Positions 1 to 64,000 of a DNA stretch of 64,000 bases are shown here, one piece after another; positions within the stretch are counted from its first letter, which is position 1; every line of letters starts with the position of its first letter. This DNA is from Bacilli bacterium (GTDB taxonomy: Bacteria; Bacillota_I; Bacilli_A; RF39; UBA660): assembly GCA_016283075.1 (NCBI GenBank), contig JAEEMF010000018.1, forward strand, positions 2,445 through 66,444, read 5' to 3'. The position numbers and the translations under genes are program-made. The notes under the pieces are model-generated. The model saw only the letters and a program-made list of their open reading frames with translations. It had not been told where the DNA came from and ran no database searches.

Positions 1-685
1 TATGACATATTATTTCATTACAGTTATCTTTACCTGGATTATATATAAAGTGATATGCGATTGTAGATATTGATCCAGCTATCTTTTCATTACTATTTTC
101 ATGATTATATACTTCAGTATTATCACCTTTTAATATATAGTAGAATTCATCATTATATATTACGTAATACTTATCTCCATCCATTATATAGATAGGTAAA
201 TCTACTTCTTCTGGAAGGGTATATATAAGTTTATCATCTTTATATAAAGAAGTACTTTCTTTAGTCTTTATATTTTTATCAAAAGGTATATATCTTTTAA
301 ATCTCTTTTCATATTCAGTAGGTTCTACACTTGGAGTACTATCTTCATAATATAAGTAATACTCTTTTTCTAAAGTTTCAATAGGAAAATATAAAGTATT
401 TTCATTAATAGTAATATCTTTTAATTTTAAAGTAACATCTTCTCCTAATGTACCGCACTTTTTATATTCTTTATTTTCTAAGCAGTAAAGATTTGCTTCT
501 TTATTAGTTTTAACGTAAGTACTATAGTTACCAGATACTGCCTGTATAAGTAAATGTACTTTAATAGTTTCTTCAGCAAGCATCTTTTCTTTATACTTAA
601 GATACTTATAAGTAAAGAATCCTCCGCAAGATAAGACAATTAAAAGAAAACATATTACTATTATTACTTTAACTTTCTTTCCCAT
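1..685 (-). CDS. hypothetical membrane-anchored or lipoprotein-like protein, 3' end cut by window edge
   Basis: Minus-strand frame is open from position 1 to the ATG at 683-685, with GGTGG upstream. N-terminus is MGKKVKVIIVICFLLIVLSCGGFF (signal anchor, lipobox-like VLSC). Absent from the ORF track because it runs off the window. Confidence 0.5.
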   Translation of the reverse strand, partial: MGKKVKVIIVICFLLIVLSCGGFFTYKYLKYKEKMLAEETIKVHLLIQAVSGNYSTYVKTNKEANLYCLENKEYKKCGTLGEDVTLKLKDITINENTLYFPIETLEKEYYLYYEDSTPSVEPTEYEKRFKRYIPFDKNIKTKESTSLYKDDKLIYTLPEEVDLPIYIMDGDKYYVIYNDEFYYILKGDNTEVYNHENSNEKIAGSISTIAYHFIYNPGKDNCNEIICH

Positions 686-818
686 ATTACCACCATAATA
701 ATTTTATCAAATATTTTGAAAGTTTACTAGATATATTTTTATGTAAAGTATTTAACATATAATACTTCTAACATTTCTTTTTTATATAAAATAATATATA
801 ATTATACTAGGTGATTAT

Positions 819-2717
819 ATGGCAAGGAAGAAAAATACTATAGAAGAAAATACTACTAACGAAGAATTAAAAGAATTCTTTGAAGAAGTACAAAAAGAAA
901 AAGAAAAGTTAGAAGATGAAACTAAAGATGTAGAACTTGAAATTACTGAAGAAATAAAGCCAGTTGAAGTAAAAGAAGAAAAAAAAGAAAAGAAAGAAAG
1001 TAAATTTAAATCAGTACTCTTAGTACTAGCATTTATCTTTGCTTTAGGATATTACCTACTAAATATTAAAGATGTTTTTGATACAGTAGAATATGTTAAA
1101 AATATTTTAAATGCTTCCCTTGTTTTATTACTTCTATTTCTTATAGTAATAGCACTTCTTACTAGTAAAACAGCAAAAAGTGTATTTACTATTTTATCTT
1201 CCCTACTTTTAATAGCTATAGTTACTTTAAATATATTAGTAAATAAAGATATAATAAAACTTCCAGTAAATAAAGTACTAGAAAACTACGTTAATACTTC
1301 TTTTGCAAGTGCTATGAAAGAACTTGGAGAAAACAGTATTAAAGTTAATAGTAGTTATGAATATAGTGATAATGTTATTGAAGGAAATATTATTAGTCAG
1401 GATTTAAAAGAAGGGACTCTTCTTAAGAAAATAAAAGAAATTACATTTATAGTATCAAGTGGTCCAAGTTTAGATAAAGAAATGATTATTTCTTCTTGGA
1501 CAGGAAGAACTTTAGATGAACTTCTAGAATATATTGATACAAATCATTTAAGTAATGTTACTTTAAACTTTGAAACAAGTAATGATTATGAAAAAGATAT
1601 TATTATTAGTCAAAGTACTAAAGGAGAAATAAAAAGAAATACTAAAGTTACTTTTACTATTTCTCTAGGAAATGAAAACTCTTTAAAAGATATAGTACTA
1701 GATGATTTAGTAAATAAAACAGAATTTGATGCAACTCTATATTTAAAAAGAAATGCTATAAAATATGAAATAAGTTATGATTTTAGTAAAACTATTAAAA
1801 AAGGAAATGTAATTAGTTTTACTCCTAGTAAAGGTACTACTGTTAAACCTAAAAGTGATATAGTAAAACTTGTTATTTCTAAAGGTAAAGAAATAGAAGT
1901 ACTTGATTTTGCAGGTAAGACTCAAGATGAAATAGTAAACTGGGCAGTAGATAATAATTTAAAAGTTACATTTAAAGAAAAATATAGTAATACAATTGAA
2001 AAAGATAAAGTTATTAGTCTAAATTATAAAGCAGGAGAAAAGATTGCGGAAGGAACTACAATAACTGTTACAACAAGTACTGGTAAGCTTTTAGTTCCAA
2101 CCCTTAAGAATTCAGCAGAACTTAGATCTTGGGCTAGTCAGTATAATATATCTTATACTGAAAGATATGAATTTAATACTAAGGTAGCAAGAGGAGGAAT
2201 AGTAAGTTTATCTATTCCATCAGGAAGTCCAATAGATCCAGAAAAAAATACACTTGATGTATTAATATCAAATGGTTCACCTATAAGTGTTCCAAACTTT
2301 GTAGGTAAATCTAAATCAACTATTCAAAGTGAATGTAATAAGAATAGTTTAAACTGTTCATTTGTTACAGCTGGATATAATAATGGTATGAATAAAGATA
2401 CTGCATTAAGTCAAAATGTTCCTGCTGGAAGACAAGTAGTAGCAGGTACTTACATTACAATTACTTTAACAAAAGGTACTCCTAGATCTGAATCAGTATT
2501 AATTCAAGATACTTGGTTAGGACACTCTCCTCAAGAAACAATTAATACTATTAAGAAAAACTTATCTTCAGTACTAAGTGATGTTAACTTCGTATTTGAA
2601 ATAAGAGCACATAATACACAAGGTTCTGGTTTAATACATGAATCCTCTCCTATTCAAGCTGGAGAAAGATTTACTATTACACAAGGACAAACTTATAAAA
2701 TAATAGTAGTTGAATAA
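819..2717 (+). CDS. membrane protein with Glu/Lys-rich cytoplasmic N-tail, 3 TM helices and 6-7 tandem PASTA-like extracellular repeats; no kinase or PBP domain
   Basis: AGGTGA RBS before the ATG. About 65-aa repeats fit the PASTA pattern, e.g. VLDFAGKTQDEIVNWAVDNNLKVTF...GEKIAEGTTITVTTSTG and VPNFVGKSKSTIQSECNKNSLNC...VPAGRQVVAGTYITITLTKG. Confidence 0.6.
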   Translation: MARKKNTIEENTTNEELKEFFEEVQKEKEKLEDETKDVELEITEEIKPVEVKEEKKEKKESKFKSVLLVLAFIFALGYYLLNIKDVFDTVEYVKNILNASLVLLLLFLIVIALLTSKTAKSVFTILSSLLLIAIVTLNILVNKDIIKLPVNKVLENYVNTSFASAMKELGENSIKVNSSYEYSDNVIEGNIISQDLKEGTLLKKIKEITFIVSSGPSLDKEMIISSWTGRTLDELLEYIDTNHLSNVTLNFETSNDYEKDIIISQSTKGEIKRNTKVTFTISLGNENSLKDIVLDDLVNKTEFDATLYLKRNAIKYEISYDFSKTIKKGNVISFTPSKGTTVKPKSDIVKLVISKGKEIEVLDFAGKTQDEIVNWAVDNNLKVTFKEKYSNTIEKDKVISLNYKAGEKIAEGTTITVTTSTGKLLVPTLKNSAELRSWASQYNISYTERYEFNTKVARGGIVSLSIPSGSPIDPEKNTLDVLISNGSPISVPNFVGKSKSTIQSECNKNSLNCSFVTAGYNNGMNKDTALSQNVPAGRQVVAGTYITITLTKGTPRSESVLIQDTWLGHSPQETINTIKKNLSSVLSDVNFVFEIRAHNTQGSGLIHESSPIQAGERFTITQGQTYKIIVVE

Positions 2718-2740
2718 AAGGATACATAAGTATCCTTTTT
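2718..2740 (+). terminator. rho-independent terminator after the PASTA gene
   Basis: Hairpin AAGGATAC-ATAA-GTATCCTT followed by a T-run, directly after the TAA stop. Confidence 0.75.
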
Positions 2741-2748
2741 AAGTGCAT

Positions 2749-2773
2749 AAAAAAACGTTACTAATGTAACGCT
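2749..2773 (-). terminator. rho-independent terminator for the minus-strand lipoprotein gene
   Basis: Hairpin ACGTTAC/GTAACG with a T-run on the minus strand (A6 on plus), just downstream of the stop at 2778. Confidence 0.65.
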
Positions 2774-2777
2774 TTTA

Positions 2778-3230
2778 TTATTTAGCTTCTTCTAAAGCAG
2801 TATTTACTGCATTAACAAGTGCATCAATTTTAATTGTAACTCCTGATACAGTATCAGTTGTACTATCATCTTTTAAAGTAATAAAGTCAGTACCATTATG
2901 TTCTACGATAGCTTTTTCAAGTTTTTCTACTTGAACATACCATTCACCTGAAGCAGATGGATTGTATTTAACCATATTGTAATCATCTTTTAAAGCTTTT
3001 TTAGTTGTTTCAGTTCCATCTGATGTTTTATATGTAGTATCTAAATAAACTGATTCAATATTACCTTTCTTATTGATTACAACTTTTGCAGAAGCAATAT
3101 TTCCTTCATTGTTATATGGGTCTACTACTTCAGCACTCCAAGTACCTTCTTTATATTTGCCAGCTTTTTCACATCCAGTTAAAGATACTAAAAAAACTAA
3201 GGCTAATAAAACTGTAAAAACTTTTTTCAT
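2778..3230 (-). CDS. lipoprotein with FMN-binding-domain-like fold
   Basis: Lipobox LTGC after the signal peptide. Pattern YKEGTW...GNIASAKVVINKKGNIESVYLD...VSGVTIKIDALVNAVNTALEEAK resembles FMN_bind domains (SGAT-type motif present as SGVT). Confidence 0.5.
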   Translation of the reverse strand: MKKVFTVLLALVFLVSLTGCEKAGKYKEGTWSAEVVDPYNNEGNIASAKVVINKKGNIESVYLDTTYKTSDGTETTKKALKDDYNMVKYNPSASGEWYVQVEKLEKAIVEHNGTDFITLKDDSTTDTVSGVTIKIDALVNAVNTALEEAK

Positions 3231-3301
3231 TTTCGTATCCTCCTATTAATAATTGTATCAAATCATATTATATATTTCAATAAAAAAGATAGTATTTTAC
3301 A

Positions 3302-4240
3302 CTATCTTATAAATACATATGCTAAATATACTGCATATAAAGAAAGTAAAAAGATACCCTCTTTTTTACTAATATTTCTATTTTTTAATATAAGTATATA
3401 AACAATAATTGTTACTATAAACATAAATATAATATCTACAAGTGATTCAGTAGTAAATACTACTGGAGATATTACTGCTGATAAAGCAAGTACAAATAGT
3501 AAGTTAAAGATATTAGATCCTACTACATTACCTATTGCTAAATCAGTTTCACCTTTTTTAACAGCAACTAGTGATGTTATAAGTTCTGGTAAACTTGTAC
3601 CTATATCTATTAAAGATATAGTAACAACGCTATGACTTATATTAAACATTTCTGCTATATCTTGAGCATTTTTTACTACCATATCACTACCTATAATAAT
3701 ACCTGCTAAACCAAATATTACAAATAAGAATGATGATATCTTCATTTTCTCTTTTTTCTTCTTTTTAACTGGTTTATGATTACTTAGTACATCATTTATT
3801 AATGTATAAACATATGCACATAAGAAACCAAGAAGTAGTAATCCGGAAGTTCTACTTATAAAGCTAGATCCTTGATAAAATCTCGTAGAACCAGCTAGTA
3901 ATACTATTAATGCTGCAAAAATAGCATAAACATAATCTCTAGTTACTACTTTTTCTTTAGTAACTAGCTTACCTGCTACTCCGCATACTCCAAGTACTAG
4001 TAGTAAGTTACATATATTAGATCCTATAGCATTACTTATTACTATAGCATTATCTCCTTTTAGTGATGCTGTAATACTTATTGCAGCTTCTGGAGCACTA
4101 GTTCCAAACGATACAATAGTAAGTCCTATAATAAGTGTTGGTATACCAAGAGCTTTAGCAATATCACTACATCCATCTACGAAATAATCAGCACTTTTTA
4201 CTAGTAAAACAAGTCCAATAATAACTAATAGAAAACTCAT
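3302..4240 (-). CDS. Ca2+/Na+ antiporter, CaCA (YrbG-like) family
   Basis: Two alpha-repeat signatures, GTSAPEAAISITA and GTSLPELITSLVA, plus GNVVGSNIFNL; about 10 TM segments. The ORF-track start at 4276 is GTG. The ATG at 4240 has a GGTGGTG RBS and is preferred. Confidence 0.85.
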   Translation of the reverse strand: MSFLLVIIGLVLLVKSADYFVDGCSDIAKALGIPTLIIGLTIVSFGTSAPEAAISITASLKGDNAIVISNAIGSNICNLLLVLGVCGVAGKLVTKEKVVTRDYVYAIFAALIVLLAGSTRFYQGSSFISRTSGLLLLGFLCAYVYTLINDVLSNHKPVKKKKKEKMKISSFLFVIFGLAGIIIGSDMVVKNAQDIAEMFNISHSVVTISLIDIGTSLPELITSLVAVKKGETDLAIGNVVGSNIFNLLFVLALSAVISPVVFTTESLVDIIFMFIVTIIVYILILKNRNISKKEGIFLLSLYAVYLAYVFIR

Positions 4241-4343
4241 ATCAACACCACCACTACTATAAGATGAGTATAACACAAAAAGAAACTGATATCAATTGAC
4301 TTAAAATATTCTCTATATTATAATTTTACATAGAGGCGAGATT

Positions 4344-4475
4344 ATGAAAGATAATAATAAAAAGAAAAAGAAATTTAAAATAAATGGTCAAAAAATAGCA
4401 GTTTTATTTATGTTAATTGCAACTATTGCCTTATTTATTTCATCTATAGTATCCGGCTTAGTTCAAGCTGGATAA
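4344..4475 (+). CDS. small (43 aa) single-TM protein, hypothetical
   Basis: Not in the ORF track. Sequence MKDNNKKKKKFKINGQKIAVLFMLIATIALFISSIVSGLVQAG, with an AGAGG-like RBS and a strong terminator immediately downstream. Confidence 0.35.
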   Translation: MKDNNKKKKKFKINGQKIAVLFMLIATIALFISSIVSGLVQAG

Positions 4476-4477
4476 CG

Positions 4478-4506
4478 AAAAAACCACTTTCTAGTGGTTT
4501 TTTATT
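4478..4506. terminator. bidirectional rho-independent terminator
   Basis: AAACCACT-TTCT-AGTGGTTT flanked by an A-run and a T-run, between convergent genes. Confidence 0.7.
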
Positions 4507-5020
4507 TTAATCTTTTTCTTACATTTGTAACCATTACAATATCATATACTCCAGATACAAATAATATTAATCCAAATACTCTTATTAAAAGTTCAAGAGA
4601 TCCTAGTGGATTAAATATTAATACTATACCTAAAGCAAGAAGTACTATTGTAACAATTAAATTACTTATCCATACAGTAGATTTTAAATCTTTAATAGCA
4701 AGTAAGTCTCCTAATTTACCTACCGCATTAATAATAACAAAGATACCTGCTACAAAAGGAATTATACTTGCAATAAATGTTGGATTCATAAATAAATAAA
4801 TTCCAAATAAGAAGAATAATACTCCTATAACAAGATTAAATACACGTGCTCTATTTTCTAAATAAGAATACATTTGTATTGACCCTATAAATAAGCATAT
4901 AGCCCCTATAAAGTATCCAAATGAACTATTTACCATTCCAGGTATAATCATCATTATAAGGCCTATTACAACGTATATAAAAGACGAAGCACTATAACTA
5001 TTAATAACTCTATTATTCAT
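4502..5020 (-). CDS. polytopic membrane protein, HdeD/DUF308-like
   Basis: 172 aa with about 6 short TM helices and repeated G-rich helix spacing. GAGG RBS. Confidence 0.45.
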   Translation of the reverse strand: MNNRVINSYSASSFIYVVIGLIMMIIPGMVNSSFGYFIGAICLFIGSIQMYSYLENRARVFNLVIGVLFFLFGIYLFMNPTFIASIIPFVAGIFVIINAVGKLGDLLAIKDLKSTVWISNLIVTIVLLALGIVLIFNPLGSLELLIRVFGLILFVSGVYDIVMVTNVRKRLK

Positions 5021-5077
5021 ATTCTACCTCCACTCTAAATATAGTATAACACAAAAAAAGAAGATTACTCTTCTTTT

Positions 5078-5401
5078 TTAATAATTACTTTTAGTACTAA
5101 CAGCGCACTGTTTTTCAAGTAGTGATCTTTCAGTAAGAATTTTCTCTGCAGTAAGTAAATTAGTATAAGCATTTTCTACGTATACTAAAAGTTCTTTACC
5201 GCTTTCAGTAAGTTCTGTTCCTGATAGATTTCTTAGAAATAATTTAGTATTTAAAGATTCTTCTAACTTCTTTAAAGACTTGCTAATAGCAGGTTGTGAT
5301 ACATAAAGTTTCTTTGATGCAGCAGAAATACTACCTTCCTTAGCAACATAATAAAATACGCGATATAAATTTAAATTTACCCAGTCTGCAGTTTCAATCA
5401 T
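5078..5401 (-). CDS. LysR-type winged-HTH domain only (no effector-binding domain)
   Basis: VFYYVAKEGSISAASKKLYVSQPAISKSLKKLEESLNTKLFLR is a classic LysR N-terminal HTH, but the protein ends after about 107-110 aa. The ATG at 5401 has an AGGTGA RBS; the track start at 5410 is GTG. Confidence 0.6.
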   Translation of the reverse strand: MIETADWVNLNLYRVFYYVAKEGSISAASKKLYVSQPAISKSLKKLEESLNTKLFLRNLSGTELTESGKELLVYVENAYTNLLTAEKILTERSLLEKQCAVSTKSNY

Positions 5402-5490
5402 TACATTCACCTACTTCATTATTAATTAATTTCGTTGAAACTTATTATAGCATAATAATTATTTTTTACAACAAAAAAATTCATTATTTT

Positions 5491-6312
5491 TTAAATGAAT
5501 TTTTTTATTATACCTTTACTAAATTTTTGATTCATTTCATAGTAATATTTCCCAGTATCTGTAAGTGATACATCGTAACTACTAAGTCTTTCTTTTAATA
5601 GTTCTAATATATCTAATTCCATAAGAATTTTAAAGTAATTTAAAGAGTCAGGATGCTTTTCTATAAAGTCATATAAGTTTTTAGACGGATACTGATGACG
5701 TTCTAAAGTATCATGAATTCTAATATTTTCAATACAGCTAGTATACTCTTTAAATACTTCAGTAGGATTATCAAGTGAAAAAGGTTCAAAGTTATTATTA
5801 AAAGATTTACTGTAATCATATATAGGAGCAAGTTTACAAGTATTAAAATCATCTCTACTACATACCATTATGTTAACATGTCCCCTATCTCTTTGTCTCA
5901 TAAATATATCAAGAGATATTAATTTTAGTATATTTTGATAATCACTTTCTAAATGAAAGTAATCCATAAACTCTCTTACATTTTTATCATAAGGAGGATT
6001 CTTTCTATTACAAATAAGTGCTCTATTAGCAGAGTCTAAATCAAATAAATTAGAATATTCTAAACCTTTTTCTTTAAAATCAGGAGAAATAACCGCATAT
6101 TCTTCTCCGATATTAACAGGTTCATAATTTGCAGTAGAAAGATTAAGTTTCTTAGCAAGTTCTTCACCTACTAGTTCATTAAAATTCCAAACATATTTTA
6201 CAAAGTAGTACTTACCATCTATATAAGCATTTCGATACCCACTTAAATCTTTATACTCTATTTTCTTAATAAAACTATTATCTTTTAAAGACTTATGAAA
6301 AAAATCATCCAT
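5491..6312 (-). CDS. HipA / PI3-4-kinase-like putative kinase (paralog of 38809..39627)
   Basis: Catalytic-loop-like QRDRGHVNIMV and LAPIYDY motifs. Alignable by eye with the 38809 gene (GQEDRAGVNVQIA, LAPVYDY). The ATG at 6312 has an AAGAGG RBS; the track start at 6318 is TTG. Confidence 0.5.
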   Translation of the reverse strand: MDDFFHKSLKDNSFIKKIEYKDLSGYRNAYIDGKYYFVKYVWNFNELVGEELAKKLNLSTANYEPVNIGEEYAVISPDFKEKGLEYSNLFDLDSANRALICNRKNPPYDKNVREFMDYFHLESDYQNILKLISLDIFMRQRDRGHVNIMVCSRDDFNTCKLAPIYDYSKSFNNNFEPFSLDNPTEVFKEYTSCIENIRIHDTLERHQYPSKNLYDFIEKHPDSLNYFKILMELDILELLKERLSSYDVSLTDTGKYYYEMNQKFSKGIIKKFI

Positions 6313-6349
6313 ATCCAAAACCTCTTAAGTAAATTATAACATTTACAAA

Positions 6350-6374
6350 GAAAAAAGCTACAAAATTGTAGCTT
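6350..6374 (-). terminator. rho-independent terminator after ftsZ
   Basis: AAGCTACA-AAAT-TGTAGCTT overlapping the ftsZ stop, with a T-run on the minus strand. Confidence 0.7.
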
Positions 6375-7455
6375 AGAATCCTCTATTTCTTAGTGATGAA
6401 GAGAAGTAAGAATCATCATCGTCATCGCCAGTAACATCATCAACTGTTAAAGTTTCGATTTTAGCATGACTTGGAGTAACTTGTTTACCTCCATTTAATT
6501 TTCTTTCTGTATCTTCAAATCCTGTTGCAATAACTGTAACAATGATTTCATCATTTAAATTTTCATTAATAACTGCACCAAAGATAGTATTGATATCTCC
6601 TCCAGCACTAGTTCTAATAACTTCAGCAGCTTCTTCAACTTCAAATAAAGCTAAGTTTGCTCCACCTGTTACGTTGATAATTGCATCAGTTGCTCCTTCA
6701 ATACTAGTTTCAAGTAGTGGTGAAGAGATAGCTTGTTTAGCAGCTTCAGTAGCTCTTCCATCTCCTACTCCAATACCAATACCGATTAAAGCTTTACCAC
6801 GGTCTTTCATAACAGTCTTAACGTCAGCAAAGTCTAGGTTGATTAATCCAGCTACAGCAATTAAGTCTGAGATAGATTGAACACCACGTCTTAGTACGTT
6901 ATCAACTTCTTTGAATGATTCAAGAAGTGGAGTTGTTTTATCAATAATTTCTCTTAATTTATCATTTGGAATAACTATTAAAGTATCTACATGTTTTTTA
7001 AGTTCTTCTAATCCTTCTTGAGCATGTACCATTCTTTTTCTTCCTTCAAATGAGAATGGTTTAGTAACAATACCTACAGTAAGTGCACCAAGGTCTTGAG
7101 AGATTTCAGCTATTACTGGAGCAGCTCCAGTACCAGTTCCTCCACCCATACCACAAGTAACAAAAACCATATCAGCTCCATCTAAAGCTTTTTCAATTTC
7201 AGCCTTAGATTCTAAAGCAGCTTCTTTACCAATATCAGGATTAGCTCCTGCACCAAGTCCATTAGTTAACTTAGCACCAATTTGAATTTTAGTTTCAGCC
7301 TTAGATTGATTTAAAACTTGTAAATCAGTATTAGCAACGATAAATTCTACACCTTGAACACCAGATTCAATCATACGGTTAACAGCATTATTACCACCGC
7401 CACCAACACCTATAACTTTAATCTTTGCTAATTGATCCATTTCTAAACCTAACAT
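6373..7455 (-). CDS. ftsZ: cell division protein FtsZ
   Basis: [13 protein letters not shown] and [13 protein letters not shown] tubulin signatures. AAGGAGG RBS. Confidence 0.97.
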
Positions 7456-7470
7456 AAATAAATTTCCTCC

Positions 7471-8715
7471 TTATTCGCCAAAAAAGTATTGTGTAACTAT
7501 TCCAATCTTTGATTCACTTACTAAATTAGCGCTATTTCTTTTCGCAGATGATAATTCCTCGCAATCTTTAGGACTTATCATTGAATAACTTTTTCCTTTT
7601 AATTTTAATTTGTTTATAAAATAAATTATATTCCCTAAAGCAACCGAATAAGAATTTTTACGACATCCCACTATATCGATTCTTCCTACATGTGCTTTTT
7701 TACCAAAATTTTCATTTAAAATATAATCAAAATGATCCATGTCACTAGTACCACCAGTAAACAATATATAGTCTACATCACAATCTAGTAGATTTGCAAG
7801 TTCTTTTTTAACTAAATCCATTATTTCATTTAACCTGTTTTCAATTAATTCACTTACTTCAAATTGATTAATTTTAATATTTTCTTCATTTTCATTTCTT
7901 GTTTCAAAGAAATCATTAACACTTGCATATTTCTTAGAAGCAAATGCAAATTTTTCTTTAATCTTTTTAGCTTCTTTAGGACTAATCTTATATGCAAATG
8001 ATATATCGTTATCTAGAATAGTACTTCCTACTCCTATAATAGAGTTTTTAACGATTATACCCTTATTATACACCGAAACAGTTGTTGTTTCACTTCCGAT
8101 ATCAACAATTGCTCCTACAGATTCATCTATTCCTTTACTTTGGAATGTATTAACATTACCAATACCATCTATCATGATATCAACAACATCTATTCCAACA
8201 TTTTTCATAATAGCTAAAACAGAATAAACATTTTTCTTTGGTGTAGAAATCATAATAGCTCTTGTAGAAATAACATTACCTACTTTACCAAATGGTTTTG
8301 TTGTTGTTACGCCATCAATTTTAAAATCAATTGGAATAATTGTTACCATTTCTTCATCAGCAGATAACTTACTTTCTCTTACTGTTGCAAGTAGTTCTAC
8401 TATTTCTTCACTACGAACTTTATGTTCTTCATTAACAATATTAATAGCTCCTTTTAAATAATTAAAATTAGCTGAATATGCAGGTATATTAACTATTGCT
8501 TTATCAATACCAATACCTAGCATAGATTCTACTTTTGAAATAGCTTCTCCTACTGATTCACATGCTGCTTCACTATTTGTAATTACACCACGTTTAATTC
8601 CTCTAGATTTAACAGAAGATGATGCTAAAACATTAAGTTTATTATCTGATAATTCACATACTACAACTTTAATATTACTTGAACCAATATCAATGCTTGT
8701 AAATACATTTTTCAA
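7471..8715 (-). CDS. ftsA: cell division protein FtsA
   Basis: Actin-like ATPase motifs IDIGSSNIKVVV and DIGSETTTVSVY. Located upstream of ftsZ. TTG start with an AGGAG RBS. Confidence 0.93.
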   Translation of the reverse strand: MKNVFTSIDIGSSNIKVVVCELSDNKLNVLASSSVKSRGIKRGVITNSEAACESVGEAISKVESMLGIGIDKAIVNIPAYSANFNYLKGAINIVNEEHKVRSEEIVELLATVRESKLSADEEMVTIIPIDFKIDGVTTTKPFGKVGNVISTRAIMISTPKKNVYSVLAIMKNVGIDVVDIMIDGIGNVNTFQSKGIDESVGAIVDIGSETTTVSVYNKGIIVKNSIIGVGSTILDNDISFAYKISPKEAKKIKEKFAFASKKYASVNDFFETRNENEENIKINQFEVSELIENRLNEIMDLVKKELANLLDCDVDYILFTGGTSDMDHFDYILNENFGKKAHVGRIDIVGCRKNSYSVALGNIIYFINKLKLKGKSYSMISPKDCEELSSAKRNSANLVSESKIGIVTQYFFGE

Positions 8716-8801
8716 AATATCATCTCCTATAATCTATATACAATTATACTATAAAAATTATAAAAGTAAAAGAGAAAACAAAAAAAAGTTCTTATTAGAA
8801 C

Positions 8802-9530
8802 TTAGTTTTGAAGGATTTGAAAATATTCACCTGAATTTAAGTATAATACCCCTTTTTTGTTATTAAAAGTCTTAACAATTTCATTATAATTATTAAGTGA
8901 TGAAAATCTTAAAACAGTTATATAAACATAGTTACCATCATTCATAGTTAGAAGGATTCTTTCAGTATCTACATTATCAGGATCAAACTTTATTTCTGAT
9001 ATCTTATTAAAGACATTTTTATTGAGTTTTAAAAGTGCTTCTATAAGACCATCTAGTACTTCTTCATCCATATTATTTGTAAGTGTAGGAAGATCAAATT
9101 TCTTATCTATTTCCTTTTTATCACTTAGTATTGTTTTACCAGTATTAGCATTAAATAATACTGGGGTATTTTCAGTAATATTTATATATACTCTTGTAAA
9201 ATATTTCTTTTTAACTTTAGCTTTTTTTATTAAAGGATCTTCTTCTAAACGTTTTTCTATTTTGAAATTTAAACTACTAGTAATACTAGGATAATTTTCT
9301 AGTCCGGCTTTTTTAATAATCTCCCAATCACTATATAAAGTATTACCACTTATATAGATATTAGTTATATTCATAGAGAAAAATTTATATATACCAAAAC
9401 CTATTAAGTATAAAACAATAAGTGCTAGTATTACAGCAGGCATCTTTATTTTAAAACGTTTTTTCTTTACTTTTTCGTATACGACTCTTTTTTCCGTACG
9501 ATAATTCTTTTTTTTAGAAGAATCCTTCAT
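8802..9530 (-). CDS. ftsQ: cell division protein FtsQ/DivIB
   Basis: N-terminal basic tail, one TM helix, POTRA-like ITNIYISGNTLYSDWEIIKKAGL. Conserved dcw position. Confidence 0.8.
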   Translation of the reverse strand: MKDSSKKKNYRTEKRVVYEKVKKKRFKIKMPAVILALIVLYLIGFGIYKFFSMNITNIYISGNTLYSDWEIIKKAGLENYPSITSSLNFKIEKRLEEDPLIKKAKVKKKYFTRVYINITENTPVLFNANTGKTILSDKKEIDKKFDLPTLTNNMDEEVLDGLIEALLKLNKNVFNKISEIKFDPDNVDTERILLTMNDGNYVYITVLRFSSLNNYNEIVKTFNNKKGVLYLNSGEYFQILQN

Positions 9531-9540
9531 AAAATCACCA

Positions 9541-10437
9541 TTATTCTACAAATTCTTGTTCAATTTTAAGCTCTATTCCATACTTTTCTTTTACTTTTTC
9601 TTGGATCTCTAAGATAAGTTTTTTGATATCTTCTGCTTTAGCAGATCCAGTATTAATTACGAAGTTAGCATGTTTAGTACTAACCATTGCCCCACCTATT
9701 TTTTTACCTTTATATCCTAAATCTTCTATTAGTTTTCCAGCAAAATTATTATCCGGATTTCTAAATACCGAACCAGCTGAAGGATATTCTAAAGGTTGTG
9801 ATTCTAATCTTCTTTTCTTACGATCATTTATAACTTCAAGAATTGATTCCTTCTTACCACGATATAACTTATATGTTACTTCTAAACATATATATCCAGG
9901 ATTCTTTTGAATAAATGATGTACGATAATGAAAGTCCATTTCTTTATTAGAAAATGTTTTTACTTCTCCTTCTGGAGTAAGTACTTTAACACTTTTCACA
10001 ATATATCCCATATCGCTTTTGTAAGCTCCAGCATTCATATAGATTGCACCACCTACAGTACCAGGAATACCACTTGCAAACTCTATACCAGCTAAACTAT
10101 TTTTAGCAGCTACCATACATAGTTTTATTAAGTTATATCCTGCTCCTACAGTAATAGTAGTACCTTTTATATCTATATTATTAAAATCATCTAATTTAAT
10201 TAAAATACCATCATATAAACCATCAGGAAATATTAAGTTAGAACCATTACCAAGTACTTTATATTTAACATCATTCTTCTTAATATAATCCATTAATTTA
10301 ATAAGAGATTTAATGTCTTTAGGAATAACAAGTACTCTTCCTGTTCCCCCTACTTTATATGTAGTATATTTCTTTAAATCAATGTTCTCTATAATTTTAC
10401 CAACTTTAAGTTGTTTTAATTCTTTAACTTTTACCAT
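9541..10437 (-). CDS. murB: UDP-N-acetylenolpyruvoylglucosamine reductase
   Basis: FAD-binding domain motifs (YKVGGTGRVLVIP, LGNGSNLIF) and PSAGSVFRNP. Confidence 0.95.
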   Translation of the reverse strand: MVKVKELKQLKVGKIIENIDLKKYTTYKVGGTGRVLVIPKDIKSLIKLMDYIKKNDVKYKVLGNGSNLIFPDGLYDGILIKLDDFNNIDIKGTTITVGAGYNLIKLCMVAAKNSLAGIEFASGIPGTVGGAIYMNAGAYKSDMGYIVKSVKVLTPEGEVKTFSNKEMDFHYRTSFIQKNPGYICLEVTYKLYRGKKESILEVINDRKKRRLESQPLEYPSAGSVFRNPDNNFAGKLIEDLGYKGKKIGGAMVSTKHANFVINTGSAKAEDIKKLILEIQEKVKEKYGIELKIEQEFVE

Positions 10438-10442
10438 ATTTA

Positions 10443-11522
10443 TTACCTATCTATTAATTTCTTTAGATTTTCATATATTACAGTTGCACTTTTACCATTA
10501 TCAAATTTAGATAGATTATTTATCATATCTTGTCTTTTCTTATCATTACCAAGTATTTCATCAATACTCTTAGCTAAAACTTTAGTATTAAAATCTTTTT
10601 CAAGTATTACCATAGAAGCATTTCCTTCTTTTAAATCTACGGCATTTTTATATTGATGATTATTTGGTACATAAGGACTAGGTACTAAAATACTAGGTAT
10701 TTTAAGTGCTACTATTTCACTTATTGTAGATGCTCCAGCTCTAGATACAACTAAATCAGTATTCTTCATTAATCTAGTCATATTTTCTATATAAGGATAT
10801 ATTTTTACATTACTTGGTAAAGAATATTTTTTTGCATCTTCATACATATCTTTACCAGTTACTACTGCCATTTCATAATCTTTATCTTTAAAGATATCCG
10901 CATCTTTTAAAATAAGATTATTCATTGAACTAGATCCTTGTGATCCCATTACTACAAGAACTAGTTTTTTATCTTTAGATAAACCATATTCTTCTTTAGA
11001 AATAGGTTTTACTTTTAAAGCATCTTCACTTACTGGATTACCAGTAAATACTACCTTATCACTTGGAAAATCCTTCATAGAACTTTTAAAAGACACTCCT
11101 ATTAAATCAGCATATTTAACAAGTGCTAAATTGGCTTTACCAGCCACACTATTTTGTTCATGAACAAATGTCTTTATACCAAGTTTATGTGCTGATTTTA
11201 TAACTGGATATGTAATATATCCACCTACTCCAATAACAACATCTGGTTTAAAATCTTTTATTAATTTCTTACATCTTTTTTCTGCTTTGATAAGACAAAT
11301 AAGTGTTTTAAAATTCTTAAAGATATGTTTACGATTAAACCCATACATTTCAACCATTTCAAAAGGTATTCCTCTTTTAGGAACAATATCCTTTTCCATA
11401 CGGTTATGAGTTCCTATATATAAAAACTGGCTATCAGGTTCTAATTCTTTTATTTTGTTTACTATAGCAAGTGCTGGATAAATATGTCCTCCAGTACCGC
11501 CGGCACTAATAACTACTTTCAT
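10443..11522 (-). CDS. murG: undecaprenyldiphospho-muramoylpentapeptide beta-N-acetylglucosaminyltransferase
   Basis: N-terminal GGTGGHIYPALA and C-terminal SRAGASTISE motifs. Confidence 0.95.
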   Translation of the reverse strand: MKVVISAGGTGGHIYPALAIVNKIKELEPDSQFLYIGTHNRMEKDIVPKRGIPFEMVEMYGFNRKHIFKNFKTLICLIKAEKRCKKLIKDFKPDVVIGVGGYITYPVIKSAHKLGIKTFVHEQNSVAGKANLALVKYADLIGVSFKSSMKDFPSDKVVFTGNPVSEDALKVKPISKEEYGLSKDKKLVLVVMGSQGSSSMNNLILKDADIFKDKDYEMAVVTGKDMYEDAKKYSLPSNVKIYPYIENMTRLMKNTDLVVSRAGASTISEIVALKIPSILVPSPYVPNNHQYKNAVDLKEGNASMVILEKDFNTKVLAKSIDEILGNDKKRQDMINNLSKFDNGKSATVIYENLKKLIDR

Positions 11523-11573
11523 CTTATCACCATAATAATTATACCATAAAAAAAGAGGTCTAAAAACCTCTTT

Positions 11574-12407
11574 TTACTTAAATAATATAATAACTAGTAA
11601 TCCTACTATTAGGCAGTATACTGAGAAATACATAAGTTTACCATTTTTAACAATATTTCTAAATATCTTAGTAAAGATATAAGTAAATATAAAGGCCATT
11701 AATGTAGCAAGTAAATAGTATAACCATAGAGTACTACTAATTGATATTTCAAGTAAATCTTTTACGCCTAAAATACTAGTTGCAATACTAATAGGAATAT
11801 AAAGGATAAATGAGAAATTAAATGCATCTTCTCTTCTTAATCCTTGGAACATAGATCCTACTATAGTAGAACCACTTCTACTAATACCAGGAATAAGTGC
11901 TACCATTTGATATAAACCTATTACTAAAGCTGATTTAAAGGACATTTTTTTAGCGTTTTTAGTACCTTTAAAGTCTTTTATTAAATATAAGAATAACGCA
12001 GTTACACAAAGCATTAAACCTATAAATTTAACGTTTTCTTCTAATTTATCTAATAATCCTAGTTTAGTAACAATAATACCAGCTATTCCAGCAGGAATAG
12101 TAGCAATTACTATAAGCCAGCAATATCTAAAGTTAATAAAGTTTTCTTTAGATCTATCCTTATTAAATAAATAAGTAAAAAATGATTTAACAAGACTAAC
12201 AATATCTTTCCAAAAGATAATAACAATAGCAAGTAAACTACCAAAATTAGTCATTGTTGCAAATGTTTCAAAATCAACATTAAAGTTAACAGAAACTTTT
12301 TCTAAAATAGTTTTAATTATAAGTAGATGCCCACTACTAGATACCGGAATAGGTTCAGTAATACCTTGCACTATTCCTAAAAAGATATATTTAATTATAT
12401 TTATCAT
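11574..12407 (-). CDS. uppP: undecaprenyl-diphosphate phosphatase
   Basis: PVSSSGHL and PGISRSGSTI BacA/UppP motifs; 8 TM helices. Its AGGAGGG RBS abuts the stop of the upstream pilin-LRR gene. Confidence 0.93.
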   Translation of the reverse strand: MINIIKYIFLGIVQGITEPIPVSSSGHLLIIKTILEKVSVNFNVDFETFATMTNFGSLLAIVIIFWKDIVSLVKSFFTYLFNKDRSKENFINFRYCWLIVIATIPAGIAGIIVTKLGLLDKLEENVKFIGLMLCVTALFLYLIKDFKGTKNAKKMSFKSALVIGLYQMVALIPGISRSGSTIVGSMFQGLRREDAFNFSFILYIPISIATSILGVKDLLEISISSTLWLYYLLATLMAFIFTYIFTKIFRNIVKNGKLMYFSVYCLIVGLLVIILFK

Positions 12408-12417
12408 ATAAACCCTC

Positions 12418-14619
12418 CTATCCTAACCAGTTTACTGTCGTATCAGTTGCTCCCCAAGGAGAGCCAGATATTGAACCTTTCTTTCTATTTACATTTATTG
12501 TGGCATTTTTTGTACCATAGAAACAATTTTTATTTATTTTAGATACTTTAGAACCTATTGTTATATTTTTAAGAGACCCTTTATTATAAAATGCTCTTTG
12601 ATCAAGTGCTGTGACATTATCAGGAATTACAAGTGATGTTAATTTGTGATTCTTGAAAGCATCTTTACCAATTGTTTTAAGACCATTTCCGAGTGTTAAA
12701 CTAGTTAATTCATAGCCAATATCATCCCAGAATGCTCCATCTTCTATAGTAGTTATATTATCTGGAATAACTAAATTTTTAATACTATGATTATAGAATG
12801 ATGAATCAGTAATAGTTTTTAAGCCTGATCCAATAGTTAAATTTTCAAGCGCTAAACATCCCGAAAAAGCATGGCCTCCTAAGGACTTAAGACTATTAGG
12901 TAATACAACTTTTTTTAGGTTTATAAGTTTATAAAATGCAAAATTGTCAATACTTTCAAGCCCTTCATTCAAGTCCAGTGTCTTCAAATTTGAAGCTTGG
13001 ACAAAGGCATTATATTCAATCGTTTTAACTGAACCAGGTATTCTAACTGATTCAATGGATGTATCTTTATAAAAAGCATTATCTTTTATAAGTTCAACAC
13101 CATCTTTTATTTCTAAATTGGTTAATGCTTTATTTTCACAAAATGCACAATGACCAATTGTCTTTACAGATCCAGGTATAATTAAATTTTTAAATGCACC
13201 AAGTGTAAATGCTTGAAATCCAATTTCTTCTATTCCATCATGAAGAACCAGATTTGTAATTGTGGAAGTATTATCTCTACTATTAACGAATGAATTTTTA
13301 CCTATTTTTTTAACAGTTCCTGCTATTTCAACATTAACCGAATGGTTATTTGAAAAAGAATCTTGCCCTATAAATTCGATACCGTTTGGAATAACGATAT
13401 TTGTTAAAGAATTGGATTCAAATGCGCCATATGGAATCTTTTTAACTTTTCCATATACAATATTATCTAAATGATTTATAGAAAAAGATGCAAATCCAAT
13501 ATGATTAACATTCTTTAAGTCAAGACTTCCTGACAATGAACTAGAAGCAAAAGCTTTTGAGCCAATATATTCGAGTGATTCAGGTAAATCAAGACTTCCT
13601 AAAGTATTAGCCGCAAAAGCATTAGGTTCAATTTTTTTAACATAATCACCTAGATTTAAGGATTTAAGATTAGAATTATATGCAGCACCAAATGGAATTG
13701 TAGTTAAATACTTAGCACGTGAAAAATCTATACTATCTATTTCATTTATGGAAAGATCACGTTCCGAATAATCGTATGTGAAATAGCAAAATAAATATCC
13801 GTCCCCATCTTCCATTTTATAATAACCAGTTTTTTCTACTAAAGAATCGGAATTCTCAGCGGTATAACAATTTGTTTTAGCAAGTTTAGTTCCTTTATAA
13901 TTAATAATATAGGTAGTTAAGTCATCATTATACTCTATATCCGGGTCATAAATTTCATCATGACCATAATAATCATCTTCATCTTCAAAGATTCTTACTG
14001 CTATAAATCTATCTTTATCAAGGAATGTTAATTTTGCAAGTTCGGTTACTTTTTCTCCATTAATTGTACTAGGTATTATTATATCTCTAGAACATGTTTC
14101 ATCTTCAAATTTATATCCTGTTATAGTAACTCCTGTACTATTAGGTTCGTATGTAAAGCATGAGTTTTCTCCTCTTACATTAATTGGATCACTATAGTAG
14201 TCCTTTAGCTGCTGAGGCTCTTCACCATTAGTGTATGCTTTTGCTCTTGAACTTTCAAATGGTTTTACTGAATGAATTGTTCCTGTTTCATCACTAGCAA
14301 TTAGTGATATCCTGCAGTCTTCATCTATATCCATTATTCCCGAATAAGGAATATCTCCTGTTACATCTATATCTAAATCTTTTATTTTACCTTCTTCGAT
14401 ATAGTATCTTTTACCACCTATTGTTTTTCCATTTAAAACTTCAGTATTACATGTTGATTTAACATGTTCAACTAAATTATTAGATGATGTTTCAAATGCT
14501 TCTTTTTTAGATGCTTCTACAACCGAAGAAATACTTGGCATTGCTATTAAAAGTATAATGCCAAGTATTAATATAATTGCTAGAAGTTCTATTAATGTAA
14601 AACCTTTGTTGTTTTTCAT
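12418..14619 (-). CDS. modular type IV pilin-like protein: prepilin N-terminus fused to BspA-type leucine-rich repeats (paralog 1 of 3)
   Basis: MKNNKG|FTLIELLAIILILGIILLIAMPS is a class III signal (G-F-T-L-I-E plus hydrophobic helix). More than 15 repeats of LRR_5 type follow (IP.sVk.Ig..AF..c..L). Conserved C-terminus GSPWGATDTTVNWLG. Confidence 0.8.
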   Translation of the reverse strand: MKNNKGFTLIELLAIILILGIILLIAMPSISSVVEASKKEAFETSSNNLVEHVKSTCNTEVLNGKTIGGKRYYIEEGKIKDLDIDVTGDIPYSGIMDIDEDCRISLIASDETGTIHSVKPFESSRAKAYTNGEEPQQLKDYYSDPINVRGENSCFTYEPNSTGVTITGYKFEDETCSRDIIIPSTINGEKVTELAKLTFLDKDRFIAVRIFEDEDDYYGHDEIYDPDIEYNDDLTTYIINYKGTKLAKTNCYTAENSDSLVEKTGYYKMEDGDGYLFCYFTYDYSERDLSINEIDSIDFSRAKYLTTIPFGAAYNSNLKSLNLGDYVKKIEPNAFAANTLGSLDLPESLEYIGSKAFASSSLSGSLDLKNVNHIGFASFSINHLDNIVYGKVKKIPYGAFESNSLTNIVIPNGIEFIGQDSFSNNHSVNVEIAGTVKKIGKNSFVNSRDNTSTITNLVLHDGIEEIGFQAFTLGAFKNLIIPGSVKTIGHCAFCENKALTNLEIKDGVELIKDNAFYKDTSIESVRIPGSVKTIEYNAFVQASNLKTLDLNEGLESIDNFAFYKLINLKKVVLPNSLKSLGGHAFSGCLALENLTIGSGLKTITDSSFYNHSIKNLVIPDNITTIEDGAFWDDIGYELTSLTLGNGLKTIGKDAFKNHKLTSLVIPDNVTALDQRAFYNKGSLKNITIGSKVSKINKNCFYGTKNATINVNRKKGSISGSPWGATDTTVNWLG

Positions 14620-14629
14620 ATATATCCCT

Positions 14630-16723
14630 CTATTTTGCCCAGTTTACTGTTGTAGATGTTGCTCCCCAAGGAGAACCTGTTACACTTCCTTCTGGTTTAT
14701 TTATATTTATTGTTGCGGATGTAATGTTTTTAAATGCATTAGATCCTATTTTAGTAATATTAGATCCAATATTAAATGTTTTAATATTAGGACTTTCTGT
14801 AAATGCAGTTACACCTATTTCTTTTACACTATTTGGTAGTGTAAGTGTATTAACATTAAATGATTTATTAAATGCATTTTTACCTATATATTCAAGCCCT
14901 TCATTAAATGTTACTTTCTTAATTGAAGTATATCTACATTTAAATCCTCCTTCTTCAATTCTCTTAATACTACCTGGAATTGTAAGTGAACTAATACGAG
15001 AATTATAGAATGCACTTTTTGGTATTACAGTAAGTTTATTACTTAAAGTTAATGAAGAAAGTTCTCTACATCCATAGAAAGCTCCTTCACCTAAAGAGGT
15101 TAATGTATTAGGAAGTTTAACTCCAGTTAATACTGCATCATTTTGGAATGCCCAACCTCCTATTTCTTCAAGTCCACTATTAAGTGTTAATGTTTTTAAA
15201 AGTGTATTATTGAAGAATGCACCATCACCAATTATCTTAACAGAACTTGGAATTGTAAGCGAAGTAATATTTGTAGTAGCAAATGCTCCCATTTTTATTT
15301 CTTCTATACCACTACCAAGTGTAATTTTAGTAATAGTTGGAACTCCCATTTGATTTTCAAAAGCAGATTCTCCGATTACTTTAACAGATCCAGCAATTGT
15401 TACTGTATCAGTATTACTATCTGCAAAAGATAATCCTCCAATTCCTGTTACAGTACTAGGAATAACAATATTTGTTAAAGTATTATCTTGGAAAGCCATC
15501 TTTGGAATATAACTAACATTACCAAAATTAATTGAATCAATTGAATTTGAATTAAATGCACCCTGACCTATTTTTTCAACTTTATTTAAATCAAGACTTG
15601 ATAAATCATTATCAAGGAATGCAACTCCTCCTATTTCTTTTACATTATCTGGAATTTCAAGTTCAGTAATTGAATTATATCCAAAAGCACTACCACCTAT
15701 TTTAGTAATATAATTACCTATCTTAATACTTGTTAGACCTATACGATGAGCAAGCCCAAAAGGTATTTCAGTTAAATATTTAGCGCGTGAAAAATCAATG
15801 CTGTTTAAAGATACATTACCTTCATCACTACTCTTATTTATAGTGAATAAGCAGAAGTCATATCCATCACCATCTTGTTTATCATACTTACCTTCTGTTT
15901 CAAATACAATTGTGCTGCCTACATAACATGTAGTTTTTTTAACAAAAGAACCTTTATTATATACAGCTAAATTGTATTCAATAGAATCACTATCTTCAAA
16001 ACTAGGTAAATCATCACTATCTACATCTAAAACCATCATACTACCTGAACGGCTAAGACTATAAGGTCCTTTTGGTATTGATGTTCTCATAACGAAGAAT
16101 TTTTCTTTATCTACAAAAGCAAACTGTTTTAACTCAGTAACATTATTTCCTCCAATACTTGTAGGAATAATTACATCTTTAGAACAAGATTCATTTTCAA
16201 ATTTATATCCAGTAATAGTAACTCCTGTACTATTTCTTTTATATAAGAAACATGTATCAGTAGGACTTTCATTTATAGGTAAATTATTATATCTTTCAAG
16301 TTCTTCAGATTCTTCACCTATTTTATATGTCTTAGCTTTAGAAGAATCATAATCTTTTACAGCATAATATTTTTCTTCTTTATCTTCAACATATAAAGCT
16401 ACCTGACAATCATCATTAATAGTAATAGTCCCACTATTTGGTATTTCACCATCATAAGATATATCAAGGCCATCTATCTTACCATCATTAATAGTGTATA
16501 CTCCTGATAAGTTTTTGCCAGTAGAAGCATAAGTATTACATGTTGATTTAACATTACTAGATAAGTTATTTGAAGTAGTTTCAAAAGCTTCCTTTTTAGA
16601 AGCTTCAACAACTGAATTAATACTAGGAATTGCTATTAAAGCTATAATTCCAAGTATTAATATGATTGCTAAGAGTTCTATTAAGGTAAATCCTTTGTTT
16701 TTCTTCTTAGTAAGTATTTTCAT
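14630..16723 (-). CDS. modular type IV pilin-like protein with BspA-type LRR domain (paralog 2 of 3)
   Basis: MKILTKKKNKG|FTLIELLAIILILGIIALIAIPS, then an LRR_5-type repeat array. C-terminus GSPWGATSTTVNWAK. Confidence 0.8.
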   Translation of the reverse strand: MKILTKKKNKGFTLIELLAIILILGIIALIAIPSINSVVEASKKEAFETTSNNLSSNVKSTCNTYASTGKNLSGVYTINDGKIDGLDISYDGEIPNSGTITINDDCQVALYVEDKEEKYYAVKDYDSSKAKTYKIGEESEELERYNNLPINESPTDTCFLYKRNSTGVTITGYKFENESCSKDVIIPTSIGGNNVTELKQFAFVDKEKFFVMRTSIPKGPYSLSRSGSMMVLDVDSDDLPSFEDSDSIEYNLAVYNKGSFVKKTTCYVGSTIVFETEGKYDKQDGDGYDFCLFTINKSSDEGNVSLNSIDFSRAKYLTEIPFGLAHRIGLTSIKIGNYITKIGGSAFGYNSITELEIPDNVKEIGGVAFLDNDLSSLDLNKVEKIGQGAFNSNSIDSINFGNVSYIPKMAFQDNTLTNIVIPSTVTGIGGLSFADSNTDTVTIAGSVKVIGESAFENQMGVPTITKITLGSGIEEIKMGAFATTNITSLTIPSSVKIIGDGAFFNNTLLKTLTLNSGLEEIGGWAFQNDAVLTGVKLPNTLTSLGEGAFYGCRELSSLTLSNKLTVIPKSAFYNSRISSLTIPGSIKRIEEGGFKCRYTSIKKVTFNEGLEYIGKNAFNKSFNVNTLTLPNSVKEIGVTAFTESPNIKTFNIGSNITKIGSNAFKNITSATININKPEGSVTGSPWGATSTTVNWAK

Positions 16724-16802
16724 TTATATCACCCTTTCGATTCTTAGGTTCTATCTCTATTTATATACATTATACCATTATTTATAATATAATCACTATT
16801 AT

Positions 16803-18890
16803 TTATCCAAGCCAGTTTACTGTTGTAGATGTTGCTCCCCAAGGAGAATTTGCAACTGAACCACTAGCTTTATTTATATTAATTGTTGCACCAGTAACCG
16901 AAGTAAATGCTGTATTATGAATAGTTTTAATACCACTTCCAATATTAACTGTTTTTATACTCTTACTTCTAAATGCACCTTCACTTATTTCTTCAACATT
17001 ATCAGGAATATTAATAGTATCAGATTTTATCTGATCAAACGCATATTTTCCAATTGTTTTTAAACCGCTTCCAATTGTAAGAGTATGACTACTTCCTAGT
17101 GGAGAACCAAAAGCCCAGCTGCTAATTGATGTTACACTATCAGGTATTACAATATTTGTTAATCTATTATGATTAAATGCATATTCACCAATTGTTTCAA
17201 CACCGCTTCCAAGGTTTAATGTTGAAGCGTTACAGTTATTAAATGCATAACCACTTATTGTCTTAACACTATTTGGGATATTAATTGTTCCAATACTATT
17301 ATCATTATTAAACGCATAATATCCAATGGATTCAAGTCCTTCATTTAGAACAAGATTTGATAGTACACCACATCCAGCAAATGCAGTTCGACTTATTGTT
17401 TTTACTGAACCAGGAATATTTAAAGAAGTAAGATTACATTGTCCAAACGCACGATACCCGATGAATTCTACTCCGTTATCTAAAACAAGAGAAGTAAGAT
17501 AGTTGTCATTTCTATTATCTCCATTATAAAATGCATCTGAACTTATTCTTTTAACAGAACCAGGGATATGTGCATACTGAATTTTATTATTATAAAATGA
17601 AGATGAGCCAACTGCGGTTACAGTGTTAGGTAAATCAACTCTTGGAATTAAATTAACAGCAAAAGTAAAATGTTCAACTCTATTTATTATACCAAACTTT
17701 ATATCATCAATTTGATTATGATAAAAAGCATCTGGTCCAACCTTTTCAACGTTTTTTAAATCAAGAGATGTTATATTATTATTAAAAAATGCATCTCCAC
17801 CAATAATTTTCAAATTATTAGATATATCAATAGAAGTAATACTATTTGCATTAGTATTAGTTTTACCGTTTGATTTAAAAGCACCAGCTCCTATTTTTGT
17901 AATGTAATTACCAATTTTAATACTAGTTAATCCCATGTTAGCAGCAACACCTCTTGGTATTTCTGTTAAATACTTAGCATGAGAAAAGTCTATACTATTT
18001 AGTGTATATGGATAAGTTACTGAATTAGTAGTATTTGCTGAAGGCTGACAAAAAAGATATTCATCATCTAAAGTGTGATTATAGTCTGCACCTTCTGAAT
18101 GTAAGGTTCCGGATGAATCAGAACAAGTATATCCAGTTATTTCTGTACCTTTTTTAAGAATAAGAAGTGTTATTTTATTATCATCTTTTGTAATTGTATC
18201 TTTATCATATTTAAGATAATCCATAGATACCTTTCCATCAGTATACTCAATATAATATGAATAATAAATAATTGATTCTGGATCTATAAAAGCAAATTCT
18301 TTTATAGCAGTAACATTTTTACCACCTATTGATGTTGGTATAACTACATCTTTAGAACATGATTCATCTTCATGTTTATATCCTGTTATTGTTACTCCTG
18401 TACTATTGTTTTCATATAAGAAACATGAATTATTTTGAGGAGCATATATAGGAATTTCACTATTATTTATTAATGAATCATTTACTGTTCCTTTATCATA
18501 GATTTCTACTCTTTCATCTTTAAAATCCTTGTATGCTACGTAGTTACCTGAATCATCTTCAGCATATATAGATACTTCACATTTTTCATTTATAGAGATA
18601 AATCCTGATTTAGGGAGTTTACCTGTAACTTCAAGTTTTAATCCCACTACTTCATTATCTACGATATCGTAAGTTTTAGCTTCAACTTGTCCTGATATCA
18701 TAAGAGTTTGACAGTTAGTACTTGCTCCTTTAGCAATATTATCTGAAGATACTCTAAATGCTTCTTTCTTAGATTGGTTTATTACACTATTAACACTAGG
18801 TATTGCTATTAGTGCAATAATACCAAGAATAAGTATTACAGCAAGTAATTCTATTAAAGTAAATCCATTTGTATTCTTACGTATTTTCAT
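16803..18890 (-). CDS. modular type IV pilin-like protein with BspA-type LRR domain (paralog 3 of 3)
   Basis: MKIRKNTNG|FTLIELLAVILILGIIALIAIPS, then an LRR_5-type repeat array. C-terminus NSPWGATSTTVNWLG. Confidence 0.8.
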   Translation of the reverse strand: MKIRKNTNGFTLIELLAVILILGIIALIAIPSVNSVINQSKKEAFRVSSDNIAKGASTNCQTLMISGQVEAKTYDIVDNEVVGLKLEVTGKLPKSGFISINEKCEVSIYAEDDSGNYVAYKDFKDERVEIYDKGTVNDSLINNSEIPIYAPQNNSCFLYENNSTGVTITGYKHEDESCSKDVVIPTSIGGKNVTAIKEFAFIDPESIIYYSYYIEYTDGKVSMDYLKYDKDTITKDDNKITLLILKKGTEITGYTCSDSSGTLHSEGADYNHTLDDEYLFCQPSANTTNSVTYPYTLNSIDFSHAKYLTEIPRGVAANMGLTSIKIGNYITKIGAGAFKSNGKTNTNANSITSIDISNNLKIIGGDAFFNNNITSLDLKNVEKVGPDAFYHNQIDDIKFGIINRVEHFTFAVNLIPRVDLPNTVTAVGSSSFYNNKIQYAHIPGSVKRISSDAFYNGDNRNDNYLTSLVLDNGVEFIGYRAFGQCNLTSLNIPGSVKTISRTAFAGCGVLSNLVLNEGLESIGYYAFNNDNSIGTINIPNSVKTISGYAFNNCNASTLNLGSGVETIGEYAFNHNRLTNIVIPDSVTSISSWAFGSPLGSSHTLTIGSGLKTIGKYAFDQIKSDTINIPDNVEEISEGAFRSKSIKTVNIGSGIKTIHNTAFTSVTGATININKASGSVANSPWGATSTTVNWLG

Positions 18891-18944
18891 ATTACCACCT
18901 ATTATAATTCTAACACATTTTACATAATAAAAAAAGTAATTTAT

Positions 18945-18974
18945 TTGACAAATTAAAGAAGAAAACTTTATAAT
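18945..18974 (+). promoter_or_regulatory. sigma-A type promoter for the glmS leader
   Basis: TTGACA (18945-18950), 18-nt spacer, TATAAT (18969-18974). Confidence 0.65.
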
Positions 18975-19007
18975 GAATTTAAGATTTAATAGTAGAAAGG
19001 AGCACTT

Positions 19008-19150
19008 AAATCTAGCGCCAGGCCTATTTGGTGACGAGGTTAGTAATTATCGAAATATTCGGCGGGTATTACTACGGGGAGAAGTTCTCGATAGATATAT
19101 TTACAAAAAACAAAATCAAAATTGTAACAAAAGAATATATCACACTTTGC
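19008..19150 (+). promoter_or_regulatory. glmS ribozyme / GlcN6P riboswitch (3' boundary approximate)
   Basis: Cleavage-site and core motifs AGCGCCAGG...GACGAGG...UUAUCGAAAUAUUCGGCGGG match the conserved glmS ribozyme core. Sits directly upstream of glmS. Confidence 0.85.
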
Positions 19151-19174
19151 ATATTTAAGGAGGATTTTTTAATA

Positions 19175-20986
19175 ATGTGCGGAATAATTGGATATGTAGG
19201 TAAAAAAGACTGTTTAAAAGTATTAATTAATGGTCTTGAAAAGTTAGAATACCGTGGATATGATTCAGCAGGAGTAGCCTACATCAAAAACAAAAAGATT
19301 GAAATTATTAAAGAAGAAGGAAAAATTGTTAATTTAAAAAAGAAAATTAATTTTAAAATAGATTCAAATTTAGGTATAGGACATACTAGATGGGCTACTC
19401 ATGGTAAACCAAATTATGTTAATAGTCATCCACATAGAGTTGGAAAAATTACTATTGTACATAATGGTATTATTGAAAACTATCTAGAACTTAAAAAAGA
19501 ATTAATTAAAAATGGATATAGTTTTAAAAGTGATACTGATACTGAAGTAGCATGTGCCCTTTTAGATTATATTTATAAAGAAACTCATAGTATAGAGCAA
19601 ACACTAGCTATCTTTAAAGATAAAGCTGAGGGAGCTTATGCTATAGGTTTAATATGTGATGATAATTTAGATTACTTATATGCTGTTAAAAAGGATAGTC
19701 CCCTAATAATAGCACTAGGTAAAGAAGAAAACTATATAGCAAGTGATGTACCAGCAATACTTGAGTACACTAATAAATACATTACTTTAGAAGATGGTGA
19801 ATTTGCTAAAATATCAAATGATAAAGTAATAGTATTTGATAAAGATGCCGAAATAGTTAAAAAAGAAATAAAAGTATATGATGGTAAATCTGGTGATTTA
19901 AATAAAAATGGATTTGAACACTATATGCTTAAAGAAATATATGAAGAAGTAGAAGTTGTAAAACAAGTTACTAATGATTATATAAAAGATGGTATTAAAT
20001 CACTTACTAGTAATATGCCTAAACTAGGTAATTATGAAAGAATTGATATAGTAGCATGTGGTAGCGCTTACCACGCCGGATTAGTAGGTAAATCTTTAAT
20101 AGAAGGATATGCTAATATACCAGTAAATGTTGAATTAGCAAGTGAATATAGATATAAGAAGTTATTCTTAAATAAGAATGTACTTGTCATACTAATATCT
20201 CAGTCAGGAGAAACTGCTGATACTTTAGCAGCACTTAAAATTGCTAAGGAAAAAGGAGCACATACTCTAGGAATAATAAATGTAGTTGGTAGTTCTATTG
20301 CAAGATATTCTGATGATGTTTTATACACTAAAGCAGGAGCAGAAATAGCCGTAGCAACAACAAAAGCTTATACAGCCCAAATTACAATGCTAGGTCTATT
20401 AGCACTTAATCTAGCTTATAAGAATAAAGAAATGACTGAAAAAGAAGTATTAGAAGCTTTAGATGAAGCTAAAAAACTTCCTACTAATATTCAGTCAGTA
20501 CTTAATGAAGCTGACTTCTATAAAACTATAGCAAGAAAAATATTTAAACATAATGATGTATTTTTTATTGGAAGACTTACTGATTATGCTTTAGCCCTAG
20601 AAGGATCACTTAAATTAAAAGAAATAGCATATGTTAATTCACAAGGCTATGCAGCCGGTGAATTAAAACATGGTACTATTTCTCTAATTGAAAAGAATAC
20701 TCCAGTATTTGGTATAGTAACTGATACAAATATTGCTAGTAAAACACTAAGTAATATGAAAGAATGTAAGTCTAGAGGAGCAAACATAATTGCCCTAGTC
20801 TCAAATGATTTAAAACTAGATAAAGAAATATATGATACTTTAATAGAAGTACCTAAAGTAAGCCCTATATTCCAAGGAGTACTTACTGTAATACCACTAC
20901 AACTTATTTCATACGAAGTAGCAAAATTAAGAAAATGTAATATAGATAAACCTAAGAATTTAGCTAAATCTGTTACAGTAGAATAA
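19175..20986 (+). CDS. glmS: glutamine--fructose-6-phosphate aminotransferase (isomerizing)
   Basis: True start is MCGIIGYVG (Cys2 nucleophile) at 19175 with an AAGGAGG RBS. Two SIS domains; C-terminal KSVTVE. Confidence 0.97.
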   Translation: MCGIIGYVGKKDCLKVLINGLEKLEYRGYDSAGVAYIKNKKIEIIKEEGKIVNLKKKINFKIDSNLGIGHTRWATHGKPNYVNSHPHRVGKITIVHNGIIENYLELKKELIKNGYSFKSDTDTEVACALLDYIYKETHSIEQTLAIFKDKAEGAYAIGLICDDNLDYLYAVKKDSPLIIALGKEENYIASDVPAILEYTNKYITLEDGEFAKISNDKVIVFDKDAEIVKKEIKVYDGKSGDLNKNGFEHYMLKEIYEEVEVVKQVTNDYIKDGIKSLTSNMPKLGNYERIDIVACGSAYHAGLVGKSLIEGYANIPVNVELASEYRYKKLFLNKNVLVILISQSGETADTLAALKIAKEKGAHTLGIINVVGSSIARYSDDVLYTKAGAEIAVATTKAYTAQITMLGLLALNLAYKNKEMTEKEVLEALDEAKKLPTNIQSVLNEADFYKTIARKIFKHNDVFFIGRLTDYALALEGSLKLKEIAYVNSQGYAAGELKHGTISLIEKNTPVFGIVTDTNIASKTLSNMKECKSRGANIIALVSNDLKLDKEIYDTLIEVPKVSPIFQGVLTVIPLQLISYEVAKLRKCNIDKPKNLAKSVTVE

Positions 20987-21016
20987 AAAAGAGAAAATAT
21001 TTTTTCTCTTTTTATT
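20987..21016. terminator. bidirectional rho-independent terminator
   Basis: AAAGAGAAAA-TATT-TTTTCTCTTT with flanking A- and T-runs, between convergent glmS and the 21012 gene. Confidence 0.7.
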
Positions 21017-21338
21017 TTGCAGATAATGTTATAAATGAAACTGCATGAATACATAGGAATATACCTAGTATTAAAGATATAGTTGATCCAGATAAAATCA
21101 TAAGTACACCTGCTACTAAACCGATAACTGCAGCAGAGAATGCTTGTTTCTTAGAAAGTGATACTGCTAGTGCTAATAAGATTAATCTAACTATTCTAAG
21201 ACCTACATAAGTTATAGCAACATTTTGAACTACATCAACTATTATACCTATAATAGTAATTACAAACATTAATTCAAAATCTCTTTGTAGGTACCAAGCC
21301 ATCTTTTCTTTTTTACTTATGTTCTTCGTTTTGCTCAT
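21012..21338 (-). CDS. small 3-TM membrane protein, hypothetical
   Basis: ORF with hydrophobic helices. Overlaps the upstream gene by 26 nt; an alternative ATG lies at 21302. Confidence 0.5.
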   Translation of the reverse strand: MSKTKNISKKEKMAWYLQRDFELMFVITIIGIIVDVVQNVAITYVGLRIVRLILLALAVSLSKKQAFSAAVIGLVAGVLMILSGSTISLILGIFLCIHAVSFITLSAK

Positions 21339-21885
21339 CTTTCTTTTCCTCCTTTTCTAAAGCAATATAATATTTTTTATAGTTAAATGTATTATTTTCC
21401 ATCATTTCATTAGGTACTTTTATAAGGAGTTTATCGATACTTTCAGTATCTACTTTAGATTTCTTACCATCTTCATCATATGTATAAAAATAAAGATGAA
21501 CATCTTCTTTTTTAAGTGCATCTATCTCACTAGGAATCTCATTTAACTTAGATAAAGTATTAAATAAGTAGCTTTGCTCTCCTACGACCTTATTATCCTT
21601 ATCTACAAGATAAAACTCTAGCATTCCAAGAAAGAATTTTCCATCCTTACGTTTATTATCTGTATGAAGAACTACTTCATAATATTCATTTTCATCTCCA
21701 AATACATCTTTTAATTTTGAAAATCCTACTACTTCTTTTACTTTAATAGAAAAGTCATATACACCATCTAAGGTATTAATATTAATAGTTTTACCAGTTC
21801 CTACGGAAGTTACTTCTTCTTTAGTACATCCGGATAATATTAAAGTAAAAATAAGTAATAAGAATAATTTAAAATACTTTTTCAT
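21313..21885 (-). CDS. lipoprotein, beta-sandwich (DUF4352-like) guess
   Basis: Signal peptide with lipobox LSGC. Lys/Glu-rich C-terminal tail. Confidence 0.5.
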   Translation of the reverse strand: MKKYFKLFLLLIFTLILSGCTKEEVTSVGTGKTININTLDGVYDFSIKVKEVVGFSKLKDVFGDENEYYEVVLHTDNKRKDGKFFLGMLEFYLVDKDNKVVGEQSYLFNTLSKLNEIPSEIDALKKEDVHLYFYTYDEDGKKSKVDTESIDKLLIKVPNEMMENNTFNYKKYYIALEKEEKKDEQNEEHK

Positions 21886-21928
21886 ATATTCATCTACCCT
21901 GATATAATTATATCAATTTAAAGACAAT

Positions 21929-21954
21929 AAAAAAAGAGATTTTTAAAATCTCTT
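21929..21954 (-). terminator. rho-independent terminator
   Basis: AAGAGATTTT/AAAATCTCTT palindrome plus a T-run on the minus strand, directly after the TAG at 21956. Confidence 0.65.
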
Positions 21955-21955
21955 T

Positions 21956-23287
21956 CTATTTAACACGACTCTTATTTTCTTCAAATGATTGTACACAGTC
22001 ATTTCTTTGAGAAATAACACTTGATTTAGCTTCAAGATTTTCAGCATCTCTTTCAAGTAAGAATGTTAATTCTCCTTTTCCTTCTGGATTATACTTAGCG
22101 TCTTTAACAGCTTTTTTAAGAACTAATTTGTAATCAGCAAATTTATTTTGATCAGCATATTCTAAACTTTCAGTATATCCGTAAGAATCTACTTCATTAC
22201 CTTTTTCATCATATTTAACCCAAGTTAATTTATGACCATTATTTACGAAATTTGCTATTTCATTATCAAATAAGAATACTCCTGAAACTATATTATTTGT
22301 AACATAATCTTGTCCACTATTTCTTGTATAATGAAGTCTCTTATTGAGTTCAAAATCAAGAATTCTCTTTTGTACTTTTGTAGCACATTCTAATCCTTCT
22401 TCAGAATATGGGTTAACATTTTCTGGATAAGAAGCAATTATATCTTTTACATCTTCAATTGTTTGAATAGCATATAATGCATTCATTCTATTATTTGCAT
22501 CAATAACACATACTGACCAGTTAATAGTATTATCTGAAGCTAATACTTCTGCATTTCTAATAGCATCTGATACTGTAACAGCATTTTGGAATAATCTATT
22601 AAAGTTTTCATCAGTTTGAGTATATTTAGCAAACAATGCAGCATTTGTATTTAATATATGATCATAGTTAACCATAAATGTAAATGCATGAAGTTCATCA
22701 TGATTTAAAGGTCTATATTGTGGTACACCTTGTGAATCTACTCCATCAAATACTTGTAAATCTTCACATTGAACTTCTAATAACTTAGCATATTCATTTA
22801 ATAATTCATCAGTTACAACAGTAGTTTCTTCTTCGAATGTTGCTGGTAAATTATCTAAATCGCCAACACCAGTTACAGCGCTTGTAACACTTGTAATAGC
22901 TTCAGCTACTTTACTATCTTCACCAGTCTTTTTACCACATCCATGTAACGAAGCAATAAGACCAATTAAAGCAGTAGTAGTAATAACTGAAGAAGTAGCA
23001 GCTACAGCAACTGTTTTAGCAGTTTTATTTTTAGGCTTATCAGCACCATCTTTAATAGATTGCTTATATAATTCCTTATCAAATAATTCTACATCTGAAT
23101 TTACTGTATTACCATATAAACGTGGTAATAAATATACTTTACCATCAGTTTTATGTCTAATAAGTAAGTCTTTGCTACCATTAGTACCCATGTATTCAAG
23201 TTCATCTTCAGGAATACGTGTCCAGCTTTCTACCCAATTACCATTTATATCCTTTGCAGCGGTATTTAAATCAACTAATTTTCTCAT
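21956..23287 (-). CDS. hypothetical bitopic protein (about 100-aa N-terminal domain, one TM, about 320-aa C-terminal domain)
   Basis: The ATG at 23287 has a GGGAGG RBS; the track start at 23344 is an upstream extension. TM segment is TVAVAATSSVITTTALIGLIASL. Confidence 0.55.
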   Translation of the reverse strand: MRKLVDLNTAAKDINGNWVESWTRIPEDELEYMGTNGSKDLLIRHKTDGKVYLLPRLYGNTVNSDVELFDKELYKQSIKDGADKPKNKTAKTVAVAATSSVITTTALIGLIASLHGCGKKTGEDSKVAEAITSVTSAVTGVGDLDNLPATFEEETTVVTDELLNEYAKLLEVQCEDLQVFDGVDSQGVPQYRPLNHDELHAFTFMVNYDHILNTNAALFAKYTQTDENFNRLFQNAVTVSDAIRNAEVLASDNTINWSVCVIDANNRMNALYAIQTIEDVKDIIASYPENVNPYSEEGLECATKVQKRILDFELNKRLHYTRNSGQDYVTNNIVSGVFLFDNEIANFVNNGHKLTWVKYDEKGNEVDSYGYTESLEYADQNKFADYKLVLKKAVKDAKYNPEGKGELTFLLERDAENLEAKSSVISQRNDCVQSFEENKSRVK

Positions 23288-23318
23288 AATTTCCTCCCTT
23301 TTTAAGGCTATATAAATA

Positions 23319-23348
23319 ATAGTTGCGACTACTACGAGCCGCAACTAT
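23319..23348 (-). terminator. hairpin between the 23351 and 21956 genes (weak terminator or attenuator)
   Basis: ATAGTTGCG...CGCAACTAT, a 9-bp stem with a 12-nt loop, right after the stop at 23351. The T-run is poor. Confidence 0.35.
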
Positions 23349-23350
23349 AA

Positions 23351-25048
23351 CTATTTACAACTCTTAGTTCCAGTTAAACTGTAACCTTTGTTTAGTAATG
23401 AAGTATCATTATCTGAACTACTCCATCTAATATCAACAGTACCTGAAATGTATTGTTTTTCTTTGTATCTATAGTATGTTACATTTTCAACAACATTTTC
23501 TTTCTTATAGATAGCAACTGTCTTAACACATTTTTCTCCATTTAGAGTGTAACCTTTTTTGTTACATGCGTAAGATACAGATTCTTTCTTATCTATTTCT
23601 TTATTGTAAGTTCCATAACATCTATCCTTAGTATCATTTAATTTATATCCTTGTGGACAGCTTGGATCTTTCTTTATTGTTTCTTTAATAGTTCTTGAAC
23701 AATAACTATCAGTTGCAATATCATATCCTTGTGGACAGTGAGCTGGTTTAATATCAGTAGAGGCTACTGTTTTAACACATTCACTACCAACTTGAGTATA
23801 AGATGAATCAGGGCAAGTCTTAGAAGCATATTCTTTTGTTTCTTGACATCCTGTAGTTGTAACAACAGCTTTGTAAATATTATATGTTACTAAAACCTGA
23901 TCTTTACACTCTGGTAAACAACTTGCATCTGTTCTTGTACTAATAGTTTCATAAATATATGTACTATTATTTGCAGGTTTATATGTTTTATCATATTCAG
24001 TTCCTACATAAGCACCTTTAGTTGTAGTAGTTTTGCAACCAGTTGTTTGTTTTTTAGAACAACGGTCACCATCTTCATCATATCCTTGTGGACATACAAG
24101 TGCTTTTTTATCAGTTTCAGATGATTGTTTATAACATTTGTTACCACTTGGTGTATAACCAGCATCATCACAAACATAATATGCATGAGTTATAGTAGTT
24201 TTTGTACCATAACATACACCATTTGTTGGGCCATCATATCCTGATGGACATTTTGAATTATAATATGCAGTTACAGGTTTAACACATTTTCCTGTAGACT
24301 TATCTTCGTTATAACCTTTTGGACAGTACTTAGTTACTGTTTTAGCAGCAGCTTCTTCTTCTGTCTTATAACCACTAATAACATCTTTAGTACCAGTGAC
24401 TACTTTTTCTGTTTTAGTTTCAACTTTACGATATTCTGATGCAGTAGCTTTAGTAGTTGACCAGCTTGACCAGTTACCAAAGTCACCCCATGATCCATTA
24501 GTTACTTTCTTATATTCATATTGACAAGTAACAACCTTTTTAGGTTCATTACAAGTAACTACTGGAGTTTCTTTCTTTTCACATACTCCTGTTGCTTTAC
24601 AATAATCGTAGCATCCTAAGTGAACGATTATATAAGCATCATTATCAGTACATGATAAGTTAACCTTCATTTGATATTCATTTTCAAGTTTTACAACTTC
24701 TACATAAGAGTCTTTTAAATCACAACTTTTACCATTACCATCTTTAAATTCAACAAGTAATTTATTATCAATCATTTCCTTTAAAGTCATAGATTTAACA
24801 TCTTTAACTTTTTCTGGTAATCTTTCAGTAGTGTAATAACTTACAGCAGCATCTTTCATTGTTTGTAAGTTAGTATTAAATATACCACTTGTTAAAGCAT
24901 CTAATTTACTGTTAATATCAGCAAATTCTTTATTTATACTACCCTTTGTAGGAAATAAACAAACTAGTATAAATACGAATAAAACTATGAATAATATTTG
25001 GATAAAAATATCTCTTAATGAGAAACCATCATTTTTTTCACTATACAT
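23351..25048 (-). CDS. Cys-repeat surface protein with degenerate prepilin-like N-terminus
   Basis: The RBS GAGGGGGA favours the ATG at 25048, giving MYSEKNDG|FSLRDIFIQILFIVLFVFILV. There are 8 copies of C-x3-[GS]Y-x5-7-C (e.g. CPKGYNEDKSTGKC, CPQGYDEDGDRC). Also a WGDFGNWSSWS motif and a C-terminal YYRYKEK. Confidence 0.6.
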   Translation of the reverse strand: MYSEKNDGFSLRDIFIQILFIVLFVFILVCLFPTKGSINKEFADINSKLDALTSGIFNTNLQTMKDAAVSYYTTERLPEKVKDVKSMTLKEMIDNKLLVEFKDGNGKSCDLKDSYVEVVKLENEYQMKVNLSCTDNDAYIIVHLGCYDYCKATGVCEKKETPVVTCNEPKKVVTCQYEYKKVTNGSWGDFGNWSSWSTTKATASEYRKVETKTEKVVTGTKDVISGYKTEEEAAAKTVTKYCPKGYNEDKSTGKCVKPVTAYYNSKCPSGYDGPTNGVCYGTKTTITHAYYVCDDAGYTPSGNKCYKQSSETDKKALVCPQGYDEDGDRCSKKQTTGCKTTTTKGAYVGTEYDKTYKPANNSTYIYETISTRTDASCLPECKDQVLVTYNIYKAVVTTTGCQETKEYASKTCPDSSYTQVGSECVKTVASTDIKPAHCPQGYDIATDSYCSRTIKETIKKDPSCPQGYKLNDTKDRCYGTYNKEIDKKESVSYACNKKGYTLNGEKCVKTVAIYKKENVVENVTYYRYKEKQYISGTVDIRWSSSDNDTSLLNKGYSLTGTKSCK

Positions 25049-25177
25049 ACACATATCCCCCTCAATTTCAGGTTATTATAACACTTTTTGGCATTTTGTC
25101 AAACTGATTAGGGCACACCAAAAATCTATTTTCATTAACAATAAAATTATATCATTATATATATATAAATGTCAAAG

Positions 25178-25807
25178 TTAATTTAGTAAATTGTTACTAG
25201 TTAAATAATCTATTATTTCGTTAGTACAATCTTTAATAAATGTATTAACCATATTCATATTAAAGATATATTTTTTATCATTTTTAGAGTTTTCTATAAT
25301 TCTTCCCATTTGCTCAAGTAATACCGGCATTTTATCTAAATCTGCTTCTTTTACCTTAGTTACTGGTTTTATATAGTCTTCATATATTAAAGATAAATCA
25401 AGTTCATATTTATCAAGAAGTGATATATTCATATTAGTATAATCGTTATAAATAAGCTTAGTTATTTCTTCTTCTGGAAGTTTAAGTACTGTTCCATCTC
25501 TAAGTTTTACTGAATCATTACATACTAAATAATCTATAAATCCATCAAACCACATTTTATCTGTATATAAATGAATAAAGTATCCTAAAGTATAATCACT
25601 TTTCATATCATCTCTATATAAATCTAAAAATACATCTATATTAGGTACATTATCTGCAGCATACTGAAAGTGAGTTGCTCCTTTAGGTAGTCCTATTTGT
25701 TTTGCTATATCAGGAGCAATACTTCCTAAATAATAATCTTTACTTCTTTTATTAATTCTTTTTCCTATTTCTTTTGCAACACTCATATGTATTAAACTAG
25801 ATGCCAT
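25178..25807 (-). CDS. putative metal-dependent hydrolase (zinc phospholipase C-like / YdjM-like)
   Basis: N-terminal SLIHMSVA...YLGSIAPDI...THF pattern. RBS lies within the 3' end of the upstream GNAT gene. Confidence 0.35.
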   Translation of the reverse strand: MASSLIHMSVAKEIGKRINKRSKDYYLGSIAPDIAKQIGLPKGATHFQYAADNVPNIDVFLDLYRDDMKSDYTLGYFIHLYTDKMWFDGFIDYLVCNDSVKLRDGTVLKLPEEEITKLIYNDYTNMNISLLDKYELDLSLIYEDYIKPVTKVKEADLDKMPVLLEQMGRIIENSKNDKKYIFNMNMVNTFIKDCTNEIIDYLTSNNLLN

Positions 25808-25809
25808 TT

Positions 25810-26307
25810 TTATTCCCCCAAACTAATATTAAAGTATTTAACATGATCCATTTCATTAACTTGTTTACCACCATTTTTAAGTATTACTTTTTCAGATATT
25901 TTGTTATCTGAAAAACAACCTAATCTTACAGATGATAAACCAAGTTTTTTTGCTTCTTCCAAAGCAAGTCTAAGTATTTCATTACCAAGACCTTCTCCTC
26001 TTCTAGAAGGTCTTATTTTATATCCTATATTACCAGATGTATTATACCAGTAATAATTTAGTACAGGTCTTATCATTACTTCTCCTACTGGTTTATCATC
26101 TGAGTACATTATATATGTTATACGAGGAGTATTTATATCATCTAAAGGAAGATATTCTTCTTTTAATCTTTCTTTTAAAAGTTTATTAAACTCTTTTTTA
26201 GATGCTCTTAAATTATTAACTGATCCATTTTCTCTTTCAGGTATTTCTTGATACATTAAGTATTCTTCTTCCGAAATTTTATCAGTTAACTTCTTTAAAT
26301 AATTCAT
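25810..26307 (-). CDS. GNAT family N-acetyltransferase
   Basis: Acetyl-CoA binding motif IRPSRRGEGLGNEILRLALEEAKKLG. Confidence 0.8.
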   Translation of the reverse strand: MNYLKKLTDKISEEEYLMYQEIPERENGSVNNLRASKKEFNKLLKERLKEEYLPLDDINTPRITYIMYSDDKPVGEVMIRPVLNYYWYNTSGNIGYKIRPSRRGEGLGNEILRLALEEAKKLGLSSVRLGCFSDNKISEKVILKNGGKQVNEMDHVKYFNISLGE

Positions 26308-26340
26308 ACTCTCACCTATTTAATTATATATCATTTAATT

Positions 26341-26366
26341 AAAAATAAAAAGAAGGTTTACCTTCT
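26341..26366 (-). terminator. rho-independent terminator after A1
   Basis: AGAAGGT-TT-ACCTTCT plus a T-run on the minus strand. Near-copy of the terminator at 32587. Confidence 0.7.
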
Positions 26367-26368
26367 CT

Positions 26369-29365
26369 TTACTTTAATACTCTATATTTATTCTTTTTAA
26401 ATAAAGATATATGCTTCTTACATTCTTTTAAAGCATCAACATCTTTTTCATAAACAGTAATATTACTTATAGTCTTACTTTCTTCATCATATGCTATAAA
26501 CCAGTTTTCTCCTACTAAATATGAAGCAGTATCATCAAAAGAAGTAGGTACTTCTTCTTCAGTATCTAAGTACTGCATAGTAGCTATTCTTCTAATATCT
26601 TCTTTAGCTTCATTATATGAAGAAGTATAAGGTTCTCTTCTTTCTCTTTTATATAGTTTATTAGGTATACCAGCATAAACATCCCATATAGAAGCATCAC
26701 CTATCAAATATGTGTAACCTAAACGATCACTCATCTTTCTAAATAAATCGAAACCGTCAAAACTACTACCAGATATTTTTAATCTTACTATTTCAATAGG
26801 AGTTTTATCATCTTTACATAAATGAGTTTTTAATACTATTTCTTCTCCAATATGTCTTAAAAGATTAAATATATCTTCTAATTCAGCTACTTCACTTGAA
26901 TCAGAACTATTATAAATAAAATTACCAAATGAAATACCATTACCTTTTCTAGTTACAGATACTGTTCCAATATAGTTATCAAAAGAATCACATACTCTTA
27001 TAACTGAAGACTCATAACTTTCTAAATTAGTTCGAGTCAATAATGTAGATGGACTCAAATCACGATTAATAGCATCTTTTATAAAGTCTCCATTTGAAAA
27101 AGTATAATTTTCATACTTATAATTTTCAAAGGAACCTTTTACAAAAGGGATAATAGATTTATTTTTAATAGTTAAATACTCAAAGTCAACTGAATCAGAA
27201 CTACCAAATGAATTATACTGTTGATTAACAACTTTATGAAAATATTCATCTCCTAATAAATCGTAGCCTTCTTCATCAATGTATTGTAAGCGATTTGCAA
27301 TACCAAATAATTCATAAACATTATTTGTTTTAATATAATCTTTTTTCATATAATTATTTATTAATCTACTTATATAGAATTTTTCATACATATTGCAATC
27401 ACATTCTTTGTTTTTGCCTCTAAAATAATTATCATTGTCGTTAGCAAGAATAAAATGAAATGCACTTGTTCTTTTTAAATATTCTTCGTATTTATCAGCG
27501 TTATCAAGAAATCCCTTTAAATCACTTGTAGGAACTTCTAATAATTCTTTTATAAATGAGAATATACAAGTTGTAGTTTGAACCTCAAAATGTTCATCAT
27601 CAAAAGGAATATCCTTAGGAATATGTTCAAAAGGGCCCATAAAGTAATTATCATAATCTCCTTCAAAAGTTTTATAATATGCTTCTTCTAGTACTTCCTT
27701 ATATATTTTATACATTCTTTCTTTTTCTTCCCAGGTTACTTTATCAGGCAAATCTAAATTAAACCATCTATCGTAATATACTCCATCTCTTTCTCTTATA
27801 TAGTTAAGATAATAAGAAATAGTTTTATTATTTATATCTATTTTTCCACAATTTAACCATCTTATTATTTTGTATAATGTTTTCTCTTTTTGATACATTA
27901 TATGGTCTTCTTCAATAGGAATTTGCTCATTATAATCATCTTTACCATACAAAAAACCTTCAAAACAATCTAAATTTTCTCTTAAATATTGTTCTTCAAC
28001 TTTATCCATCTTATATTTTTCAGATACATCTTTTATTATATTTTCTAAATAACCATTACTATAAGAAAAAATCTTTTTCAAACTATTTCTTCTATCATTT
28101 AAATCATAATACTTACCTTTATCCTTTTTTGGAATTAAGATAGGCCCAAATATTTCATAATATCTAGTTTTAATATAATTTTCTTTTTCTCTTTCCAAAA
28201 ATAGTTTTTCGCTTTTAAAAATAATATTAGCATCATCAGCTGAGTAAGTTTCATTTTTGTTATACTCATAAGCAAATTTTTGCATAGCAGTAAGTAACTC
28301 TTTATATTCTTCATGAGTTAACTGTTTTTTTAATATATTTAAATATTCTTCTATATAAAGGAAACTGGTAAAATAACCACAATCTTTTAAATAACTAATT
28401 ATCTTGTTAGCTATATTATTAGGATATGGTTCATATACTAAATTATCATACCACTCTTCTTCGAGTGCTTTTCCAAAAAAGTTTTTTATTTTACTTACTG
28501 TTAAAGGTGTACTAAAACCTGCTCTAATTATCTTACATAATGAAGGAATGTTTTCTTGTAAAACATTAATTCCTTCTTTTTGTCTTTCTATACACGCAAA
28601 ATTATGTAAATATTTATCTAAAACTCTTTTTACAAATGATTCAAGATTATTAGATGTGGTTAAAACATCTAAATTAAAATGAAAAATATCTTCTTCAAAA
28701 GTATAACCTTTATCTTCTAAATATTTAAATAAATCTTTATTTTTTTTAGCATAGTATGCTAAATTATCATCTTTTCTCCATCTCCATCCCCTTTTATTAC
28801 TTTCAATCATATAACGAGAATCAATAATTTGACATGCATCGCAGTTATCTAAAGATAGTAAGTAGTTAATAAACTTTTCTTTTTCTTCTTCACTAAAATA
28901 TCTTTCATCTGCCCATCCAGCTGAAGAAGGATCCAGCTTAGCGGAATTCAATGCCACTTTAAAATTTCTTTTTAAATACTGTGGACTGTTTCCTACAAGA
29001 ATATAATTATTTTTTATAGCAAGTTCTACTAAATCATCTATAATGTTTCTATTATTTTTAGTTATAGATGTTCCATTAATTGATTTAATATTATTTTTAG
29101 CGGCATTTAATATGCATTCTTTACTATTTTTTAGAAGAGATGGTGTATCATCATTAAAAATGAGATCATAATTACAAAAATAATTTACTAAATAATCTAT
29201 TTGTTCTCTAGACAATTTCCACTCTGGGAATGTTTCTTTAGAAGATATTTCTTCTGCTACTTTTCTAATATCTTTAGATGGAAATAATGAATTTCTAGAT
29301 ATAGGAATATTTTCATGCTGAATTATATAATTAAATAATTTAATCTTTTCTTCTAATGTATACAT
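26369..29365 (-). CDS. large cytoplasmic protein of unknown function, type A (A1, 998 aa)
   Basis: ATG with an AAGGAG RBS embedded in the 3' end of B1 (26-nt overlap). Full-length paralog of 32612..35569, sharing DDEHFEV, LEREKE.YI, YKI.KEVLEE and VG[DE]NWFI.YDE. No signal peptide, TM or P-loop seen. Confidence 0.85.
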   Translation of the reverse strand: MYTLEEKIKLFNYIIQHENIPISRNSLFPSKDIRKVAEEISSKETFPEWKLSREQIDYLVNYFCNYDLIFNDDTPSLLKNSKECILNAAKNNIKSINGTSITKNNRNIIDDLVELAIKNNYILVGNSPQYLKRNFKVALNSAKLDPSSAGWADERYFSEEEKEKFINYLLSLDNCDACQIIDSRYMIESNKRGWRWRKDDNLAYYAKKNKDLFKYLEDKGYTFEEDIFHFNLDVLTTSNNLESFVKRVLDKYLHNFACIERQKEGINVLQENIPSLCKIIRAGFSTPLTVSKIKNFFGKALEEEWYDNLVYEPYPNNIANKIISYLKDCGYFTSFLYIEEYLNILKKQLTHEEYKELLTAMQKFAYEYNKNETYSADDANIIFKSEKLFLEREKENYIKTRYYEIFGPILIPKKDKGKYYDLNDRRNSLKKIFSYSNGYLENIIKDVSEKYKMDKVEEQYLRENLDCFEGFLYGKDDYNEQIPIEEDHIMYQKEKTLYKIIRWLNCGKIDINNKTISYYLNYIRERDGVYYDRWFNLDLPDKVTWEEKERMYKIYKEVLEEAYYKTFEGDYDNYFMGPFEHIPKDIPFDDEHFEVQTTTCIFSFIKELLEVPTSDLKGFLDNADKYEEYLKRTSAFHFILANDNDNYFRGKNKECDCNMYEKFYISRLINNYMKKDYIKTNNVYELFGIANRLQYIDEEGYDLLGDEYFHKVVNQQYNSFGSSDSVDFEYLTIKNKSIIPFVKGSFENYKYENYTFSNGDFIKDAINRDLSPSTLLTRTNLESYESSVIRVCDSFDNYIGTVSVTRKGNGISFGNFIYNSSDSSEVAELEDIFNLLRHIGEEIVLKTHLCKDDKTPIEIVRLKISGSSFDGFDLFRKMSDRLGYTYLIGDASIWDVYAGIPNKLYKRERREPYTSSYNEAKEDIRRIATMQYLDTEEEVPTSFDDTASYLVGENWFIAYDEESKTISNITVYEKDVDALKECKKHISLFKKNKYRVLK

Positions 29366-32300
29366 TCACATTATCTCCTTCTATTTCATTTCCATCTACT
29401 TTAATTATTTTATCATTTAGTATACTTGATTCCACACTACATATCTCATTATTTGCATCTTCGTCAAAAGGAAGACTTAATGCTCGGCACTTATTATCTC
29501 CTACGATTATATACCAGTTATCTCCTACAAAAACAAAATCACTTTTATCAGGTATATATTCTTCATATAATTCTTCATTATTTTTAGAACTTATTGCATT
29601 TATTTTATTAATTTTTGCTACTACTCTCTTAGAAGGGTTTGATTCAAAAATAATTTTATTTCTAGTTCTTTTATAATATGCTTCTGCATCATACTTTTTT
29701 ATATAATTCTTTTTGTCATATTCACCATATTCATTAAGTTCATACTTTGATGCAAGGCAAATAATAGGAAAAGATCCGCAATAATCAGTAGTAAGTTTTC
29801 CATCATCTAAATTCTCTGTATACTCAAGAAATTCTTCAAAATCTTCTGTATCTTCTACAAATGAAAGTTCTCCTATTTCTCTTCTTAGATTAATACCAAC
29901 ATTAGATTTATATGTATTAAATCCGTAACTTTTTGTTATAAATACATTTTCTATTTGATTATCTTCTGGTTCAGTACTACTAGATATATTTATAAAATCT
30001 TCAGATGCTTTAATTACTACTTTTCTTAATTCAGTAAGTTGTGAATCAGTATAATCACTTGAATTCATTGCAACATCATAAATAGTTCTAAGCTGATTTA
30101 AATAAATACTATTACCATGTCTTAAACCTGATGCTCTTGCAATAAATTTTCCTTCATTATCAGTTATTTTAATTACAAAACCATTTGGATTAATTGCGCA
30201 GTAATGTAAGAAATCATTGTCATTTCCACTAACTTTAAAACAAGCATCTGTATCAATGCCTGATACTAATATAGAAGGATCTTGACTATCATATAAAGAG
30301 TAATTATATCCATTAGTACTTCCCTTAATATAAGGTACAGTGGATTTATTTTTTTCAGCCATTTGAGCAACTAATTCCGCTGCTATTTCAACTCTTTCTG
30401 GTGTATCTTCACTAGTATATTCAGTACTATATATAACCTTCTGTATAACATCTAAATCTTCAAGTATTGCAAGTTCTTCTTTAGAACAGTTATTAACAAT
30501 ATCAATTGATGTTAAATAATTAAAATAATTAAGTTCATTAATACCCATTTCTCTTAAAAGATCATATGCTTTTCCAAAAGAAAGTATTTGATCGTACGAA
30601 AAGTAATATCTATTATTATTAGAAAAGAATAGGAAAATCCAAAATAATCCTTTATCACACATAAGTTTAGTAAATGCATTATATTTTTCATCATCTAAAA
30701 TATCATTTACAGCAAAAGGTAGTTTTAGCTTAATTTTATAATCTGGATCAGTATATGAACTATTAAGTAAATGAACAAGTATATTATCTGGCACATAATT
30801 GTAATTAAATCTATAAAAATCATCATTAAAGCAGAAGTTTGATTCATCTATTTCAGCTAATTGAAAATTAAATATTTCGTTATCTTCATTTACTTCTTTA
30901 GCTTTCATAATTATTTCTCTTACTATTCTTTTAGCTAAATATAGTTTCTTTTCATATTCTATACATTCATCAATATCTGTAACTTTTGCAGTATTATTTT
31001 TATATGTGGTTTTTCCATTTATTGTACATTTTTCAATATAATTTTTAAATCTTTCTACATCTTTATCCGTATATTTTATATAACCACTATTAAGTCTATT
31101 AACAAGTTTATTTACCTCTTTAGAAATACAATATGTATCATATTCTTCTGGTTTACCAGGAGTATCAAATTCATCTTTTTCACATACAGATTCGAAAAGT
31201 GCATCTACTAACTCACTATCACCATATTTATCTTTTAAGTAATTTACAAATTCATCAAAAGAACCATTTAAATAAAATCTTTTAATAGTTTTAATATATC
31301 TTTTACTCATAATATAAGATTTTACTGCTTTATTATCTTTTCTAAGTATGTAATAGTTAAGTAAGTAGTTTCTTATATGATCATATCCACTTTCTAACTC
31401 GTTTTCTATACATTGTGAGTAATATAAAGAACATATACTAGATATTAAAGATAAATATTTATTTTGTTTTTCAGGTTCTCCTTCATTATGGTATAACTCA
31501 TGATATCTTCCCATAGCATCATGTAATACTTCTACTTTATCTTTAGGTAATTCTTCTTTCATTCCATTTAATACTTCATATAAATCATTTAGTGATACAT
31601 TATAAGAAGTATTTGCTCTCAAACTAGAACCTATTAAAGAAAATGGGTTTGCTGTCTCTCCAGTTTTCTTCATTTCCATATATCCAACTACTCTACCATA
31701 ATCATGCATGTTTTCGATAGTTAAAGGAGTAGATACCGCTTTAGAAATAAGAGCAGAAACTCTATCATTATATTTTGCTTTATCAATACGTTTTCTACCT
31801 TTATATGAAAATAATTTTTTATTAATTTCTTTATCTTCTAAATGATTAACAGATAATTCTTGTGTAATATCTTTACCTTTTTCAATCATATCAATAATAT
31901 ATTTATTAGGAAGTAATGAGTTATTACAGTAAAGAATAGTTTCTGAAGGATTGTTTTTATAAGATACTTCAGTAATATCCTTACTATCCCTTAAGAAATC
32001 AGGGGTATCTTCATTTATATAATATTTATTAGAAGAACATATTTTCTCTATAATAATATTTTTTTCATTATCAGATAGACTATTGTAGTCTAGATAGTCT
32101 ACTGAAAAAATATCTTTTTCTATGGATCTTAAAGCTAGTTTAAATAAACCTTTTAAATAAAAAGGAGTTTTTTCAGTTATATAATAATTAGGTTTCAAAG
32201 AATTAAATATAGCATCTTCATATCCTACTTCAAAAGCTTTAGGAAGTTCTTGTACAGAATTTGGATCTTTTCTAATTGATGATAAAGTGCATTCAATACT

Positions 32301-32519
32301 ATTTCTAAATATTTCTAAATCATAGTTCTTAAAAGAATAATTATGCGCACAAAAAACCCTAATAAGTTCTTTTTCTTCTTCAGAACTTAAACTTTCATTC
32401 CTAGTAAGTTTAATAAGAGTTTTTCTATTTATAGCGCCTTTATTCATTAAATTATTATTTAGAATAAACTCTATTAACTTATAATTTTCTCTCATATTAG
32501 GATATATTACATCCGCCAT
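29340..32519 (-). CDS. large cytoplasmic protein of unknown function, type B (B1, 1059 aa)
   Basis: Full-length paralog of 35550..38720. Shared strings are KLVNRLNSGYIKYTDKDVE, DDEKYNAFT, VSGIDT.ACFKV, NQLRTI, VFITKSYGFNT and FVGDNWY. Confidence 0.85.
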   Translation of the reverse strand: MADVIYPNMRENYKLIEFILNNNLMNKGAINRKTLIKLTRNESLSSEEEKELIRVFCAHNYSFKNYDLEIFRNSIECTLSSIRKDPNSVQELPKAFEVGYEDAIFNSLKPNYYITEKTPFYLKGLFKLALRSIEKDIFSVDYLDYNSLSDNEKNIIIEKICSSNKYYINEDTPDFLRDSKDITEVSYKNNPSETILYCNNSLLPNKYIIDMIEKGKDITQELSVNHLEDKEINKKLFSYKGRKRIDKAKYNDRVSALISKAVSTPLTIENMHDYGRVVGYMEMKKTGETANPFSLIGSSLRANTSYNVSLNDLYEVLNGMKEELPKDKVEVLHDAMGRYHELYHNEGEPEKQNKYLSLISSICSLYYSQCIENELESGYDHIRNYLLNYYILRKDNKAVKSYIMSKRYIKTIKRFYLNGSFDEFVNYLKDKYGDSELVDALFESVCEKDEFDTPGKPEEYDTYCISKEVNKLVNRLNSGYIKYTDKDVERFKNYIEKCTINGKTTYKNNTAKVTDIDECIEYEKKLYLAKRIVREIIMKAKEVNEDNEIFNFQLAEIDESNFCFNDDFYRFNYNYVPDNILVHLLNSSYTDPDYKIKLKLPFAVNDILDDEKYNAFTKLMCDKGLFWIFLFFSNNNRYYFSYDQILSFGKAYDLLREMGINELNYFNYLTSIDIVNNCSKEELAILEDLDVIQKVIYSTEYTSEDTPERVEIAAELVAQMAEKNKSTVPYIKGSTNGYNYSLYDSQDPSILVSGIDTDACFKVSGNDNDFLHYCAINPNGFVIKITDNEGKFIARASGLRHGNSIYLNQLRTIYDVAMNSSDYTDSQLTELRKVVIKASEDFINISSSTEPEDNQIENVFITKSYGFNTYKSNVGINLRREIGELSFVEDTEDFEEFLEYTENLDDGKLTTDYCGSFPIICLASKYELNEYGEYDKKNYIKKYDAEAYYKRTRNKIIFESNPSKRVVAKINKINAISSKNNEELYEEYIPDKSDFVFVGDNWYIIVGDNKCRALSLPFDEDANNEICSVESSILNDKIIKVDGNEIEGDNVNVYIRRKD

Positions 32520-32586
32520 ATTCTCACCTTAGCCCGTAGTATCTCAAGTAGTTTATTATTGTAATACAAAGTATCTTTTATATCAA

Positions 32587-32609
32587 GAAAAAAAGAAGGA
32601 TTTCCTTCT
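32587..32609 (-). terminator. rho-independent terminator after A2
   Basis: AGAAGGA-TT-TCCTTCT plus T7 on the minus strand. Confidence 0.7.
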
Positions 32610-32611
32610 TT

Positions 32612-35569
32612 TTAACTTAATACTTTATATTTTTTATTTTTTAATGAATTAATAGCATCTTTACATTCATTAAGCGCTTCTTTATCTAGTTCGTATACCC
32701 TACTATCAAGTATTGTTTTAGTAGTTTCATCATAAATAATAAACCAGTTATCTCCTACTATATAAGATGAGTTTTCATCATGATTTATAGTATGACTTAC
32801 TTTATCATCATGACATAATTGTGATAAAGAAATTATTTTATATATTTTATCTTTTACTTCATCAAAATTATTTGTTTCTACTTCTTCATCTCTTGGTCTA
32901 GTATATATGCTTGGCATATAAAAAGGATCATACTCATAGTTATAATTATATAGTTTATATGTTCTAGGAGTATTAGGATAACGATCAGTTATTACTTCAT
33001 CTATATCAATATCTACAAAATGAATTGGCTTCTTATCATTAAATTTTCTCTTAGTAATTTTTTGAAGTGCTTCAGCAATTTCAAGTGTAAGATTTCTAAC
33101 ACTTACAATCTTATCAAAATTATCATATATAGTTTCTGGTACTTCTATATGAAGTGTATTACCCATTCTTTTTAAAGAAATAATTCCAATAAAGTTATCT
33201 AATGAATCAGTAATTCTTACATAAGACTCACTTGGTGTAGTTGTAGCATCTTTCTTTAAAACAATACAGTCTTTAACATATTGTCCATCTGATAAGTTAT
33301 ATGTTTTATATTTAAGTCCATTATATTCTCCATCTAAATAAGGAATATTGGATTCATTATTAGGAATAAAACTTCCAACTGGGAAATACCCTGAATCTAT
33401 AGAGTAATACTCTTCATTCATTTTTTCAATTACTTTACGAATATGTTCTTCTCCAAGAAGTGCAAAGGCATCCTCATCTATTACTTTTCCGTAGAATACA
33501 CCTGTTACAAAGTTGTAAAAATCCATATTAGAGTAATCTATTTTACCTATATTTCTATCTATAGAACTAAATAGTACAAATGGATCAATTCTTCTATTAA
33601 TTGATAATTCGAATATGTCTTCATTAGAAAACATGTTATTATTTGGATAATCATTAAAAATGAATCTTGCTACTCCTGTTTTACTTAAAAATTCATCTAT
33701 ATCTTTATGATTATGTAACATATTTTCACTTATCTTAGAGTATGGTGAAAATATATAATCAACTATATCATTGAATGTTATAGGGCAGTATACTTCAAAA
33801 TGTTCATCATCAAGTGGTGAATTATTATCCATTAATATACCACCATTATCATCAGGAAAACTTTTTGATAACGAATCAAAATATAGTTCTTCTAATACTT
33901 CTTTTGCTATTTTATATAATTTTTTATTATCTTCAAATTCTTCTTTATACTCATATTCGGTATAATCATTTGATTCACGAGCGTAGAATACCCCATCTTC
34001 ACTTTGATAGATATAATCTGATAAATATCCTAAATTATATTCATCTATAGAAATAGTATTATCATTTAATTTATTTACAAGGGAGTCTATTTTCTTACCT
34101 AAAAGAGCCTTTTTATAAGTTGCAAATGCTTCACTATCAGGTAAATCTTTTTCAAAATCATATCCTAAATAGTCATGATAATAATCATTTATGTAATGAT
34201 AAATAGCACTTTCTTCATCATTAGATAAATTATATTTCTTAGAGTATTTAGTAATAGTTTCACAGTAGTTTCCAGAATCTGATATTATAGTGCATAATCT
34301 ATCTTTATTTCTCTTTTGTTTTAGATAGATACCTCTATTTTTCTTAGGTCTTATTACATTACTAAATAGTTTTTTATATAAGTAATCTATATATTTTTCT
34401 TTTTCTCTTTCTAAATAAATAGAAATATATTTATTTAGAACTATACTTGCTTCACTAGGAATATATCCATCTTTTTTTAATCTATGTATTTCATATATAG
34501 ATTTAAAGAACTCTCTATACTCATCTGGTTTTAAATTAGCTTTAAATCTTTTTCTTATTTCATCAGTAGCATTCATGGTTTTATCAAATGTATTATCTGG
34601 ATAAATACTACTTATAATATTTGAAAATAAGTCTATATACCAATCTTTATATATAAATTTATAACGTTCCCACTCCTCTTCAATTGTTCTTCTATAAAAA
34701 TCTTTTATAGATTTAATAGAAGGATTACTTCCAAAAGAAGATTTAATTATAGATGCAAATTCACTTATATTTTCCCTATATAAATCTACTCTCTCAGAAT
34801 TATAAGAACTTAGCATTCTAAGAAGTATTTCATCAAAATCATCTCTTTTTGATAGTACATCTAAAGGTACTCCTTTTAAATCAAATGTTCTTAAAACACC
34901 ATTTTCATACATATAGTTATATAACATAGGACATTCATTTACATAATAAAATAATTGATCATTTGTAATCCATCCTTTTTTTTTTGCATATGTTATAAAG
35001 TTATAATCTACTATATTAAAACCAATTTCTAATTCATCTAAATCTAAACTTATTAAATAATCTACAATACTCTTTTTCTCTTCATCACTAAAGTATTCAA
35101 AATTAATATTTGTAGATGAATTAGGATCTAATTTAATAGAGTTAAATGCTATAGCATAACTATTTTTAAAAATAACAGGACTATCAAAAGATAATACATA
35201 GTTATTATCTATAGCTAACTTTTCTAAATCTTTAATACTCATCATTATATTTTTATTAACTTTTATTTTTCCTAAAGCAGTAGCATATTTAGACCAGGCT
35301 AAATGAGCTATACACTTAGGATTAGATAAAAATAAATATGGAGTATCATTAGTTACTTCTACATTATTCTTGCAAAAATCTTCTACTAATATATCTATTT
35401 CTTCTTTAGATAATTCCCAGTTATTTAATCTTTCTTTATCTTTAGAAGATATTATTTTCGCTACTTTAGCAAGTTTTAATGGATTAAAAGTATCACCACT
35501 AGAAAGAGGGATATTTTTATTATTCATTATGTAATTAAATAAATTAATTTTATCGCTTAATGAAGGCAT
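32612..35569 (-). CDS. large cytoplasmic protein of unknown function, type A (A2, 985 aa)
   Basis: ATG with an AAGGAGGG RBS inside the 3' end of B2 (20-nt overlap). Paralog of A1. Confidence 0.85.
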   Translation of the reverse strand: MPSLSDKINLFNYIMNNKNIPLSSGDTFNPLKLAKVAKIISSKDKERLNNWELSKEEIDILVEDFCKNNVEVTNDTPYLFLSNPKCIAHLAWSKYATALGKIKVNKNIMMSIKDLEKLAIDNNYVLSFDSPVIFKNSYAIAFNSIKLDPNSSTNINFEYFSDEEKKSIVDYLISLDLDELEIGFNIVDYNFITYAKKKGWITNDQLFYYVNECPMLYNYMYENGVLRTFDLKGVPLDVLSKRDDFDEILLRMLSSYNSERVDLYRENISEFASIIKSSFGSNPSIKSIKDFYRRTIEEEWERYKFIYKDWYIDLFSNIISSIYPDNTFDKTMNATDEIRKRFKANLKPDEYREFFKSIYEIHRLKKDGYIPSEASIVLNKYISIYLEREKEKYIDYLYKKLFSNVIRPKKNRGIYLKQKRNKDRLCTIISDSGNYCETITKYSKKYNLSNDEESAIYHYINDYYHDYLGYDFEKDLPDSEAFATYKKALLGKKIDSLVNKLNDNTISIDEYNLGYLSDYIYQSEDGVFYARESNDYTEYEYKEEFEDNKKLYKIAKEVLEELYFDSLSKSFPDDNGGILMDNNSPLDDEHFEVYCPITFNDIVDYIFSPYSKISENMLHNHKDIDEFLSKTGVARFIFNDYPNNNMFSNEDIFELSINRRIDPFVLFSSIDRNIGKIDYSNMDFYNFVTGVFYGKVIDEDAFALLGEEHIRKVIEKMNEEYYSIDSGYFPVGSFIPNNESNIPYLDGEYNGLKYKTYNLSDGQYVKDCIVLKKDATTTPSESYVRITDSLDNFIGIISLKRMGNTLHIEVPETIYDNFDKIVSVRNLTLEIAEALQKITKRKFNDKKPIHFVDIDIDEVITDRYPNTPRTYKLYNYNYEYDPFYMPSIYTRPRDEEVETNNFDEVKDKIYKIISLSQLCHDDKVSHTINHDENSSYIVGDNWFIIYDETTKTILDSRVYELDKEALNECKDAINSLKNKKYKVLS

Positions 35570-38500
35570 TCATTTTCCCTCCTTTAATGGTTTCTATTTC
35601 ACTTTCACTTACATAATCATGAAGCGTTGAAAGTGCAGCTTTTAATTCTTTTTGAGCATCTTTATCAAATTTTAAAGCATAAGCATCTATAAATGAATCA
35701 TTTACTACTAAATACCAGTTGTCTCCGACAAAAGCTTTAGAATTCTTATCATATTTAATGTTTTCAAAATCATCATCATTTCCAAAATAAGCTTTTACTG
35801 CTCTTATTTTATTTATCTTTCTATTTGTTTCAGAAGAAATACTATCTTCACATATAACTTTATTTCTAGGTCTTTTATAGAATGGTTTTGGATCATATTT
35901 AACTATCTTAGTATTAGCTTTAGTATATTTCTTTTTTTCTTCTAAAGAAGCTAAACATATTAACTGATAATTATAATAATCGGTAGGAAGACTGTTACTA
36001 CCAGGAAGATCAGTTAATTCTTGTGTTTCATGCCTAAATTCTTCCCAGTCTTCTCCTTCTCTTACATAAGGATTATCAGAAATGATATTTTTTATTGTTT
36101 CCGCTACATTAGATTCACATGTATTAAATCCATAACTTTTAGTAATAAATACATATTCTATTCTATGATCTTCTGGCTCAACTTTAGAAGAAATGTTAAT
36201 TATATCATTACTTGCTTTAATTAAAGCCTTTCTCATTTCTTCTATTTCGCAGTTGTTATATACAGAGCTATTTAAATCTATATCATTTATTGTTCTAAGC
36301 TGATTAAAGTACACTGCATTACCATTTCTAAATCCCGAAGCTCTTCCTACAAAGTTACCTTGTTTATCAGTAAGTTTAATAATAAATCCATTTTTATTAA
36401 TACCGCAGTAGAACATAAGGTCATTATCTACTCCGCCTACTTTAAAACATGCATTAGTATCTATTCCAGATACTAATATATCAGGAGACTGACTATCATA
36501 TGTTTCATAGTTATAAGCCTCTGTAGAACCTTTTACATATGGTACTGTTGACTCACTTCTTCTAGCCATTTGAGCCATTAACGCCCCAGCACCATTTACT
36601 CTTCTTTCTATAGTAACACCATTAGCATAAACAGTAGAATAAATAATCTTACGCATAATATCAGGTTTATCTACTAAAGCAAATGATGCACTTTTAGAAC
36701 AATTAGCTAAATCTACAACATTTAAAAAATCAAATACTGTAATATCATCTACATCTATTAGTTTTAAATAATCATATACTTCACTAAAAGAAGATAATCT
36801 TACATAAGGTTCTTTAAAGTAATAATCACTATCAAATCCATCAAGCCATATATATCCAGTTTCACATAAAAAGTTAGTAAATGCATTATATTTTTCATCA
36901 TCTAAAATGGTTCCAATTTGAAATGGAAAACGTGCTGAAAAATTATCTACTGATCTATGATTTGCTATTAAATTATAATAAGCTTTTCTATTATTACCAA
37001 ATGTATTAAATTCATAAAACTCATCAGTAAAACTAAGTGTACCATCTGGAATACTCATTAACTGATAATCAAATATTTCATCATCTTCATTATATTCTTT
37101 AGCTTTTAAAATTAAATCTTGTTTAATTTTACTAGTAATATATAATTCTTTTTCATATCTTTTAAATTCTTTTAATTCTTCATTTGTAAATGTTTCACCT
37201 ATATAAATATATTTACCAGATGATTTATCATACTTAATTACTCCTAAGTATTTTTCTACATCTTTATCAGTATACTTAATATATCCACTATTAAGCCTAT
37301 TTACTAATTTAGAAGCTTCTTTAGATATTGTATAAGAATTCCAAAGTAGAGGCGGATTATTAGTATACTTACTATAAAATGAAAAAGTTCTTACTACTTC
37401 ATAAGCGAATTTTTTATCTACATTATATTTTTCTGCTAAACTATCTATATATTTTAGTAGTTCTTCATCTTTATTATCTAATTTCTTTTTAATAGTATTA
37501 CCATATCTTTTACCCATTATAAAAGATTTAACTTTCTTATTATCTTTTCTAGGTATAAATAGACTTCTAGTTTTATCTATATAAGTATTTATGGTTTCAG
37601 TTATTCTTTTTTCTTTTTGTTTAGAAAAATAAAGTGCACAAAAACTAGATATATTAGTTAAATAATCACTTAAGTTATCAGTAATACCATTATGATAATC
37701 ATTAAAGTACTTTTCAGCATTATTTAAGAAATTAATATATTCTTCTCTTCCCATTATATCTTCCATACTAGTAAGAGTTACGCGAAGTAGCCCTTTTGCG
37801 GCTACAAAATCATCACTTTCTCTTAAAGTAGAACATATAGTAGTAAATGGATTAATAAAAGTACTATCTTTACTTATTTTAATAATTCCTATAGCTCTTG
37901 CATAATCTTTAATATTTTGAATAGTAAGAGGTTTAGAAAATACTTTTGCAACTAATTCTTTTGATCTAGCATAGTATTTATCATAATCATCACCTTTATA
38001 AAAGAAGAATGCTTCTCTCATAATAGAATCAATAACATCTTTATCTTTAAAATGGACATGCGATATATATTTAGTTTTACCTTCATTATCAATAATATCC
38101 GCTATTATACTAGGAGGTATTATCTTTCTATCTACATAATCTATAGTATTTTCATCTATCTTATAAGAACACTCAAATACTTTAGTATTACACTTTAAAT
38201 ATTCTGGAGACTTTTCTGAAAGTACAAAATTATTCTTACAAAGAATATCTACTATAGTATTTCTTTCTTCTTTAGATAGTCCGTCATAATCGATATAGTT
38301 AGCGCTATTTATATCTTTATTTAAAGATATATTTATTATTTCAATATTATGTTTTAAAAATAATGGAGACTCTTTAGATAAAACATAATTATCTTTAATT
38401 AGTTCTATTACTTCTTTAATAATAGATATATCTAATTCACTTGGTAAACAGTTTACTGAGTTAAGGTTAACTTTTATAGATGAAATAATACATTCTCTAT

Positions 38501-38720
38501 TAACACTAAATAAAGGATGATTATATTCTAGTAAAGAACATTTAGACATACAAAAAACATTTCTAAGTTCTTTTTGCTCTTCAAAATTTAGAAATTCATC
38601 ATTAATTATTTTTGTAATAGTATCTCTATTTATACATTTATTTTCATCAAGAGAAAAGTTTCTAAGTATAAATTCTACTAATACATATTTTTTCTCATCT
38701 AGATATAAAAAATCATCCAT
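35550..38720 (-). CDS. large cytoplasmic protein of unknown function, type B (B2, about 1056 aa)
   Basis: Paralog of B1. The track start at 38732 is TTG; the ATG at 38720 (MDDFLYLDEKK) lies downstream of GGGGGA. Confidence 0.85.
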   Translation of the reverse strand: MDDFLYLDEKKYVLVEFILRNFSLDENKCINRDTITKIINDEFLNFEEQKELRNVFCMSKCSLLEYNHPLFSVNRECIISSIKVNLNSVNCLPSELDISIIKEVIELIKDNYVLSKESPLFLKHNIEIINISLNKDINSANYIDYDGLSKEERNTIVDILCKNNFVLSEKSPEYLKCNTKVFECSYKIDENTIDYVDRKIIPPSIIADIIDNEGKTKYISHVHFKDKDVIDSIMREAFFFYKGDDYDKYYARSKELVAKVFSKPLTIQNIKDYARAIGIIKISKDSTFINPFTTICSTLRESDDFVAAKGLLRVTLTSMEDIMGREEYINFLNNAEKYFNDYHNGITDNLSDYLTNISSFCALYFSKQKEKRITETINTYIDKTRSLFIPRKDNKKVKSFIMGKRYGNTIKKKLDNKDEELLKYIDSLAEKYNVDKKFAYEVVRTFSFYSKYTNNPPLLWNSYTISKEASKLVNRLNSGYIKYTDKDVEKYLGVIKYDKSSGKYIYIGETFTNEELKEFKRYEKELYITSKIKQDLILKAKEYNEDDEIFDYQLMSIPDGTLSFTDEFYEFNTFGNNRKAYYNLIANHRSVDNFSARFPFQIGTILDDEKYNAFTNFLCETGYIWLDGFDSDYYFKEPYVRLSSFSEVYDYLKLIDVDDITVFDFLNVVDLANCSKSASFALVDKPDIMRKIIYSTVYANGVTIERRVNGAGALMAQMARRSESTVPYVKGSTEAYNYETYDSQSPDILVSGIDTNACFKVGGVDNDLMFYCGINKNGFIIKLTDKQGNFVGRASGFRNGNAVYFNQLRTINDIDLNSSVYNNCEIEEMRKALIKASNDIINISSKVEPEDHRIEYVFITKSYGFNTCESNVAETIKNIISDNPYVREGEDWEEFRHETQELTDLPGSNSLPTDYYNYQLICLASLEEKKKYTKANTKIVKYDPKPFYKRPRNKVICEDSISSETNRKINKIRAVKAYFGNDDDFENIKYDKNSKAFVGDNWYLVVNDSFIDAYALKFDKDAQKELKAALSTLHDYVSESEIETIKGGKMNAFIKR

Positions 38721-38788
38721 AAAGTCCCCCAATTTATAAAAGATTTAATATGCGGTTTATTATAATACATTATTAATATTAAGGCAAA

Positions 38789-38815
38789 TTAAAAAAGATA
38801 GAAATATTCTATCTT
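38789..38815 (-). terminator. rho-independent terminator after the kinase-like gene
   Basis: AAGATAGAA-ATA-TTCTATCTT plus a T-run on the minus strand, overlapping the TAG stop. Confidence 0.65.
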
Positions 38816-39627
38816 TTAACTCCATATTCTTTTAAGAAGCCCTTTCTTTTATAATTAATATAATCATAGAAATCAAGAGCTCTAGTATAATCTTCACCAA
38901 TTGTATTTTTATTAAATGAATAATCATCAAATATATTAGTAATTATTTCTCCAAAATCGTTATCTAATGTATCAAATACTATTTCTTTAAATTCAGGATT
39001 TTCCTTTATAAAAGGTATTACTTCATCTACATCTTTTAAAGGATTATTTATTTTATCAAAACCATATGGGAAGCAAGATTCATAATCATAAACAGGTGCT
39101 AAACTTATTTTACCAGTACTCTTTTCTCTTGCTATTTGAACATTTACACCTGCTCTATCTTCCTGGCCCATAGCAAAATCTAGGGCTAATAATTTATAGT
39201 ATTCAGTCATAAATTCTTTTTTATTACTATCACTTATGCACATTTTAAGTACTTCATCTAGCATAAACATTGTGTATTTAATATCTTTACCAAGTTTTAA
39301 AAACTGATATCTTTTATCACTTCTAAAGTCTTTTGAGGCAATACCTAGTATTCCACCTCTTACTGCTACTTTATATTCTACTGTAGGAAGCTTAATTCTT
39401 TTAGCTAAATAGGAACCAAATAGTTCATGATATAAAGAATGATACTGTTTTAAACTAGATTCTTCTTTAAAGAAGTAGTAATCACCATTATGTTTTTCAA
39501 TCATTTCAACATATTTCTTACTAGTATTTGTATATGGATAAGCATATACTTTTTCTTTTTCAGAAAATGGTATTTCATCAAAAGTAATTACTTCTGTTTT
39601 ATCAGTAATTATTGATTCTAGAATCAT
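38809..39627 (-). CDS. HipA / PI3-4-kinase-like putative kinase (paralog of 5491..6312)
   Basis: GQEDRAGVNVQIA and LAPVYDY motifs. The ATG at 39627 has a perfect GAGGAGG RBS; the track start at 39642 is GTG. Lies 11 nt after the YolD-like stop. Confidence 0.5.
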   Translation of the reverse strand: MILESIITDKTEVITFDEIPFSEKEKVYAYPYTNTSKKYVEMIEKHNGDYYFFKEESSLKQYHSLYHELFGSYLAKRIKLPTVEYKVAVRGGILGIASKDFRSDKRYQFLKLGKDIKYTMFMLDEVLKMCISDSNKKEFMTEYYKLLALDFAMGQEDRAGVNVQIAREKSTGKISLAPVYDYESCFPYGFDKINNPLKDVDEVIPFIKENPEFKEIVFDTLDNDFGEIITNIFDDYSFNKNTIGEDYTRALDFYDYINYKRKGFLKEYGVKR

Positions 39628-39638
39628 AATAAACCTCC

Positions 39639-40073
39639 TCACATAAATATAATGATGTTTATTATGTCATTTATTTTAATTTTTTTCAAGTTACTTAGTA
39701 TAACTAATTTAGAAATATCATCTATCTTTTTAACAGAATCTTTTACTGTTAGGTATGCTCCTCCCTCTTTATATCTATCTTTTTCAAAGTAAGTAATACT
39801 TACTAGTGGAAACTCTTTTAAATGCTCTTTAATATAAAGAAGTTTTTCATTTATAACACTTTTTTCATCTTCAGATAAATTTAGTTTTTCACTAGTAAGT
39901 CTAGATGTTTCTTCTACTAGTTCTTCATATCCGGTAAGTGCTGCAAAAGGAGCAAACTGAGCAGCTCTTTTATAAGTACTCATTCTAGGATGATTTTTTG
40001 GATCAAAGTGTTTTATATCAATAATATCACTATACTTACGCCTTGTGGCCGCCAATTTCTCTGTTTCGTTCAA
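39639..40073 (-). CDS. YolD-like protein
   Basis: KRAAQFAPFAALTGYEE motif typical of YolD-like partners of Y-family polymerases. TTG start with a GAAGGAGG RBS inside the polymerase 3' end. Confidence 0.65.
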   Translation of the reverse strand: MNETEKLAATRRKYSDIIDIKHFDPKNHPRMSTYKRAAQFAPFAALTGYEELVEETSRLTSEKLNLSEDEKSVINEKLLYIKEHLKEFPLVSITYFEKDRYKEGGAYLTVKDSVKKIDDISKLVILSNLKKIKINDIINIIIFM

Positions 40074-41532
40074 GAGTAGTACCTCCTTCTTCTAAGTTCA
40101 TTCCTTTTACTATAGAGTTTTTACCATATTTCTTTTTTAAATCAAGAATTACGTGCTGAAGAGCTGCTTCATCTTCAGCCTTTTCTTTTTCTTTTATTTC
40201 TTTTTCTATATCATTATTTGAAAATAAATCTAACTGTTTATATACAACTTGTTTAGGGACACTTCCTTCATCTATTACTTCCATAGTAGCAATATTTACT
40301 CTTCTAACAAGGAGTATAGGGTCTACTATTCTATCAAATAATTCTAGTAACTTCTTAGTTATTACTAAAGATGATGAAGTATAGTAATCAGTATTAATAG
40401 TACCATGAGCTGGTTTAGGTACCTCTCTTCCGTAAACATCAAATGTAGTTTTACCAGCATAGTTATTCATTATATACGGAGTAGTTAAATTAGAAGTATC
40501 ATATCCAATAGTAAGTACTAATTTCTTAGTAAGTAAATGTTTTTCAGATAGTTCAAGCGCTACTAAATCAGCCATTTCTTTAACAATTAATCTTGTTTTT
40601 TCATAAGTATATGGGTGATGCAAAACTTGTCCTTTAGATAAACTATTAGTACTAGGCATATAACTTTTAGCTTCTTTTATAGTAGTACATTCATATCCCC
40701 AGGCATGATCTATTAAAGTTTCAGCATTTACCCCGAATAATCTATAAAGTAAATCTTCATTCTTAATAGACATTCTTGCTACATCACCCATAGTATGCAT
40801 ACCATATTCTTCTAGTTTACTAGCTATACCTCTACCTACTCTCCAAAAAGAAGTAAGGGGTTTATGATCCCAAAGATGCTCTCTATAACTATATTCATTA
40901 AGTTCTGCTATTCTTACTCCTAGCTCATCAGCATCTTTATGTTTTGCTACAATATCCATTGCTACTTTAGCTAAGTACATATTTGTACCTATTCCTGCTG
41001 TAGCAGTAATACCTGTTTCTTCTACTACATTCTTTATTATTTTAGATACTAACTGTTTAGGATTCATATTATAGTATTTTAAATAATCAGTTATATCACA
41101 AAATACTTCATCTATAGAATATACACATATATCATCAGGACTTAGATATTTTAAGTAAATACTATATATCTTAGAACTATATTTCATATATAGTCCCATT
41201 CTAGGAGGAGCGGCTATATAATCTAGTTCTAAGTCTTTATTACTTTCTAAATCTATATCATCATAACTTTTACCTTTAAACGGTTTATTTCCATTTTTAA
41301 GTAGTCTATCTTTATTAATTTCTTTAACTTTACTTACTACTTCAAATAATCTTGATCTACCACTAAGTCCATACTTTTTTAAAGATGGTGTTACTGCTAG
41401 ACAAATTGTTTTTTCAGTACGTGTATTATCTGCAACAACTAAATTAGTTGTTAAAGGATTTAGATTTCTTTCAACACATTCTACTGATGCATAAAAACTT
41501 TTTAAATCTATACACATATAGACTCTTTCCAT
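40036..41532 (-). CDS. Y-family DNA polymerase (UvrX/DinB-like translesion polymerase)
   Basis: MCIDLKSFYASVECVERNLNP and YSIDEVFCDIT catalytic motifs. GGAGGTG RBS. Confidence 0.9.
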   Translation of the reverse strand: MERVYMCIDLKSFYASVECVERNLNPLTTNLVVADNTRTEKTICLAVTPSLKKYGLSGRSRLFEVVSKVKEINKDRLLKNGNKPFKGKSYDDIDLESNKDLELDYIAAPPRMGLYMKYSSKIYSIYLKYLSPDDICVYSIDEVFCDITDYLKYYNMNPKQLVSKIIKNVVEETGITATAGIGTNMYLAKVAMDIVAKHKDADELGVRIAELNEYSYREHLWDHKPLTSFWRVGRGIASKLEEYGMHTMGDVARMSIKNEDLLYRLFGVNAETLIDHAWGYECTTIKEAKSYMPSTNSLSKGQVLHHPYTYEKTRLIVKEMADLVALELSEKHLLTKKLVLTIGYDTSNLTTPYIMNNYAGKTTFDVYGREVPKPAHGTINTDYYTSSSLVITKKLLELFDRIVDPILLVRRVNIATMEVIDEGSVPKQVVYKQLDLFSNNDIEKEIKEKEKAEDEAALQHVILDLKKKYGKNSIVKGMNLEEGGTTLERNREIGGHKA

Positions 41533-41550
41533 AGTAACACCTCCATTATT

Positions 41551-41580
41551 ATTATATCAAACATTTGTTCTTTTTTAAAC
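41551..41580 (-). promoter_or_regulatory. promoter with embedded LexA (Cheo/SOS) box
   Basis: Minus strand reads TTTAAA-N17-TATAAT. AGAACAAATGTTTG (plus coordinates 41558-41571) sits in the spacer and matches GAAC-N4-GTTY of the Firmicute LexA consensus CGAACN4GTTCG. Confidence 0.6.
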
Positions 41581-41583
41581 CAT

Positions 41584-41609
41584 AAAAAAATCTTATTTGC
41601 ATAAGATTT
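41584..41609 (-). terminator. rho-independent terminator
   Basis: AAATCTTAT-TTGC-ATAAGATTT plus T7 on the minus strand, about 330 nt downstream of xseB. Confidence 0.7.
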
Positions 41610-41865
41610 ATTAATCAAACTAAAATAATTTTAAATAAGGAACATTTAGGAAAACAATAATAATATATATAAATAGTCACACGACTAAAACAACCGACAT
41701 AATTAATAATTTTTTTATACTTTTCTTACTATATTGGGCTTGCATTTAATAGACAGATAGATTGGGTTTTTTACTTGTCTTATGCATATAGTAAAATTAA
41801 TCTTTTTATATTTAAATTTAAATACGTATAAATAAGATTTTGGGCTTATCTCATTTACACTTTAA

Positions 41866-41893
41866 ATTATACTATCATTTTTCCCTATTTCAA
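41866..41893 (-). promoter_or_regulatory. candidate sigma-A promoter of an orphan about 270-nt transcript
   Basis: Minus strand: TTGAAA (41888-41893), 16-nt spacer, TATAAT (41866-41871). Confidence 0.35.
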
Positions 41894-41936
41894 GTAGTTT
41901 TACATATCTTTTTTTAACTTGACACTTTATTTAACA

Positions 41937-42161
41937 CTACTCTTCAATTTCAAAATTAACAAGATCTCCATTTTCATTTATCATTTTAGATACTTGCTGT
42001 TCAATATCTTTAAGTTGTTTATCACATTCTGTAACTAGTTTCATAGCTTCTTTATATACTTCGATTGATTCATCAATCTTAATATCATCTTTTTCTAGTT
42101 CAGTAACAAGCTCTTCTAACTTATTCATTTTGTCTTCAAATTTCATTTCATCTTTTTTCAT
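41937..42161 (-). CDS. xseB: exodeoxyribonuclease VII small subunit
   Basis: 74-aa coiled-coil protein, FEDKMNKLEELVTELE...IDESIEVYKEAMKL. Start overlaps the xseA stop (TAATG). Confidence 0.9.
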   Translation of the reverse strand: MKKDEMKFEDKMNKLEELVTELEKDDIKIDESIEVYKEAMKLVTECDKQLKDIEQQVSKMINENGDLVNFEIEE

Positions 42162-43465
42162 TATTTAACCTCCTTAGTACTAATAACTTTACTTTCTACT
42201 TCACCATTATATAGTCTTATTAATAGACTATCTCCTTCATTAAGTTTATTAACATCTGTAATAGCTTTACCCTCTTTATAAGTAACACTATATCCTCTTT
42301 TTAAAGTAGATATTGGATTTAATAGTTCTAACTTATTAATAAGATTATTTACTTTTAAATTAGATATACCAATATTATTACTCATTATTCTATTTAACTT
42401 ATCATAGATATTTATTAGTTTATCATGTTCTTTTTTACATAGATTAGAAGGTGTTAAACCTTTTAATTTCTCTATAATAAAATCTAATCTTTGTATCTTA
42501 GTTTCATACATTCTCATAGGATTTTTTATTACATATGAGTTTTTATATTTATCTAAAATAAGTCTTTGTTTTCTTACAGTATTATTAATTGCATTATTAA
42601 GTCTTATTTTATCTTTCTTTATTTCGTTTAGTAAATCTTCTTTTGTTACTGGAGTTGCATCTTTTGCGGCTCCTGTTGGAGTTGGACTTCTATGATCAGA
42701 AACAAAGTCTGCAATAGTAAAATCTGGTTCATGACCAACACCACTTATTACTGGTATATGGCAGTCATAAATAGCTCTTGCTACTACTTCTTCATTAAAG
42801 GCCCATAAGTCTTCAATAGATCCTCCACCACGACCAACTATTAAAACATCTAAGTTATAGTTTTCAGCCATCTTTATTTTCTTAACAATATCATCTTTAG
42901 CAAGTTCTCCTTGTACTAAACAAGGAAATAGTATTGTTTCACATAAAGGATATCTTCCTTTAATAGTAGATAATATATCTCTTATAGCTGCTCCTGTTGG
43001 AGCAGTAACTATACCTATTCTTTCTGGAAATCTAGGTAGTTTTTTAAGTCTTTCTGGATTCTTTTTATAAACCCCATGGTCTTCATAGAATAGTCCTTCA
43101 TTCATTAAGTCTTTTTTAAGTTTTTCAAACTTTATTTGAAGTTCTCCTATTCCATCTTCCTGCATATCAGTTACATATATTTGATAAGTACCTCTAGATT
43201 CATATACAGTAACTCTTCCTCTTACTAGTACTTTTGTACCATCAGCTGGTTCAAAAGTAAGTTTAGAAGCATCTTTAGACCACATCATAGCGTTTATAAC
43301 GCTACCTTCATCTTTTATAGAAAAGTAAAGGTGCCCTGTTGAATGTCTTTTAAAGTTAGATATTTCACCTTTAAGATACATATTTTGAAAAGCAACACTT
43401 GAATCAAAAATAGCTTTTAGTCTAGATGTAAATTCTGTTATAGTTAAATATCTTTTTTCTTCCAT
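42161..43465 (-). CDS. xseA: exodeoxyribonuclease VII large subunit
   Basis: N-terminal OB-fold, GIVTAPTGAAIRDI and VGRGGGSIEDLWAFNEE motifs. Confidence 0.93.
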   Translation of the reverse strand: MEEKRYLTITEFTSRLKAIFDSSVAFQNMYLKGEISNFKRHSTGHLYFSIKDEGSVINAMMWSKDASKLTFEPADGTKVLVRGRVTVYESRGTYQIYVTDMQEDGIGELQIKFEKLKKDLMNEGLFYEDHGVYKKNPERLKKLPRFPERIGIVTAPTGAAIRDILSTIKGRYPLCETILFPCLVQGELAKDDIVKKIKMAENYNLDVLIVGRGGGSIEDLWAFNEEVVARAIYDCHIPVISGVGHEPDFTIADFVSDHRSPTPTGAAKDATPVTKEDLLNEIKKDKIRLNNAINNTVRKQRLILDKYKNSYVIKNPMRMYETKIQRLDFIIEKLKGLTPSNLCKKEHDKLINIYDKLNRIMSNNIGISNLKVNNLINKLELLNPISTLKRGYSVTYKEGKAITDVNKLNEGDSLLIRLYNGEVESKVISTKEVK

Positions 43466-43504
43466 ATCTTCACCTACTTTTCTTACTTGTTATATTATAT
43501 CATG

Positions 43505-43532
43505 AAAAAAACTAAATAGATATCTATTTAGT
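43505..43532 (-). terminator. rho-independent terminator after nusB
   Basis: ACTAAATAGAT/ATCTATTTAGT palindrome plus a T-run on the minus strand. Confidence 0.65.
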
Positions 43533-43533
43533 C

Positions 43534-43944
43534 TTATTTATTATGGTAAACTTTATCAAGTACACCATTAATCATTTTTCTTACATCATCATCACTATAT
43601 GTTTTTGCAAGCTCTATAGCTTCATTAATTGCTACTACTTCTGGAGTCTTTGTATATAAAAGTTCATATATACCAAGTCTTAGTATTGCTTGATCTGTAT
43701 TACCAAGTCTAGTTATTTTCCATCCGTTTAAATATTTATTAGCAATTTCATCTATTTCATCTTTTTTATCTATAACGCCATATACTATTTCATTAACAAA
43801 TTCATTTTCAATTTCTAAGTTTTCTTTAATAACTTTACTTATATCATAAGGCATTTTGTTTATTTCATAAACATTTATTTGATATAAAATTGTCATTATT
43901 ATTTTTCTTAGTTCACTTCTATTTAATTGCTCCACAAAAATCAC
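43534..43944 (-). CDS. nusB: transcription antitermination factor NusB
   Basis: [26 protein letters not shown] pattern; about 136 aa. Confidence 0.9.
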
Positions 43945-43962
43945 CTAACTCATTATAACATA

Positions 43963-44346
43963 TTATTTTATTTTATCAAGTTTTCCTTCATATATAGAAA
44001 CAATAATTCTTATATAGATAAATAATACTAGTGTCATAAATAAAATCCATCCTAAAACAGGAATAATTAGTAGTAGTAACCATACATATGGTGAAAGATA
44101 TAATTCTTTACCAGGTATTTCTAATTTTGCTGCTACCTTACATGTCATTTCTATAGTAAATACTACAAACATTATTGTTACTGGAAATACTAAACATAAA
44201 GTAGCAATAATCCAGTTTTTAGGATTCATATACCATGCATCTTTATCAAGTAATTTTAAATCACTTGCCATAAAGATAGTCATAGTTCCTCCTGTAAATA
44301 TAAATAGTAGTAACCACATCCACCAGTACTCTTTTTTATATAACAT
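43963..44346 (-). CDS. small 4-TM membrane protein, hypothetical
   Basis: ORF with 4 hydrophobic helices between mutS and nusB. Confidence 0.5.
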   Translation of the reverse strand: MLYKKEYWWMWLLLFIFTGGTMTIFMASDLKLLDKDAWYMNPKNWIIATLCLVFPVTIMFVVFTIEMTCKVAAKLEIPGKELYLSPYVWLLLLIIPVLGWILFMTLVLFIYIRIIVSIYEGKLDKIK

Positions 44347-44354
44347 AATTTCAC

Positions 44355-46898
44355 CTACCTATTTTTTATTTCTTCTTGAAGTTTATATAAAGTATTTAAA
44401 GCATCAAGAGGTGTTACTTCAAGTAAGTTTAATTCTTTTATTTTCTCTTCTATCTTGCTTGTAGGAATCATTAATTCATCAAGAGGAAGAGACTCTTGAA
44501 CTTTAATATCTCTTTTTAATTCCTTTGTTTCATATACTTTTAATATATCATCTGCTCTTTTTATTAAAGATGATGGCATTTTAGCAAGTTTTGCTACATA
44601 GATACCATAACTCTTATCTACAGATCCTTCTTTTATTTTATGAAGGAATGTTATATTACCATTTTCTTCATAAGCACTAACATGAATATTTTTAATACCT
44701 TTTAGTTTACCCTCTAAATCAGTAAGTTCATGGTAGTGTGTTGAGAAAAATGTTTTAGCTTTAATATTCTCTTCTATATACTCTATTATTGCTTGAGCAA
44801 GACTCATACCATCAAATGTTGCAGTACCTCTACCTAACTCATCAAATAATATTAAACTATTTTTAGTAGCATTTGTAATAGCATTATTAGCTTCCATCAT
44901 TTCTACCATAAATGTAGATTCTCCAGATACTAAATCGTCACTTGCTCCTATACGAGTAAAGATACTATCAAATATAGGAAGAGTTGCTTCTCTTGCTGGT
45001 ACAAAGCATCCTATTTGAGCCATTATTACAGTAATTGCCATTTGTCTCATATATGTAGATTTACCAGCCATATTAGGACCTGTTATTAAAAGAATATCAG
45101 TATTTTCATCCATAATAATATCATTAGGAACATATTCTCCTTTAGTAACTATTTCTACTACAGCATGTCTATTATCATATATCTTAACTTCTCTTTTATC
45201 AGTTAATACTGGTCTTACATAGTTATTTGCTTCTGTTACAGTAGCAAATGACTGAAGTACATCTATTTCACTAATAACTTTAGATATTTCTTGAAGACGA
45301 GGTATATACTCTTTAATCTTATCTCTTATACCTACAAATAAGTTATATTCTAGTTCTATTATCTTTTCTTCAGCATTTAAGATAAGTGCTTCTTTTTCTT
45401 TTAAAATAGGACTTATATATCTTTCACAGTTTGTAAGAGTTTGTCTTCTTTCATATCCAAATTCATCTTTAATTTGATCTATTTGTCCTTTAGATACTTC
45501 TATATAGTATCCAAATACTTTGTTGTATCCAACTTTTAAAGTCTTTATACCAGTTCTTTCTTTTTCTTCGTTTTCAAACTTAGCAACAAAGTCCTTACCA
45601 CCACGTCTTAATTCTTTTAATTCATCTAACTCTTTATTAAATCCTTCTTTAATTAAGTATCCTTCTTTTAAAGTAATAGGAGGATTTTCATAAATACTCT
45701 CTTCTAAAAGATTATATAAGTCATTAAGTGGTTCAAAGTTTTTATAAAAATTAATTCTCTTTAAAATATCTACTATATCAGGAAGTACTTTTAAAGATGC
45801 TTTAAGTTGTAATAAATCTCTAGCATTTGCTGAACCATATGCAACTCTTCCTGATAATCTTTCTAAATCATATACTTCATATAAATAGTTTTGTAATTCT
45901 TCTTTTAAAATAAATTCTTTTAAAAGAGTTTCTACAGTATCATATCTTCTATTTATTTCTTCCTTATTTATTAATGGATTTTCTATATACTGCTTAAGCA
46001 TTCTAGAACCCATTGCTGTCTTAGTCTTATCAAGAAGCCATATTAAAGAATATGTTCTATCTTTAAGTCTAATTGTTTCAGTAAGCTCTAGATTTCTTTT
46101 AGTATGAATATCCATCTTTAAATAATCTTTACTATCTTTAATAACAGCTTTTTGCATATGAGATAGATTTCTCATTTGTGTTTTAGTTATATATGTAAGT
46201 AATAGCTTAATGGTTTCTATATATCTTACATCTCCTAAATCACTATATACATATTCATATTCTTTATTATCATCTATATCATCAGTAATAGTTACAAGTA
46301 CATTAAACTGATTAGAAAGTAAAGCTTTTACTTCTTTATCTACCTTACTAGTTATAATAACTTCTTTTATATTATGACTTACTACTTCACTAACAATTTT
46401 AGAAATATTATGTTCTACCAAAGTGACATTAATATCTCCTACTGAAATATCACAGTAACAAAGTACATAAGCATGTCCAAAATCCATAATACTTCCAATA
46501 TAATTATTATCTTTCTCGTTTAAACCTTCATTACTAATAATAGTACCCTTACTAATTATTTGTGTTAAATCTCTTTTAACAATTCCTTTAGCATACTTAG
46601 GGTCTTCTAACTGTTCACAAATACCTACTTTATGACCATTTTCTACTAATTTTTCGATATAGATATCTACTGCATGATGAGGAACACCGCACATAGGTAC
46701 TCTATCTTCTAACCCGCAGTTCTTTCCTGTTAAAGTAAGTTCAAGTTCACGAGATGCAAGTATAGCGTCTTCAAAAAACATTTCATAGAAATCTCCTAAT
46801 CTAAACATTACTATAACGTCTGGATTAGCATTTTTTATTTCCATATATTGACGCATACCAGGTGAAACTTTATTTATGTCTACTTCACTATGATTCAT
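44355..46898 (-). CDS. mutS: DNA mismatch repair protein MutS
   Basis: SPGMRQYMEIK N-terminus, Walker A GPNMAGKSTYMRQ, DELGRGTATFDG. The ATG at 46898 has an AGGTGA RBS; the track start at 46907 is GTG. No mutL downstream. Confidence 0.95.
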   Translation of the reverse strand: MNHSEVDINKVSPGMRQYMEIKNANPDVIVMFRLGDFYEMFFEDAILASRELELTLTGKNCGLEDRVPMCGVPHHAVDIYIEKLVENGHKVGICEQLEDPKYAKGIVKRDLTQIISKGTIISNEGLNEKDNNYIGSIMDFGHAYVLCYCDISVGDINVTLVEHNISKIVSEVVSHNIKEVIITSKVDKEVKALLSNQFNVLVTITDDIDDNKEYEYVYSDLGDVRYIETIKLLLTYITKTQMRNLSHMQKAVIKDSKDYLKMDIHTKRNLELTETIRLKDRTYSLIWLLDKTKTAMGSRMLKQYIENPLINKEEINRRYDTVETLLKEFILKEELQNYLYEVYDLERLSGRVAYGSANARDLLQLKASLKVLPDIVDILKRINFYKNFEPLNDLYNLLEESIYENPPITLKEGYLIKEGFNKELDELKELRRGGKDFVAKFENEEKERTGIKTLKVGYNKVFGYYIEVSKGQIDQIKDEFGYERRQTLTNCERYISPILKEKEALILNAEEKIIELEYNLFVGIRDKIKEYIPRLQEISKVISEIDVLQSFATVTEANNYVRPVLTDKREVKIYDNRHAVVEIVTKGEYVPNDIIMDENTDILLITGPNMAGKSTYMRQMAITVIMAQIGCFVPAREATLPIFDSIFTRIGASDDLVSGESTFMVEMMEANNAITNATKNSLILFDELGRGTATFDGMSLAQAIIEYIEENIKAKTFFSTHYHELTDLEGKLKGIKNIHVSAYEENGNITFLHKIKEGSVDKSYGIYVAKLAKMPSSLIKRADDILKVYETKELKRDIKVQESLPLDELMIPTSKIEEKIKELNLLEVTPLDALNTLYKLQEEIKNR

Positions 46899-46953
46899 AT
46901 ATATCACCTAAGTTCATTTTAGCACATTTTTGCTTTTTTTATAAGGGAAAATA

Positions 46954-46977
46954 ACAAAAAAGAGACTTTCGTCTCTT
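46954..46977 (-). terminator. rho-independent terminator ending the glycine-rich gene array
   Basis: AAGAGAC-TTTC-GTCTCTT plus a T-run on the minus strand, abutting the stop at 46977. Confidence 0.7.
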
Positions 46978-48152
46978 TAAACACCTAGAAAAGTAATTTT
47001 TATGGAACCATCGCCTTCTTTAGGGCATTTACTTATTGCATTAACACTATGACCATTGGGACAGGTAGAAGGATTCCCTTCTTCTGGGTTAGTATAAACG
47101 GATATTGTTTTTGTTTGAGTTGCTGAAGAAGAGGTACAATTATAACAGTACATAGCCTTGGTAACGCTTGGTGTAGACATTAATTTTGAAGAAGCGATAT
47201 AGGAAGAACCTCCTCCGCCTCCAGAACCATAGTCATTACCAGAACCTCCTCCATAGAAGCCGCCTCCGCCTCCAGCTCCAGCCCAACCATCATTTGCGAC
47301 ATCACCAGCATCTCCGCCCTTGCCAAAATTGCCTACAAATCCACCTCTTGTATCTTGAGCTAAAGCAGTACCACCAGAAATTTGAGTACCACCTCCGCCT
47401 CCTGTTGCAGGAGGATTTCCACCGCCTGTTTGATTATGACCTTTTGTACCGGAGATACCTCCGCCATCACCTCCATAATGACCAGTTCTCCAGTATCCGG
47501 CTCCTCCGCCACCAGCGGCAACAATTAATATATCATCCGATATATAATAATCAGTATTTAAAATTCCTTTATAAGATTCGAGTGATGCTAATTCACCTTG
47601 GATAAATGAAACGGAAGTAGCTCCTCCACCACCGGCACCGTATCCACCATCATCACTACTATTTAGTTTCCCATATCCACAGGCTTTACCTCCACCATTG
47701 AAACCTCCACCATATGGTGCTTCTAAATAATAACTTGTTATATCTGCCGGTTTACCACCAACATTAACATATAAAACATCATCTTCTTCAAGGCTTACTA
47801 CACCGACAGCATAAGCACCATATCCTCCGGAAGCACCATTAGCACCTCCTCCTTGAGCACCCCATACCTCTATTTGATATAATCCATCGCATCTACTTGT
47901 AAATTTATCACTAATAGTTTCAGTTCTTTCATATACTACGTCACCGGGACGATAAGGACATCCAAACACACACTGTCTAGTTACATCGTATAAATCATCT
48001 AAAGCATCTTTAGTATTATCTACATTCCATTCTGTATCTGTAGGAGTATATCCTACATCACTTGCTATATATGAGTATGCAAAAACAGCGCTTATACTAA
48101 TAAACGATACTAATATCAAGAAAATTATTTTTGATTTAAATATTTTCTTCAC
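46977..48152 (-). CDS. secreted glycine-rich protein, ALK/LTK-GRD-like (Gly_rich) domain (G1, subtype I)
   Basis: GTG start with an AGGAG RBS. Signal peptide ...SAVFA|YSY and N-module YIASDVGYTPTDTEWNVDNTKDALDDLY. Motifs IEVWGAQGGG, VAAGGGG, GGGGGFYGGG, GGGGGSSYI; C-terminus GDGSIKITFLG. Confidence 0.75.
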   Translation of the reverse strand: MKKIFKSKIIFLILVSFISISAVFAYSYIASDVGYTPTDTEWNVDNTKDALDDLYDVTRQCVFGCPYRPGDVVYERTETISDKFTSRCDGLYQIEVWGAQGGGANGASGGYGAYAVGVVSLEEDDVLYVNVGGKPADITSYYLEAPYGGGFNGGGKACGYGKLNSSDDGGYGAGGGGATSVSFIQGELASLESYKGILNTDYYISDDILIVAAGGGGAGYWRTGHYGGDGGGISGTKGHNQTGGGNPPATGGGGGTQISGGTALAQDTRGGFVGNFGKGGDAGDVANDGWAGAGGGGGFYGGGSGNDYGSGGGGGSSYIASSKLMSTPSVTKAMYCYNCTSSSATQTKTISVYTNPEEGNPSTCPNGHSVNAISKCPKEGDGSIKITFLGV

Positions 48153-48167
48153 GCTGCATACTCCTAT

Positions 48168-49349
48168 CTATTCTATCCCTAAATAAGTAATCTTAGCATA
48201 TCCATTTCCAGTATTACCATTCATTGTTGCAGTACTAGCATAGTTTGGCATTCCCGATACTGTTGTAGCTTTAACAGTTGACCAGCTATATCCTGCTCCA
48301 TCTATCATAACAGTATTAGTAAACGATTTACTGCTATAATGTACACTACATCCATCATTAGATGTTGGATTAGTATTACATCCAGATATTTTTATAGCGC
48401 GAGGATTTGAAATTGAATTCTCGGCTATTGCTACACATCCAGCGTGGCCAGATATATATGATGAACCGCCTCCGCCGCCAAATGAGTAACCGCCTTGGCC
48501 ACCACCTCCGCCGTAGTAGCCTCCGCCGCCTCCGCCGCCGCTATACCATCCACTACTTATATCAGAAGCATTTCCACCTATACCAAATATTCCAGGATTA
48601 GTATTACTACAATATCCAGAACCACATCCTGAAGCAGTACCACCTGATATTTGAGTACCACCTGTTGCTAAAGCAAGATTAGCAGATGCTTGTCTTATAT
48701 CTTTAACACCGCTATAACCAGTAAGACCACCAGCAGCACCACCATTACCACTACCACTAGCAGCAGCTTCGCCACCTAATGCTCCGCCTCCACCACCAGC
48801 TACCATTATTCTATCTTCTAAAGCATTTCTCATAAATCGAACATCTGTAGCACCACCACCAGCACCACCTGTTCCTTTATAGGGATTAGTTGAAGTAAAT
48901 GTTTGACCTCCGCCATTATATCCTGCTGCTACTGTTGTTGGTTTTCCGCCGATATAGATATATATAGTTTGTCCTCTATTAAAGCTAATATCACCTTTAA
49001 CATAAGCACCTTTTCCACCAATACCTACTTGACTATCTCCACCTTGGGCTCCCCAAAGTTCTATACGATAATTTCCTTTACAAGGTATATTAAATACTTT
49101 TCCAGTACCTGTATATGTACTTTCAAACACTATGTCATATGCATTATAAGGACAACTAAAATCACAATGAGTTGCTTTATCATATAAGGATTCTAAACCT
49201 TGATCAACATTTTCTACTTCCCATTCATTATCTATAGGAGTAAATCCTATTTCTTCTGCTATATAAGAGTATGCTAAAGCAACACTTGTACTAAAAACAA
49301 GCGCACCAAGTATTACGAAAAATAATTTTGATTTAAAAATATTTTTCAT
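48168..49349 (-). CDS. secreted glycine-rich protein, Gly_rich-like domain (G2, subtype II)
   Basis: Same N-module. Motifs IELWGAQGGD, MVAGGGGG, GGGGGGGYYGGGGG, GGGGGSSYISGHAGCVAI; C-terminus GNGYAKITYLG. Confidence 0.75.
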   Translation of the reverse strand: MKNIFKSKLFFVILGALVFSTSVALAYSYIAEEIGFTPIDNEWEVENVDQGLESLYDKATHCDFSCPYNAYDIVFESTYTGTGKVFNIPCKGNYRIELWGAQGGDSQVGIGGKGAYVKGDISFNRGQTIYIYIGGKPTTVAAGYNGGGQTFTSTNPYKGTGGAGGGATDVRFMRNALEDRIMVAGGGGGALGGEAAASGSGNGGAAGGLTGYSGVKDIRQASANLALATGGTQISGGTASGCGSGYCSNTNPGIFGIGGNASDISSGWYSGGGGGGGYYGGGGGQGGYSFGGGGGSSYISGHAGCVAIAENSISNPRAIKISGCNTNPTSNDGCSVHYSSKSFTNTVMIDGAGYSWSTVKATTVSGMPNYASTATMNGNTGNGYAKITYLGIE

Positions 49350-49372
49350 GTTGCATACTCCTTCTATTTTTA

Positions 49373-50446
49373 TTAATTCTTACCTAAATAAATAATTTTT
49401 ACAGCTCCACTTCCAGATTTAGCACAATTACTAACTGCTATACTGCTATATCCATCAGGACAGTTAACACTATCTTTATTACTTCCTGTTGTTGAAATTG
49501 TTTTAGTAGCCGGTTCACTTGACTCTGTACATCCATAGCAGTACATTACTGCATCATGAAGACCAGAGTTACCGATATATCCGGAACCACCACCTCCACC
49601 AGAGTGAATTCCGCATCCTCCGCCGTAGAAGCCTCCTCCTCCAGATACTCTCATATAAGAGCCATATGAAGAGCTAGCATTACATCCTACACCAAATGTA
49701 GGAGCAGTAAAGCTTGAGTAAGAAGTTGATCCAGAGGTTCCTGCTTCAAGCTGTGTTCCACCAGTACCTGGTTTTCTATCAGTATTATTACTTCCTGTTC
49801 CACTTCCACCAGATGTACCACCACCTGATCCACCAGTACCATTTGTATTACCAGATCCAGAAGCAGAACCACCTCCACCACCAGCAACAATTAAAAGTTT
49901 GTCAGTATTAGAGGCATATTCAAAGAGTAATCCAGTTCCAATTAACTGAGTTGCAATATGAGTAGCTCCTCCTCCAGCTGAGCCTATATATCCGCCAGAC
50001 TGAATACTTGATCTACCTCCACCATTATATCCGCCATTACCAGAAGTACTACCAGATCCACCAACAACCACATAAAGTTTATCAAAACGATTTAATTCAA
50101 CAATACCAACTGAATATCCACCATATCCACCATTATAAGAATCACTAGCATCACCACCTGATGCACCCCATGCTTCTATCTTATAATGACCAAAATAAGG
50201 TGCAACAAATTCAACAACATCGCCTGAAGGTCCATATCTCCAGTCATGATTAATATAGTCACTATAAGTACCTATTTCTCCATATAAATAATCAAGTGCC
50301 TCTTTGGTATTTTCTACATCCCAGTCATCTTCTTCTGGAGTAAATCCTACTTCTTGTGCCAAATAAGAGTATGCTAAAACACTTAGTGCTAAACCTAAGC
50401 AAATACCAACTATAAGTATTGTTAAATCTCTTAAGCGTTTTTTCAT
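49373..50446 (-). CDS. secreted glycine-rich protein, Gly_rich-like domain (G3, subtype I)
   Basis: Motifs IEAWGASGGD, IVAGGGGG, GGGGFYGGG, GGGGGSGYIG, MYCYGCTESS; C-terminus GSGAVKIIYLG. Confidence 0.75.
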   Translation of the reverse strand: MKKRLRDLTILIVGICLGLALSVLAYSYLAQEVGFTPEEDDWDVENTKEALDYLYGEIGTYSDYINHDWRYGPSGDVVEFVAPYFGHYKIEAWGASGGDASDSYNGGYGGYSVGIVELNRFDKLYVVVGGSGSTSGNGGYNGGGRSSIQSGGYIGSAGGGATHIATQLIGTGLLFEYASNTDKLLIVAGGGGGSASGSGNTNGTGGSGGGTSGGSGTGSNNTDRKPGTGGTQLEAGTSGSTSYSSFTAPTFGVGCNASSSYGSYMRVSGGGGFYGGGCGIHSGGGGGSGYIGNSGLHDAVMYCYGCTESSEPATKTISTTGSNKDSVNCPDGYSSIAVSNCAKSGSGAVKIIYLGKN

Positions 50447-50462
50447 ACTTTATTCCTTTCTA
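50344..50462 (-). repeat. near-identical about 119-bp 5' segment shared with 51641..51759 (RBS plus first about 34 codons of G3 and G4)
   Basis: By-eye alignment shows only about 6 mismatches, whereas the rest of G3 and G4 belong to different subtypes. Confidence 0.8.
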
Positions 50463-51743
50463 CTGTCTGCCAAGATAAGTTATTCTTGCATATCCATCTC
50501 CTGTGTTACCTGTCATTGATGATAATGAACTATGACTTGGCATTCCTGTTACAGTTGATGCTTTAGCAGAAGTCCATTCATAGCCTTTTCCATCAACCAT
50601 TTTTGTATTCGTAAAATATAATCCACTATAATGAATACTACATTCATCACTTGATGTTGGATTAGATGAACATGACGATATTTTAACTTCACGTGGTTCA
50701 CTAGTTGAACCACTTTTTATTGCTACACAACCAGAGTGACCTGATATAAAAGAAGAACCTCCTCCGGCTGCTTTCCAAACACCGGCTCCTCCACCGTAAT
50801 AGCCTCCGCCTCCGCCACCTTGAGAGATGTCAGATCTAGAAGGATTTGTTATTGTAGCACCTTTACCAAATTTACCTGGATAAGTATTAGTAAGGCTAGT
50901 ACTTTGCCAGTCATGTACACTAGTACCACCAGAACTTTGCCCTCCTGATATTTGAGTACCACCTGTTGGAGTTACAGTTGAGAATCCTCCAGTACTAGCT
51001 ACATAAGCGGCGTAAGCGGTTAATCCTCCAGCTGATCCTCCGTCAATTATTGAATAGTTGCTAGCAGTAGCATAATTTTGATGCATACCACCGCCTCCTC
51101 CAGCAACCATAATTCTAGAGTTTAGTCCTATATCTGAATCCCAAGCAAGTTGTCCTGATGTTGGAGTAGTACCAAAATATCTAATATCGGTAGCACCTCC
51201 ACCACTTGATATTTGTCTATAATATCCAGCACTTTCTCTTAAATATCCATCGGCGCCACCATTGTAACCACCTGTTGCAGTTCCAACACCAGCCGAATAT
51301 CTTTGAACACCTTTTCCACCTACAAAAACATATAATTTTATTGTTGGGTCTAATGATATTTCACCTTTGGTATAACCACCTTTACCACCTACAGCATTAC
51401 CGTTTAAACCGTCATTTGATAAATCTTCTCCATCTCCTCCGGATGCTCCCCATAGTTCAATTCTATAGTCACCATCACAAGGTGGTTCAAATAAATCTCC
51501 AAATCCTAAATAACCACTTTCATAAACTACATCTCCTGGAACATATCTACAACTAAAATCACATGATTTAGCTACATCGCGAAGATCATCTATTGCATCT
51601 TTTGTATTATCTACATTCCATTCTGTATCAGTAGGAGAATATCCTACTTCTTGAGCTAAATAAGAGTATGCTAAAACACTTAGAGTTAAACCTAAGCAAA
51701 TACCAACTATAAATATTGTTAAATCTCTTAAGCGTTTTTTCAT
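50460..51743 (-). CDS. secreted glycine-rich protein, Gly_rich-like domain (G4, subtype II)
   Basis: Motifs IELWGASGGD, MVAGGGGG, GGGGGGYYGGG, GGGSSFISGHSGCVAI; C-terminus GDGYARITYLG. Confidence 0.75.
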   Translation of the reverse strand: MKKRLRDLTIFIVGICLGLTLSVLAYSYLAQEVGYSPTDTEWNVDNTKDAIDDLRDVAKSCDFSCRYVPGDVVYESGYLGFGDLFEPPCDGDYRIELWGASGGDGEDLSNDGLNGNAVGGKGGYTKGEISLDPTIKLYVFVGGKGVQRYSAGVGTATGGYNGGADGYLRESAGYYRQISSGGGATDIRYFGTTPTSGQLAWDSDIGLNSRIMVAGGGGGMHQNYATASNYSIIDGGSAGGLTAYAAYVASTGGFSTVTPTGGTQISGGQSSGGTSVHDWQSTSLTNTYPGKFGKGATITNPSRSDISQGGGGGGYYGGGAGVWKAAGGGSSFISGHSGCVAIKSGSTSEPREVKISSCSSNPTSSDECSIHYSGLYFTNTKMVDGKGYEWTSAKASTVTGMPSHSSLSSMTGNTGDGYARITYLGRQ

Positions 51744-51759
51744 ACTTTATTCCTTTCTA
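51641..51759 (-). repeat. partner copy of repeat 50344..50462
   Basis: Same alignment: ...ATCCTACTTCTTG..AAATAAGAGTATGCTAAAACACTTAG...CTCTTAAGCGTTTTTTCATACTTTATTCCTTTCTA. Confidence 0.8.
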
Positions 51760-52272
51760 TTAGTTAAAATTATTTTTCACAAAATTCAAGTGAGACCATA
51801 CCCCAGTATTATTTCCTGTAGCTCTAATTGTAATTGATACTTGCTGACCTTTTTCTAAATTTATAATTGTATTTTCAATAAATCCCCAAGTATTTACACT
51901 TCTATTTGTATGGTTAACACCATCTACTTTAATAGTCCAAGATGAACTAGCCATAGCTGAACCAGCAGCTCTAACCCCATAACTAATAATAATAGTTCCT
52001 TTTGTTGTTGCTGTATATGAGGCAGAACATGATGGATTATTTTGACTAGCTCCATAAAAACATCCACCAACTGTTTTTATCTCAACGTTCTCATTAGCTA
52101 TTCTATATAAATCATCTAAAGCTTCTTTTGAATCTTCGACATCCCACTCCAAGTCAGTAGGAGTAAACCCAACATCCTGTGCAAAATAAGAGTATGCAAA
52201 AACAGCACTTATACTACATACAAGTACTCCAAGCATAAAGAAAAACAATCTACTTCTAAATATTTTCTTCAT
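51760..52272 (-). CDS. secreted protein with the array's shared N-module but a non-glycine-rich beta-rich C-domain
   Basis: MKKIFRSRLFFFMLGVLVCSISAVFA|YSYFAQDVGFTPTDLEWDVEDSKEALDDLY, followed by an about 110-aa domain without Gly runs. By homology with its neighbours, the second ATG (52272) is the start. Confidence 0.7.
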   Translation of the reverse strand: MKKIFRSRLFFFMLGVLVCSISAVFAYSYFAQDVGFTPTDLEWDVEDSKEALDDLYRIANENVEIKTVGGCFYGASQNNPSCSASYTATTKGTIIISYGVRAAGSAMASSSWTIKVDGVNHTNRSVNTWGFIENTIINLEKGQQVSITIRATGNNTGVWSHLNFVKNNFN

Positions 52273-52290
52273 ACGCATACTCTTTTCTAT

Positions 52291-53448
52291 TTATTCACCT
52301 AAATAGGTTATTCTTGCATATCCAGCACCGCTTTTAGCACACATGCTTACTGGACTATTACTATATCCACTTGAACAGTTACTATTTCTTTCATCTTCGT
52401 GTGTTGTTATTCCATATGTTGATACTGTATAAGTTGATAAATCACTACTTTCAGTGCAGTTATAACAGTACATTTTATTTACTATATTATTTGCTTCATT
52501 TTGTATAAGACGGTTACTTCCTATATAACCAGATCCTCCACCTGCTCCAAGTCCACTAGATGAGTACCCACCGTAGAAGCCTCCGCCTCCGCCAGCTTCA
52601 CCATAGTAGTTCATCCATCCGCCTTGACCAAATGTTCCAGCATTAAAGTATGAACCTGTTCTTGTATCTGCAACTTGTAATCCACCATATCCGCCGGCAG
52701 GGCTATAGGTTCCGCAAGATCCTTTATTATAGTCGTAAGCGTCTACTCCGTTTACGCCTCCGCCGTGTCCGCCAGAACCATAACACACATATCTATTGCT
52801 ATTGTTGTAGTAACCGGAGCCTCCACCACCACCAGCAACAATTAGTAGTTTTCCTGTACTAACATGTGCTGATAGGTTTTTAAGTTCTCCGGAAACTAAA
52901 GCAAAACTAGTTGCTCCTCCACCAGAACCATAACATTCACCATTTGCACCACTTCCGTCAGATGCTCTACCTTTACCACCGCCATTATATCCTCCATCAA
53001 CTGGGGTATTATTTTTAGTAGCAGTAAGTCCTTGCCCTCCAACATTTACATAAATAGAGGTCCCTTCTTCTATCTCCATAGTTCCTGTAGAATATCCACC
53101 ATATCCTCCTGGTTTAGAAGCACAGTCAGAGTCTCCTCCTTGTGCTCCCCAGGCTTCTAGTTTATAAGTTCCTGTACATTCCGGATTAAATACTTGCTGA
53201 GCACCAGTACTTCCTCCTTCAAAAACGATATCACCATTAGAATAAGGACATGTTACTCTACAACCACTTGTTATATCATTTAAATCATTTAAAGCCTGAC
53301 TTACATTTTGAACGTTCCACTCAGTATCATTTGATGTAAATCCTAAATTTATAGATGCATAATCATATGCTAAAACGGCACTTATCATACTAAACATAAG
53401 TGCTCCAAGAATAAAGAAAAATATTCTCGATTTTAGCATTTTTTTCAT
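52291..53448 (-). CDS. secreted glycine-rich protein, Gly_rich-like domain (G5, subtype I)
   Basis: Motifs LEAWGAQGGD, IVAGGGGG, GGGGGFYGGY, GAGGGSGYIG, MYCYNCTESS; C-terminus GAGYARITYLG. Confidence 0.75.
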   Translation of the reverse strand: MKKMLKSRIFFFILGALMFSMISAVLAYDYASINLGFTSNDTEWNVQNVSQALNDLNDITSGCRVTCPYSNGDIVFEGGSTGAQQVFNPECTGTYKLEAWGAQGGDSDCASKPGGYGGYSTGTMEIEEGTSIYVNVGGQGLTATKNNTPVDGGYNGGGKGRASDGSGANGECYGSGGGATSFALVSGELKNLSAHVSTGKLLIVAGGGGGSGYYNNSNRYVCYGSGGHGGGVNGVDAYDYNKGSCGTYSPAGGYGGLQVADTRTGSYFNAGTFGQGGWMNYYGEAGGGGGFYGGYSSSGLGAGGGSGYIGSNRLIQNEANNIVNKMYCYNCTESSDLSTYTVSTYGITTHEDERNSNCSSGYSNSPVSMCAKSGAGYARITYLGE

Positions 53449-53461
53449 ATGCATATCCTTT

Positions 53462-54622
53462 CTAATTTAAAGAAGTATAGGTAATACGAATATAACCATT
53501 ACCTGCTTTAGCGCATCCACTTATAGGAAATGAATCATATCCACTAGTACAGCTTTCATTTCTTTCAGCAGTATGAGTACTTGTTCCATGCGTTGAAACT
53601 GTGTATGTTCTAAGTTCACTACTTTCTAGGCAGTCATAACAAAACATTTTATTTAATATGTTATTACTAATATTTTGAACAAGAAGCTGACTTCCAATAT
53701 ACCCAGAACCACCACCTGATCCTAAAGCTCCAGATGAGTATCCGCCGTAAAAGCCTCCGCCTCCGCCAGACTGTCCAAAGTTATCTAGCCATCCACCTTG
53801 TCCAAAAGAACCAGGTCCCATATAAGTAGCAGTCCTAGTATCAGCAACCTGCATTCCACCATATCCACCAGATGATGCTACAGCGTTACAACTATTTTTA
53901 GCCCAGTCATAAGCGTCTACTCCGTTTACTCCTCCGCCGTGTCCGCCAGATCCATAACATCTATATGAGCCCATAGAATGGTAGTAGGAAGATCCTCCGC
54001 CACCACCAGCTACAACTAATATTTTTCCATCTTCTATATGTTCGGATAATGTATTTAAAGTACCAGAATTTAAGGCTACTGAAGTAGCACCTCCTCCTGA
54101 TCCAGAACACTCACCTTGTGAACCTAGACCATCAGAAATTCTACCTTTACCACCACCATTATATCCGCCATCTACTGGACTATTATTATTAGTAGCAGTA
54201 TTTCCTTTTCCACCAACATTTATAAATAAAGGAGTTCCTACATTTATATTGGCATATACTACTGAATATCCTCCATATCCACCTGGTCTTGAATCACAAG
54301 ATGCATCTCCACCTTGCGCACCCCATACTTCAATTTTATATGTTCCACTACACAGAGGAGTAAAGGTGTCTTGCTCTCCTATATAGTTTGAAGTATATAC
54401 TACTGAATCATGTTCATAAGGGCATCCAAATTCACATGTATTAGTTACACTGTATAAATCATCTAAGGCTTCAGTTACATTTTCAACTGGCCACTCTTCG
54501 TCATCAGGAGTAAAGCTAAAACTAGACGATACATAATCATATGCTAAAACAGCACTTATACTACCAAAAATAAGTGCTCCAAGGACAAAGAAAAAAGTTC
54601 TTGATTCTAGCATTTTCCTCAT
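53462..54622 (-). CDS. secreted glycine-rich protein, Gly_rich-like domain (G6, subtype I)
   Basis: Start MRKMLESRTFFF at 54622 has an AGGGAG RBS; the track start at 54682 is an extension. Motifs IEVWGAQGGD, VVAGGGGG, GGGGGFYGGY, GSGGGSGYIG; C-terminus GNGYIRITY. Confidence 0.75.
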   Translation of the reverse strand: MRKMLESRTFFFVLGALIFGSISAVLAYDYVSSSFSFTPDDEEWPVENVTEALDDLYSVTNTCEFGCPYEHDSVVYTSNYIGEQDTFTPLCSGTYKIEVWGAQGGDASCDSRPGGYGGYSVVYANINVGTPLFINVGGKGNTATNNNSPVDGGYNGGGKGRISDGLGSQGECSGSGGGATSVALNSGTLNTLSEHIEDGKILVVAGGGGGSSYYHSMGSYRCYGSGGHGGGVNGVDAYDWAKNSCNAVASSGGYGGMQVADTRTATYMGPGSFGQGGWLDNFGQSGGGGGFYGGYSSGALGSGGGSGYIGSQLLVQNISNNILNKMFCYDCLESSELRTYTVSTHGTSTHTAERNESCTSGYDSFPISGCAKAGNGYIRITYTSLN

Positions 54623-54670
54623 AAGCCTACACTCCCTATTGTATATATTAATTATATCATATAAATCCAT

Positions 54671-54700
54671 AACAAAAAACATATAGTTGACTATATGTTT
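54671..54700 (-). terminator. terminator-like hairpin in the leader of the glycine-rich array
   Basis: AAACATATAG-TTGA-CTATATGTTT (10-bp arms) followed by TTTGTT on the minus strand, about 50 nt upstream of the G6 start. Confidence 0.45.
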
Positions 54701-54759
54701 TACTATTTAATCAAATATATTCCATATCCTTGTATTATATATAAATAATATTTTAGTCA

Positions 54760-54786
54760 ATAAAAAGGCGAGTTATATCTCGCCTT
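54760..54786 (-). terminator. rho-independent terminator after the GNAT gene
   Basis: AAGGCGAG-TTATAT-CTCGCCTT spanning the stop codon, with a T-run on the minus strand. Confidence 0.65.
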
Positions 54787-55264
54787 TAAATGTCATATGA
54801 TAATCATCTTCATGCTTACCTGGACCATCTATTACAAATCCTACTTTTTCATAACAATGAATTGCTCTAGGATTAAAGTTAAATACATTTAAATGAAAGC
54901 CTTTAATACCTTTATCATGTCCATATTTAAGTATAGCTTTAATAGACTCTGTACCATATCCTTTATCTTGTTTATCACTTGTTATACATATACCAAGTTC
55001 TGCTATATCAGTAGGTTCTTTAAGTTCAATACTTCCTATAAATTCATTAGTACCCTTTTCTATCATAGAAAATATCATATTGTTATTACTATTTATTTTA
55101 ATCCATTCTTTCTCATCATCATAAGAATACTCTCTTATATTATGAGTAATATATTTTTGTACATCAAAATCATTAACCATTTTTAGATAGTCATCTATTA
55201 ATAAATCAGTTAGCTTTATATAGTAGATTCTATCTGATTCAAATATTATATCGTATTTATCCAT
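54773..55264 (-). CDS. GNAT family N-acetyltransferase (RimJ/RimL-like)
   Basis: Pattern IGSIELKEP..IAELGICITSDKQDKGYGTESIKAILKYGHD; Acetyltransf_3-like. Confidence 0.75.
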   Translation of the reverse strand: MDKYDIIFESDRIYYIKLTDLLIDDYLKMVNDFDVQKYITHNIREYSYDDEKEWIKINSNNNMIFSMIEKGTNEFIGSIELKEPTDIAELGICITSDKQDKGYGTESIKAILKYGHDKGIKGFHLNVFNFNPRAIHCYEKVGFVIDGPGKHEDDYHMTFKGEI

Positions 55265-55266
55265 AA

Positions 55267-56058
55267 TTACCCTCCAAATCCAAATAAATTATTGCTTTCA
55301 TATTTTTTAAGTGATTTATAGAAAAATAGTACTGAAACTATAACCCAAAATACTGTAAGAACTAGTATTAAAAGGAAACTATTTATATCAAAGTTTTTCA
55401 TTATTTCAACTGGTAGTACTCCTATTAAAAGTGATGGCATTACAAATATAAAGATAATTCTAAGTAGTCCTGTAAATGCTCCACCGTGGTATAGTGAGTT
55501 GCTTATAAACATACCATAAAGTCCAGTTGAAATATTTCTTCCATCTAGTAAGTAGAAAGATACTGTCATACATATTAAACTAAATGAATAAAATATTATA
55601 GATACAATTATTGTAAATAGTATCATAAGTAATATTTGTACCATAGATATTTTTGCTACTACTATATAGATTCCTCCACAAATAAGTCCAAATAACATAT
55701 CTCCTATGGCACTTGTTTGAAACTTAGATACTGATATTTTAAGTAGTAAATTCTTAGGTGTAAGTAAGAACTTATCTAAGTTACCTGTAACTATATAGTT
55801 AGGTATTTCTACCATTCCATAGAAGAAAGCATTTACTATTCCAAAAGCAAAAGAGTTTATTGCATATAATCCAAATATATCTGTTGCAACCCATCCATTT
55901 AATACCCCTACTGTTTTACCAAAATAGTACCATAATATAGTAAAAGCTACGTTATTAATAGCCATACCTATTATAGAGATAATAAATGAACTTTTTAATT
56001 CTTTTTCATTTTTCATATTCTTTAGTATATTTACTAAACCAAATTTTATGTTTTTCAT
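55267..56058 (-). CDS. ABC-2 family transporter permease (DUF990-like)
   Basis: 6-TM permease directly downstream of a paralogous permease and an ABC ATPase. Confidence 0.7.
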   Translation of the reverse strand: MKNIKFGLVNILKNMKNEKELKSSFIISIIGMAINNVAFTILWYYFGKTVGVLNGWVATDIFGLYAINSFAFGIVNAFFYGMVEIPNYIVTGNLDKFLLTPKNLLLKISVSKFQTSAIGDMLFGLICGGIYIVVAKISMVQILLMILFTIIVSIIFYSFSLICMTVSFYLLDGRNISTGLYGMFISNSLYHGGAFTGLLRIIFIFVMPSLLIGVLPVEIMKNFDINSFLLILVLTVFWVIVSVLFFYKSLKKYESNNLFGFGG

Positions 56059-56060
56059 AA

Positions 56061-56858
56061 TTATCCTCCATTTATCATAGCTTTTTCTTTAGATTTTTTA
56101 TAAACAAAGAATAATATAAGCCCAAATACTAAGATCCATATTATTTGCATTCCTATCATCTTGTAACAGTTAGTATTCCATGAATCATATACTGTACTAG
56201 AAGCAAAGTTAATTGCTCCAAAAGGACTAGCATATGCCATTATTTTCATTACTTTAGGAAACATTGATATAGGAAGGTAACTTCCACCTAGTACCATTAT
56301 TAATTTATCTACTACCCAGTGTACTGGTCTTATATCTTGAATATAGAAAGATAATAGTCCAATAAGTCCATAGATAAATAAGGCAAGTATTTGTCCTAGT
56401 ACTAAAGCAAGTATTAGTGTTGGAATAAATAGTACTGGATTAACACTAGGTACTCCTATAGAAATAATCATTATAATAGCACCTATAATACTTATCATTA
56501 CAAATGAGAATAGTCCTTGACCAAGTACTCTCATAAAACTAAGTGTTAAATAACTTCTTGGTCTATTCATAAACATTTCTACATTACCACTTTTAACATC
56601 AGACATTATTTCATTATCTAAATGTCTTAAGTTAAGTGTCATTATACAGAAGTACATAAACATACTCCACATAGTAGTTTTATAGTCTACTCCGTTTATA
56701 GTTCCGCCTTGTATCTTAAAGATATATGCATATAAAAGGAATACTATAAAACATCTAGCTATCATATTAGCAATATCAAGAATTATATTAGTACGATTTT
56801 GCATTTGATTCTTCATAAATATTTTAATGATATTTAAAGAGAATCTAGTTTTTTTCAT
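56061..56858 (-). CDS. ABC-2 family transporter permease (DUF990-like)
   Basis: 6-TM permease. Start overlaps the ATPase 3' end. Confidence 0.7.
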
Positions 56859-57825
56859 AAATACTTCTAATTATACTTTCAAGTGATTCATTATCAATAT
56901 TTATGTCATCAATATCAAATCTTTTTATTAATTCTTGAAGTGCTTTTTGAGTATGTATTACCTCAGTATCAACAAGTACTATTATTTGACTCTTACTCTT
57001 TTTAGTATAAGTCATTCCTTCTGGTAAATCAGGGAATTCTATAAACTCAGTATTAGGAGTAATAATAATATTTTTATTTTTTACATAGTCACTTAGAAGT
57101 TTCTTAGTAGAAGTATCAATAATAATACGCCCGTGATTAATAATTACACATCTTTCACAAATACTTTGAATATCTTCAGTATCATGACTAGTTAAAAAGA
57201 TTGTTACTTTTTCTTCTTTGTTTATTTTTAAAAGTAAATCCCTTAAATTCTTTTTAGATACTACATCTAGTCCAATAGTAGGTTCATCTAAAAAGATAAT
57301 TTTAGGTCTATGGATTAAAGAAGTTGCTATCTCAGCTCTCATACGTTGACCTAGAGATAGTTTTCTAACTGGTTGTTTAATAAATTCTTTTAAATCAAAT
57401 AGTTTAGTTAACTCTTCTATTCTCTTTTTAATATCTTCTTTATCCATATCATACATTGTTCCAAACATTTCCATACTTTCAGTAAGTGGAAGGTTTGGTA
57501 AAAGCTGACTTCTTTGACCAAATACTGTACCAATCTCATAAGCCAGTTTATTACGATCTTTTATAGGAGTGTAGCCGCATATGGTAATGTCACCTTTAGT
57601 TGGGTATAAAATACCTGTAAGCATTTTAATTGTTGTAGATTTACCAGCTCCGTTAGGTCCTATAAAAGCAATAGTTTCTCCTTCTTCTACGTCAAAGGAA
57701 ATATTATTAACTGCTTTCACAACTTTTTCTTCTTCGTGAAATAGATTATATATAAAGCCTTTCCCCTCTTTTTTCACTTTATATTTATAATCTTTTGATA
57801 AATTTTTTACTTCAATTATTTTCAT
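56845..57825 (-). CDS. ABC transporter ATP-binding protein
   Basis: True start [13 protein letters not shown] at 57825 with an AGGAGAGG RBS. Walker [10 protein letters not shown], signature LSLGQRMR, Walker B IIFLDEPT. Confidence 0.9.
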
Positions 57826-58160
57826 ATAATCCTCTCCTATTCTTATTCCTATTTCATATTTTACTATGAAAAAAGCGCGTAAGTCCACTAATAATTTTTT
57901 AATTATTAGTGACTCCGCGCATATTTGCCCGTGTAAGAAAATATTCCCTGTGTAGCTCGATAACTTATACACACTCACTTTTTCCAACAATATTTTTTAT
58001 TAATCTGCAACTCCTAGATTAATTAGCTTACGCAGGTGACAAACAAAAAAGCCACGAGCAAAACTGTTCGTGACTCCAATTACTATTGTGTAGGTATTAA
58101 CCCGAGATAGCTCGCTTACGCTTATATCTCCTCACTTAACTACATAATAACATAATTTTT
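57826..58160 (-). promoter_or_regulatory. structured 5' leader or ncRNA candidate with two intrinsic-terminator hairpins
   Basis: Locally GC-enriched 335-nt non-coding gap. Hairpin plus T-run at 58044-58074 (GCCACGAGCAAAACTGTTCGTGAC). Long hairpin plus T6 at 57869-57920 (GCGCGGAGTCACTAATAATT...AATTATTAGTGGACTTACGCGC). Repeated CGTAAGC, GGAGTCAC and GAGCTA words. Confidence 0.5.
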
Positions 58161-59165
58161 TTATTTGTCAACTATTTTATAATTTTCTAAAGCAGTTACT
58201 GCTTCATCAAATGTTTTAACAGGTATTATATCTATATCAAGTTTATATTTTCTTTTTACTTTTACAGCTTCATCATAGTTTTCACCATAAGGTACTAAAA
58301 ATATTCCTGCTTTAGATTTAGCAGCACCTAATATTTTATATTTAACTCCTCCTATTTCACCTACTGAGCCATCTTCATAAATAGCACCAGTACCTGCAAT
58401 AGTAAGGCCTTTTGTAATATCTTCTTTAATAAGTTTATTATAAATTGTTAAAGCATTTATAAGACCACCAGAAGATCCTGATTCATTATTTTTAAAATCA
58501 AATTCACATTTAGGATTAGTTTCATACTTAATAACATCTATAGAAAGTATTCCTATTTTAGGTTTACCTTCATAGTCTATAAGTGTTGCTGTTCTAGTTA
58601 GTTTTTTAGTGCCACTTATTACTTCATAAGTAACTTTATCTCCTATTTTATAAGTAGCCATTAAATTACTTAGTTCTTCAGAAGAACCTATTTTTACACC
58701 ATTTGCTGATTTAATAATATCTCCTATTTCAAAATCTGATTTAGTATCCTTATATACAAAACCTACTACAGCATCTTTAGAAGCTACTTTAACTTCTAAA
58801 CCAGCTTTTTCATAAGCTACTTTAACAGCATACTTATTACCAGCTTTTAAAAGTACTTTACCAAGTCCTATTTCTTCATCTTGAGTTATTCCCCCATTAT
58901 CTTCAGGTTTTACTATATCCCACTTGCTATTTATTAAGGCATATAAGTAAAAGATAGGAGTAGCTCTTAGTTGTGACACATAAGTCATATTAAATGTTCC
59001 TTTACTACTATACTCATTTTCTATAGTAATACGCTCTGTTGTATCAATCATTCTTCCTGGAGCTTCTATGTAACAAGGTAAACTATATGTTGAAATAAAT
59101 ATTGTTACTAAAATGGTAATTATATATAACCAGTTTTCTTTTAAAACTCTTTTAAGTTTTTTCAT
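58161..59165 (-). CDS. YlbL/SepM-type membrane serine protease (PDZ + Lon-like S16 domain)
   Basis: TM anchor, PDZ-like GDIIKSANGVKI, Lon-like ESGSSGGLINALTIYNKL...TGAIYEDGSVGEIGGVKYKILGAAKSKAGIFLVP. Start MKKLKRVLKEN at 59165. Confidence 0.8.
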   Translation of the reverse strand: MKKLKRVLKENWLYIITILVTIFISTYSLPCYIEAPGRMIDTTERITIENEYSSKGTFNMTYVSQLRATPIFYLYALINSKWDIVKPEDNGGITQDEEIGLGKVLLKAGNKYAVKVAYEKAGLEVKVASKDAVVGFVYKDTKSDFEIGDIIKSANGVKIGSSEELSNLMATYKIGDKVTYEVISGTKKLTRTATLIDYEGKPKIGILSIDVIKYETNPKCEFDFKNNESGSSGGLINALTIYNKLIKEDITKGLTIAGTGAIYEDGSVGEIGGVKYKILGAAKSKAGIFLVPYGENYDEAVKVKRKYKLDIDIIPVKTFDEAVTALENYKIVDK

Positions 59166-59186
59166 TATATCACCACTTTCATTATA

Positions 59187-59212
59187 ACAAAAAAGTGGAG
59201 TTACCTCCACTT
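59187..59212 (-). terminator. rho-independent terminator after the pilin gene pair
   Basis: AAGTGGAG-TTAC-CTCCACTT plus a T-run on the minus strand. Confidence 0.7.
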
Positions 59213-59214
59213 TC

Positions 59215-60837
59215 TTAACCAAATTTAACACTTCTTAAAGATATTTTTACATATCCATTTCCATCATGACCTATTTCATATGTTGAATGGTCAGGACTTA
59301 TAAATGTTTTTGTTCCATCAAATAATTCACAACTTGCGTTAGCGCAGTAACCAGAGCCTCCTCCGCCACCTCCGTAGCGAGAACCACCTCCGCCGCCATA
59401 GTAGCCGCCTCCACCGCCACCAGCTGCGTACGTTACTCCATCACTTGTTGTATAAGATGCACCACTACCTCCTTGAAGAAGAGCACCTGCTGTTGGAAGT
59501 GATGTAATAGTTCCTGATGAAGTAGTTGTATATGTTGCTGCTGCACCACCAGATGAGCTTGTTCCAGCTCCTCCTAAATAGCTATCAGAAGAACATGTTC
59601 CAGTAGTACCAGAAGCGCCTCCTCCAGCACCACCATTACAAGTAAAGGATGAGTCATTACGAGATCCACCTCCACCGCCTCCTCCAGCGACAATTATTCT
59701 AGAGTTAACGGCTGATGAACCAAGCCTAACATCACTTGCTCCTCCACCTGATGAAGCTAAATAGGTAGACGAAGTTCCACTATTTCCTCCTCCGTTATAT
59801 CCGCCTATAGCAGCAGTTCCTACAGTACCAGTTACACCTTGTCCTCCAACTGTTACATATAGTTTATCAGAAGTAGATAATGCCATAAAATCTTTAGCAT
59901 ATCCACCTTTACCTCTCATCATTGAAGAGCCTCCACCTGATGCTCCCCATACTTCTATTTCATAAGTACCACTTACTGGTACATTAAACTGTTCTACTTT
60001 TCCTGAGAAGGAATAATTATAAACAGATTCAATTACTTTAACAGTTCTTGATACTTGTGACATTACTTCATTATTTATATTATAAATTGTATAAGTAAGT
60101 GTATATTCTTCTCCAGCTGTATTACCTACATAACCAGTTACATTTACAAGTGGATTATCACTTTTTAAATCAACTTCACTTGTTATAATATCACCTGATT
60201 TAGAATCTACTACATAATATCCTGGATCAACATAATCTACATCAACGTATTTAAAGTCATCTCCACCTATTAAGTATAGTCTTTTTTCAGAATCTACTAT
60301 ATCTGTTAAATTAACATTTGCTACGGTAACAGCCTTACTATTATATTGATATACTACATTAAATCCAAAGTTTTCTTGTTCAAATAAAGTATGATAAATT
60401 GGTACTTCTACATTAAAAATACTATTTTTCTTACTCTTTTCTCCATTAGTATCAAGTATTTTTTCATAGTATACTGCTACATTACCAAAAGTACTTCCGG
60501 ATAGTAAGTTAGTAGCAATACCATCATATTCAATAAATTTACCTTTACGATCTACAATTAACTTCTTAGTCTTTTCACTACTAGATTCTTTATAAATAAA
60601 GTTAACACATATATCGTAACCAGTACATCTTTCAATTTTAGTTATATCTAAATTTAATAAATCATCATTTATATTTTTAGCAAGTATAGCTTGTTTAGTA
60701 AGTAATTTAGTTTTAATACCATTTTCAATATATAGATTTCTTACAACAATAATTATTTCAGTTAAAAGAAGTACTATAACTGTTGTAAGTGATACAGTAA
60801 TAAGTAATTCTACTACAGTAAATCCATTCTTTTTCAT
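59215..60837 (-). CDS. modular type IV pilin-like protein: prepilin N-terminus + Ig-like (DUF5011-like) domain + ALK/LTK-GRD-like glycine-rich domain
   Basis: MKKNG|FTVVELLITVSLTTVIVLLL class III signal. RLYLIGGDDFKYVDVDYVDPGYYVVDSKSGDIITSEV...GEEYTLTYTIYN...RTVKV fits the DUF5011 pattern. Gly-rich motifs are YEIEVWGASGGG, IVAGGGGGGG, GGGGGGYYGGGGG; C-terminus GNGYVKISL. Confidence 0.75.
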   Translation of the reverse strand: MKKNGFTVVELLITVSLTTVIVLLLTEIIIVVRNLYIENGIKTKLLTKQAILAKNINDDLLNLDITKIERCTGYDICVNFIYKESSSEKTKKLIVDRKGKFIEYDGIATNLLSGSTFGNVAVYYEKILDTNGEKSKKNSIFNVEVPIYHTLFEQENFGFNVVYQYNSKAVTVANVNLTDIVDSEKRLYLIGGDDFKYVDVDYVDPGYYVVDSKSGDIITSEVDLKSDNPLVNVTGYVGNTAGEEYTLTYTIYNINNEVMSQVSRTVKVIESVYNYSFSGKVEQFNVPVSGTYEIEVWGASGGGSSMMRGKGGYAKDFMALSTSDKLYVTVGGQGVTGTVGTAAIGGYNGGGNSGTSSTYLASSGGGASDVRLGSSAVNSRIIVAGGGGGGGSRNDSSFTCNGGAGGGASGTTGTCSSDSYLGGAGTSSSGGAAATYTTTSSGTITSLPTAGALLQGGSGASYTTSDGVTYAAGGGGGGYYGGGGGSRYGGGGGGSGYCANASCELFDGTKTFISPDHSTYEIGHDGNGYVKISLRSVKFG

Positions 60838-60838
60838 A

Positions 60839-61810
60839 TTAATGAACCTCCCTATAGTAAAGGTTTGTTTCTCTTTGAGAATCAGTAAGTGTTACTGTAT
60901 CTTCTTCAGCATCTATAAACATATATCCTGATACATTTTTACGATACTGTTCTGTATAAATAGTATTACCACAGAAGTTACTTATAAAAGTATCAGGTGC
61001 TACTTCTACTTCAGTATTTTCTATATAATGATGTATTATTAAACTTGATTCTTTTCTTTGATAAATAATACTTGCTTGATTATCTCCGCCATTTACTAAA
61101 GTAAAGTCTTCTTTAGTAAATCCGGATAAGTAATAACACTTATTATCACTTCTAGCATACATTTCCGTATATACTTTAGAACCACATGTATCTCTACCAT
61201 TATTTGGTTCATAAAGTTCAGTACCACTTGCTTGTTCAGCAGATGAATTAACACCTACATGATGTATTGTAAATGGAATAATATTTGTAACATTACATGA
61301 ATCAGCAAGTATAAATAAGAATCTATATCCATTAAGTACTTTTATACTTGAGTATGATCCATCATCAAATGATGCTATTAATCTATAGCCATCACTTTTA
61401 TCATAATTAATCTTTCTTATGTATTTATTAAAATCTTCACCTAAATCATTATTTTCTATTAAAGGAAATAAGTTTTCATTAGTAATAATAACTTTTTTAA
61501 TACCTAGTTTTTTAAATAATATTTCACAATAATCAAGTGAATCAAAGTATAAATTAGGGCAAGAAGTTAAGTCTATATAATCATTAGTTTTTAAGTATTC
61601 AGCCATTGCAGAATAGTTACTTGTTTCAACATATTTTTTAACATTATATAAGTTGTAAGAAGCACCTATTGCATTGTAAGAATAGCTTTCACTAAAGTTT
61701 GTATTAACATTTTTAAACTCAATATATAAGATAAGTAAGACACTTACAAGCATAGTTGCAACGATAAGTGTTTCCGTTAAAATAAACCCTTTTCTATTCA
61801 ATTTTTTCAT
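60839..61810 (-). CDS. type IV pilin-like protein with two C-terminal MucBP-like repeats
   Basis: MKKLNRKG|FILTETLIVATMLVSVLLILY class III signal. The C-terminal halves FTIHHVGV...YYLSGFTKEDFTLV...SIIYQRK and LIIHHYIEN...SGYMFIDAEEDTVTLT...NLYYRE resemble MucBP units. A 1-nt gap separates it from the next pilin gene. Confidence 0.6.
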   Translation of the reverse strand: MKKLNRKGFILTETLIVATMLVSVLLILYIEFKNVNTNFSESYSYNAIGASYNLYNVKKYVETSNYSAMAEYLKTNDYIDLTSCPNLYFDSLDYCEILFKKLGIKKVIITNENLFPLIENNDLGEDFNKYIRKINYDKSDGYRLIASFDDGSYSSIKVLNGYRFLFILADSCNVTNIIPFTIHHVGVNSSAEQASGTELYEPNNGRDTCGSKVYTEMYARSDNKCYYLSGFTKEDFTLVNGGDNQASIIYQRKESSLIIHHYIENTEVEVAPDTFISNFCGNTIYTEQYRKNVSGYMFIDAEEDTVTLTDSQRETNLYYREVH

Positions 61811-61898
61811 AAAACTTACCCTTTCGTATTGTTTTTATCCTAGAACTATTATATAATATAACTAGAATAAAAGTCTAGTCTAAAAGAGGATAAAGGGG

Positions 61899-63329
61899 AT
61901 GAATTTTTTTATGTTGCGAACATTTGATTTCGAAAAAATACCTATAGTAGAAATCGTTAACGATATATTACTTGACTCTGCAAAACGTGGCGCAAGTGAT
62001 ATTCACTTCGACCCTCAAGATGAAAATATGAAGGTAAGAATTCGTATCGATGGTTCACTTCAAAACTACTGTGAAGTTCCAAATTCTATTAAAAAGAATT
62101 TAACAACTCGTATAAAAATTATAGCTGGTATGAATATAACAGAATCAAGATTACCTCAAGATGGTGCTATCAAAACACAAATACAAGATACTGACCTAGA
62201 TCTCCGTGTTTCGGTACTTCCTATTAGTACAGGTGAAAAGATCGTTATCCGTATCCTTGACTATACAAAGAGTTTAAGTGGACTAGAACAATTAGATTTT
62301 AGTGAAGCAAATTATAAAAAATTATTATATATGATTGGTGTACCAAATGGTATTATCCTAGTAACCGGAGCTACTGGTTCTGGTAAATCTACAACAGTAT
62401 ACTCTATTCTTCAAAGATTAAATAAAGAAGATACAAACCTAATTACTGTAGAAGATCCAGTCGAAATGGATATAGCTGGTATTAACCAAGTTCAAGTTAA
62501 TAGTGAAATAGGACTTACATTTGCAGCAGCACTTCGTTCTATCTTACGTCAGGACCCTAACATTATAATGATCGGAGAAATTCGTGATACTGAAACTGCA
62601 AAGATAGCTGTTCGTGCTTCTATTACTGGACACTTAGTATTATCAACAATCCACACCAATAGTGCTTTAAATACTATTGAACGTTTACTAGATATGGATG
62701 TTGAAAGATACTTACTATCAAGTGCCTTAACTGGTATGATATCTCAAAAACTTGCTAGAAGACTATGTCCTCACTGCAAGAAGTTAAGACCAACTAATGA
62801 ATACGAAAAGAAATTATTTAAGAAAACACTTAATATGGATATAAATGAAGTTTATACAGCTGTTGGATGCGACAAATGTACAAATGGGTATACGGGACGT
62901 ATGGCAATACATGAAGTACTTGTTATTAATCAGGAAATTCGTGATGCTATATCTGCTAATACACCAAAAGAAAAACTTCGTGAATTAGTTTATAGTGGTG
63001 ATACTAAATCAATGCTTCAGGATGGTCTTGAAAAAGTTATTCAAGGACATTCAACTATTGAGGAAATCCTAAAACTAATCGAACTTGAAGATGACGATTC
63101 ATTAAGTGATGATGAAGATTTAAGAAAAGTACTTGAAAAATCTACAGCAGAAGTAAATGCTAGACCTCCAGTACAACAAGGTGTGCCTGCTGCTCAACCA
63201 CAAGTTATGCAGCAACCTACTCCAAATCCTGCTGGATTTACTCCAGGACCTGCGCTTAATCAAGCACCAGCTCCTACCCCAGCACCACAACCTGGTATAG
63301 CAGATTTACTTAATAAAGTACAACAATAA
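61899..63329 (+). CDS. type IV filament assembly ATPase (GspE/PilB/ComGA family) with Pro/Gln-rich C-terminal tail
   Basis: Walker A GATGSGKSTT, Asp box ITVEDPVE, Walker B NIIMIGEIRD, His box GHLVLSTIHTN, tetra-Cys CPHC...CDKC. The last 56 aa are low-complexity P/Q/A. Confidence 0.88.
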   Translation: MNFFMLRTFDFEKIPIVEIVNDILLDSAKRGASDIHFDPQDENMKVRIRIDGSLQNYCEVPNSIKKNLTTRIKIIAGMNITESRLPQDGAIKTQIQDTDLDLRVSVLPISTGEKIVIRILDYTKSLSGLEQLDFSEANYKKLLYMIGVPNGIILVTGATGSGKSTTVYSILQRLNKEDTNLITVEDPVEMDIAGINQVQVNSEIGLTFAAALRSILRQDPNIIMIGEIRDTETAKIAVRASITGHLVLSTIHTNSALNTIERLLDMDVERYLLSSALTGMISQKLARRLCPHCKKLRPTNEYEKKLFKKTLNMDINEVYTAVGCDKCTNGYTGRMAIHEVLVINQEIRDAISANTPKEKLRELVYSGDTKSMLQDGLEKVIQGHSTIEEILKLIELEDDDSLSDDEDLRKVLEKSTAEVNARPPVQQGVPAAQPQVMQQPTPNPAGFTPGPALNQAPAPTPAPQPGIADLLNKVQQ

Positions 63330-63332
63330 AGA

Positions 63333-63365
63333 AAAAGACTTGTAAGATAATCTTACAAGTTTTTA
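63333..63365. terminator. bidirectional rho-independent terminator
   Basis: ACTTGTAAGA-TAA-TCTTACAAGT with an A-run before and a T-run after, between convergent genes. Confidence 0.7.
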
Positions 63366-64000
63366 TTTAATATTTTCCCTGTATTTAAAATTGCTTTTAC
63401 ACGTTTTTCTAGTTCTTTTTGATGTTCAATCGCACTCTCATAGTCTCTTTTAAAACATACTTTACATTTTTCTTGTGCTTCATCTATTTCCTTTTGATAC
63501 CTTGATTTATAGTCTCTATTACATCTTATAAAATCTTCATCACCTAAAAATGATAAATCTAAAAGTACTGTACCTTGATCAACAGGTTCCAGATTAGTAT
63601 ACCAAATGTAATTTCTAATATCGGCATCTGGTTTAGTTAAATGATAAACTTTTTTCCCCGTGATAACATCATGTAATCCCTGTTCATCATCAACAGCATA
63701 TATTGGAACATCGTAATTAACGATACGTCGACGTAAACTATTATTACTATAGTAGAATACTCTTTGATCTTGGATAGTAACCTCATCACAATAATGCGAT
63801 TCCGGTGGCATATCATCAAAATAGTTAGGGATTTCATAATATCCTAGTGTAACCCTATAATATTGTTTACCATTTAAATCATTATAATAATAATTTCTTA
63901 ACTTATAAAAAACTCTATTTAATTCTTGATATTTTTGGTCTTGTCCATATCTATATAATTCTGTACATAAATATTTATATCCTTTTTTTAATAAAGAATC
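63353..64000 (-). CDS. hypothetical cytoplasmic protein, 5' end beyond window
   Basis: The frame of the 63353..63811 ORF stays open upstream to position 64000 (checked codon by codon), so the gene probably starts outside the window. Tyr/Asn-rich, no recognisable motif. Confidence 0.5.
   Translation of the reverse strand, partial: DSLLKKGYKYLCTELYRYGQDQKYQELNRVFYKLRNYYYNDLNGKQYYRVTLGYYEIPNYFDDMPPESHYCDEVTIQDQRVFYYSNNSLRRRIVNYDVPIYAVDDEQGLHDVITGKKVYHLTKPDADIRNYIWYTNLEPVDQGTVLLDLSFLGDEDFIRCNRDYKSRYQKEIDEAQEKCKVCFKRDYESAIEHQKELEKRVKAILNTGKILNKNL

Follow-up and report, generated by a model that had tools for sequence, protein, structure and literature searches.

Three tandem genes for predicted modular type IV pilins carrying BspA-type LRR modules in a Bacilli bacterium

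Introduction

LRR_5/BspA proteins are among the commonest adhesin-like surface proteins in gut and oral microbes, and the concept of modular pilins accounts for the acquisition of new functions by simple type IV filaments. To our knowledge, modular-pilin experiments have so far dealt with vWA and lectin modules only, and in one streptococcus only. A 64,000-nucleotide stretch of DNA from a Bacilli bacterium (hereafter the window) contains three adjacent genes, here called megapilins, in which a prepilin-like N-terminus precedes a long LRR region. This locus raises the question of whether the megapilins are pilins, how they would be displayed on the cell, and whether their design is new.

Results

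Prepilin signals and LRR_5 repeats in three adjacent genes

Three tandem ORFs, all on the minus strand, occupy positions 12418–18890 of the window: megapilin A (12418–14619, 733 aa), megapilin B (14630–16723, 697 aa), and megapilin C (16803–18890, 695 aa). Inspection of the sequences revealed that all three start with a short, basic leader of 6–11 residues ending in glycine, giving the class III signals MKNNKG/FTLIE (A), MKILTKKKNKG/FTLIE (B), and MKIRKNTNG/FTLIE (C), and that all share the mature N-terminus FTLIE with Glu5, a hydrophobic stretch, Gly14, and Pro22. The type IV pilin models PF07963 (N_methyl) and TIGR02532 matched A, B, and C with 29.1–30.1 bits (cut-off 21.2) and 18.7–27.4 bits (cut-off 16.3), respectively, and PF13306 (LRR_5) matched them with 234–297 bits in three to four stretches each (cut-off 27.7). 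These ORFs and scores, all above their cut-offs, bear out the observation of the first-pass annotation that three adjacent paralogues join prepilin N-termini to LRR_5 repeats.

Overall amino acid identity among the paralogues was 42–48%, and A differed from B and C by two additional LRR units, which form a 44-aa insertion. The pilin-like head with conserved cysteines that had been described earlier was recovered, the pair C57/C102 (A numbering) being invariant in A, B, and C and at least 90% conserved across the family. The conserved tail (...GSPWGAT.TTVNW) was likewise present in all three; megapilin C, for example, runs from its pilin head through the LRR_5 module to SPWGATSTTVNWLG. The exact megapilin B protein is also present in assembly GCA_016295205.1. 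Inspection of the C-termini revealed no LPXTG, lipobox, or other anchor, and alpha1N is therefore the sole attachment of the megapilins.

Two named families were considered and rejected. The megapilins scored 25.7–27.6 bits against the competence pilin ComGC (equivalog cut-off 75) and 125–160 bits against the HupY/LrrG adhesin (equivalog NF047961, 1250 needed), with which they have only the repeat type in common.

Anatomy and predicted structure

Megapilin B was chosen for AlphaFold2 (AF2) modeling and serves as the reference for the anatomy (all coordinates below are on the minus strand). The full-length model (pLDDT 85.9) showed a 54-residue helix, a beta head, a soft linker, a solenoid, and the conserved SPWGA...VNW cap, while a head-only model reached a pLDDT of 87.8. 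The pilin module (residues 1–135; 16319–16723) comprises the leader, an alpha1 helix (14–67), and a beta head of four to five strands (74–134) with Cys62/Cys106. It is followed by a linker (136–156; 16256–16318) with a pLDDT of about 54 and a paralogue identity of 19–38%, which separates the pilin module from the LRR module. An orphan first LRR unit or N-cap (about 157–205; 16109–16255), with the pattern CFLY..TGVTITGY..C..DVIIP..I.G..VT....FAF and a conserved cysteine pair, is 61–78% identical among the paralogues and conserved throughout the family. Next comes a variable, beta-rich insertion of about 100 aa with its own cysteine pair (206–306; 15806–16108), the least conserved region, with 19–32% identity. 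The contiguous BspA-type LRR solenoid (307–672; 14708–15805) was modeled with a pLDDT above 90 and contains about 15 repeats of 21–23 aa. The protein ends in a C-terminal cap or tail (673–697 plus stop; 14630–14707), ININKPEGSVTGSPWGATSTTVNWAK, with 64–76% paralogue identity, and the same tail was seen in relatives (P0013, P0009, and L085). The LRR array, put at about 550 aa in the first-pass annotation, thus consists of LRR_5 repeats as claimed but is not continuous: an orphan unit and a ~100-aa insertion precede the 15–18 contiguous repeats found per megapilin, each of 21–23 aa.

Conservation differed strongly within the pilin module, with 82–89% identity among the paralogues in alpha1N and 31–41% in the beta heads. 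A profile of the head retrieved only type IV pilins from the PDB (geopilin, MshA, S. sanguinis PilE1, PAK pilin, and FimA), with E values down to 1.7e-10 across the whole of alpha1 (55–70 residues). Foldseek of the head against the PDB gave no significant match to a solved pilin (best E 0.48; C. difficile PilW, E 2.4), and the tentative assignment of a lollipop-like pilin fold therefore rests on the AF2 topology and the alpha1 homology. The LRR module matched solved LRR_5-like solenoids by phmmer (4fs7, E 1.6e-31; the pneumococcal adhesin PcpA, 4cp6, E 5.8e-20) and by Foldseek (4gt6/4fs7, E about 1e-9), further structure or sequence matches being 4h09 and TpLRR.

Genomic context

The triplet is placed, with 10-nt gaps, between glmS and uppP-murG-murB-divIB-ftsA-ftsZ, outside the pilus locus. 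No terminator-like site was found around the triplet and these neighbors, and the megapilins are apparently co-transcribed with the housekeeping cell-wall genes. Every copy is complete and has a separate Shine-Dalgarno sequence. A promoter-like site by consensus match (TTGTCA-16-TATTAT; 18924–18951, minus strand) precedes C on the side of the divergent glmS; regional counts of such sites were not above shuffled expectation. The 79-nt spacer from C to B holds a candidate extended -10-like element (TGgTATAAT; 16769–16777, minus strand), proposed from sequence alone.

Type IV machinery

A PilB/GspE-type T2SSE assembly ATPase (476 aa; 61899–63329, plus strand; PF00437, 422 bits) is encoded in the window about 43 kb from the triplet. 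It scored 486 bits against GspE, 470 against PilB, and 266 against ComGA. In the same assembly, on the adjoining contig 1–3.5 kb past the right edge of the window, we found a prepilin peptidase (Peptidase_A24 and A24_N_bact), about 46 kb from the triplet, with the motifs CPVC..CKNC (two CxxC) and GGGD, and a T2SSF platform protein scoring 261 bits against GspF and 120 against ComGB. PilD-, PilC-, and PilB-type genes are thus all encoded, and the condition under which the first-pass annotation would have given up its pilin reading, a genome without any pilD/pilC-type machinery, does not apply. A Com-pilus assignment was rejected, the ATPase and platform falling below the thresholds for ComGA (300) and ComGB (240) and scoring higher against GspE, PilB, and GspF; an archaeal Bas-type assignment was rejected as well (BasE, 29.9 bits on the window ATPase; cut-off 1000).

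Beside the ATPase gene are two long minus-strand genes with class-III-like N-termini. One, divergent from it, encodes a 323-aa protein (60839–61810) that is a minor-pilin candidate by its N-terminal motif (RKG/FILTE) and has no Pfam match. The other encodes a 540-aa protein (59215–60837) with MKKNG/FTVVE and a C-terminal glycine-rich ALK_LTK_GRD domain, a candidate for a second type of modular pilin. Neither a short major pilin nor PilM, PilN, PilO, or PilT turned up in the window plus the next 9 kb.

Relatives of the megapilins

The first-pass annotation had proposed searching for the same fusion elsewhere. An exhaustive homologue search returned 531 clusters (50% identity) at E ≤ 1e-10, and about 60 of the top 150 matched through both the head and the LRR cap, most of them from gut MAGs labeled Bacilli or Mycoplasmatota. 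No variation was seen in the leader, Gly-1, Phe1, or Glu5 within the megapilin family of 41–53 sequences. The same pilin head is fused to LRR_5, LRR_5 plus glycine-rich, LRR_5 plus CUB, DUF285, and unknown modules. Stand-alone forms exist as well: a related MAG (L022, FtsZ 83% identical) encodes a 139-aa pilin with the same head, and in another relative (L047) an orthologous ATPase (61% identical) stands beside four pilins of 167–188 aa whose alpha1N, GFTLIELLAVIVIMGIILAIAIPS, is close to that of the megapilins.

In 80 related loci, 128 complete class-III ORFs were counted, of which 53 were short pilins of the same family (100–200 aa), 65 had at least 300 aa, and 17 at least 600 aa. Machinery genes were almost never located within 8 kb of the megapilin relatives in these loci. 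Several MAGs contributed four to six separate loci each, and tandem megapilin-type arrays recurred in a relative.

An architecture already catalogued

The first-pass annotation had held pilins with BspA-type LRR solenoids to be an undescribed architecture, a claim that fails against a published census. Dataset S1 of Raynaud et al. 2021 (PNAS, PMC8179133) lists IPR012902-IPR026906, that is, N_methyl with the BspA-type LRR_5 entry, as the seventh most frequent modular-pilin architecture (18 proteins), and IPR012902-IPR026906-IPR026906 with six proteins; IPR026906 occurs seven times in the file. Since the census gives only the accession and counts for this architecture and calls its function unclear, the combination is catalogued but uncharacterised. 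With N_methyl and LRR_5 joined by a low-pLDDT linker (about residues 136–156), the megapilins are modular pilins in the sense of that study, and the triplet is a real example of an already-known design.

Discussion

From the observed domain content, predicted structure, machinery genes, and family distribution, we consider that the three genes probably encode modular type IV pilins that are processed by PilD and displayed on a filament as adhesins. The pilin module of each subunit, complete at ~135 residues, would comprise a class III signal peptide, an alpha1 of ~54 residues, and a small beta head stapled by a disulfide; a flexible linker of ~20 residues would lead on to a BspA-type LRR module of ~540 residues. 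The prepilin would enter the membrane via alpha1N, the prepilin peptidase would cut after Gly-1 and methylate Phe1, and assembly into a type IV filament, which may be made mainly of short pilins with nearly the same alpha1N, would be the work of the PilB/GspE-type ATPase and PilC-type platform. Because the megapilin subunit is bulky, it would most probably sit at the filament tip or occur in low abundance, and its solenoid may bind protein or glycan on host or neighboring-microbe surfaces. Against this reading, the solenoid, rigid and of ~60 kDa, would need to pass the peptidoglycan layer, the head has no significant Foldseek match to a solved pilin, the genes lie outside the pilus locus and almost never have machinery nearby in the related loci, and neither a short major pilin nor PilM/N/O/T was detected in the window and the 9 kb past it.

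In another reading, which we regard as somewhat unlikely, class III signals serve surface display without long pili, as in an archaeal bindosome or a T2SS-like pseudopilus, with the pilin module acting in this lineage as a general membrane anchor or short-stub carrier for many different surface modules and the LRR proteins staying close to the cell. It would agree with the many modules fused to one head, the large share of long class-III ORFs, the dispersal of the genes from the machinery and over several loci per MAG, the apparent co-transcription with cell-wall genes, and the minimal visible machinery (ATPase, platform, and peptidase, with PilMNO and PilT not seen). However, real co-polymerization is suggested by Gly14 and Pro22 and by the near identity of alpha1N with that of the relatives' short pilins, the abundance of short pilins in the family suggests that filaments are probably made, and PilB/PilC of S. 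sanguinis, the characterised case, are carried on filaments (PMC8179133).

A wider interpretation, which we consider unlikely and put forward tentatively, is that one conserved ~135-aa pilin head might have become a general carrier for a large combinatorial set of surface modules (LRR_5, glycine-rich, CUB, DUF285, and others of unknown type) across an uncultured low-GC gut lineage labeled Bacilli or Mycoplasmatota, whose type IV system would be its main route of adhesin display rather than a classical pilus carrying a few minor pilins. The genes would be dispersed over the chromosome, some of them integrated into operons of housekeeping genes. Were this true, the system would parallel archaeal class-III-signal surface display in a bacterium, and such type IV filaments would possibly form a functional class of their own.

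The first-pass suggestion of adhesin variation by recombination was not supported, and we consider it very improbable that recombination makes the triplet a system of antigenic or adhesin variation. Three tandem same-strand paralogues with conserved ends (alpha1N, cap, and tail) and the recurrence of tandem arrays in a relative would suit it, but these are old paralogues whose longest identical nucleotide run in any pair is 37 nt (best extended DNA match, 197 nt at 81%), and all three are complete genes rather than silent cassettes. No inverted repeats, homopolymers of at least eight, or SSRs were found at the triplet. As the paralogues diverge most in the insertion and solenoid, the triplet probably represents three fixed specificities and not a switching system.

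It is just as improbable that the megapilins are the major subunits of a thick "bottle-brush" filament with an LRR solenoid on every subunit. In its favor are the predicted flexibility of the linker and the length of the two class-III genes near the ATPase, with no short major pilin found there or elsewhere in the window. Type IV pili rise by about 1 nm per subunit, however, and a ~540-residue module on each would cause severe steric crowding; the weakly conserved beta heads and the classical short pilins of relatives also argue against it. Least credible and disfavored is a Sec signal anchor that resembles a prepilin by chance on ordinary membrane-anchored LRR surface proteins: the head lacks a significant Foldseek pilin match and a long distance separates the genes from the machinery, but two independent curated HMMs exceed their cut-offs in all three proteins, homology to solved pilins extends beyond the motif along alpha1, the signal residues are invariant in the family, and stand-alone pilins with the same head and a prepilin peptidase gene exist.

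At present, reading the megapilins as filament-displayed modular pilins refines the annotation within a known concept and brings no new mechanism. If it is true, a whole clade of uncultured gut bacteria that mounts LRR_5 proteins on pilins would join two large literatures and hint at how reduced-genome gut organisms of Bacilli/Mycoplasmatota type attach to hosts or partners. For work on binding and structure, the triplet supplies three naturally occurring versions of one scaffold.

Among known systems, the analogy drawn earlier to PilB (vWA) and PilC (lectin) of S. sanguinis (PMC8179133, PMC9934059, PMC10191384) is supported by the pilin module with a grafted adhesin-like module and by the PilD/PilC/PilB-type genes. 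Common to both are a class III signal, a small complete pilin module, a short linker, a bulky adhesive domain of a kind not peculiar to pili, a monoderm host, and predicted display by a type IV filament, the tip being the probable site. The megapilin graft is a ~540-aa BspA-type LRR solenoid instead, and ~43 kb separate the megapilin genes, in a cell-division/cell-wall cluster, from the machinery, whereas those of S. sanguinis are in the pil operon. Unlike PilB/PilC, the megapilins are three diverged tandem paralogues with no PilA-like tip partner identified. The domain combination is identical to the census architecture IPR012902-IPR026906, for which no taxonomy, context, anatomy, or structure was given; the megapilins exceed it in length, each having three to four LRR_5 stretches. 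With BspA-family surface proteins (Tannerella BspA, pneumococcal PcpA 4cp6, TpLRR 6mlx, the gut-commensal structures 4fs7, 4gt6, and 4h09, and HupY/LrrG), which are surface-exposed with adhesin-type roles, the megapilins share the LRR_5 type and a predicted solenoid, but those proteins are anchored by a Sec signal with choline-binding, lipoprotein, LPXTG, or T9SS domains rather than by a pilin module. CofB/TcpB (T4bP) and ComZ (Thermus, beta-solenoid module), large tip-located minor pilins discussed in PMC8179133, are likewise oversized, with extra domains (a solenoid in ComZ) on a pilin module for ligand contact; their modules are pilus-specific, missed by general domain models, and belong to other filament classes, and no sequence relationship to the megapilins was detected. 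In the archaeal bindosome (Bas), class III signals on solute-binding proteins likewise place non-pilin functional proteins on the surface; its machinery differs, and the megapilins keep a full pilin head rather than the signal alone.

Prepilin features of the three megapilins

The three neighboring ORFs described in the first-pass annotation were confirmed, and all lie on the minus strand: megapilin A (12418–14619, 733 aa), megapilin B (14630–16723, 697 aa), and megapilin C (16803–18890, 695 aa). All three exceeded the cut-offs of two independent curated prepilin models, the Pfam N_methyl model PF07963 (29.1–30.1 bits, cut-off 21.2) and NCBIfam TIGR02532 (18.7–27.4 bits, cut-off 16.3), and all three matched the BspA-type LRR model PF13306 (LRR_5) very strongly, at 234–297 bits split over 3–4 stretches. 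Direct sequence reading revealed basic leaders of 6–11 residues with Gly at the end, followed by the mature N-terminus FTLIELLA, with Glu5, Gly14, and Pro22 all present. In T4a pilins, Gly14 and Pro22 flank the alpha1N segment that melts on polymerization.

To characterize the head, a profile built from residues 1 to ~140 of 25 family members was run against all PDB sequences. It matched only type IV pilins (E down to 1.7e-10), namely geopilin, MshA, S. sanguinis PilE1, PAK pilin, and D. nodosus FimA, with alignments covering the whole of alpha1 over 55–70 positions. The MAG of one relative (FtsZ 83% identical to that of the window) encodes a stand-alone 139-aa pilin with a megapilin-type head, which indicates that the first ~135 residues of a megapilin constitute a complete pilin. 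At L047, a locus from another relative, two minor-pilin-like genes and four tandem pilins of 167–188 aa surround an ATPase 61% identical to the window's. The alpha1N of these four pilins, GFTLIELLAVIVIMGIILAIAIPS, is very close to the megapilin alpha1N. Against a pilin module, a Foldseek search of the PDB with a head-only AF2 model (pLDDT 87.8) gave no significant match (best E 0.48; the sole pilin listed was C. difficile PilW, E 2.4) and was not counted as support for a pilin fold.

Domain anatomy and predicted structure

Overall pairwise identity among A, B, and C was just 42–48% and strongly modular along the length. In B numbering, it was 82–89% in alpha1N (residues 1–33), 31–41% in the beta head (68–135), 19–38% in the linker (136–156), 61–78% in the first LRR unit or cap (157–205), 19–32% in a beta-rich insertion (206–306), 42–44% in the contiguous solenoid (307–672), and 64–76% in the C-terminal cap and tail (673–697). 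Invariant Cys pairs (n = 3; A numbering) lie in the head (C57/C102), cap (C154/C176), and insertion (C251/C278).

The AlphaFold2 model of megapilin B, built from an input alignment of 41 sequences, was confident (mean pLDDT 85.9, pTM 0.75). It predicted a helix at residues 14–67, a 4–5-stranded sheet at 74–134, a soft linker (pLDDT ~54), an orphan LRR unit at 159–198, a beta-rich insertion at 208–296, and a solenoid at pLDDT >90 reaching approximately residue 680. Repeat parsing gave ~15 contiguous units of 21–23 aa in B and C and ~17–18 in A, which carries a clean insertion of two LRR units. The LRR array of about 550 aa in the first-pass annotation is therefore a composite of cap, insertion, ~340–400-aa solenoid, and terminal cap. 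Foldseek with the full B model matched only LRR proteins, as expected.

Pilus machinery

A PilB/GspE-type T2SSE ATPase (422 bits) is encoded on the plus strand at 61899–63329. Divergent from it are a 323-aa protein with the class-III-like (prepilin-type) N-terminus RKG/FILTE and a 540-aa protein (59215–60837, minus strand) with KNG/FTVVE and a glycine-rich ALK_LTK_GRD domain, the slash marking the putative cleavage point in each. The identical ATPase protein occurs in GCA_016295205.1, which also encodes the exact megapilin B, on a contig that runs beyond the window's right edge. The same contig carries a Peptidase_A24 prepilin peptidase (motifs CPVC..CKNC and GGGD) and a 664-aa PilC-type T2SSF platform protein (9487–11481, minus strand, of L004, a stretch that reaches past that edge). 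Peptidase, platform, and ATPase are thus all encoded, and the pilD/pilC-type machinery, the lack of which would have refuted the first-pass reading by its own criterion, is present.

For ATPase and platform, the GspE/PilB and GspF/PilC models outscored ComGA/ComGB, with no equivalog cut-off reached, and membership in a Com pilus was rejected on these scores. Neither PilM/N/O nor PilT was seen in the window plus its 9-kb extension, where two six-frame regular-expression scans found five class-III ORFs, all long, and no short major pilin. At its N-terminus, the platform protein is extended by ~260 aa that include TM segments and a low-complexity stretch rich in Lys. The window ATPase lacks the GspE/PilB N-terminal domain (the profile match begins at position ~106–177), and its C-terminus is a tail rich in Pro and Gln.

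Genomic setting

On one side of the triplet is a divergent glmS, on the other a same-strand uppP-murG-murB-divIB-ftsA-ftsZ cluster. The gaps measure 79 nt from C to B, 10 nt from B to A (14620–14629), and 10 nt from A to uppP, the undecaprenyl-diphosphatase gene (12408–12417). Each megapilin gene has its own Shine-Dalgarno sequence, a promoter-like site lies 5' of C, and a TGgTATAAT element precedes B; the promoter/terminator scan found no terminator-like site between the megapilins and uppP. The 10-nt gaps and this lack suggest co-transcription of the megapilins with murG-murB-divIB-ftsA-ftsZ. As site counts in the scan were no higher than shuffled expectation, we only infer this operon structure, in which transcription of B and A together with the cell-wall and division genes from uppP to ftsZ is plausible. 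Among the relatives' loci, only L018 and L022 have murG-murB near a pilin-module gene; L022 also has ftsZ, after which its pilin gene is placed, unlike the arrangement in the window. Conserved placement beside uppP/murG was accordingly rejected.

On the glmS side, a glmS ribozyme (RF00234, 67.6 bits; 19003–19150, plus strand) precedes glmS (19028–20986, plus strand). The TTG at 19028, assigned mechanically as the glmS start, falls within the ribozyme, and the true start probably lies further downstream. Positions 18945–18974 match the sigma-70 consensus perfectly (TTGACA-18-TATAAT).

Elsewhere in the window, seven tandem paralogues of 172–427 aa (46977–54682, minus strand) are accompanied by a rise in GC content to 35–39%, and six of the seven carry ALK_LTK_GRD (PF12810). 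All seven have a TM anchor at the N-terminus and, after it, the conserved module AYSY(I/L)A..VG(F/Y)TP.D.EW.V.N...ALD.LY. An AYSY-type N-terminal module is also found on at least one phage-tail-collar (PF07484) protein just outside the window (L004 15943–16665, within 15289–17551), and ALK_LTK_GRD recurs on the class-III protein beside the pilus ATPase and on pilin-head and LRR_5 fusions elsewhere (P0137 and P0139). Four ORFs of ~1000 aa (26369–38732, minus strand), with neither Pfam match nor signal peptide, represent a duplicated two-gene module (998/985 aa, 31% identical; 1059/1060 aa, 40% identical; both full length). Between these and the glmS region (21313–25054, minus strand) are ORFs of 190, 462, and 567 aa outside any Pfam family, the 190-aa one with a lipoprotein-like N-terminus (LILSGC).

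Distribution of the fusion in relatives

A word-indexed search with B residues 1–330 returned 968 relatives; ~40 of the best 120, mostly of 445–567 aa, contained both PF07963 and PF13306. Exhaustive phmmer with B residues 1–205 against 1.84 billion cluster representatives yielded 531 clusters at E ≤ 1e-10, and ~60 of the best 150, some as long as 869 aa, aligned through head and LRR cap. LRR_5 was present in all 10 sampled representatives, some with additional glycine-rich or CUB domains, and other family members attach DUF285 or unrecognized modules to the common head.

Relatives are encoded in 328 stretches of a species-representative genome collection. The best 80 came almost entirely from uncultured gut or digester MAGs labeled Bacilli, Tenericutes, Mollicutes, Mycoplasmatota, or Erysipelotrichia (some mislabeled), and several of these MAGs hold 4–6 separate loci each. 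These 80 loci contain 140 class-III ORFs, of which 128 are complete (53 below 200 aa, 65 of at least 300 aa, 17 of at least 600 aa). Machinery genes lay within 8 kb in just 3–4 of the 80, and usual adjacency to family members was rejected; those few were mostly cultured Paenibacillus, Brevibacillus, and Neobacillus, in which the match was a short N-terminal pilin part with no LRR fusion.

Tandem arrangement recurs at the relative's locus L085, where an LRR gene ending in GSPWGTKSAPTVNWLG is followed by a 617-aa megapilin and a further pilin-module gene with 8-nt gaps. In a different MAG, GCA_023429745.1 (L001/L002), hrcA-grpE-dnaK-dnaJ alternate with three N_methyl and LRR_5 genes (891, 545, and 816 aa), in a region adjoining an SSPI spore-protein gene; these neighbors indicate that the fusion also occurs in a probable spore-former, again amid housekeeping genes.

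Interpretation

We consider the megapilins probably to be PilD-processed modular type IV pilins. A PilD-type peptidase would process the prepilins, the product would enter a filament of short pilins at the tip or in low abundance, and the LRR solenoid would be displayed there as an adhesin. The first-pass reading is supported for a modular pilin with machinery, but not for an undescribed architecture or recombinational variation.

In the main rival reading, long pili are not made and the head of the pilin acts as an all-purpose carrier for surface display. The expanded pilin-head fusions of the lineage speak for it, and we regard it as unlikely. Megapilins as the major subunits of a bottle-brush filament seem very improbable. 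Equally little weight attaches to the triplet as a recombinational variation system: the best inter-paralogue DNA matches were 197 nt at 81% and 188 nt at 77%, the longest identical run was 37 nt, and the triplet contained no inverted repeats, homopolymers of at least 8, SSRs, or truncated silent cassettes. Tests for substrates of recombination or phase variation, direct repeats included, were thus negative throughout, and the sequence lends no support to active switching or gene conversion. The triplet looks like an old duplication that diverged into three fixed variants. Beside the prepilin-model and pilin-only profile matches, a mere Sec anchor at the N-terminus is hardly credible.

Comparison with known modular pilins

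Modular pilins were defined via S. sanguinis PilB (Raynaud et al. 2021, PNAS, PMC8179133), in a study whose InterPro survey of N-terminal IPR012902 with any other domain retrieved >1,200 proteins in 264 architectures. It named IPR026906 among the 15 commonest architectures, grouped with extra domains of "no clear function", and its Dataset S1, in which IPR026906 is present 7 times, lists "IPR012902 - IPR026906" with 18 proteins (ranked 7th) and "IPR012902 - IPR026906 - IPR026906" with 6 (PMC8179133). Since IPR026906 is the BspA-type LRR/LRR_5 entry, the architecture had already been catalogued, though by accession only, contrary to the first-pass view that it was undescribed. Searches of the literature (prepilin/BspA; modular pilin/leucine-rich repeat) found no papers treating LRR-bearing pilins as such. 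The megapilins are modular pilins with a domain combination catalogued before but never characterized, to which our analysis adds a detailed anatomy, a connection with machinery encoded by their own genome, and a lineage-wide expansion.

Follow-up and report, generated by a model that had tools for sequence, protein, structure and literature searches.

Five prepilins encoded in the 64,000 nt stretch of DNA analysed here (the window) carry a binding-type module behind a type IV pilin N-terminus, and together with an extension ATPase, a platform protein and a prepilin peptidase they account for the type IV filament system that a preliminary description of this DNA had proposed. The gene content, the signal motifs, the identities of the domains and the swapping of modules among relatives were observed directly. 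We consider it probable that a minimal, core-only filament machine displays swappable adhesin modules on a conserved pilin chassis, with adhesion to the host, to mucus or to other cells as the net function. The features are listed in Table 1.

Table 1. Features of the filament system and of the secreted glycine-rich family, with positions in the window
Feature	Position	Strand	Length	Characteristics
Class M (major-pilin-like) prepilin	12418..14619	-	733 aa	Leader MKNNKG|FTLIE, Gly14, Pro22; Pfam N_methyl 6e-7, LRR_5 1.3e-82
Class M prepilin, BspA-type LRR_5	14630..16723	-	697 aa	Regex signal; Pfam LRR_5 1.7e-89
Class M prepilin, BspA-type LRR_5, third paralogue	16803..18890	-	695 aa	Regex signal; Pfam LRR_5 3e-70
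Seven tandem genes, Sec-type secreted proteins	46977..54682	-		Common N-terminal leader
Class B prepilin	59215..60837	-	540 aa	Leader MKKNG|FTVVE; Pfam ALK_LTK_GRD 3e-32
Class A prepilin	60839..61810	-	323 aa	Leader MKKLNRKG|FILTE; regex signal
Extension ATPase, GspE/PilB/PilF type	61899..63329	+	476 aa	Pfam T2SSE 1.7e-126
ORF of unassigned function, 3' part only (runs off the window)	63353..64000	-	335 aa	

A six-frame regular expression scan of the whole window for class III signals (G|F-x-x-x-E followed by a hydrophobic helix) returned exactly five ORFs, each showing what marks a type IV filament subunit: a short leader with charged residues, Gly(-1), Phe/Met(+1) and Glu(+5), and a hydrophobic stretch of about 20 residues. 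All five prepilins seen here (5/5) are modular pilins as defined by Raynaud et al. 2021, that is IPR012902 combined with a domain that is not pilus-specific: LRR_5 in three of them, ALK_LTK_GRD with an Ig-like domain in one, and two MucBP-like domains in the last. The five canonical prepilins of the preliminary description were thus recovered, and its module assignments (BspA-LRR three times, Ig plus glycine-rich, MucBP-like) were confirmed by Pfam, homologues and fold search. Its observation that no small major pilin is visible holds for the window, a small part of the genome, where the regular expression scan and a looser hydropathy scan agree. Further, no bare major pilin was found within the approximately 73 kb around the cluster (the window and 9.5 kb past its end), and a metagenome scan with the N-module of the LRR pilins retrieved three loci only, with no small paralogue. 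The source of the DNA is a gut bacterium of the Bacilli, uncultured and low in GC. Promoter and terminator scans of this AT-rich DNA did no better than chance and were uninformative on operons.

The hydropathy scan added a single candidate, the 567-aa Cys-rich ORF at 23351-25054, which had earlier been put forward as a sixth, degenerate prepilin with Cys repeats. We rejected it, as among 120 homologues Gly(-1) is not conserved and Glu5 never occurs; Gly(-1) is present only in the closest approximately 25 homologues and is S, R, K or N elsewhere, while D, S or T occupies position +5. What the family does conserve is a signal-anchor that ends in LFPTK. A homologue in the relative L048 adjoins an ATPase gene, which we regard as coincidence: the neighbouring gene encodes no pilin, and the ATPase group is an orphan.

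The three class M pilins match both N_methyl and LRR_5 (Pfam; LRR_5 E-values 1e-70 to 1e-89). In the 733-aa pilin the pilin module spans approximately aa 1-135 and is followed by a BspA-type LRR_5 solenoid. The 697-aa paralogue, to which GCA_016295205.1 has an identical protein, shares 48% identity with it overall and 85% over the first 60 aa. Among PDB sequences the N-terminus of the 733-aa pilin matched major pilins, and its class M module is homologous to small pilins of 120-150 aa in relatives. Matches of the LRR-pilin N-terminus to ComGC and ComGE were weak and covered the generic N-terminal helix only. LRRs of the BspA family are presumed to bind proteins and to act in adhesion. The repeat family, Pfam LRR_5, is the same as in the surface adhesins BspA of Tannerella forsythia and LrrA of Treponema; unlike typical BspA proteins, the proteins described here would be attached to the cell by a type IV pilin module and not by a secretion/anchor signal.

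The two pilins next to the ATPase gene belong to classes A and B. The class B pilin consists of a pilin module (approximately aa 1-180), an Ig-like domain (approximately aa 185-276) and an ALK/LTK-type glycine-rich (PGII) domain (aa 281-540). Its homologues retain F6 and E10 without exception and carry PF16403 (Ig-like) and PF12810, in some cases PF07963 too. The AF2 model of the class B pilin (pLDDT 88) resembles ALK/LTK glycine-rich and Ig domains, with Foldseek matches to 7nx1 and 7lrz. In the class A pilin the pilin module (aa 1-158) is followed by two MucBP-like beta domains (approximately aa 177-252 and 254-321). Pfam gave no match for this protein itself, PF06458 MucBP being present in three of its homologues; the AF2 model (pLDDT 83) resembles the mucin-binding domains of YwfG, Mub and Spr1345 (Foldseek matches 7yl4, 4mt5, 3i57 and 3nz3), and 24 homologues all retain G8, F9 and E13. 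Pro22 is absent from both pilins, as in minor or tip pilins. Comparison of the two pilin modules with PDB sequences gave nothing meaningful among solved structures, and because of this the tip assignment of classes A and B draws only on the missing Pro22 and on gene position.

The assembly ATPase, a single one as in the preliminary description, is transcribed divergently from the two adjoining pilin genes. The enzyme has no N-terminal N1 domain; the CxxC...CxxC motif is retained, and a Pro/Gln-rich tail of approximately 80 aa is present. Its NCBIfam scores were 486 bits for GspE, 470 for PilB, 266 for ComGA and 182 for PilT, and against PDB sequences it scored 333-356 bits with GspE/PilF/PilB and 119 with PilT. 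Absence of prepilin peptidase and platform protein from the complete genome had been named as what would speak against the proposed system; both were found in a 97.6%-identical strain, where the 335-aa ORF is followed by the peptidase and then the platform, approximately 0.5-3.5 kb past the window end. The peptidase (257 aa, window-equivalent approximately 64478-65251) matches A24_N_bact (6e-31) and Peptidase_A24 (2.8e-13) and has a GGGD motif. The platform (664 aa, window-equivalent approximately 65265-67259) lies approximately 1.3 kb past the window end, matches T2SSF in two stretches (4.6e-48) and GspF with 261 bits, and has an N-terminal extension of approximately 260 aa. The ATPase, platform and peptidase of a type IV filament are hence all accounted for, the latter two by way of the sister strain and outside the window. 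A compact cluster of T2SSF, PilD, ATPase and pilins A and B recurs in one relative. PilM/N/O and PilT, by which a monoderm T4aP of the S. sanguinis / Clostridia type would be recognised, were looked for in the window, L001 and the compact clusters of relatives and not found, the sole PilM_2 match being FtsA.

To assess the claim that the filament is a chassis for interchangeable adhesin domains, it is useful to look at approximately 80 related gut MAGs, in which three pilin classes occur: A, B and the Pro22 "major-like" class M. Each class is found both bare (approximately 120-190 aa) and module-bearing. Bare class A orthologues (157-175 aa) align to residues 1-158 and bare class B orthologues (145-192 aa) to residues 1-167 of the pilins described here, and for both classes they occupy the same locus in relatives. 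Since such bare orthologues exist, the extra C-terminal parts are additions to pilins. Among 150 class A representatives, 147 of which contain G[FYW]xxxE, 79 are bare and 71 extended, with at least 10 types of extension domain: ALK_LTK_GRD (17), Laminin_G_3 (6), DUF285 (3), LRR_5, MucBP, Flg_new and Sialidase-N (2 each), and also Fibrinogen_C, Dockerin and PT-HINT. As the same chassis occurs bare or with varied extensions, the comparison supports the interchangeable-adhesin reading, in which one pilin chassis bears many different grafted binding modules across relatives.

The seven tandem genes at 46977-54682 had been described as secreted relatives of one module. This is correct for six of them, which contain ALK_LTK_GRD (Pfam, 1e-31 to 1e-43); the 172-aa member shares the leader only. 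They were also considered as non-canonical pilins or substrates of the machine and rejected, having a Sec-type leader with an A-x-A-like site and no G-x4-E. The island in which they sit is lineage-specific, being absent from the close relative L082, and the family is linked to the filament system solely via the glycine-rich domain on the class B pilin.

The design is not new. The preliminary description held the concept to be sparsely documented, which is contradicted by Raynaud et al. 2021 (PMC8179133), whose list of modular pilins has 1,219 entries and spans 264 architectures; pilin plus BspA LRR (IPR012902-IPR026906) is among the 15 commonest architectures, and pilin plus PF12810 (IPR012902-PF12810) is found in Dataset S1 too, while MucBP does not occur in that modular-pilin dataset (PMC8179133). 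A search for literature on RF39 pili, on pilin-BspA fusions and on the function of bacterial PF12810 gave nothing specific. Modular pilins are nevertheless unusually frequent in this lineage, which is a hot spot for them: 71 of 150 class A representatives are modular as against 1,219 of approximately 180,000 globally (PMC8179133), it being noted that the two counts were made differently. The closest parallel in architecture is PilB (vWA) and PilC (lectin) of Streptococcus sanguinis, where a class III pilin module is likewise joined to a non-pilus binding domain (PMC8179133; Shahin et al. 2023, PMC9934059), and where several different modules occur in one system of a monoderm, host-associated bacterium. 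Unlike in S. sanguinis, a bare major pilin of the PilE1/PilE2 kind is not in view here, the modules are LRR_5, two MucBP and Ig plus GRD, and PilM/N/O/T are missing near the cluster. The Com pilus (ComGA/GB/GC-GG and ComC; PMC10191384), so far the only core-only filament machine characterised, is likewise made up of pilins, peptidase, extension ATPase and platform and lacks PilMNO. Here, in contrast, the motor and platform are nearer to the GspE/PilB and GspF/PilC profiles, a point that weighs against the favoured reading; further differences are that the pilin and ATPase genes are divergent, the pilins are large and adhesin-bearing, and the platform has its N-terminal extension.

For processing, assembly, the positions of the pilins in the filament and the bound targets we infer the following, largely by analogy. 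According to the standard type IV filament model, the peptidase would cut each prepilin after Gly(-1), the mature pilins would be held in the membrane by the hydrophobic N-terminal helix, and the ATPase-platform pair would raise them into a growing helical fibre across the wall. The class A and class B pilins would most likely prime assembly and come to lie at the tip, displaying their modules in the manner of S. sanguinis PilB and PilC. The three BspA-LRR pilins, with Gly14 and Pro22, may be located along the shaft or may form the shaft itself. The C-terminal modules are lineage-specific grafts on the conserved pilin chassis.

If a bare major pilin does not exist at all, the shaft would be built like a bottle-brush from the three diverged Pro22-type LRR pilins, with MucBP and GRD tips and a machine that is not of the Com type. 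The LRR pilins do have the canonical major-pilin helix with major pilins as best PDB matches, the closest relatives (L001-L011) show class M in modular form only (342 aa in L011; 598 aa and adjoining the ATPase in L007), and a small pilin is absent from the window and the 9.5 kb beyond. The search for a small pilin covered only the approximately 73 kb of genome, however, and in the relatives class M as a whole comprises small (119-168 aa) as well as modular (342-725 aa) pilins, the small ones being common outside the closest relatives and sometimes distant from the cluster. In L047 class M is represented by both forms, small and modular. In a close relative, 42 kb of sequence contain no class M pilin at all, and class M genes can therefore be distant. 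A shaft of this kind would further need a 60-kDa module (a solenoid of approximately 560 residues) packed on every subunit, and we regard it as possible, though unlikely.

The modules might instead be pushed through the peptidoglycan on pseudopilus-like stubs or oligomers, a short wall-spanning stalk with a "bindosome-like" display. Such an arrangement would suit a core-only machinery for which a retraction ATPase and PilMNO were not found, and in which every visible substrate is bulky. In archaea, sugar-binding proteins that bear class III signals have a dedicated ATPase/membrane pair for their assembly. The profile of the bindosome ATPase, BasE, matches our ATPase weakly; at 30 bits this is far below GspE/PilB, and the core-only Com machinery of streptococci builds micrometre-long pili (PMC10191384), which makes a short stalk rather improbable in our view. 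We give similarly little credence to a primarily Com-like DNA-uptake pilus in which the adhesin modules are secondary. Its composition would be right, as five pilins, peptidase, ATPase and platform make up the Com pilus (PMC10191384), and besides the weak ComGC/ComGE matches one homologue carries the JGI name ComGC. Those ComG-type matches are, however, confined to the generic N-terminal helix; the ComGA and ComGB scores (266 and 120 bits, cut-offs 300 and 240) are lower than those of GspE and GspF, all four being under the curated cut-offs; the gene order differs from that of the comG operon; and neither ComEA nor ComEC is encoded in the window.

Uncultured Bacilli of this kind, with reduced genomes, are plentiful in the gut. 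Under the favoured reading, a core-only filament with swappable adhesin modules, the compact pilus is a plausible colonisation device; the modules swapped in the clade include mucus-binding, LRR, lectin and glycine-rich domains. With three pilin chassis that are either bare or provided with many grafts, the clade forms a natural series suited to the question of how bulky subunits traverse a minimal ATPase-platform machine. It could also reveal whether a filament can consist entirely of modular pilins; if the bottle-brush arrangement were true, this would be a type IV filament fully coated with adhesins.

The window has a GC content of ~27% and is transcribed almost wholly from the minus strand; it holds the housekeeping genes FtsZ, FtsA, MurG, MurB, UppP, GlmS, MutS, XseA and NusB and no tRNA genes. 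Scanning all six frames for G-[FY..]-x-x-x-E with a hydrophobic stretch after it, we detected exactly five prepilin sites, each at an ORF start, and a looser hydropathy-based scan of the window added only a 567-aa Cys-rich ORF. Neither scan gave a small pilin in the window, in accordance with the preliminary description, which had also listed five prepilins and one degenerate candidate; the five stand, the sixth does not.

Features in the window and on the sister contig L001 (GCA_016295205.1)
Feature	Position	Strand	Evidence or remark
Prepilin ORF, 733 aa	12418-14619	minus	motif scan; Pfam N_methyl + LRR_5
Prepilin ORF, 697 aa	14630-16723	minus	motif scan; Pfam N_methyl + LRR_5
Prepilin ORF, 695 aa	16803-18890	minus	motif scan; Pfam N_methyl + LRR_5
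Prepilin ORF, 540 aa	59215-60837	minus	motif scan; Pfam ALK_LTK_GRD 3e-32
Prepilin ORF, 323 aa	60839-61810	minus	motif scan; Pfam none
Extension ATPase	61899-63329	plus	Pfam T2SSE 1.7e-126
335-aa ORF	63353-64000 (cut by window end); L001 7575-8582	minus	no family match
Prepilin peptidase	GCA_016295205.1, beyond window end		A24_N_bact 6e-31, Peptidase_A24 2.8e-13
Platform protein, 664 aa	L001 9487-11481; window-equivalent ~65265-67259		T2SSF 4.6e-48 in two stretches
Phage-tail-collar proteins	L001 15289-17409		PF07484
HipA_C-like ORF	5491-6318	minus	same kind as 38809-39642
Partner of Cys-rich gene	21956-23344		no known function
Cys-rich ORF	23351-25054		Pfam none
Two sigma-70 promoters	25175-25146, 25102-25075		12/12 consensus
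Four giant ORFs	26369-38732	minus	998, 1059, 985, 1060 aa
HipA_C-like ORF, 277 aa	38809-39642	minus	weak match to candidate defence family PDC-M03A
Seven glycine-rich genes	46977-54682		tandem
Island	46977-57990		between MutS and PDZ/Lon-like gene

The Cys-rich protein (minus strand, true start MYSEKNDGF, ~565-567 aa) belongs to a family of 799 matches with EGF-like Cys-rich repeats. We rejected it as a pilin because the residue preceding Phe is G in the closest members only (S, R, K or N otherwise), D, S or T but never E stands at position +5, and the hydrophobic segment, ending LFPTK, is nearly invariant. Its N-terminus is a signal anchor rather than a class III signal. In L048, a locus of a related gut MAG, one homologue adjoins an ATPase; as its neighbour encodes no pilin, this placement was judged coincidental. 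The Cys-rich gene invariably has a partner gene of ~450-540 aa, and perfect promoters lie just upstream of it. The four giant ORFs are paralogous; PADLOC gave no match for any of them and Pfam none for the two scanned (26369-29365 and 29340-32519).

The modules proposed for the five pilins were all recovered. LRR_5 (E 1e-70 to 1e-89) accompanies N_methyl in each of the three BspA-LRR pilins; IPR026906 is presumably the BspA-type LRR entry. For the 323-aa pilin, described as MucBP-like, a precomputed MucBP domain was found in 3 of 28 homologues, and G8, F9 and E13 are invariant in 24 homologues. Its AF2 model (pLDDT 83) has a long N-terminal helix, a small alpha/beta head to ~residue 158 and two beta domains resembling the mucin-binding domains of YwfG, Mub-RV, MUB, Spr1345 and lmo0835 in the fold search. 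The Ig and PGII glycine-rich assignment of the 540-aa pilin was likewise correct: most homologues carry PF16403 Ig-like and PF12810 and several N_methyl, and in the AF2 model (pLDDT 88) a helix at residues 8-62 leads into a beta head, followed by an Ig domain and by a glycine-rich domain matching ALK/LTK TG/GRD structures.

The seven tandem genes had been taken as relatives of this last module. This holds for six (ALK_LTK_GRD, 1e-31 to 1e-43), while the 172-aa member shares the N-terminal leader alone. GC rises at 46-54 kb, the position of these genes. The leader, a Sec-type signal followed by AYSYxAxxVGFTPxDxEWNVxNxKxALDDLY, is common to all seven and to the phage-tail-collar proteins of the sister strain; from sequence it looks like a second, non-pilin "handle" for varying C-terminal modules. 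The island also includes a GNAT acetyltransferase and an ABC-2 transporter, and the close relative L082 has just two unrelated genes at this position.

An ATPase scan of species-representative genomes gave 80 loci (identity 60-77%), all from uncultured gut MAGs named "Bacilli", "Mollicutes", "Tenericutes" or "Clostridium sp. CAG", and from their ORF maps and BLAST we derived three pilin classes. Class A (the 323-aa gene, KG↓FMLxE) and class B (the 540-aa gene, KG↓Y/F/A-x-T-V-E) stand head to head with the ATPase gene throughout the clade, and both lack Pro22. Many relatives have ordinary-sized forms (157-190 aa for A, 145-192 aa for B), which align with residues 1-158 of the 323-aa and 1-167 of the 540-aa protein, and others have 230-583 aa versions at the same positions with different C-termini, such as Laminin_G_3 in L021 or ALK_LTK_GRD in L058. 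Class M (KG↓FTLIELLAV...P22, the helix typical of major pilins) includes the three LRR pilins, which have Gly14 and Pro22 and major pilins as top PDB matches; it is small (119-168 aa) in many relatives and modular at 342, 369, 598 and 725 aa. The N-modules of the LRR pilins align with entire small class M pilins; a 120-aa pilin, for instance, matches at 37% over 91 aa. The trio sits between GlmS and UppP as a lineage-specific insertion and recurs without change in the sister assembly; its members are 42-48% identical overall vs 64-85% over the first 60 residues.

Further, an exhaustive profile-free search of 1.84 billion cluster representatives, with residues 1-160 (the class A pilin module) as query, gave 511 matches. 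Among the best 150, G[FYW]xxxE is present in 147; lengths are below 200 aa in 79 and range from 206 to 986 aa in the other 71. Among these 71 long ones Pfam found ALK_LTK_GRD (17), Laminin_G_3 (6), DUF285 (3) and LRR_5, MucBP, Flg_new and Sialidase-N (2 each), with single cases including Fibrinogen_C, Dockerin, PT-HINT and fn3. Such varied extensions directly support interchangeable modules on one chassis.

The absence of a prepilin peptidase and a platform protein would speak against a filament system, but both are encoded in the sister strain on a contig that shares 97.6% identity with the window across 8.1 kb, encodes an identical ATPase and runs on beyond the window end with the 335-aa gene, peptidase, platform, TruB and CysS in that order. 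The ATPase scores 486 (GspE), 470 (PilB), 266 (ComGA) and 182 (PilT) bits by profile, and 333-356 bits to solved GspE/PilF/PilB structures vs 119 to PilT; it is an extension motor. Its alignment begins only at profile position ~106 (GspE) or ~177 (PilB), hence it lacks the N-terminal domain (N1). Residues ~395-476 form a Pro/Gln-rich low-complexity tail of ~80 aa, and relatives are 399-560 aa long, with a few longer ORFs, to 901 aa. This compact cluster recurs in a close relative, as T2SSF, PilD, ATPase, pilin A (323 aa) and pilin B (537 aa), with no PilM/N/O/T in it. The L001 platform carries a ~260-aa N-terminal extension before a normal PilC/GspF body; 2-3 membrane helices are predicted in the extension, followed by a segment rich in Lys/Glu that is probably coiled. 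The extension might replace the missing PilM/N/O, and the platforms of relatives are 709-905 aa long. The 335-aa ORF between ATPase and peptidase is absent at the equivalent position in five relatives (L002-L004, L011, L082). Every type IV filament has four core components, namely pilins, peptidase, ATPase and platform, and the Com pilus is the known system with nothing beyond them (Pelicic 2023, PMC10191384); the present system has the same composition, but in motor and platform it looks closer to T4P/T2SS than to Com.

A bare major pilin, i.e. the pilin module alone, is quite possible elsewhere in this genome, as small class M pilins may lie distant from the cluster (between MutS and ThiI in several relatives) and a 42-kb stretch of one close relative holds no class M pilin. 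We keep a filament built entirely of modular pilins as a reading, since the class M pilins seen in the closest subclade are modular only, and consider it unlikely.

The concept is better known than "only sparsely documented", as the preliminary description had it. Modular pilins were defined by Raynaud et al. 2021 (PMC8179133), who reported 1,219 in 264 architectures vs 179,543 single-module pilins. Their Dataset S1 lists IPR012902-IPR026906, one of the 15 commonest architectures, in 18 proteins with one copy, 6 with two and 3 with three, where IPR026906 is simply called a domain whose function is unclear, and IPR012902-PF12810 in 2 and 1 proteins; MucBP accessions are absent from it. Two architectures out of three were therefore already published, as was the concept, and the system belongs to this class of modular-pilin type IV filaments. 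New here are the density of modular forms in the clade, the modularity of all five pilins in view and the apparently core-only, non-Com machinery. The interpretation as a chassis for adhesins is supported as a mechanism, which itself we infer, and this lineage looks like a hot spot of modular-pilin filaments.

Follow-up and report, generated by a model that had tools for sequence, protein, structure and literature searches.

The glycine-rich domain of the receptor tyrosine kinase ALK binds its peptide activators. The tail fibre gp24 of cyanophage Pam3 (7YPX) recognises the host receptor and resembles 7LIR; at its N-terminus it has one long and one short helix, followed by a TNF-like domain and a glycine-rich domain, and it recognises the receptor through the variable tips of distal loops that sit on a conserved stem of glycine (PMC9608196). 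In gp38 of Salmonella phage S16, a glycine-rich bundle of polyproline-II type, paired with a beta-helix, forms a rigid platform for variable receptor-binding loops. The domain family of ALK (PF12810) is already known, and its bacterial members are uncharacterised. The earlier note on the DNA described here had called them essentially so, and our literature searches for a characterised bacterial PF12810 member found none.

The window, that is, the whole stretch of 64,000 nucleotides analysed, comes from an uncultured low-GC gut bacterium. A co-oriented array of seven genes had been claimed at 46977-54622, and we found seven ORFs exactly there, all on the minus strand:

53462-54622, minus strand: G1, 386 aa; leader and predicted TNF-like/glycine-rich domain, subtype I; PF12810 E 4e-35
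52291-53454, minus strand: G2, 387 aa; subtype I; PF12810 E 1e-32; 63% identical to G1
51760-52278, minus strand: G3, 172 aa; shared leader and predicted 8-strand beta-sandwich, CBM-like; no glycine-rich domain
50460-51743, minus strand: G4, 427 aa; subtype II; PF12810 E 1e-42
49373-50446, minus strand: G5, 357 aa; subtype I; PF12810 E 3e-31
48168-49349, minus strand: G6, 393 aa; subtype II; PF12810 E 1e-42; protein modelled with AlphaFold
46977-48152, minus strand: G7, 391 aa; subtype I, GTG start; PF12810 E 7e-32

A purine-rich ribosome-binding site lies 6-12 nt upstream of each gene; the G1 start at 54622 is backed by the site AGGGAG and by leader alignment. When longest-ORF starts are used, the gaps are 7, 12, 16, 13, 23 and 15 nt. 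The spacing of 12-23 nt given earlier thus holds for five gaps but not for the one of 7 nt, which becomes 13 nt with the second ATG as G2 start. The terminators claimed on both flanks folded as hairpins, each followed by a U-run, and two promoter-like elements were found upstream of G1:

54764-54787, minus strand: hairpin terminator of the preceding GNAT acetyltransferase gene; RNA fold -13.5 kcal/mol, z -5.5, followed by UUUUUAUU
54732-54760, minus strand: promoter-like element, by consensus match only; TTGACT followed by TATAAT (15 nt spacer) or TAATAC (17 nt)
54651-54659, minus strand: second promoter-like element, by consensus match only; extended -10 (TGaTATAAT), about 30 nt upstream of the G1 start
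46945-46978, minus strand: intrinsic terminator closing the operon, from a terminator scan; hairpin at 46959-46978, -9.7 kcal/mol, z -2.0

The GNAT stop codon (54773-54775) falls within the loop of the first hairpin, which is the 5' boundary of the array transcription unit, and the closing hairpin overlaps the G7 stop codon. Together the seven genes make up a single operon with a hairpin terminator at either end. A search for inverted repeats found none of 20 nt or more within the array or around it, and there is therefore no sign of an invertible promoter. G+C is 0.39 in the array as against 0.27, a rise caused by glycine codons, glycine making up 19-22% of the array proteins. Since GC3 is the same in the array (0.13-0.19) as in the flanking genes (0.12-0.19), the raised G+C is no sign of foreign DNA; by this measure the array genes are native.

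Membership in PF12810, the ALK/LTK glycine-rich domain, had been proposed for the array. Six of the seven proteins matched this model with 109.6-147.3 bits (E about 1e-31 to 1e-43) over positions 5-8 to 242-243 of 243; against the curated gathering cutoff of 24.5 bits, chance is thus excluded. G3 gave no PF12810 match. The shared motif series described earlier was also seen in the alignment of the six. A family profile of 50 homologs matched 7LIR, the ectodomain of the C. elegans ALK homolog SCD-2, at E 2e-10, while a single-sequence phmmer search for a solved homolog gave nothing significant. The AlphaFold model of G6 (pLDDT 85.7, pTM 0.81) has 11 beta-strands, and its top 21 PDB matches in Foldseek were all ALK/LTK TG (ligand-binding) domains, found at probability 1.0 and at E values between 1e-8 and 2e-5; the global TM-scores against these structures were low (0.30-0.44), with RMSD above 10 Å. 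The earlier note had named a missing PF12810 match together with models lacking PGII architecture as one outcome that would speak against it; what we obtained were strong matches and an ALK/LTK-type model. Each glycine-rich array protein has 8-13 glycine-rich segments, and those of the G6 model, placed with confidence (pLDDT mostly above 90), form neither helices nor strands, a result compatible with polyglycine-II. By sequence and model, the six proteins are predicted to carry the ALK/LTK-type TNF-like/glycine-rich domain. Viral protein models, some of annotated virion structural proteins, aligned to G6 with TM 0.5-0.59; the label 'receptor protein-tyrosine kinase' on viral homologs was dismissed as an artefact of automatic domain transfer.

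The six fall into the two subtypes recognised earlier, whose order along the array is I, I, short, II, I, II, I; the claimed alternation holds only in the second half. Subtype I ends in a CxxC...C...C tail, as in G1, and subtype II bears the insertion SGHxGCVAI...HYSG...GMP, as in G4. Across 50 homologs this insertion shows a nearly invariant S-x-x-S-G-H-x-G-C and conserved HYSG, F-x-N-T and G-M-P. Such conservation, and the typically catalytic or metal-binding nature of conserved Ser, His and Cys, would suit a reading in which the proteins of subtype II, if not all, have enzymatic activity and their glycine lattice does no more than scaffold a catalytic insertion. We regard this as extremely unlikely, as no enzyme family matched in Pfam or NCBIfam, the best non-ALK fold match was the Pam3 fibre, with enzymes appearing only from E 0.56 at probability 0.28 or less, and subtype I has the remainder of the fold without these motifs. 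G3 stands apart: the array had been described as seven paralogs, which is true of the six glycine-rich genes, but G3 is paralogous in its leader only (residues 3-64, hhalign). Its head was modelled with pLDDT 77-91 within a whole model of moderate quality (pLDDT 68), and Foldseek matched it to CBM6, CBM35, CBM61 and a phage fibre carbohydrate-binding domain, all through a generic jelly-roll shape; a Pfam match to CBM_35 was weak (E 0.0025). The G3 head is, in this model, a beta-sandwich resembling carbohydrate-binding modules.

All seven proteins share a 60-residue N-terminal leader (103 bits to the leader HMM in G1) that comprises a Sec-type signal or anchor and a conserved motif. The signal, read from the sequence as in MKKIFKSK-IIFLILVSFISISAVFA/YSY, has a basic, Lys/Arg-rich n-region, a hydrophobic core of 17-19 residues and V/A-x-A before the conserved YSY; the motif of about 35 residues that follows it is YSY.A.DVGFTP.D.EW.V.N..ALDDLY. 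AlphaFold drew one continuous helix across the putative cleavage site, in which cleaved and anchored forms are indistinguishable. The secretion proposed earlier is supported at the level of sequence by these elements, present in every protein; the products would be exported and may be retained at the surface. A search with the leader recovered 1,622 cluster representatives at E ≤ 1e-3, and in nearly all of them the match fell within residues 1-60. Recognisable cargo among 129 leader carriers comprised the glycine-rich domain (12), F5/8 type C discoidin (4), NedA-like galactose-binding (2), Listeria-Bacteroides repeat (1), ConA-like (1), H-type lectin (1) and DUF6273 (1) domains; judged by these domain assignments, the recognisable cargo is all lectin-type. 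Among the best 120 homologs of the glycine-rich domain, 24 have the array leader, at least 13 a prepilin signal and 65 another hydrophobic N-terminus, which points to extracytoplasmic use of this domain.

The immediate flanks of the array encode a GNAT acetyltransferase, an ABC transporter, mutS, nusB and xseA. Other annotated genes of the window belong to cell division, the cell wall and pilins, and several ORFs have no Pfam match. An eighth paralog lies 4.6 kb upstream of the array, outside the coordinates of the earlier note, next to pilus genes:

59215-60837, minus strand: eighth glycine-rich paralog, 540 aa; PF12810 E 3e-32, 112.9 bits, residues 289-534; family HMM match
60839-61810, minus strand: pilin-like gene (RKG/FILTE), from translation and prepilin motif scan; directly upstream of the pilin-fused paralog
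61899-63329, plus strand: PilB/GspE-type secretion ATPase; Pfam T2SSE E 2e-126; divergent from the two pilin genes

In the eighth paralog, a type IV prepilin N-terminus (MKKNG/FTVVE) is fused to the glycine-rich domain. Elsewhere in the window there are three tandem fusions of pilin to BspA-type LRR, all with the prepilin motif, which shows that this organism attaches binding modules to pilins. The array proteins might then be accessory or tip subunits of the nearby type IV pilus, a role that the pilin-fused paralog presumably has; the glycine-rich pilin fusion, second pilin and PilB-type ATPase 4.6-9 kb upstream, as well as the prepilin signals among the best homologs, speak in its favour. 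We nevertheless judge this to be quite improbable, given that the prepilin cleavage motif Gly-Phe-Thr-Leu-x-Glu was found in none of the seven array proteins, that their leader is a different, separately conserved family, and that array loci in other genomes are unlinked to pilus genes (of 125 neighbours, only 3 are pilin-like).

A further possibility is that the array encodes phage-derived receptor-binding proteins that still serve a prophage, tailocin or phage-like particle and not the cell surface. The domain does occur in phage proteins (PHROGs 7388, 5811 and 1589; the viral structure matches) and in the solved Pam3 tail fibre, and a phage tail-fibre-like protein (P0249), which matches tail and tail-fibre PHROG families, contains three internal copies of the leader motif. 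Even so, we judge such a role very improbable. Of the genes annotated in the window none is of phage type, several of its ORFs being without Pfam match; a tblastn search against 50,697 phage genomes found nothing; and no tail-fibre chaperone gene comparable to Pam3 gp25 follows the array. All the array proteins carry a hydrophobic N-terminus of Sec type, a feature missing from particle proteins assembled in the cytoplasm, GC3 is native, and the position beside mutS is conserved in a second strain. Homologs in 79 genomes have unrelated housekeeping genes as neighbours, among which neither phage genes nor a dedicated secretion partner was seen.

That second strain (L161) has a MutS 99.6% identical, and there too the array site adjoins mutS. 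G2, G4, G5 and G6 have orthologs that are 93-95% identical (G2 95%, G4 93%, G5 95%), G3 is missing, and G7 is swapped for three leader-bearing genes (e276, f377 and g364; 20-43% identical to G7). The variable repertoire postulated earlier gains real support from this difference in gene content between near-identical strains; such turnover fits a variable surface-binding set. Related arrays occur at other loci (L079, 9 genes; L027, 5 genes; L082; L162). Between the two strains, dN of the array was 8-10 times that of the flanks. The dN/dS of the shared genes was 0.09-0.17; therefore there is no gene-wide positive selection, and values so far below 1 gave no indication that the genes shared by these two strains are under arms-race selection. 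The signal-peptide coding region of G4 has 87% DNA identity to that of G5 (repeat D8), and the G4 ortholog in L161 has a different signal peptide.

We consider it reasonably probable that a single operon specifies seven exported proteins on one plan, namely a signal or anchor, a conserved motif and a variable ligand-binding head. The Sec-type signal would be either cleaved before Tyr-Ser-Tyr or kept as a type-II-like membrane anchor, and the motif of about 35 residues is probably a stalk, oligomerisation or attachment element; the proteins may be oligomeric. Six heads would be TNF-like beta-sandwiches whose loops form the lattice of glycine-rich segments, with the two C-terminal insertion subtypes, and the seventh (G3) the CBM-like sandwich. 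The glycine lattice would serve as a rigid scaffold, with specificity carried by variable loops and insertions. The repertoire varies by whole-gene gain, loss and replacement at the fixed site beside mutS, the leaders probably also undergo gene conversion, and individual genes are kept under purifying selection. The array products are probably exported, surface-held ligand-binding proteins with swappable heads. By analogy with ligand capture by ALK/LTK and host-receptor recognition by Pam3 gp24, the heads would be ligand-binding modules and may act as adhesins or decoys. Their ligands would most likely be glycans or surface structures in the gut, because the same leader carries lectin-type heads elsewhere; since ALK binds a protein ligand, a glycan is only suggested by the company of the leader.

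The same proteins could instead be structural or protective parts of the envelope (a glycine-rich coat, an S-layer-like layer, or decoys for phage or host factors) rather than specific adhesins. Seven co-transcribed genes could yield an abundant product, the glycine content suggests a rigid lattice, and strain-level replacement is typical of surface antigens under phage or immune pressure. We find this unlikely: specific recognition is what the fold serves in both of the characterised relatives, leader-sharing proteins carry lectin-type heads, and Pfam and NCBIfam gave no SLH, LysM, LPXTG-sorting or choline-binding match, so that no self-assembly or wall-anchoring domain was seen.

More tentatively, and with considerable doubt on our part, the array may be one example of cellular proteins, so far undescribed, that in gut Bacilli correspond to the receptor-binding proteins of phages. 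The leader common to about 1,600 clusters would then combine a Sec signal or anchor with a tail-fibre shaft motif; it would fix a stalk, probably an oligomeric one, to the cell surface and carry interchangeable lectin-like heads (TNF-like/glycine-lattice, discoidin, ConA-like, H-lectin and CBM-like modules). Strains would swap whole heads at fixed chromosomal sites, as phages swap fibre tips. If true, it is these heads that would determine, strain by strain, the attachment to glycans of the host or of microbes, or they would serve as decoys for phages.

Compared with the ALK/LTK TG supradomain (7NX1, 7NX4, 7LRZ, 7N00, 7LIR), the array proteins are homologous by sequence profile and predicted fold, and share the beta-sandwich, the glycine-rich loops in an extended lattice and an extracytoplasmic location, the last two being presumed for the array. 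ALK/LTK are receptor tyrosine kinases with MAM, LDLa and EGF modules, whereas the array proteins have PF12810 only, are small (357-427 aa), begin with a signal or anchor and show two bacterial C-terminal insertion subtypes. That they are themselves ALK/LTK receptor tyrosine kinases was ruled out, Pfam finding no kinase, EGF-like, MAM or LDLa domain. Pam3 gp24 has the domain order predicted for the glycine-rich array proteins and was the best non-ALK match of the G6 model (7ypx_A, rank 22), a weak one with E 0.015, probability 0.60 and TM 0.20/0.28. It differs in being a trimer on the phage baseplate, assembled in the cytoplasm with the help of chaperone gp25, while the array combines a Sec-type hydrophobic N-terminus with a chromosomal housekeeping context and no chaperone gene. 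S16 gp38 had been offered as the phage parallel, and in this Pam3 gp24 takes its place as the closer analogue: gp38 (6F45) was absent among the best 50 of 153 PDB matches at E ≤ 10. It follows the same design principle with a beta-helix where the array has a TNF-like sandwich, and is an analogue from a different family. The array, being multi-copy, tandem and strain-variable, also resembles type IV pilin fusions to binding modules and the tandem families of variable surface adhesins in gut bacteria, but it uses its own unannotated leader and not a prepilin signal, LPXTG motif or lipobox.

The seven genes G1 to G7, all on the minus strand, form a predicted operon (the array). In order of transcription, they are as follows:

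53462-54622, minus strand, G1, first, 386 aa
52291-53454, minus strand, G2, second, 387 aa
51760-52278, minus strand, G3, third, 172 aa
50460-51743, minus strand, G4, fourth, 427 aa
49373-50446, minus strand, G5, fifth, 357 aa
48168-49349, minus strand, G6, sixth, 393 aa
46977-48152, minus strand, G7, seventh, 391 aa, GTG start

The intergenic gaps were 7-23 nt, and each gene had its own ribosome-binding site. The array was earlier described as flanked by terminators, and a hairpin with a U-run was indeed found at both ends. The upstream terminator (54764-54787, -13.5 kcal/mol, z -5.5) is that of the GNAT acetyltransferase gene preceding the array, and at the other end, the terminator (46959-46978, -9.7 kcal/mol, z -2.0) overlaps the stop codon of G7. 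G1 is separated from the upstream terminator by a region with two promoter-like elements, which are consensus matches only. All seven proteins share a leader of about 60 residues, comprising a basic n-region, a hydrophobic core of 17-19 residues and V/A-x-A, followed by YSY.A.DVGFTP.D.EW.V.N..ALDDLY; the remainder of each protein is called here the head. The longest ORF of G1 (53462-54682) begins 60 nt further upstream, at 54682, without a ribosome-binding site; an AGGGAG site, together with the alignment of the leaders, places the start at 54622. Exact-sequence database look-ups of G2 and G3 returned no records, probably because gene callers differ in the start codons chosen.

The window comes from an uncultured bacterium of low G+C content (about 27%). 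The G+C of the array was 0.39 as compared to 0.27, owing to its 19-22% glycine, while GC3 of the array equalled that of the flanking genes. Thus, the composition gives no hint of a foreign origin, and horizontal transfer was rejected as the source of the raised G+C. Inverted repeats were absent in and around the array (46800-54900), which therefore gives no signal of an invertible promoter.

Six of the seven genes had been assigned by eye to PF12810, the Pfam family of the ALK/LTK glycine-rich domain. HMM search bore this out, with almost full-length matches at E 1e-31 to 1e-43, and NCBIfam had no model for these six genes. A profile of 50 homologs matched 7LIR, the ectodomain structure of SCD-2 (the ALK homolog of C. 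elegans), at E 2e-10; the profile was required, since a single-sequence search of PDB sequences gave a chance match only (E 0.87). The AlphaFold model of G6, built on the 50-homolog alignment (mean pLDDT 85.7, pTM 0.81), had two helices, a long N-terminal one and a short one, and about 11 beta-strands, along with long glycine-rich stretches that were placed with confidence and were neither helix nor strand. When this model was compared with PDB by Foldseek, the top 21 matches were all ALK/LTK ligand-binding domains (TG domains, a TNF-like plus glycine-rich unit) with probability 1.0, and the next was the tail fibre of cyanophage Pam3 (E 0.015). Global TM-scores against ALK/LTK were low (0.30-0.44). 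Each array paralog carried 8-13 glycine-rich segments, as compared to the 10-14 glycine-rich helices reported for ALK-family structures and the 12 glycine-rich motifs of the Pam3 fibre protein gp24 (PMC9608196). A polyglycine-II geometry of the array heads is consistent with the model.

The heads showed 37-63% mutual identity and split deeply into two groups. Subtype I (G1, G2, G5 and G7) has a CxxC...C...C tail, and subtype II (G4 and G6), the prevalent form in other gut Bacilli, has an SGHxGC...HYSG...GMP insertion. In a neighbour-joining tree without bootstrap, both subtypes were interleaved with proteins of other genomes, which indicates that the array paralogs are old and not a recent burst of duplication. 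The S-S-Y-I-S-G-H-x-G-C part of the subtype II insertion (G6 residues 296-304) was invariant or nearly so among the 50 homologs, and the conserved His and Cys of this otherwise variable insertion could form a metal or active site. That the array proteins are enzymes is one rival to a binding function.

G3 was related to the other array proteins in the leader alone (residues 3-64 by hhalign), and the possibility that it is the TNF-like core minus its glycine loops was rejected on this alignment. Its remaining 108 residues were modelled as an 8-strand beta-sandwich (domain pLDDT 77-91), the nearest folds being carbohydrate-binding modules 6, 35 and 61, a phage fibre carbohydrate-binding domain and haemagglutinin heads. 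A weak Pfam match to CBM_35 (E 0.0025) agrees with these folds. The leader itself, absent from Pfam, proved to be widespread: its profile gave 1,622 matches at E <= 1e-3, 528 of them at E <= 1e-10, against 1.84 billion representative proteins, nearly all at residues 1-60 of proteins of 150-530 aa. A Pfam scan of 129 leader carriers found the glycine-rich domain as cargo in 12, F5/8 type C discoidin in 4, NedA-like galactose-binding in 2, and Listeria-Bacteroides repeat, ConA-like, H-type lectin and DUF6273 domains in 1 each; the remaining carriers had no Pfam match. With the leader profile, a word-indexed search yielded just 17 short fragments, which were uninformative on cargo.

The leader also has a link with phage fibres. 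P0249, a phage tail-fibre-like protein of 478 aa from the representative-protein library, is devoid of a signal peptide, contains the leader motif three times internally (e.g. VGFTPTDTTWAVTDVAGALDDL), each copy being preceded by an NPH-x-V motif, and matches PHROG families of tail, minor-tail and tail-collar-fibre proteins. Thus, the part of the leader that follows the signal also occurs in a phage fibre shaft repeat. This link rests on the profile search and not on tblastn, by which the 36-residue motif gave only E = 1 matches to an unannotated Vibrio phage ORF and was dropped. G6 likewise returned nothing from phage genomes by tblastn, probably in part due to low-complexity masking. The glycine-rich domain is present in PHROG families 7388, 5811 and 1589, all of unknown function, and in many predicted viral structures. 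The array proteins could accordingly be read as components of a phage particle, but this reading fails on genomic context and on the N-terminal signal: the neighbourhoods of homologs at 79 loci had no phage context. Neither a chaperone, sortase or secretion system nor a phage gene was found as a conserved partner at these loci, and the 188 Pfam families among 125 homolog neighbours, each seen in at most 5, belonged to unrelated housekeeping genes.

Homologs abound in ruminant, rabbit, mouse and human metagenome-assembled genomes of gut Bacilli, 'Tenericutes' and Mycoplasmatota. The N-terminus of the 120 best was the array leader in 24, a prepilin signal in at least 13, another hydrophobic segment in 65 and none of these in 17, many of which resemble fragments. 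Tandem glycine-rich arrays recurred at other loci, with nine genes at L079, five at L027, and also at L082 and L162. The L079 array (934-15514 of a 1.04 Mb contig of Bacilli bacterium RGIG7548; nine consecutive co-oriented genes of 405-760 aa) exceeds that of the window in size and is devoid of its leader. A search of metagenome contigs with G7 for orthologous arrays gave no full-length match above 40% identity. In some genomes the domain is embedded in proteins of 2,000-4,200 aa, and in six gut Bacilli loci (L016, L037, L043, L053, L055 and L076) it lies inside ORFs of 3,800-4,200 aa. Some homologs have Listeria-Bacteroides repeats (Flg_new), which are frequent in surface proteins.

Elsewhere in the window, we noted the following features:

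819-2717, PASTA-domain protein
6373-12407, minus strand, cell-division and cell-wall cluster: BacA/UppP, MurG-type glycosyltransferase family 28 and MurB domains; FtsQ, FtsA, FtsZ
58161-59231, PDZ plus Lon_C serine protease, with a 17-nt overlap with the pilin-glycine-rich fusion
59215-60837, eighth glycine-rich paralog (the pilin fusion), 4.6 kb upstream of the array, type IV prepilin signal MKKNG/FTVVE
60839-61810, pilin-like gene, preceding the fusion
61899-63329, plus strand, PilB/GspE-type ATPase, facing the pilin-like gene and the fusion

The cell-wall and division genes show that the low-GC organism is walled and makes peptidoglycan, which bears on possible retention of exported proteins. 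The ATPase, pilin-like gene, pilin fusion and protease make up a small pilus-related cluster (58161-63329). A reading of the array proteins themselves as pilus-borne subunits, as the pilin fusion presumably is, fails on the prepilin motif. Three tandem paralogs of 733, 697 and 695 aa (12418-18890, minus strand), with the prepilin N-terminus KGFTLIELL (Pfam N_methyl) and BspA-type leucine-rich repeats, are a putative second tandem family of binding modules, mounted on pilins. A further region (26369-38732, minus strand) looks like a duplicated two-gene module, with large ORFs in two tandem pairs (998 and 1059 aa; 985 and 1060 aa) that overlap slightly within pairs. None of the four has a visible hydrophobic N-terminus, and a Pfam scan of the first pair (26369-32519) gave nothing at E <= 1e-5.

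An exact-protein look-up of P0002 identified a locus from another metagenome, L161, with flanks nearly identical to those of the window (MutS 99.6%, NusB 99.2%, a 127-aa ORF 98.4%). L161 is the same species. Its array starts with G1, cut by the contig end, and continues with G2 (95% identity), G4 (93%), G5 (95%) and G6 (93%), followed by a 276-aa leader-bearing protein without a glycine-rich domain, two subtype I genes with just 41-43% identity to G7, and mutS. Thus, as compared to the window, G3 is missing and three other genes stand in place of G7. Between the two strains, dN was 0.028-0.043 for shared array genes and 0.003-0.007 for flanking genes, dS was 0.24-0.38 and 0.05-0.13, and dN/dS was 0.09-0.17 and 0.03-0.13, respectively. 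The shared array genes evolve faster than their flanks, yet remain under purifying selection. The DNA of the ribosome-binding site and signal peptide was 87% identical between G5 (50288-50462) and G4 (51585-51759), the heads of which share only 43% protein identity, and the G4 ortholog in L161 has a signal peptide unlike that of G4 in the window. This pattern indicates that a 5' end in the array recently underwent gene conversion.

On the best-supported reading, the operon encodes proteins that are exported by Sec and probably retained at the surface, and in which a common leader/stalk would carry a swappable ligand-binding head, the TNF-like/glycine-lattice domain being the head in six proteins. 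We infer the binding function by analogy with two characterised relatives, ALK/LTK and Pam3 gp24, from lectin-type heads on the same leader elsewhere, and from the use of the glycine-rich domain on pilins and very large surface proteins. A structural coat or decoy is the other rival. If binding holds true, the array proteins would mark strain-level differences in niche or phage interaction in a poorly known gut lineage, and would be of use to structural biology and protein design as small glycine-lattice scaffolds of a single domain. The leader family, the two insertion subtypes, the pilin-fused paralog and two strains differing in gene content offer handles for testing.

The domain family is already known, the homolog P0108 being labelled 'glycine rich domain-containing protein' at NCBI. 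No characterised bacterial member of PF12810 emerged from literature searches, in agreement with the earlier note, and the locus suggests that such members could serve uncultured gut Bacilli as binding heads that are exported and can be interchanged. The combination of leader and TG domain appears to be new, as do the leader family, which is large and unannotated and has a fibre-like motif and cargo of lectin type, and the between-strain gene turnover at a fixed mutS-adjacent site; to our knowledge, studies of the ALK/LTK glycine-rich fold have been confined to animal receptors and one cyanophage fibre.

Follow-up and report, generated by a model that had tools for sequence, protein, structure and literature searches.

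Pilin 2, the product of a gene at 59215..60837 on the minus strand of the analysed window (a 64,000-nucleotide stretch of DNA from a Bacilli bacterium), is best explained as a modular type IV pilin, probably a minor or tip pilin, that displays an ALK/LTK-type glycine-rich domain (GRD) as a binding module. We assign this reading a probability of about 0.8. The protein consists of a pilin module with a prepilin N-terminus, an Ig-like domain and a C-terminal GRD. Its prepilin motif is conserved among its relatives, its gene is syntenic with filament assembly machinery, and the two pilins carry cargoes that can replace one another, the GRD among them. An earlier note on this DNA had proposed that the fusion ties the GRD to a type IV filament, on which it faces outward, and the prepilin motif, the AF2 model, the pilin profile and the synteny with PilB, PilD and PilC all support this proposal.

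Integrity of the pilin 2 gene

The gene was delimited on the basis of its ORF, Pfam matches, full-length homologues and the AF2 model. The ORF is intact, encodes 540 residues and starts with an ATG, which is preceded by a GGGAGG Shine-Dalgarno sequence 8 nt 5′ of it and lies 1 nt beyond the stop codon of the upstream gene (pilin 1). The GC content is 0.35 inside the GRD part versus about 0.27 around it, a rise that is due to the glycine codons. The fusion of a pilin gene with a GRD gene might in principle be an artefact of assembly or gene calling, and the earlier note had asked for this to be checked. We found no point in favour of an artefact, the GC rise being accounted for by codon content, and several points against it. 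The ORF runs continuously through the gene, and more than 50 full-length homologues (37–98% identity, 99% coverage) are present in ENA, Logan, NCBI and JGI assemblies. The DNA of an independent contig, L003, shares 95.4% identity with positions 59104-64000 of the window, including the pilin/GRD junction, and the junction columns are conserved in an alignment of 30 homologues. An assembly chimera is thus ruled out by homologues in independent assemblies, and the probability of an artefact of either kind is negligible.

Prepilin signal and pilin module

A class III signal peptide (60760..60837, minus strand) was recognised by reading the sequence and from its conservation in homologues. The leader MKKNG (60823-60837, minus strand) is predicted to be cut between Gly5 and Phe6, leaving a mature N-terminus that begins with FTVVE and has Glu10 at mature position +5. 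The hydrophobic tract extends over 21 residues, from Phe6 to Thr26. Phe6, Thr7 and Glu10 are invariant among the 30 homologues, and position 5 is Gly in 28 of them and Ala in the other two. When one representative was taken per 50%-identity cluster, 145 of the 150 best family representatives had a G/A-F-xxx-E N-terminus. The class III signal that had been read earlier in this protein is therefore present, and its motif is kept across the family.

The match of pilin 2 itself to the N_methyl model (PF07963; 16.6 bits, E = 0.006) lies below the gathering cutoff of 21.2, and the NCBIfam model TIGR02532 gave no match to pilin 2. N_methyl is matched by 16 of 30 full-length GRD homologues at E ≤ 0.01 (best 1.5e-5) and by 29 of 54 family members lacking the GRD at E ≤ 1e-3 (best 7e-8), and the proteins of L008 and L040 exceed its cutoff. 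The situation is similar for the Ig-like domain (PF16403, see below). The sequence-level support of pilin 2 for these two models hence comes from its family and not from its own sequence alone. The hmmscan check that the earlier note had suggested was accordingly confirmed for PF12810 (the GRD), whereas N_methyl and PF16403 fall under their cutoffs in pilin 2 and are solid only family-wide.

The pilin module comprises residues 1–172 (60322..60837, minus strand), as judged from the AF2 secondary structure, a sequence profile and bare orthologues of 132–190 aa, which stop at about residue 172 of pilin 2. The AF2 model of the whole protein has a mean pLDDT of 86.5. Within the pilin module it shows a 55-residue α1 helix (residues 8–62) followed by the strands of a β head (64–180), with pLDDT values of about 80–90, and this predicted arrangement matches the "lollipop" shape of pilins. 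The top three PDB matches of the pilin-module profile are type IV pilins, aligned over α1 only: 9egp (E = 4e-4), 7tgg (E = 0.014) and PilE1 8pfb (E = 0.042). A head of the kind described earlier is thus predicted by the model. In a Foldseek search with the N-terminal 283 residues, Ig-like matches dominated, and the sole pilin recovered was Streptococcus sanguinis PilB (7ba2, E = 4e-3, low TM). Repeated matches to residues 77–124 came from a pair of YD-repeat-like giants of 5745 and 2416 aa and were treated as spurious.

Ig-like domain

Residues ~185–270 (60028..60285, minus strand) probably form an Ig-like domain of the PF16403/DUF5011 type, assigned from Pfam matches in homologues and from Foldseek. 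PF16403 is matched by 25 of 30 full-length homologues, with a best E value of 3.7e-12, and the Foldseek matches to Ig-like domains include 5fq7_H (TM 0.70–0.72) and 2kpn (TM 0.58). The DUF5011-like domain claimed in the earlier note thus finds support in the homologues and the Foldseek matches, but not in the score of pilin 2 itself (15.4 bits, E = 0.02), which is below the cutoff of 27.

The glycine-rich domain and the secreted array

The C-terminal residues 283–540 (59218..59991, minus strand) constitute a GRD of the ALK/LTK type (TNF-like plus poly-Gly), as indicated by PF12810, profile and Foldseek searches. The boundaries given earlier (about 59215-60021) are correct to within about 10 codons, and the four motifs that had been pointed out, YEIEVWGASGGG, IVAGGGGGGG, GGGGGGYYGGGGG and GNGYVKISL, are all found in the translation. 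PF12810 (ALK_LTK_GRD) matches pilin 2 with E = 3.1e-32 and 112.9 bits against a cutoff of 24.5, spanning residues 289–534 and model positions 7–242 of 243, and it is matched by all 30 full-length homologues. The GRD profile matches ALK, SCD-2 and LTK chains in the PDB. In Foldseek, the top 21 PDB matches are all GRDs of ALK, LTK or SCD-2 (E = 1.8e-8 to 3e-5, probability 1.0), with TM scores against ALK/LTK of only 0.33–0.45 and sequence identities of 17–21%. The AF2 model contains long stretches of high pLDDT in the GRD that are neither helix nor strand, which would fit polyglycine II (PGII) helices.

The same domain family occurs in an array of six secreted proteins at 46977-54682, all of which match PF12810 with E values between 1e-31 and 1e-43. 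The GRD of pilin 2 is 36–39% identical to the six array proteins, which are 32–63% identical to one another, so that the earlier claim of an array-type domain on a pilin is borne out. The "AYSY" N-termini of the array proteins found no support as SipW/TasA-type signals in NCBIfam at E ≤ 0.1.

Fold matches to the GRD are also common among viral proteins, with 78 BFVD models at E ≤ 1e-3. The best of these superimposes with an rmsd of 4.6 Å over 305 columns at 32% identity. A few of the viral matches listed are named as virion structural, tail or tail-collar proteins, and their functions are mostly unannotated. To our knowledge, ALK and LTK, two receptor kinases of animals, are the only proteins in which the GRD (PF12810) has a known function, and no role has been assigned to its many homologues in bacteria and phages. 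A literature search for a function of the bacterial GRD or for a GRD pilin found nothing beyond the dataset listings of Raynaud et al. 2021 (discussed below).

The pilin locus and its machinery

Pilin 2 is the second gene of a co-transcribed two-pilin operon that is divergent from a PilB ATPase gene. The first gene (60839..61810, minus strand) encodes a partner prepilin of 323 aa, pilin 1, which was identified by motif conservation and synteny. It has the N-terminus MKKLNRKG/FILTE (the slash marks the predicted cut), a pilin module and a C-terminal extension of ~150 aa, and a Pfam search gave no match for it. Gly8, Phe9 and Glu13 of pilin 1 are invariant in six aligned orthologues, the class III motif is kept across loci, and pilin 1 lies directly upstream of pilin 2 in 40 loci. 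Because both pilins of the locus retain the Glu at +5, nothing marks either of them as a cap subunit that lacks this residue. No gene for a small major pilin is visible in the pilin locus.

RNA folding revealed a hairpin with a U-run that starts at the stop codon of pilin 2 (59188..59217, minus strand). Its folding energy is −16.8 kcal/mol (z = −4.8), and none of 200 shuffled sequences folds as well; a scan for consensus terminators missed it. This hairpin is likely to be the intrinsic terminator of the two-pilin operon. In the intergenic region that separates pilB from the divergent pilin operon (61811..61898), the consensus promoter scan gave TAGACT-18-TATAAT (61848-61877, minus strand) as the best promoter-like site, a consensus match in a region where the site count is no higher than in shuffled sequence.

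The divergent gene (61899..63329, plus strand) encodes an assembly ATPase of the PilB/GspE family (476 aa; T2SSE, E = 1.7e-126), which adjoins the pilin pair in 37 loci. Its NCBIfam scores are 486 bits for GspE, 470 for PilB and 266 for ComGA, all under the equivalog cutoffs. It is followed by the 3′ part of a 347-aa gene (63353..64000, minus strand), which the end of the window cuts off. In L003, this gene is followed by genes for PilD (Peptidase_A24) and PilC (T2SSF), and the position of PilD in this nearest relative corresponds to a point just beyond the end of the window. The machinery expected beside a pilin is thus represented by PilB in the window and by PilD and PilC next to the pilins in L003 and several other syntenic loci. 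PilD and PilC genes adjoin the pilins in about 20 other species as well, and PilC and/or PilD do so in L001, L004-L007, L010-L016, L021 and L029.

An assignment to the Com pilus was also weighed and rejected at the NCBIfam equivalog cutoffs: the ATPase scores 266 on ComGA against a cutoff of 300, PilC scores 119 on ComGB against 240, pilin 1 matches ComGD with 15 bits (E = 0.023) against 70, and pilin 2 has no match to the Com models.

Modularity of the two pilins across the lineage

The same two pilins occur in ~50 species-level MAGs, either bare (130–190 aa) or with interchangeable C-terminal modules, which include GRD, lectins, Flg_new, DUF285 and fn3, the GRD being the commonest. A count over 50 non-redundant loci gave 27 with a bare pilin 2, 10 in which it has a GRD and 12 in which it has some other extension; the corresponding numbers for pilin 1 are 21, 2 and 16. 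Among the 150 best representatives, 62 are bare, 32 have a GRD and 54 have another extension. The other cargoes comprise Flg_new, Laminin_G_3, CBM_4_9, Sialidase_N, choline-binding repeats, DUF285, F5/8C and RicinB, which are adhesion or carbohydrate-binding types. In orthologues of pilin 2, these alternative cargoes sit at the same position as the Ig-like domain and GRD. Pilin 2 itself conforms to the modular pilins as understood by Raynaud et al. 2021: the bare module ends at about residue 172, and the Ig-like domain and PF12810 follow it.

The GRD is borne by three different pilin scaffolds. Besides pilin 2, it is found on pilin 1 in L021 and L049 and on canonical pilins of the KGFTLVELLAV type (P0087, P0091, P0095 and P0100). 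Lectin domains follow an internal GRD in L012 and L049, so that the GRD might act as a scaffold and not as the binding surface. With the GRD in a slot that is held by lectins and adhesin modules in orthologues, the bacterial domain gains a concrete functional setting for the first time, that of an extracellular module presented on a filament. The distribution of cargoes also indicates surface diversification in a large uncultured gut lineage through the exchange of modules on two conserved pilins.

As a separate observation, the canonical pilin P0120 matches PF12810 and bears two WGAxGG signatures; its gene lies in a housekeeping context, on a contig other than that of the close relative.

Proposed function and alternative explanations

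In the mechanism that we propose, prepilin 2 would enter the membrane via its hydrophobic N-terminal tract, and the A24 peptidase PilD of the locus would cut off MKKNG and probably methylate Phe6. The PilB ATPase and the PilC platform would then polymerise pilin 2 into a filament through α1, with the Glu at mature +5 pairing with the N-terminus of the neighbouring subunit. The pilin module (residues 1–172) would serve as the carrier and the Ig-like domain as a spacer, and the C-terminal GRD would point outward as a ligand-binding or adhesion module. We infer this orientation from the homology of the GRD to the extracellular GRD region of ALK/LTK and from the frequency of its fold in phage proteins. 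Because the cargo comprises 368 residues, the tip of the filament, or sparse incorporation as a minor pilin, is the most likely position. Pilin 2 may work together with the co-transcribed pilin 1.

Two other explanations take the same genes differently. The N-terminal segment might be a plain membrane anchor, and pilin 2 a tethered surface protein that merely lies beside pilus genes. The sub-threshold N_methyl score, the unmatched TIGR02532 and the weak structural resemblance of the head to solved pilins are compatible with such an anchor. A simple anchor is not expected to keep Phe, Thr and Glu+5 invariant and Gly−1 near-invariant in hundreds of diverged homologues, many of which pass the N_methyl model, and the strict synteny with PilB, the frequent adjacency of PilD or PilC and the resemblance of the predicted α1 helix and β head to a pilin also oppose it. 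We therefore regard a plain anchor as very unlikely.

A short pseudopilus of the Com or T2SS kind is a less remote alternative, although still an unlikely one. Pilin 2 would then be a subunit of a structure without long adhesive pili. The two pilins would work to drive cargo domains across the wall, or else function in DNA uptake or secretion, and the role of the GRD would be structural or wall-spanning instead of adhesive. The minimal set identified at the loci (PilB, PilC, PilD and two pilins, with no targeted search for PilT or PilMNO), the locus without a major pilin, the faint ComGD/ComGC likeness of pilin 1 (E = 0.02–0.09) and the internal GRD of some homologues are consistent with this. 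Against it, the ATPase and platform score higher on GspE/PilB and GspF/PilC than on ComGA/ComGB, with no equivalog cutoff reached, and the swappable lectin- and adhesin-type cargoes fit surface binding. ComEA and ComEC were not noticed at the loci examined, an incidental observation made outside any targeted search.

The modular pilin displaying a GRD is thus the reading that we prefer. It might be extended to the whole locus: PilC, PilD and PilB with exactly two pilins could represent a minimal type IV filament of its own kind, used for "display" by uncultured gut Bacilli with small genomes and lacking a dedicated small major pilin, in which both subunits carry swappable binding modules, the GRD is the principal adhesin and the six secreted GRD paralogues of the array are free or exchangeable versions. 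We consider this extension speculative and rather doubtful.

Comparison with known systems

Modular pilins are already known, and the combination of N_methyl with PF12810 is listed by Raynaud et al. 2021. In S. sanguinis, the modular minor pilins PilB (pilin plus vWA) and PilC (pilin plus concanavalin-A-like lectin) have been modelled at the pilus tip (PMC8179133, PMC9934059). Pilin 2 resembles them in its monoderm host, in a class III pilin module with a bulky C-terminal domain unrelated to the pilus, in a partner minor pilin encoded alongside and in a cargo with a predicted adhesive role on display at the tip, and PilB (7ba2) is the only solved pilin that Foldseek recovered with its N-terminal module. 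It differs in that its cargo is an Ig-like spacer with a GRD instead of a vWA or lectin domain, and a sequence relationship is undetectable outside α1. The locus also differs from that of S. sanguinis, having only two pilins, no visible major pilin and no identified PilT or PilMNO. Pilin 2 appears to be one of many modular pilins by which uncultured gut Bacilli display binding modules. Its locus reveals no new kind of machinery; the concept of the modular pilin is extended from single examples to a locus-level pattern.

The earlier note knew of no described pilin with an ALK-type GRD. None has been characterised, but three such pilins are listed in Dataset S1 of Raynaud et al. 2021, two as IPR012902-PF12810 and one as IPR012902-PF12810x3, and Dataset S2 contains one PilY1 with PF12810 (PMC8179133). 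IPR012902-PF12810 is the domain combination of pilin 2, and the entries are bare table rows that give no description, structure, function or account of the locus. Most members of the present family would escape a search of this type because N_methyl is below threshold in many of them.

The GRD of pilin 2 belongs to the same Pfam family as the TG/GRD region of ALK and LTK (7nx1, 7n00, 7lrz and 7lir) and covers nearly the full length of the model. In the animal receptors, the GRD lies within the extracellular ligand-binding region, and PDB entries show it in complex with the ligands ALKAL/AUG. In contrast, the bacterial GRD is placed on a pilin rather than on a receptor kinase and is not accompanied by an EGF-like domain, and nothing leads us to expect that it binds the ligand of the animal receptors. 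The GRD-like proteins of phage virions and tails likewise place a glycine-rich PGII-type domain on a fibre or appendage, the carrier being a tail fibre there and a pilin here. By analogy only, the GRD of pilin 2 can be likened to gp38 of phage S16, a polyglycine-rich adhesin.

Gene and domain organization of pilin 2

Pilin 2 is encoded by an uninterrupted ORF of 540 codons with an ATG start (59215–60837, minus strand), as the earlier note had read it, and its translation contains all four glycine-rich signatures quoted there. The ORF has a GGGAGG ribosome-binding site 8 nt before its start codon, and a single base separates that codon from the TAA of the partner prepilin, pilin 1 (60839–61810, minus strand); the two genes are therefore probably translationally coupled. 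The N-terminus consists of a 5-residue leader ending in Gly, a 21-residue hydrophobic tract and an α1 of about 55 residues, in agreement with the textbook description, repeated in PMC9934059, of a class III signal and a pilin 'lollipop'.

An ALK/LTK-type glycine-rich domain (GRD; PF12810 ALK_LTK_GRD) was detected at residues 289–534 (model positions 7–242 of 243; E = 3.1e-32, 112.9 bits against a gathering cutoff of 24.5). The other two proposed domains, N_methyl (PF07963; residues 2–25, E = 0.006, 16.6 bits, cutoff 21.2) and the Ig-like PF16403 (residues 201–268, E = 0.02, 15.4 bits, cutoff 27), fell below their gathering cutoffs here, and NCBIfam TIGR02532 gave no match to pilin 2, so that the GRD is the only domain formally supported by this sequence taken alone.

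A search of 5.8 billion proteins retrieved more than 50 full-length homologues (37–98% identity, 99% query coverage) from ENA, Logan, NCBI and JGI assemblies, one bearing the name 'glycine rich domain-containing protein [Bacilli bacterium]'. When 30 of these were aligned, Phe6, Thr7 and Glu10 proved invariant, position 5 was occupied by Gly (28) or Ala (two), and the pilin–Ig–GRD junctions showed no breaks. When these 30 were scanned singly, PF12810 was matched by all, PF16403 by 25 (best 3.7e-12) and N_methyl by 16 (best 1.5e-5). The concern that a chimeric assembly had joined a pilin to a GRD was not borne out: L003, an independent contig and the closest relative, carries the same fusion gene with 95.4% DNA identity to 59104–64000, which, together with the full-length homologues, excludes this alternative.

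Predicted structure

AlphaFold2 modelling from the 30-sequence alignment (mean pLDDT 86.5) predicted the proposed succession of parts: a single helix (residues 8–62), a β-sheet region forming the head (64–180), a β-sandwich (185–270) and a C-terminal domain (283–540). In the last, many confidently placed segments are neither helix nor strand, the appearance expected of poly-Gly II helices. In the PDB, the GRD family profile matched (best 8e-9) ALK, LTK and SCD-2, the ALK homologue of C. elegans, and the top 21 Foldseek hits of the GRD were all GRDs of these proteins (E = 1.8e-8 to 3e-5, probability 1.0), with TM-scores of only 0.33–0.45. The Ig-like middle domain matched BT2262 (5fq7_H, TM 0.70) and a Big_3 domain (2kpn). 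Foldseek matches of the pilin head were weak, with PilB, a modular minor pilin of Streptococcus sanguinis (7ba2, E = 4e-3), as the sole solved pilin recovered. When a profile of 23 pilin modules was compared with the PDB, the top three hits were type IV pilins, matched within α1 only: Geobacter PilA-N (9egp, E = 4e-4; 7tgg, E = 0.014) and S. sanguinis PilE1 (8pfb, E = 0.042).

Pilin locus and assembly machinery

Pilin 1 is a second prepilin (323 aa, leader MKKLNRKG followed by FILTE). Its Gly8, Phe9 and Glu13 are invariant among six aligned orthologues, and its class III motif was found across the surveyed loci; Glu at +5 is retained in both locus pilins. Divergent from pilin 1 is a PilB/GspE-family ATPase (61899–63329, plus strand; T2SSE E = 1.7e-126). 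The T2SSE match covers residues 13–391 and the GspE/PilB NCBIfam matches reach about 392; outside them, the C-terminal ~55 codons encode a Pro/Gln/Ala-rich low-complexity tail (…ARPPVQQGVPAAQPQVMQQPTPNPAGFTPGPALNQAPAPTPAPQPG…). A 347-aa gene without a Pfam or NCBIfam match follows (63353–64000, minus strand, the 3′ part, as the window ends inside it; L003:6447–7490). In L003 it is succeeded by a Peptidase_A24 prepilin peptidase (PilD) and a 664-aa T2SSF platform protein (PilC). This gene between PilD and PilB occurs in this lineage only and is absent in L001, L004 and the other loci. The platform proteins (560–830 aa; L003:3545–5539 and the PilC genes of L001 and L004–L016) have the full GspF/PilC core only at residues ~262–661, outside which lies an N-terminal extension of about 260 aa. 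The ATPase scored below the NCBIfam equivalog cutoffs of GspE, PilB and ComGA, and the platform protein below those of GspF, PilC and ComGB, so that these models do not place the filament in a subtype. The pilin locus shows no small major pilin.

RNA folding placed a hairpin followed by a U-run, the likely terminator, from the pilin 2 stop codon (ΔG −16.8 kcal/mol, z = −4.8); the consensus terminator scan had missed it. The listed GTG start of the downstream SepM/YlbL-like PDZ and Lon_C protease (58161–59231, minus strand) overlaps this hairpin and the pilin 2 3′ end; translation probably begins instead at the ATG of 'MKKLKRVLKENW' near 59166. Most related loci have a gene of about 1 kb between pilin 2 and the protease, which is missing in the window; in L001, DUF998 and Gate genes fill this gap.

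Cargo exchange on two conserved pilins

A scan with the N-terminal module as query, covering a single genome for each GTDB species, identified 49 loci, nearly all in uncultured Bacilli, 'Tenericutes' or 'Mollicutes' MAGs (for example, Ca. Pelethosoma, Ca. Coprosoma and Firmicutes CAG:822). Isolate and record names suggest an animal or human gut origin for many of them. A phmmer survey of the locus ORFs defined a conserved block, (PilC-PilD)-<PilB-pilin 1-pilin 2-(~1 kb)-SepM/YlbL-like protease-MutS, and PilB adjoins the pilin pair in 37 of 50 non-redundant loci. In these 50 loci, pilin 2 is bare, that is, lacks a C-terminal extension, in 27 (132–189 aa), carries a GRD in 10 and another extension in 12; the corresponding numbers for pilin 1 are 21 (155–187 aa), 2 and 16. 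Bare pilin 2 proteins stop exactly at the 'VYQYNS' strand, equivalent to residue ~172 of the target, which indicates that the Ig-like domain and the GRD are appended to a complete pilin module. Alternative cargo includes Ig + GRD + F5/8-type-C at the same position (L012), DUF285 (L043) and fn3/Y_Y_Y (L040), and pilin 1 carries a GRD in L021 and a GRD with two Ricin-B lectins in L049. The C-terminal extension of the pilin 1 orthologue at L017:3431–4594, 'LYVNGEKIGEV…IYNRALSENEVQRNY', looks by eye like a LamG/concanavalin-A-type lectin, a cargo type as in S. sanguinis PilC.

An exhaustive HMMER search with residues 1–172 against 1.84 billion cluster representatives gave 480 relatives at E ≤ 1e-3 (205 at E ≤ 1e-10). 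The best 150 comprise 62 bare proteins, 32 with a GRD, 54 with another extension and two spurious giant repeat proteins; the G/A-F-xxx-E motif is present in 145. Among the 54, N_methyl was found in 29, PF16403 in 14, Flg_new in seven and Laminin_G_3 in two, both pilin 2 relatives, with single cases of CBM_4_9, Sialidase_N, choline-binding repeats, DUF285 and Fib_succ_major. Thus, the GRD is the commonest single cargo of the family. The two giant proteins (P0121, 5745 aa; P0208, 2416 aa) were rejected as pilin-head homologues: residues 77–124 matched them repeatedly (36 and 17 times, respectively), P0121 in particular shows YD-repeat-like units ('KGKVTTYEYDGNN'), and the similarity is probably compositional or short-motif rather than homologous.

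Possible function

The best-supported reading is that pilin 2 is a modular type IV pilin. PilD would remove the leader MKKNG, PilB and PilC would polymerise the protein via α1, and the Ig-like domain would serve as a spacer holding the GRD, a putative outward-facing binding module, off the filament. A tip or low-abundance placement is suggested by how large the cargo is (368 residues) and by the S. sanguinis precedent, in which PilB (vWA) and the PilA–PilC (lectin) complex were modelled at the pilus tip (PMC8179133, PMC9934059). A binding role of the GRD is suggested because its slot is otherwise taken by lectin or adhesin modules, the ALK/LTK counterpart is located in the extracellular ligand-binding region (according to PDB entry titles) and the fold is common in phage proteins. 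The last point rests on 78 BFVD matches at E ≤ 1e-3 (best, 4.6 Å over 305 columns, 32% identity), including a few that bear the name of a virion structural, tail or tail-collar protein. The GRD lies internally in L012 and L049, ahead of lectins, so it could act there as a scaffold.

Modular pilins are an established category of more than 1,200 proteins in 264 architectures, and Dataset S1 of that study lists IPR012902-PF12810 (2 proteins), IPR012902-PF12810x3 (1 protein) and IPR012902-IPR032179 (3 proteins), with one PilY1 carrying PF12810 in Dataset S2 (Raynaud et al. 2021, PMC8179133). Pilin 2 therefore belongs to a known category. The earlier note knew of no described pilin with such a domain; our literature search likewise found no paper that describes or tests a GRD, whether on a pilin or in any bacterial protein, although the architecture itself had already been listed. 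For a pilus specialist, pilin 2 is a natural extension of existing work and no surprise. The most useful new element is at the level of the locus, namely two conserved pilins with interchangeable cargo, of which the GRD is the commonest, and the orphan bacterial GRD gains its first testable functional context.

GRD array and other pilins

The same domain indeed occurs both on the pilin and as secreted paralogues: the six array proteins (46977–54682, minus strand) match PF12810 with 36–39% identity to the pilin 2 GRD and have Sec-type N-termini without class III signals. Their conserved N-terminus, shared with a 172-aa non-GRD protein (51760–52278), is a hydrophobic segment followed by 'AYSYxAxxVGFTPxDxEWxVxN..ALDDLY'; by eye it resembles a TasA/camelysin-type signal, a likeness that found no support in NCBIfam. 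None of the other loci examined has a comparable array at a distance of 10 kb or less from the pilin locus; in L001 and L004, for example, MutS directly follows SepM. In this genome, therefore, SepM and MutS appear to have been separated by an insertion made up of the array, an ABC-2 transporter and a GNAT gene. Functional interplay between the pilin GRD and the array is speculation. Elsewhere in the window, two tandem pairs of very large ORFs (998, 1059, 985 and 1060 aa; 26369–38732, minus strand) had no Pfam match at E ≤ 1e-3, nor did Pfam match the neighbouring ORFs 21956–23344, 23351–25054 and 38809–39642.

Three tandem proteins of 695–733 aa (12418–14619, 14630–16723 and 16803–18890, minus strand) combine canonical prepilin N-termini (KGFTLIELLAIILILGII...) with BspA-type LRR_5 repeats (E 1e-70 to 1e-90) and share 38–43% mutual identity. 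N_methyl scored 29–30 bits in all three, above threshold, and TIGR02532 passed in the one paralogue tested (14630–16723); they are three more modular pilins, of canonical type. A third GRD scaffold consists of canonical 'KGFTLVELLAV' pilins with one or two GRDs (P0087, P0091, P0095, P0098 and P0100). The GRD proteins P0053, P0079, P0097, P0102 and P0113 have pilin-like N-termini 'KGF(A/V)xS…' without Glu at +5, contain the GRD signature motif WGAxGG between one and three times, and may be Glu-less cap-type pilins.
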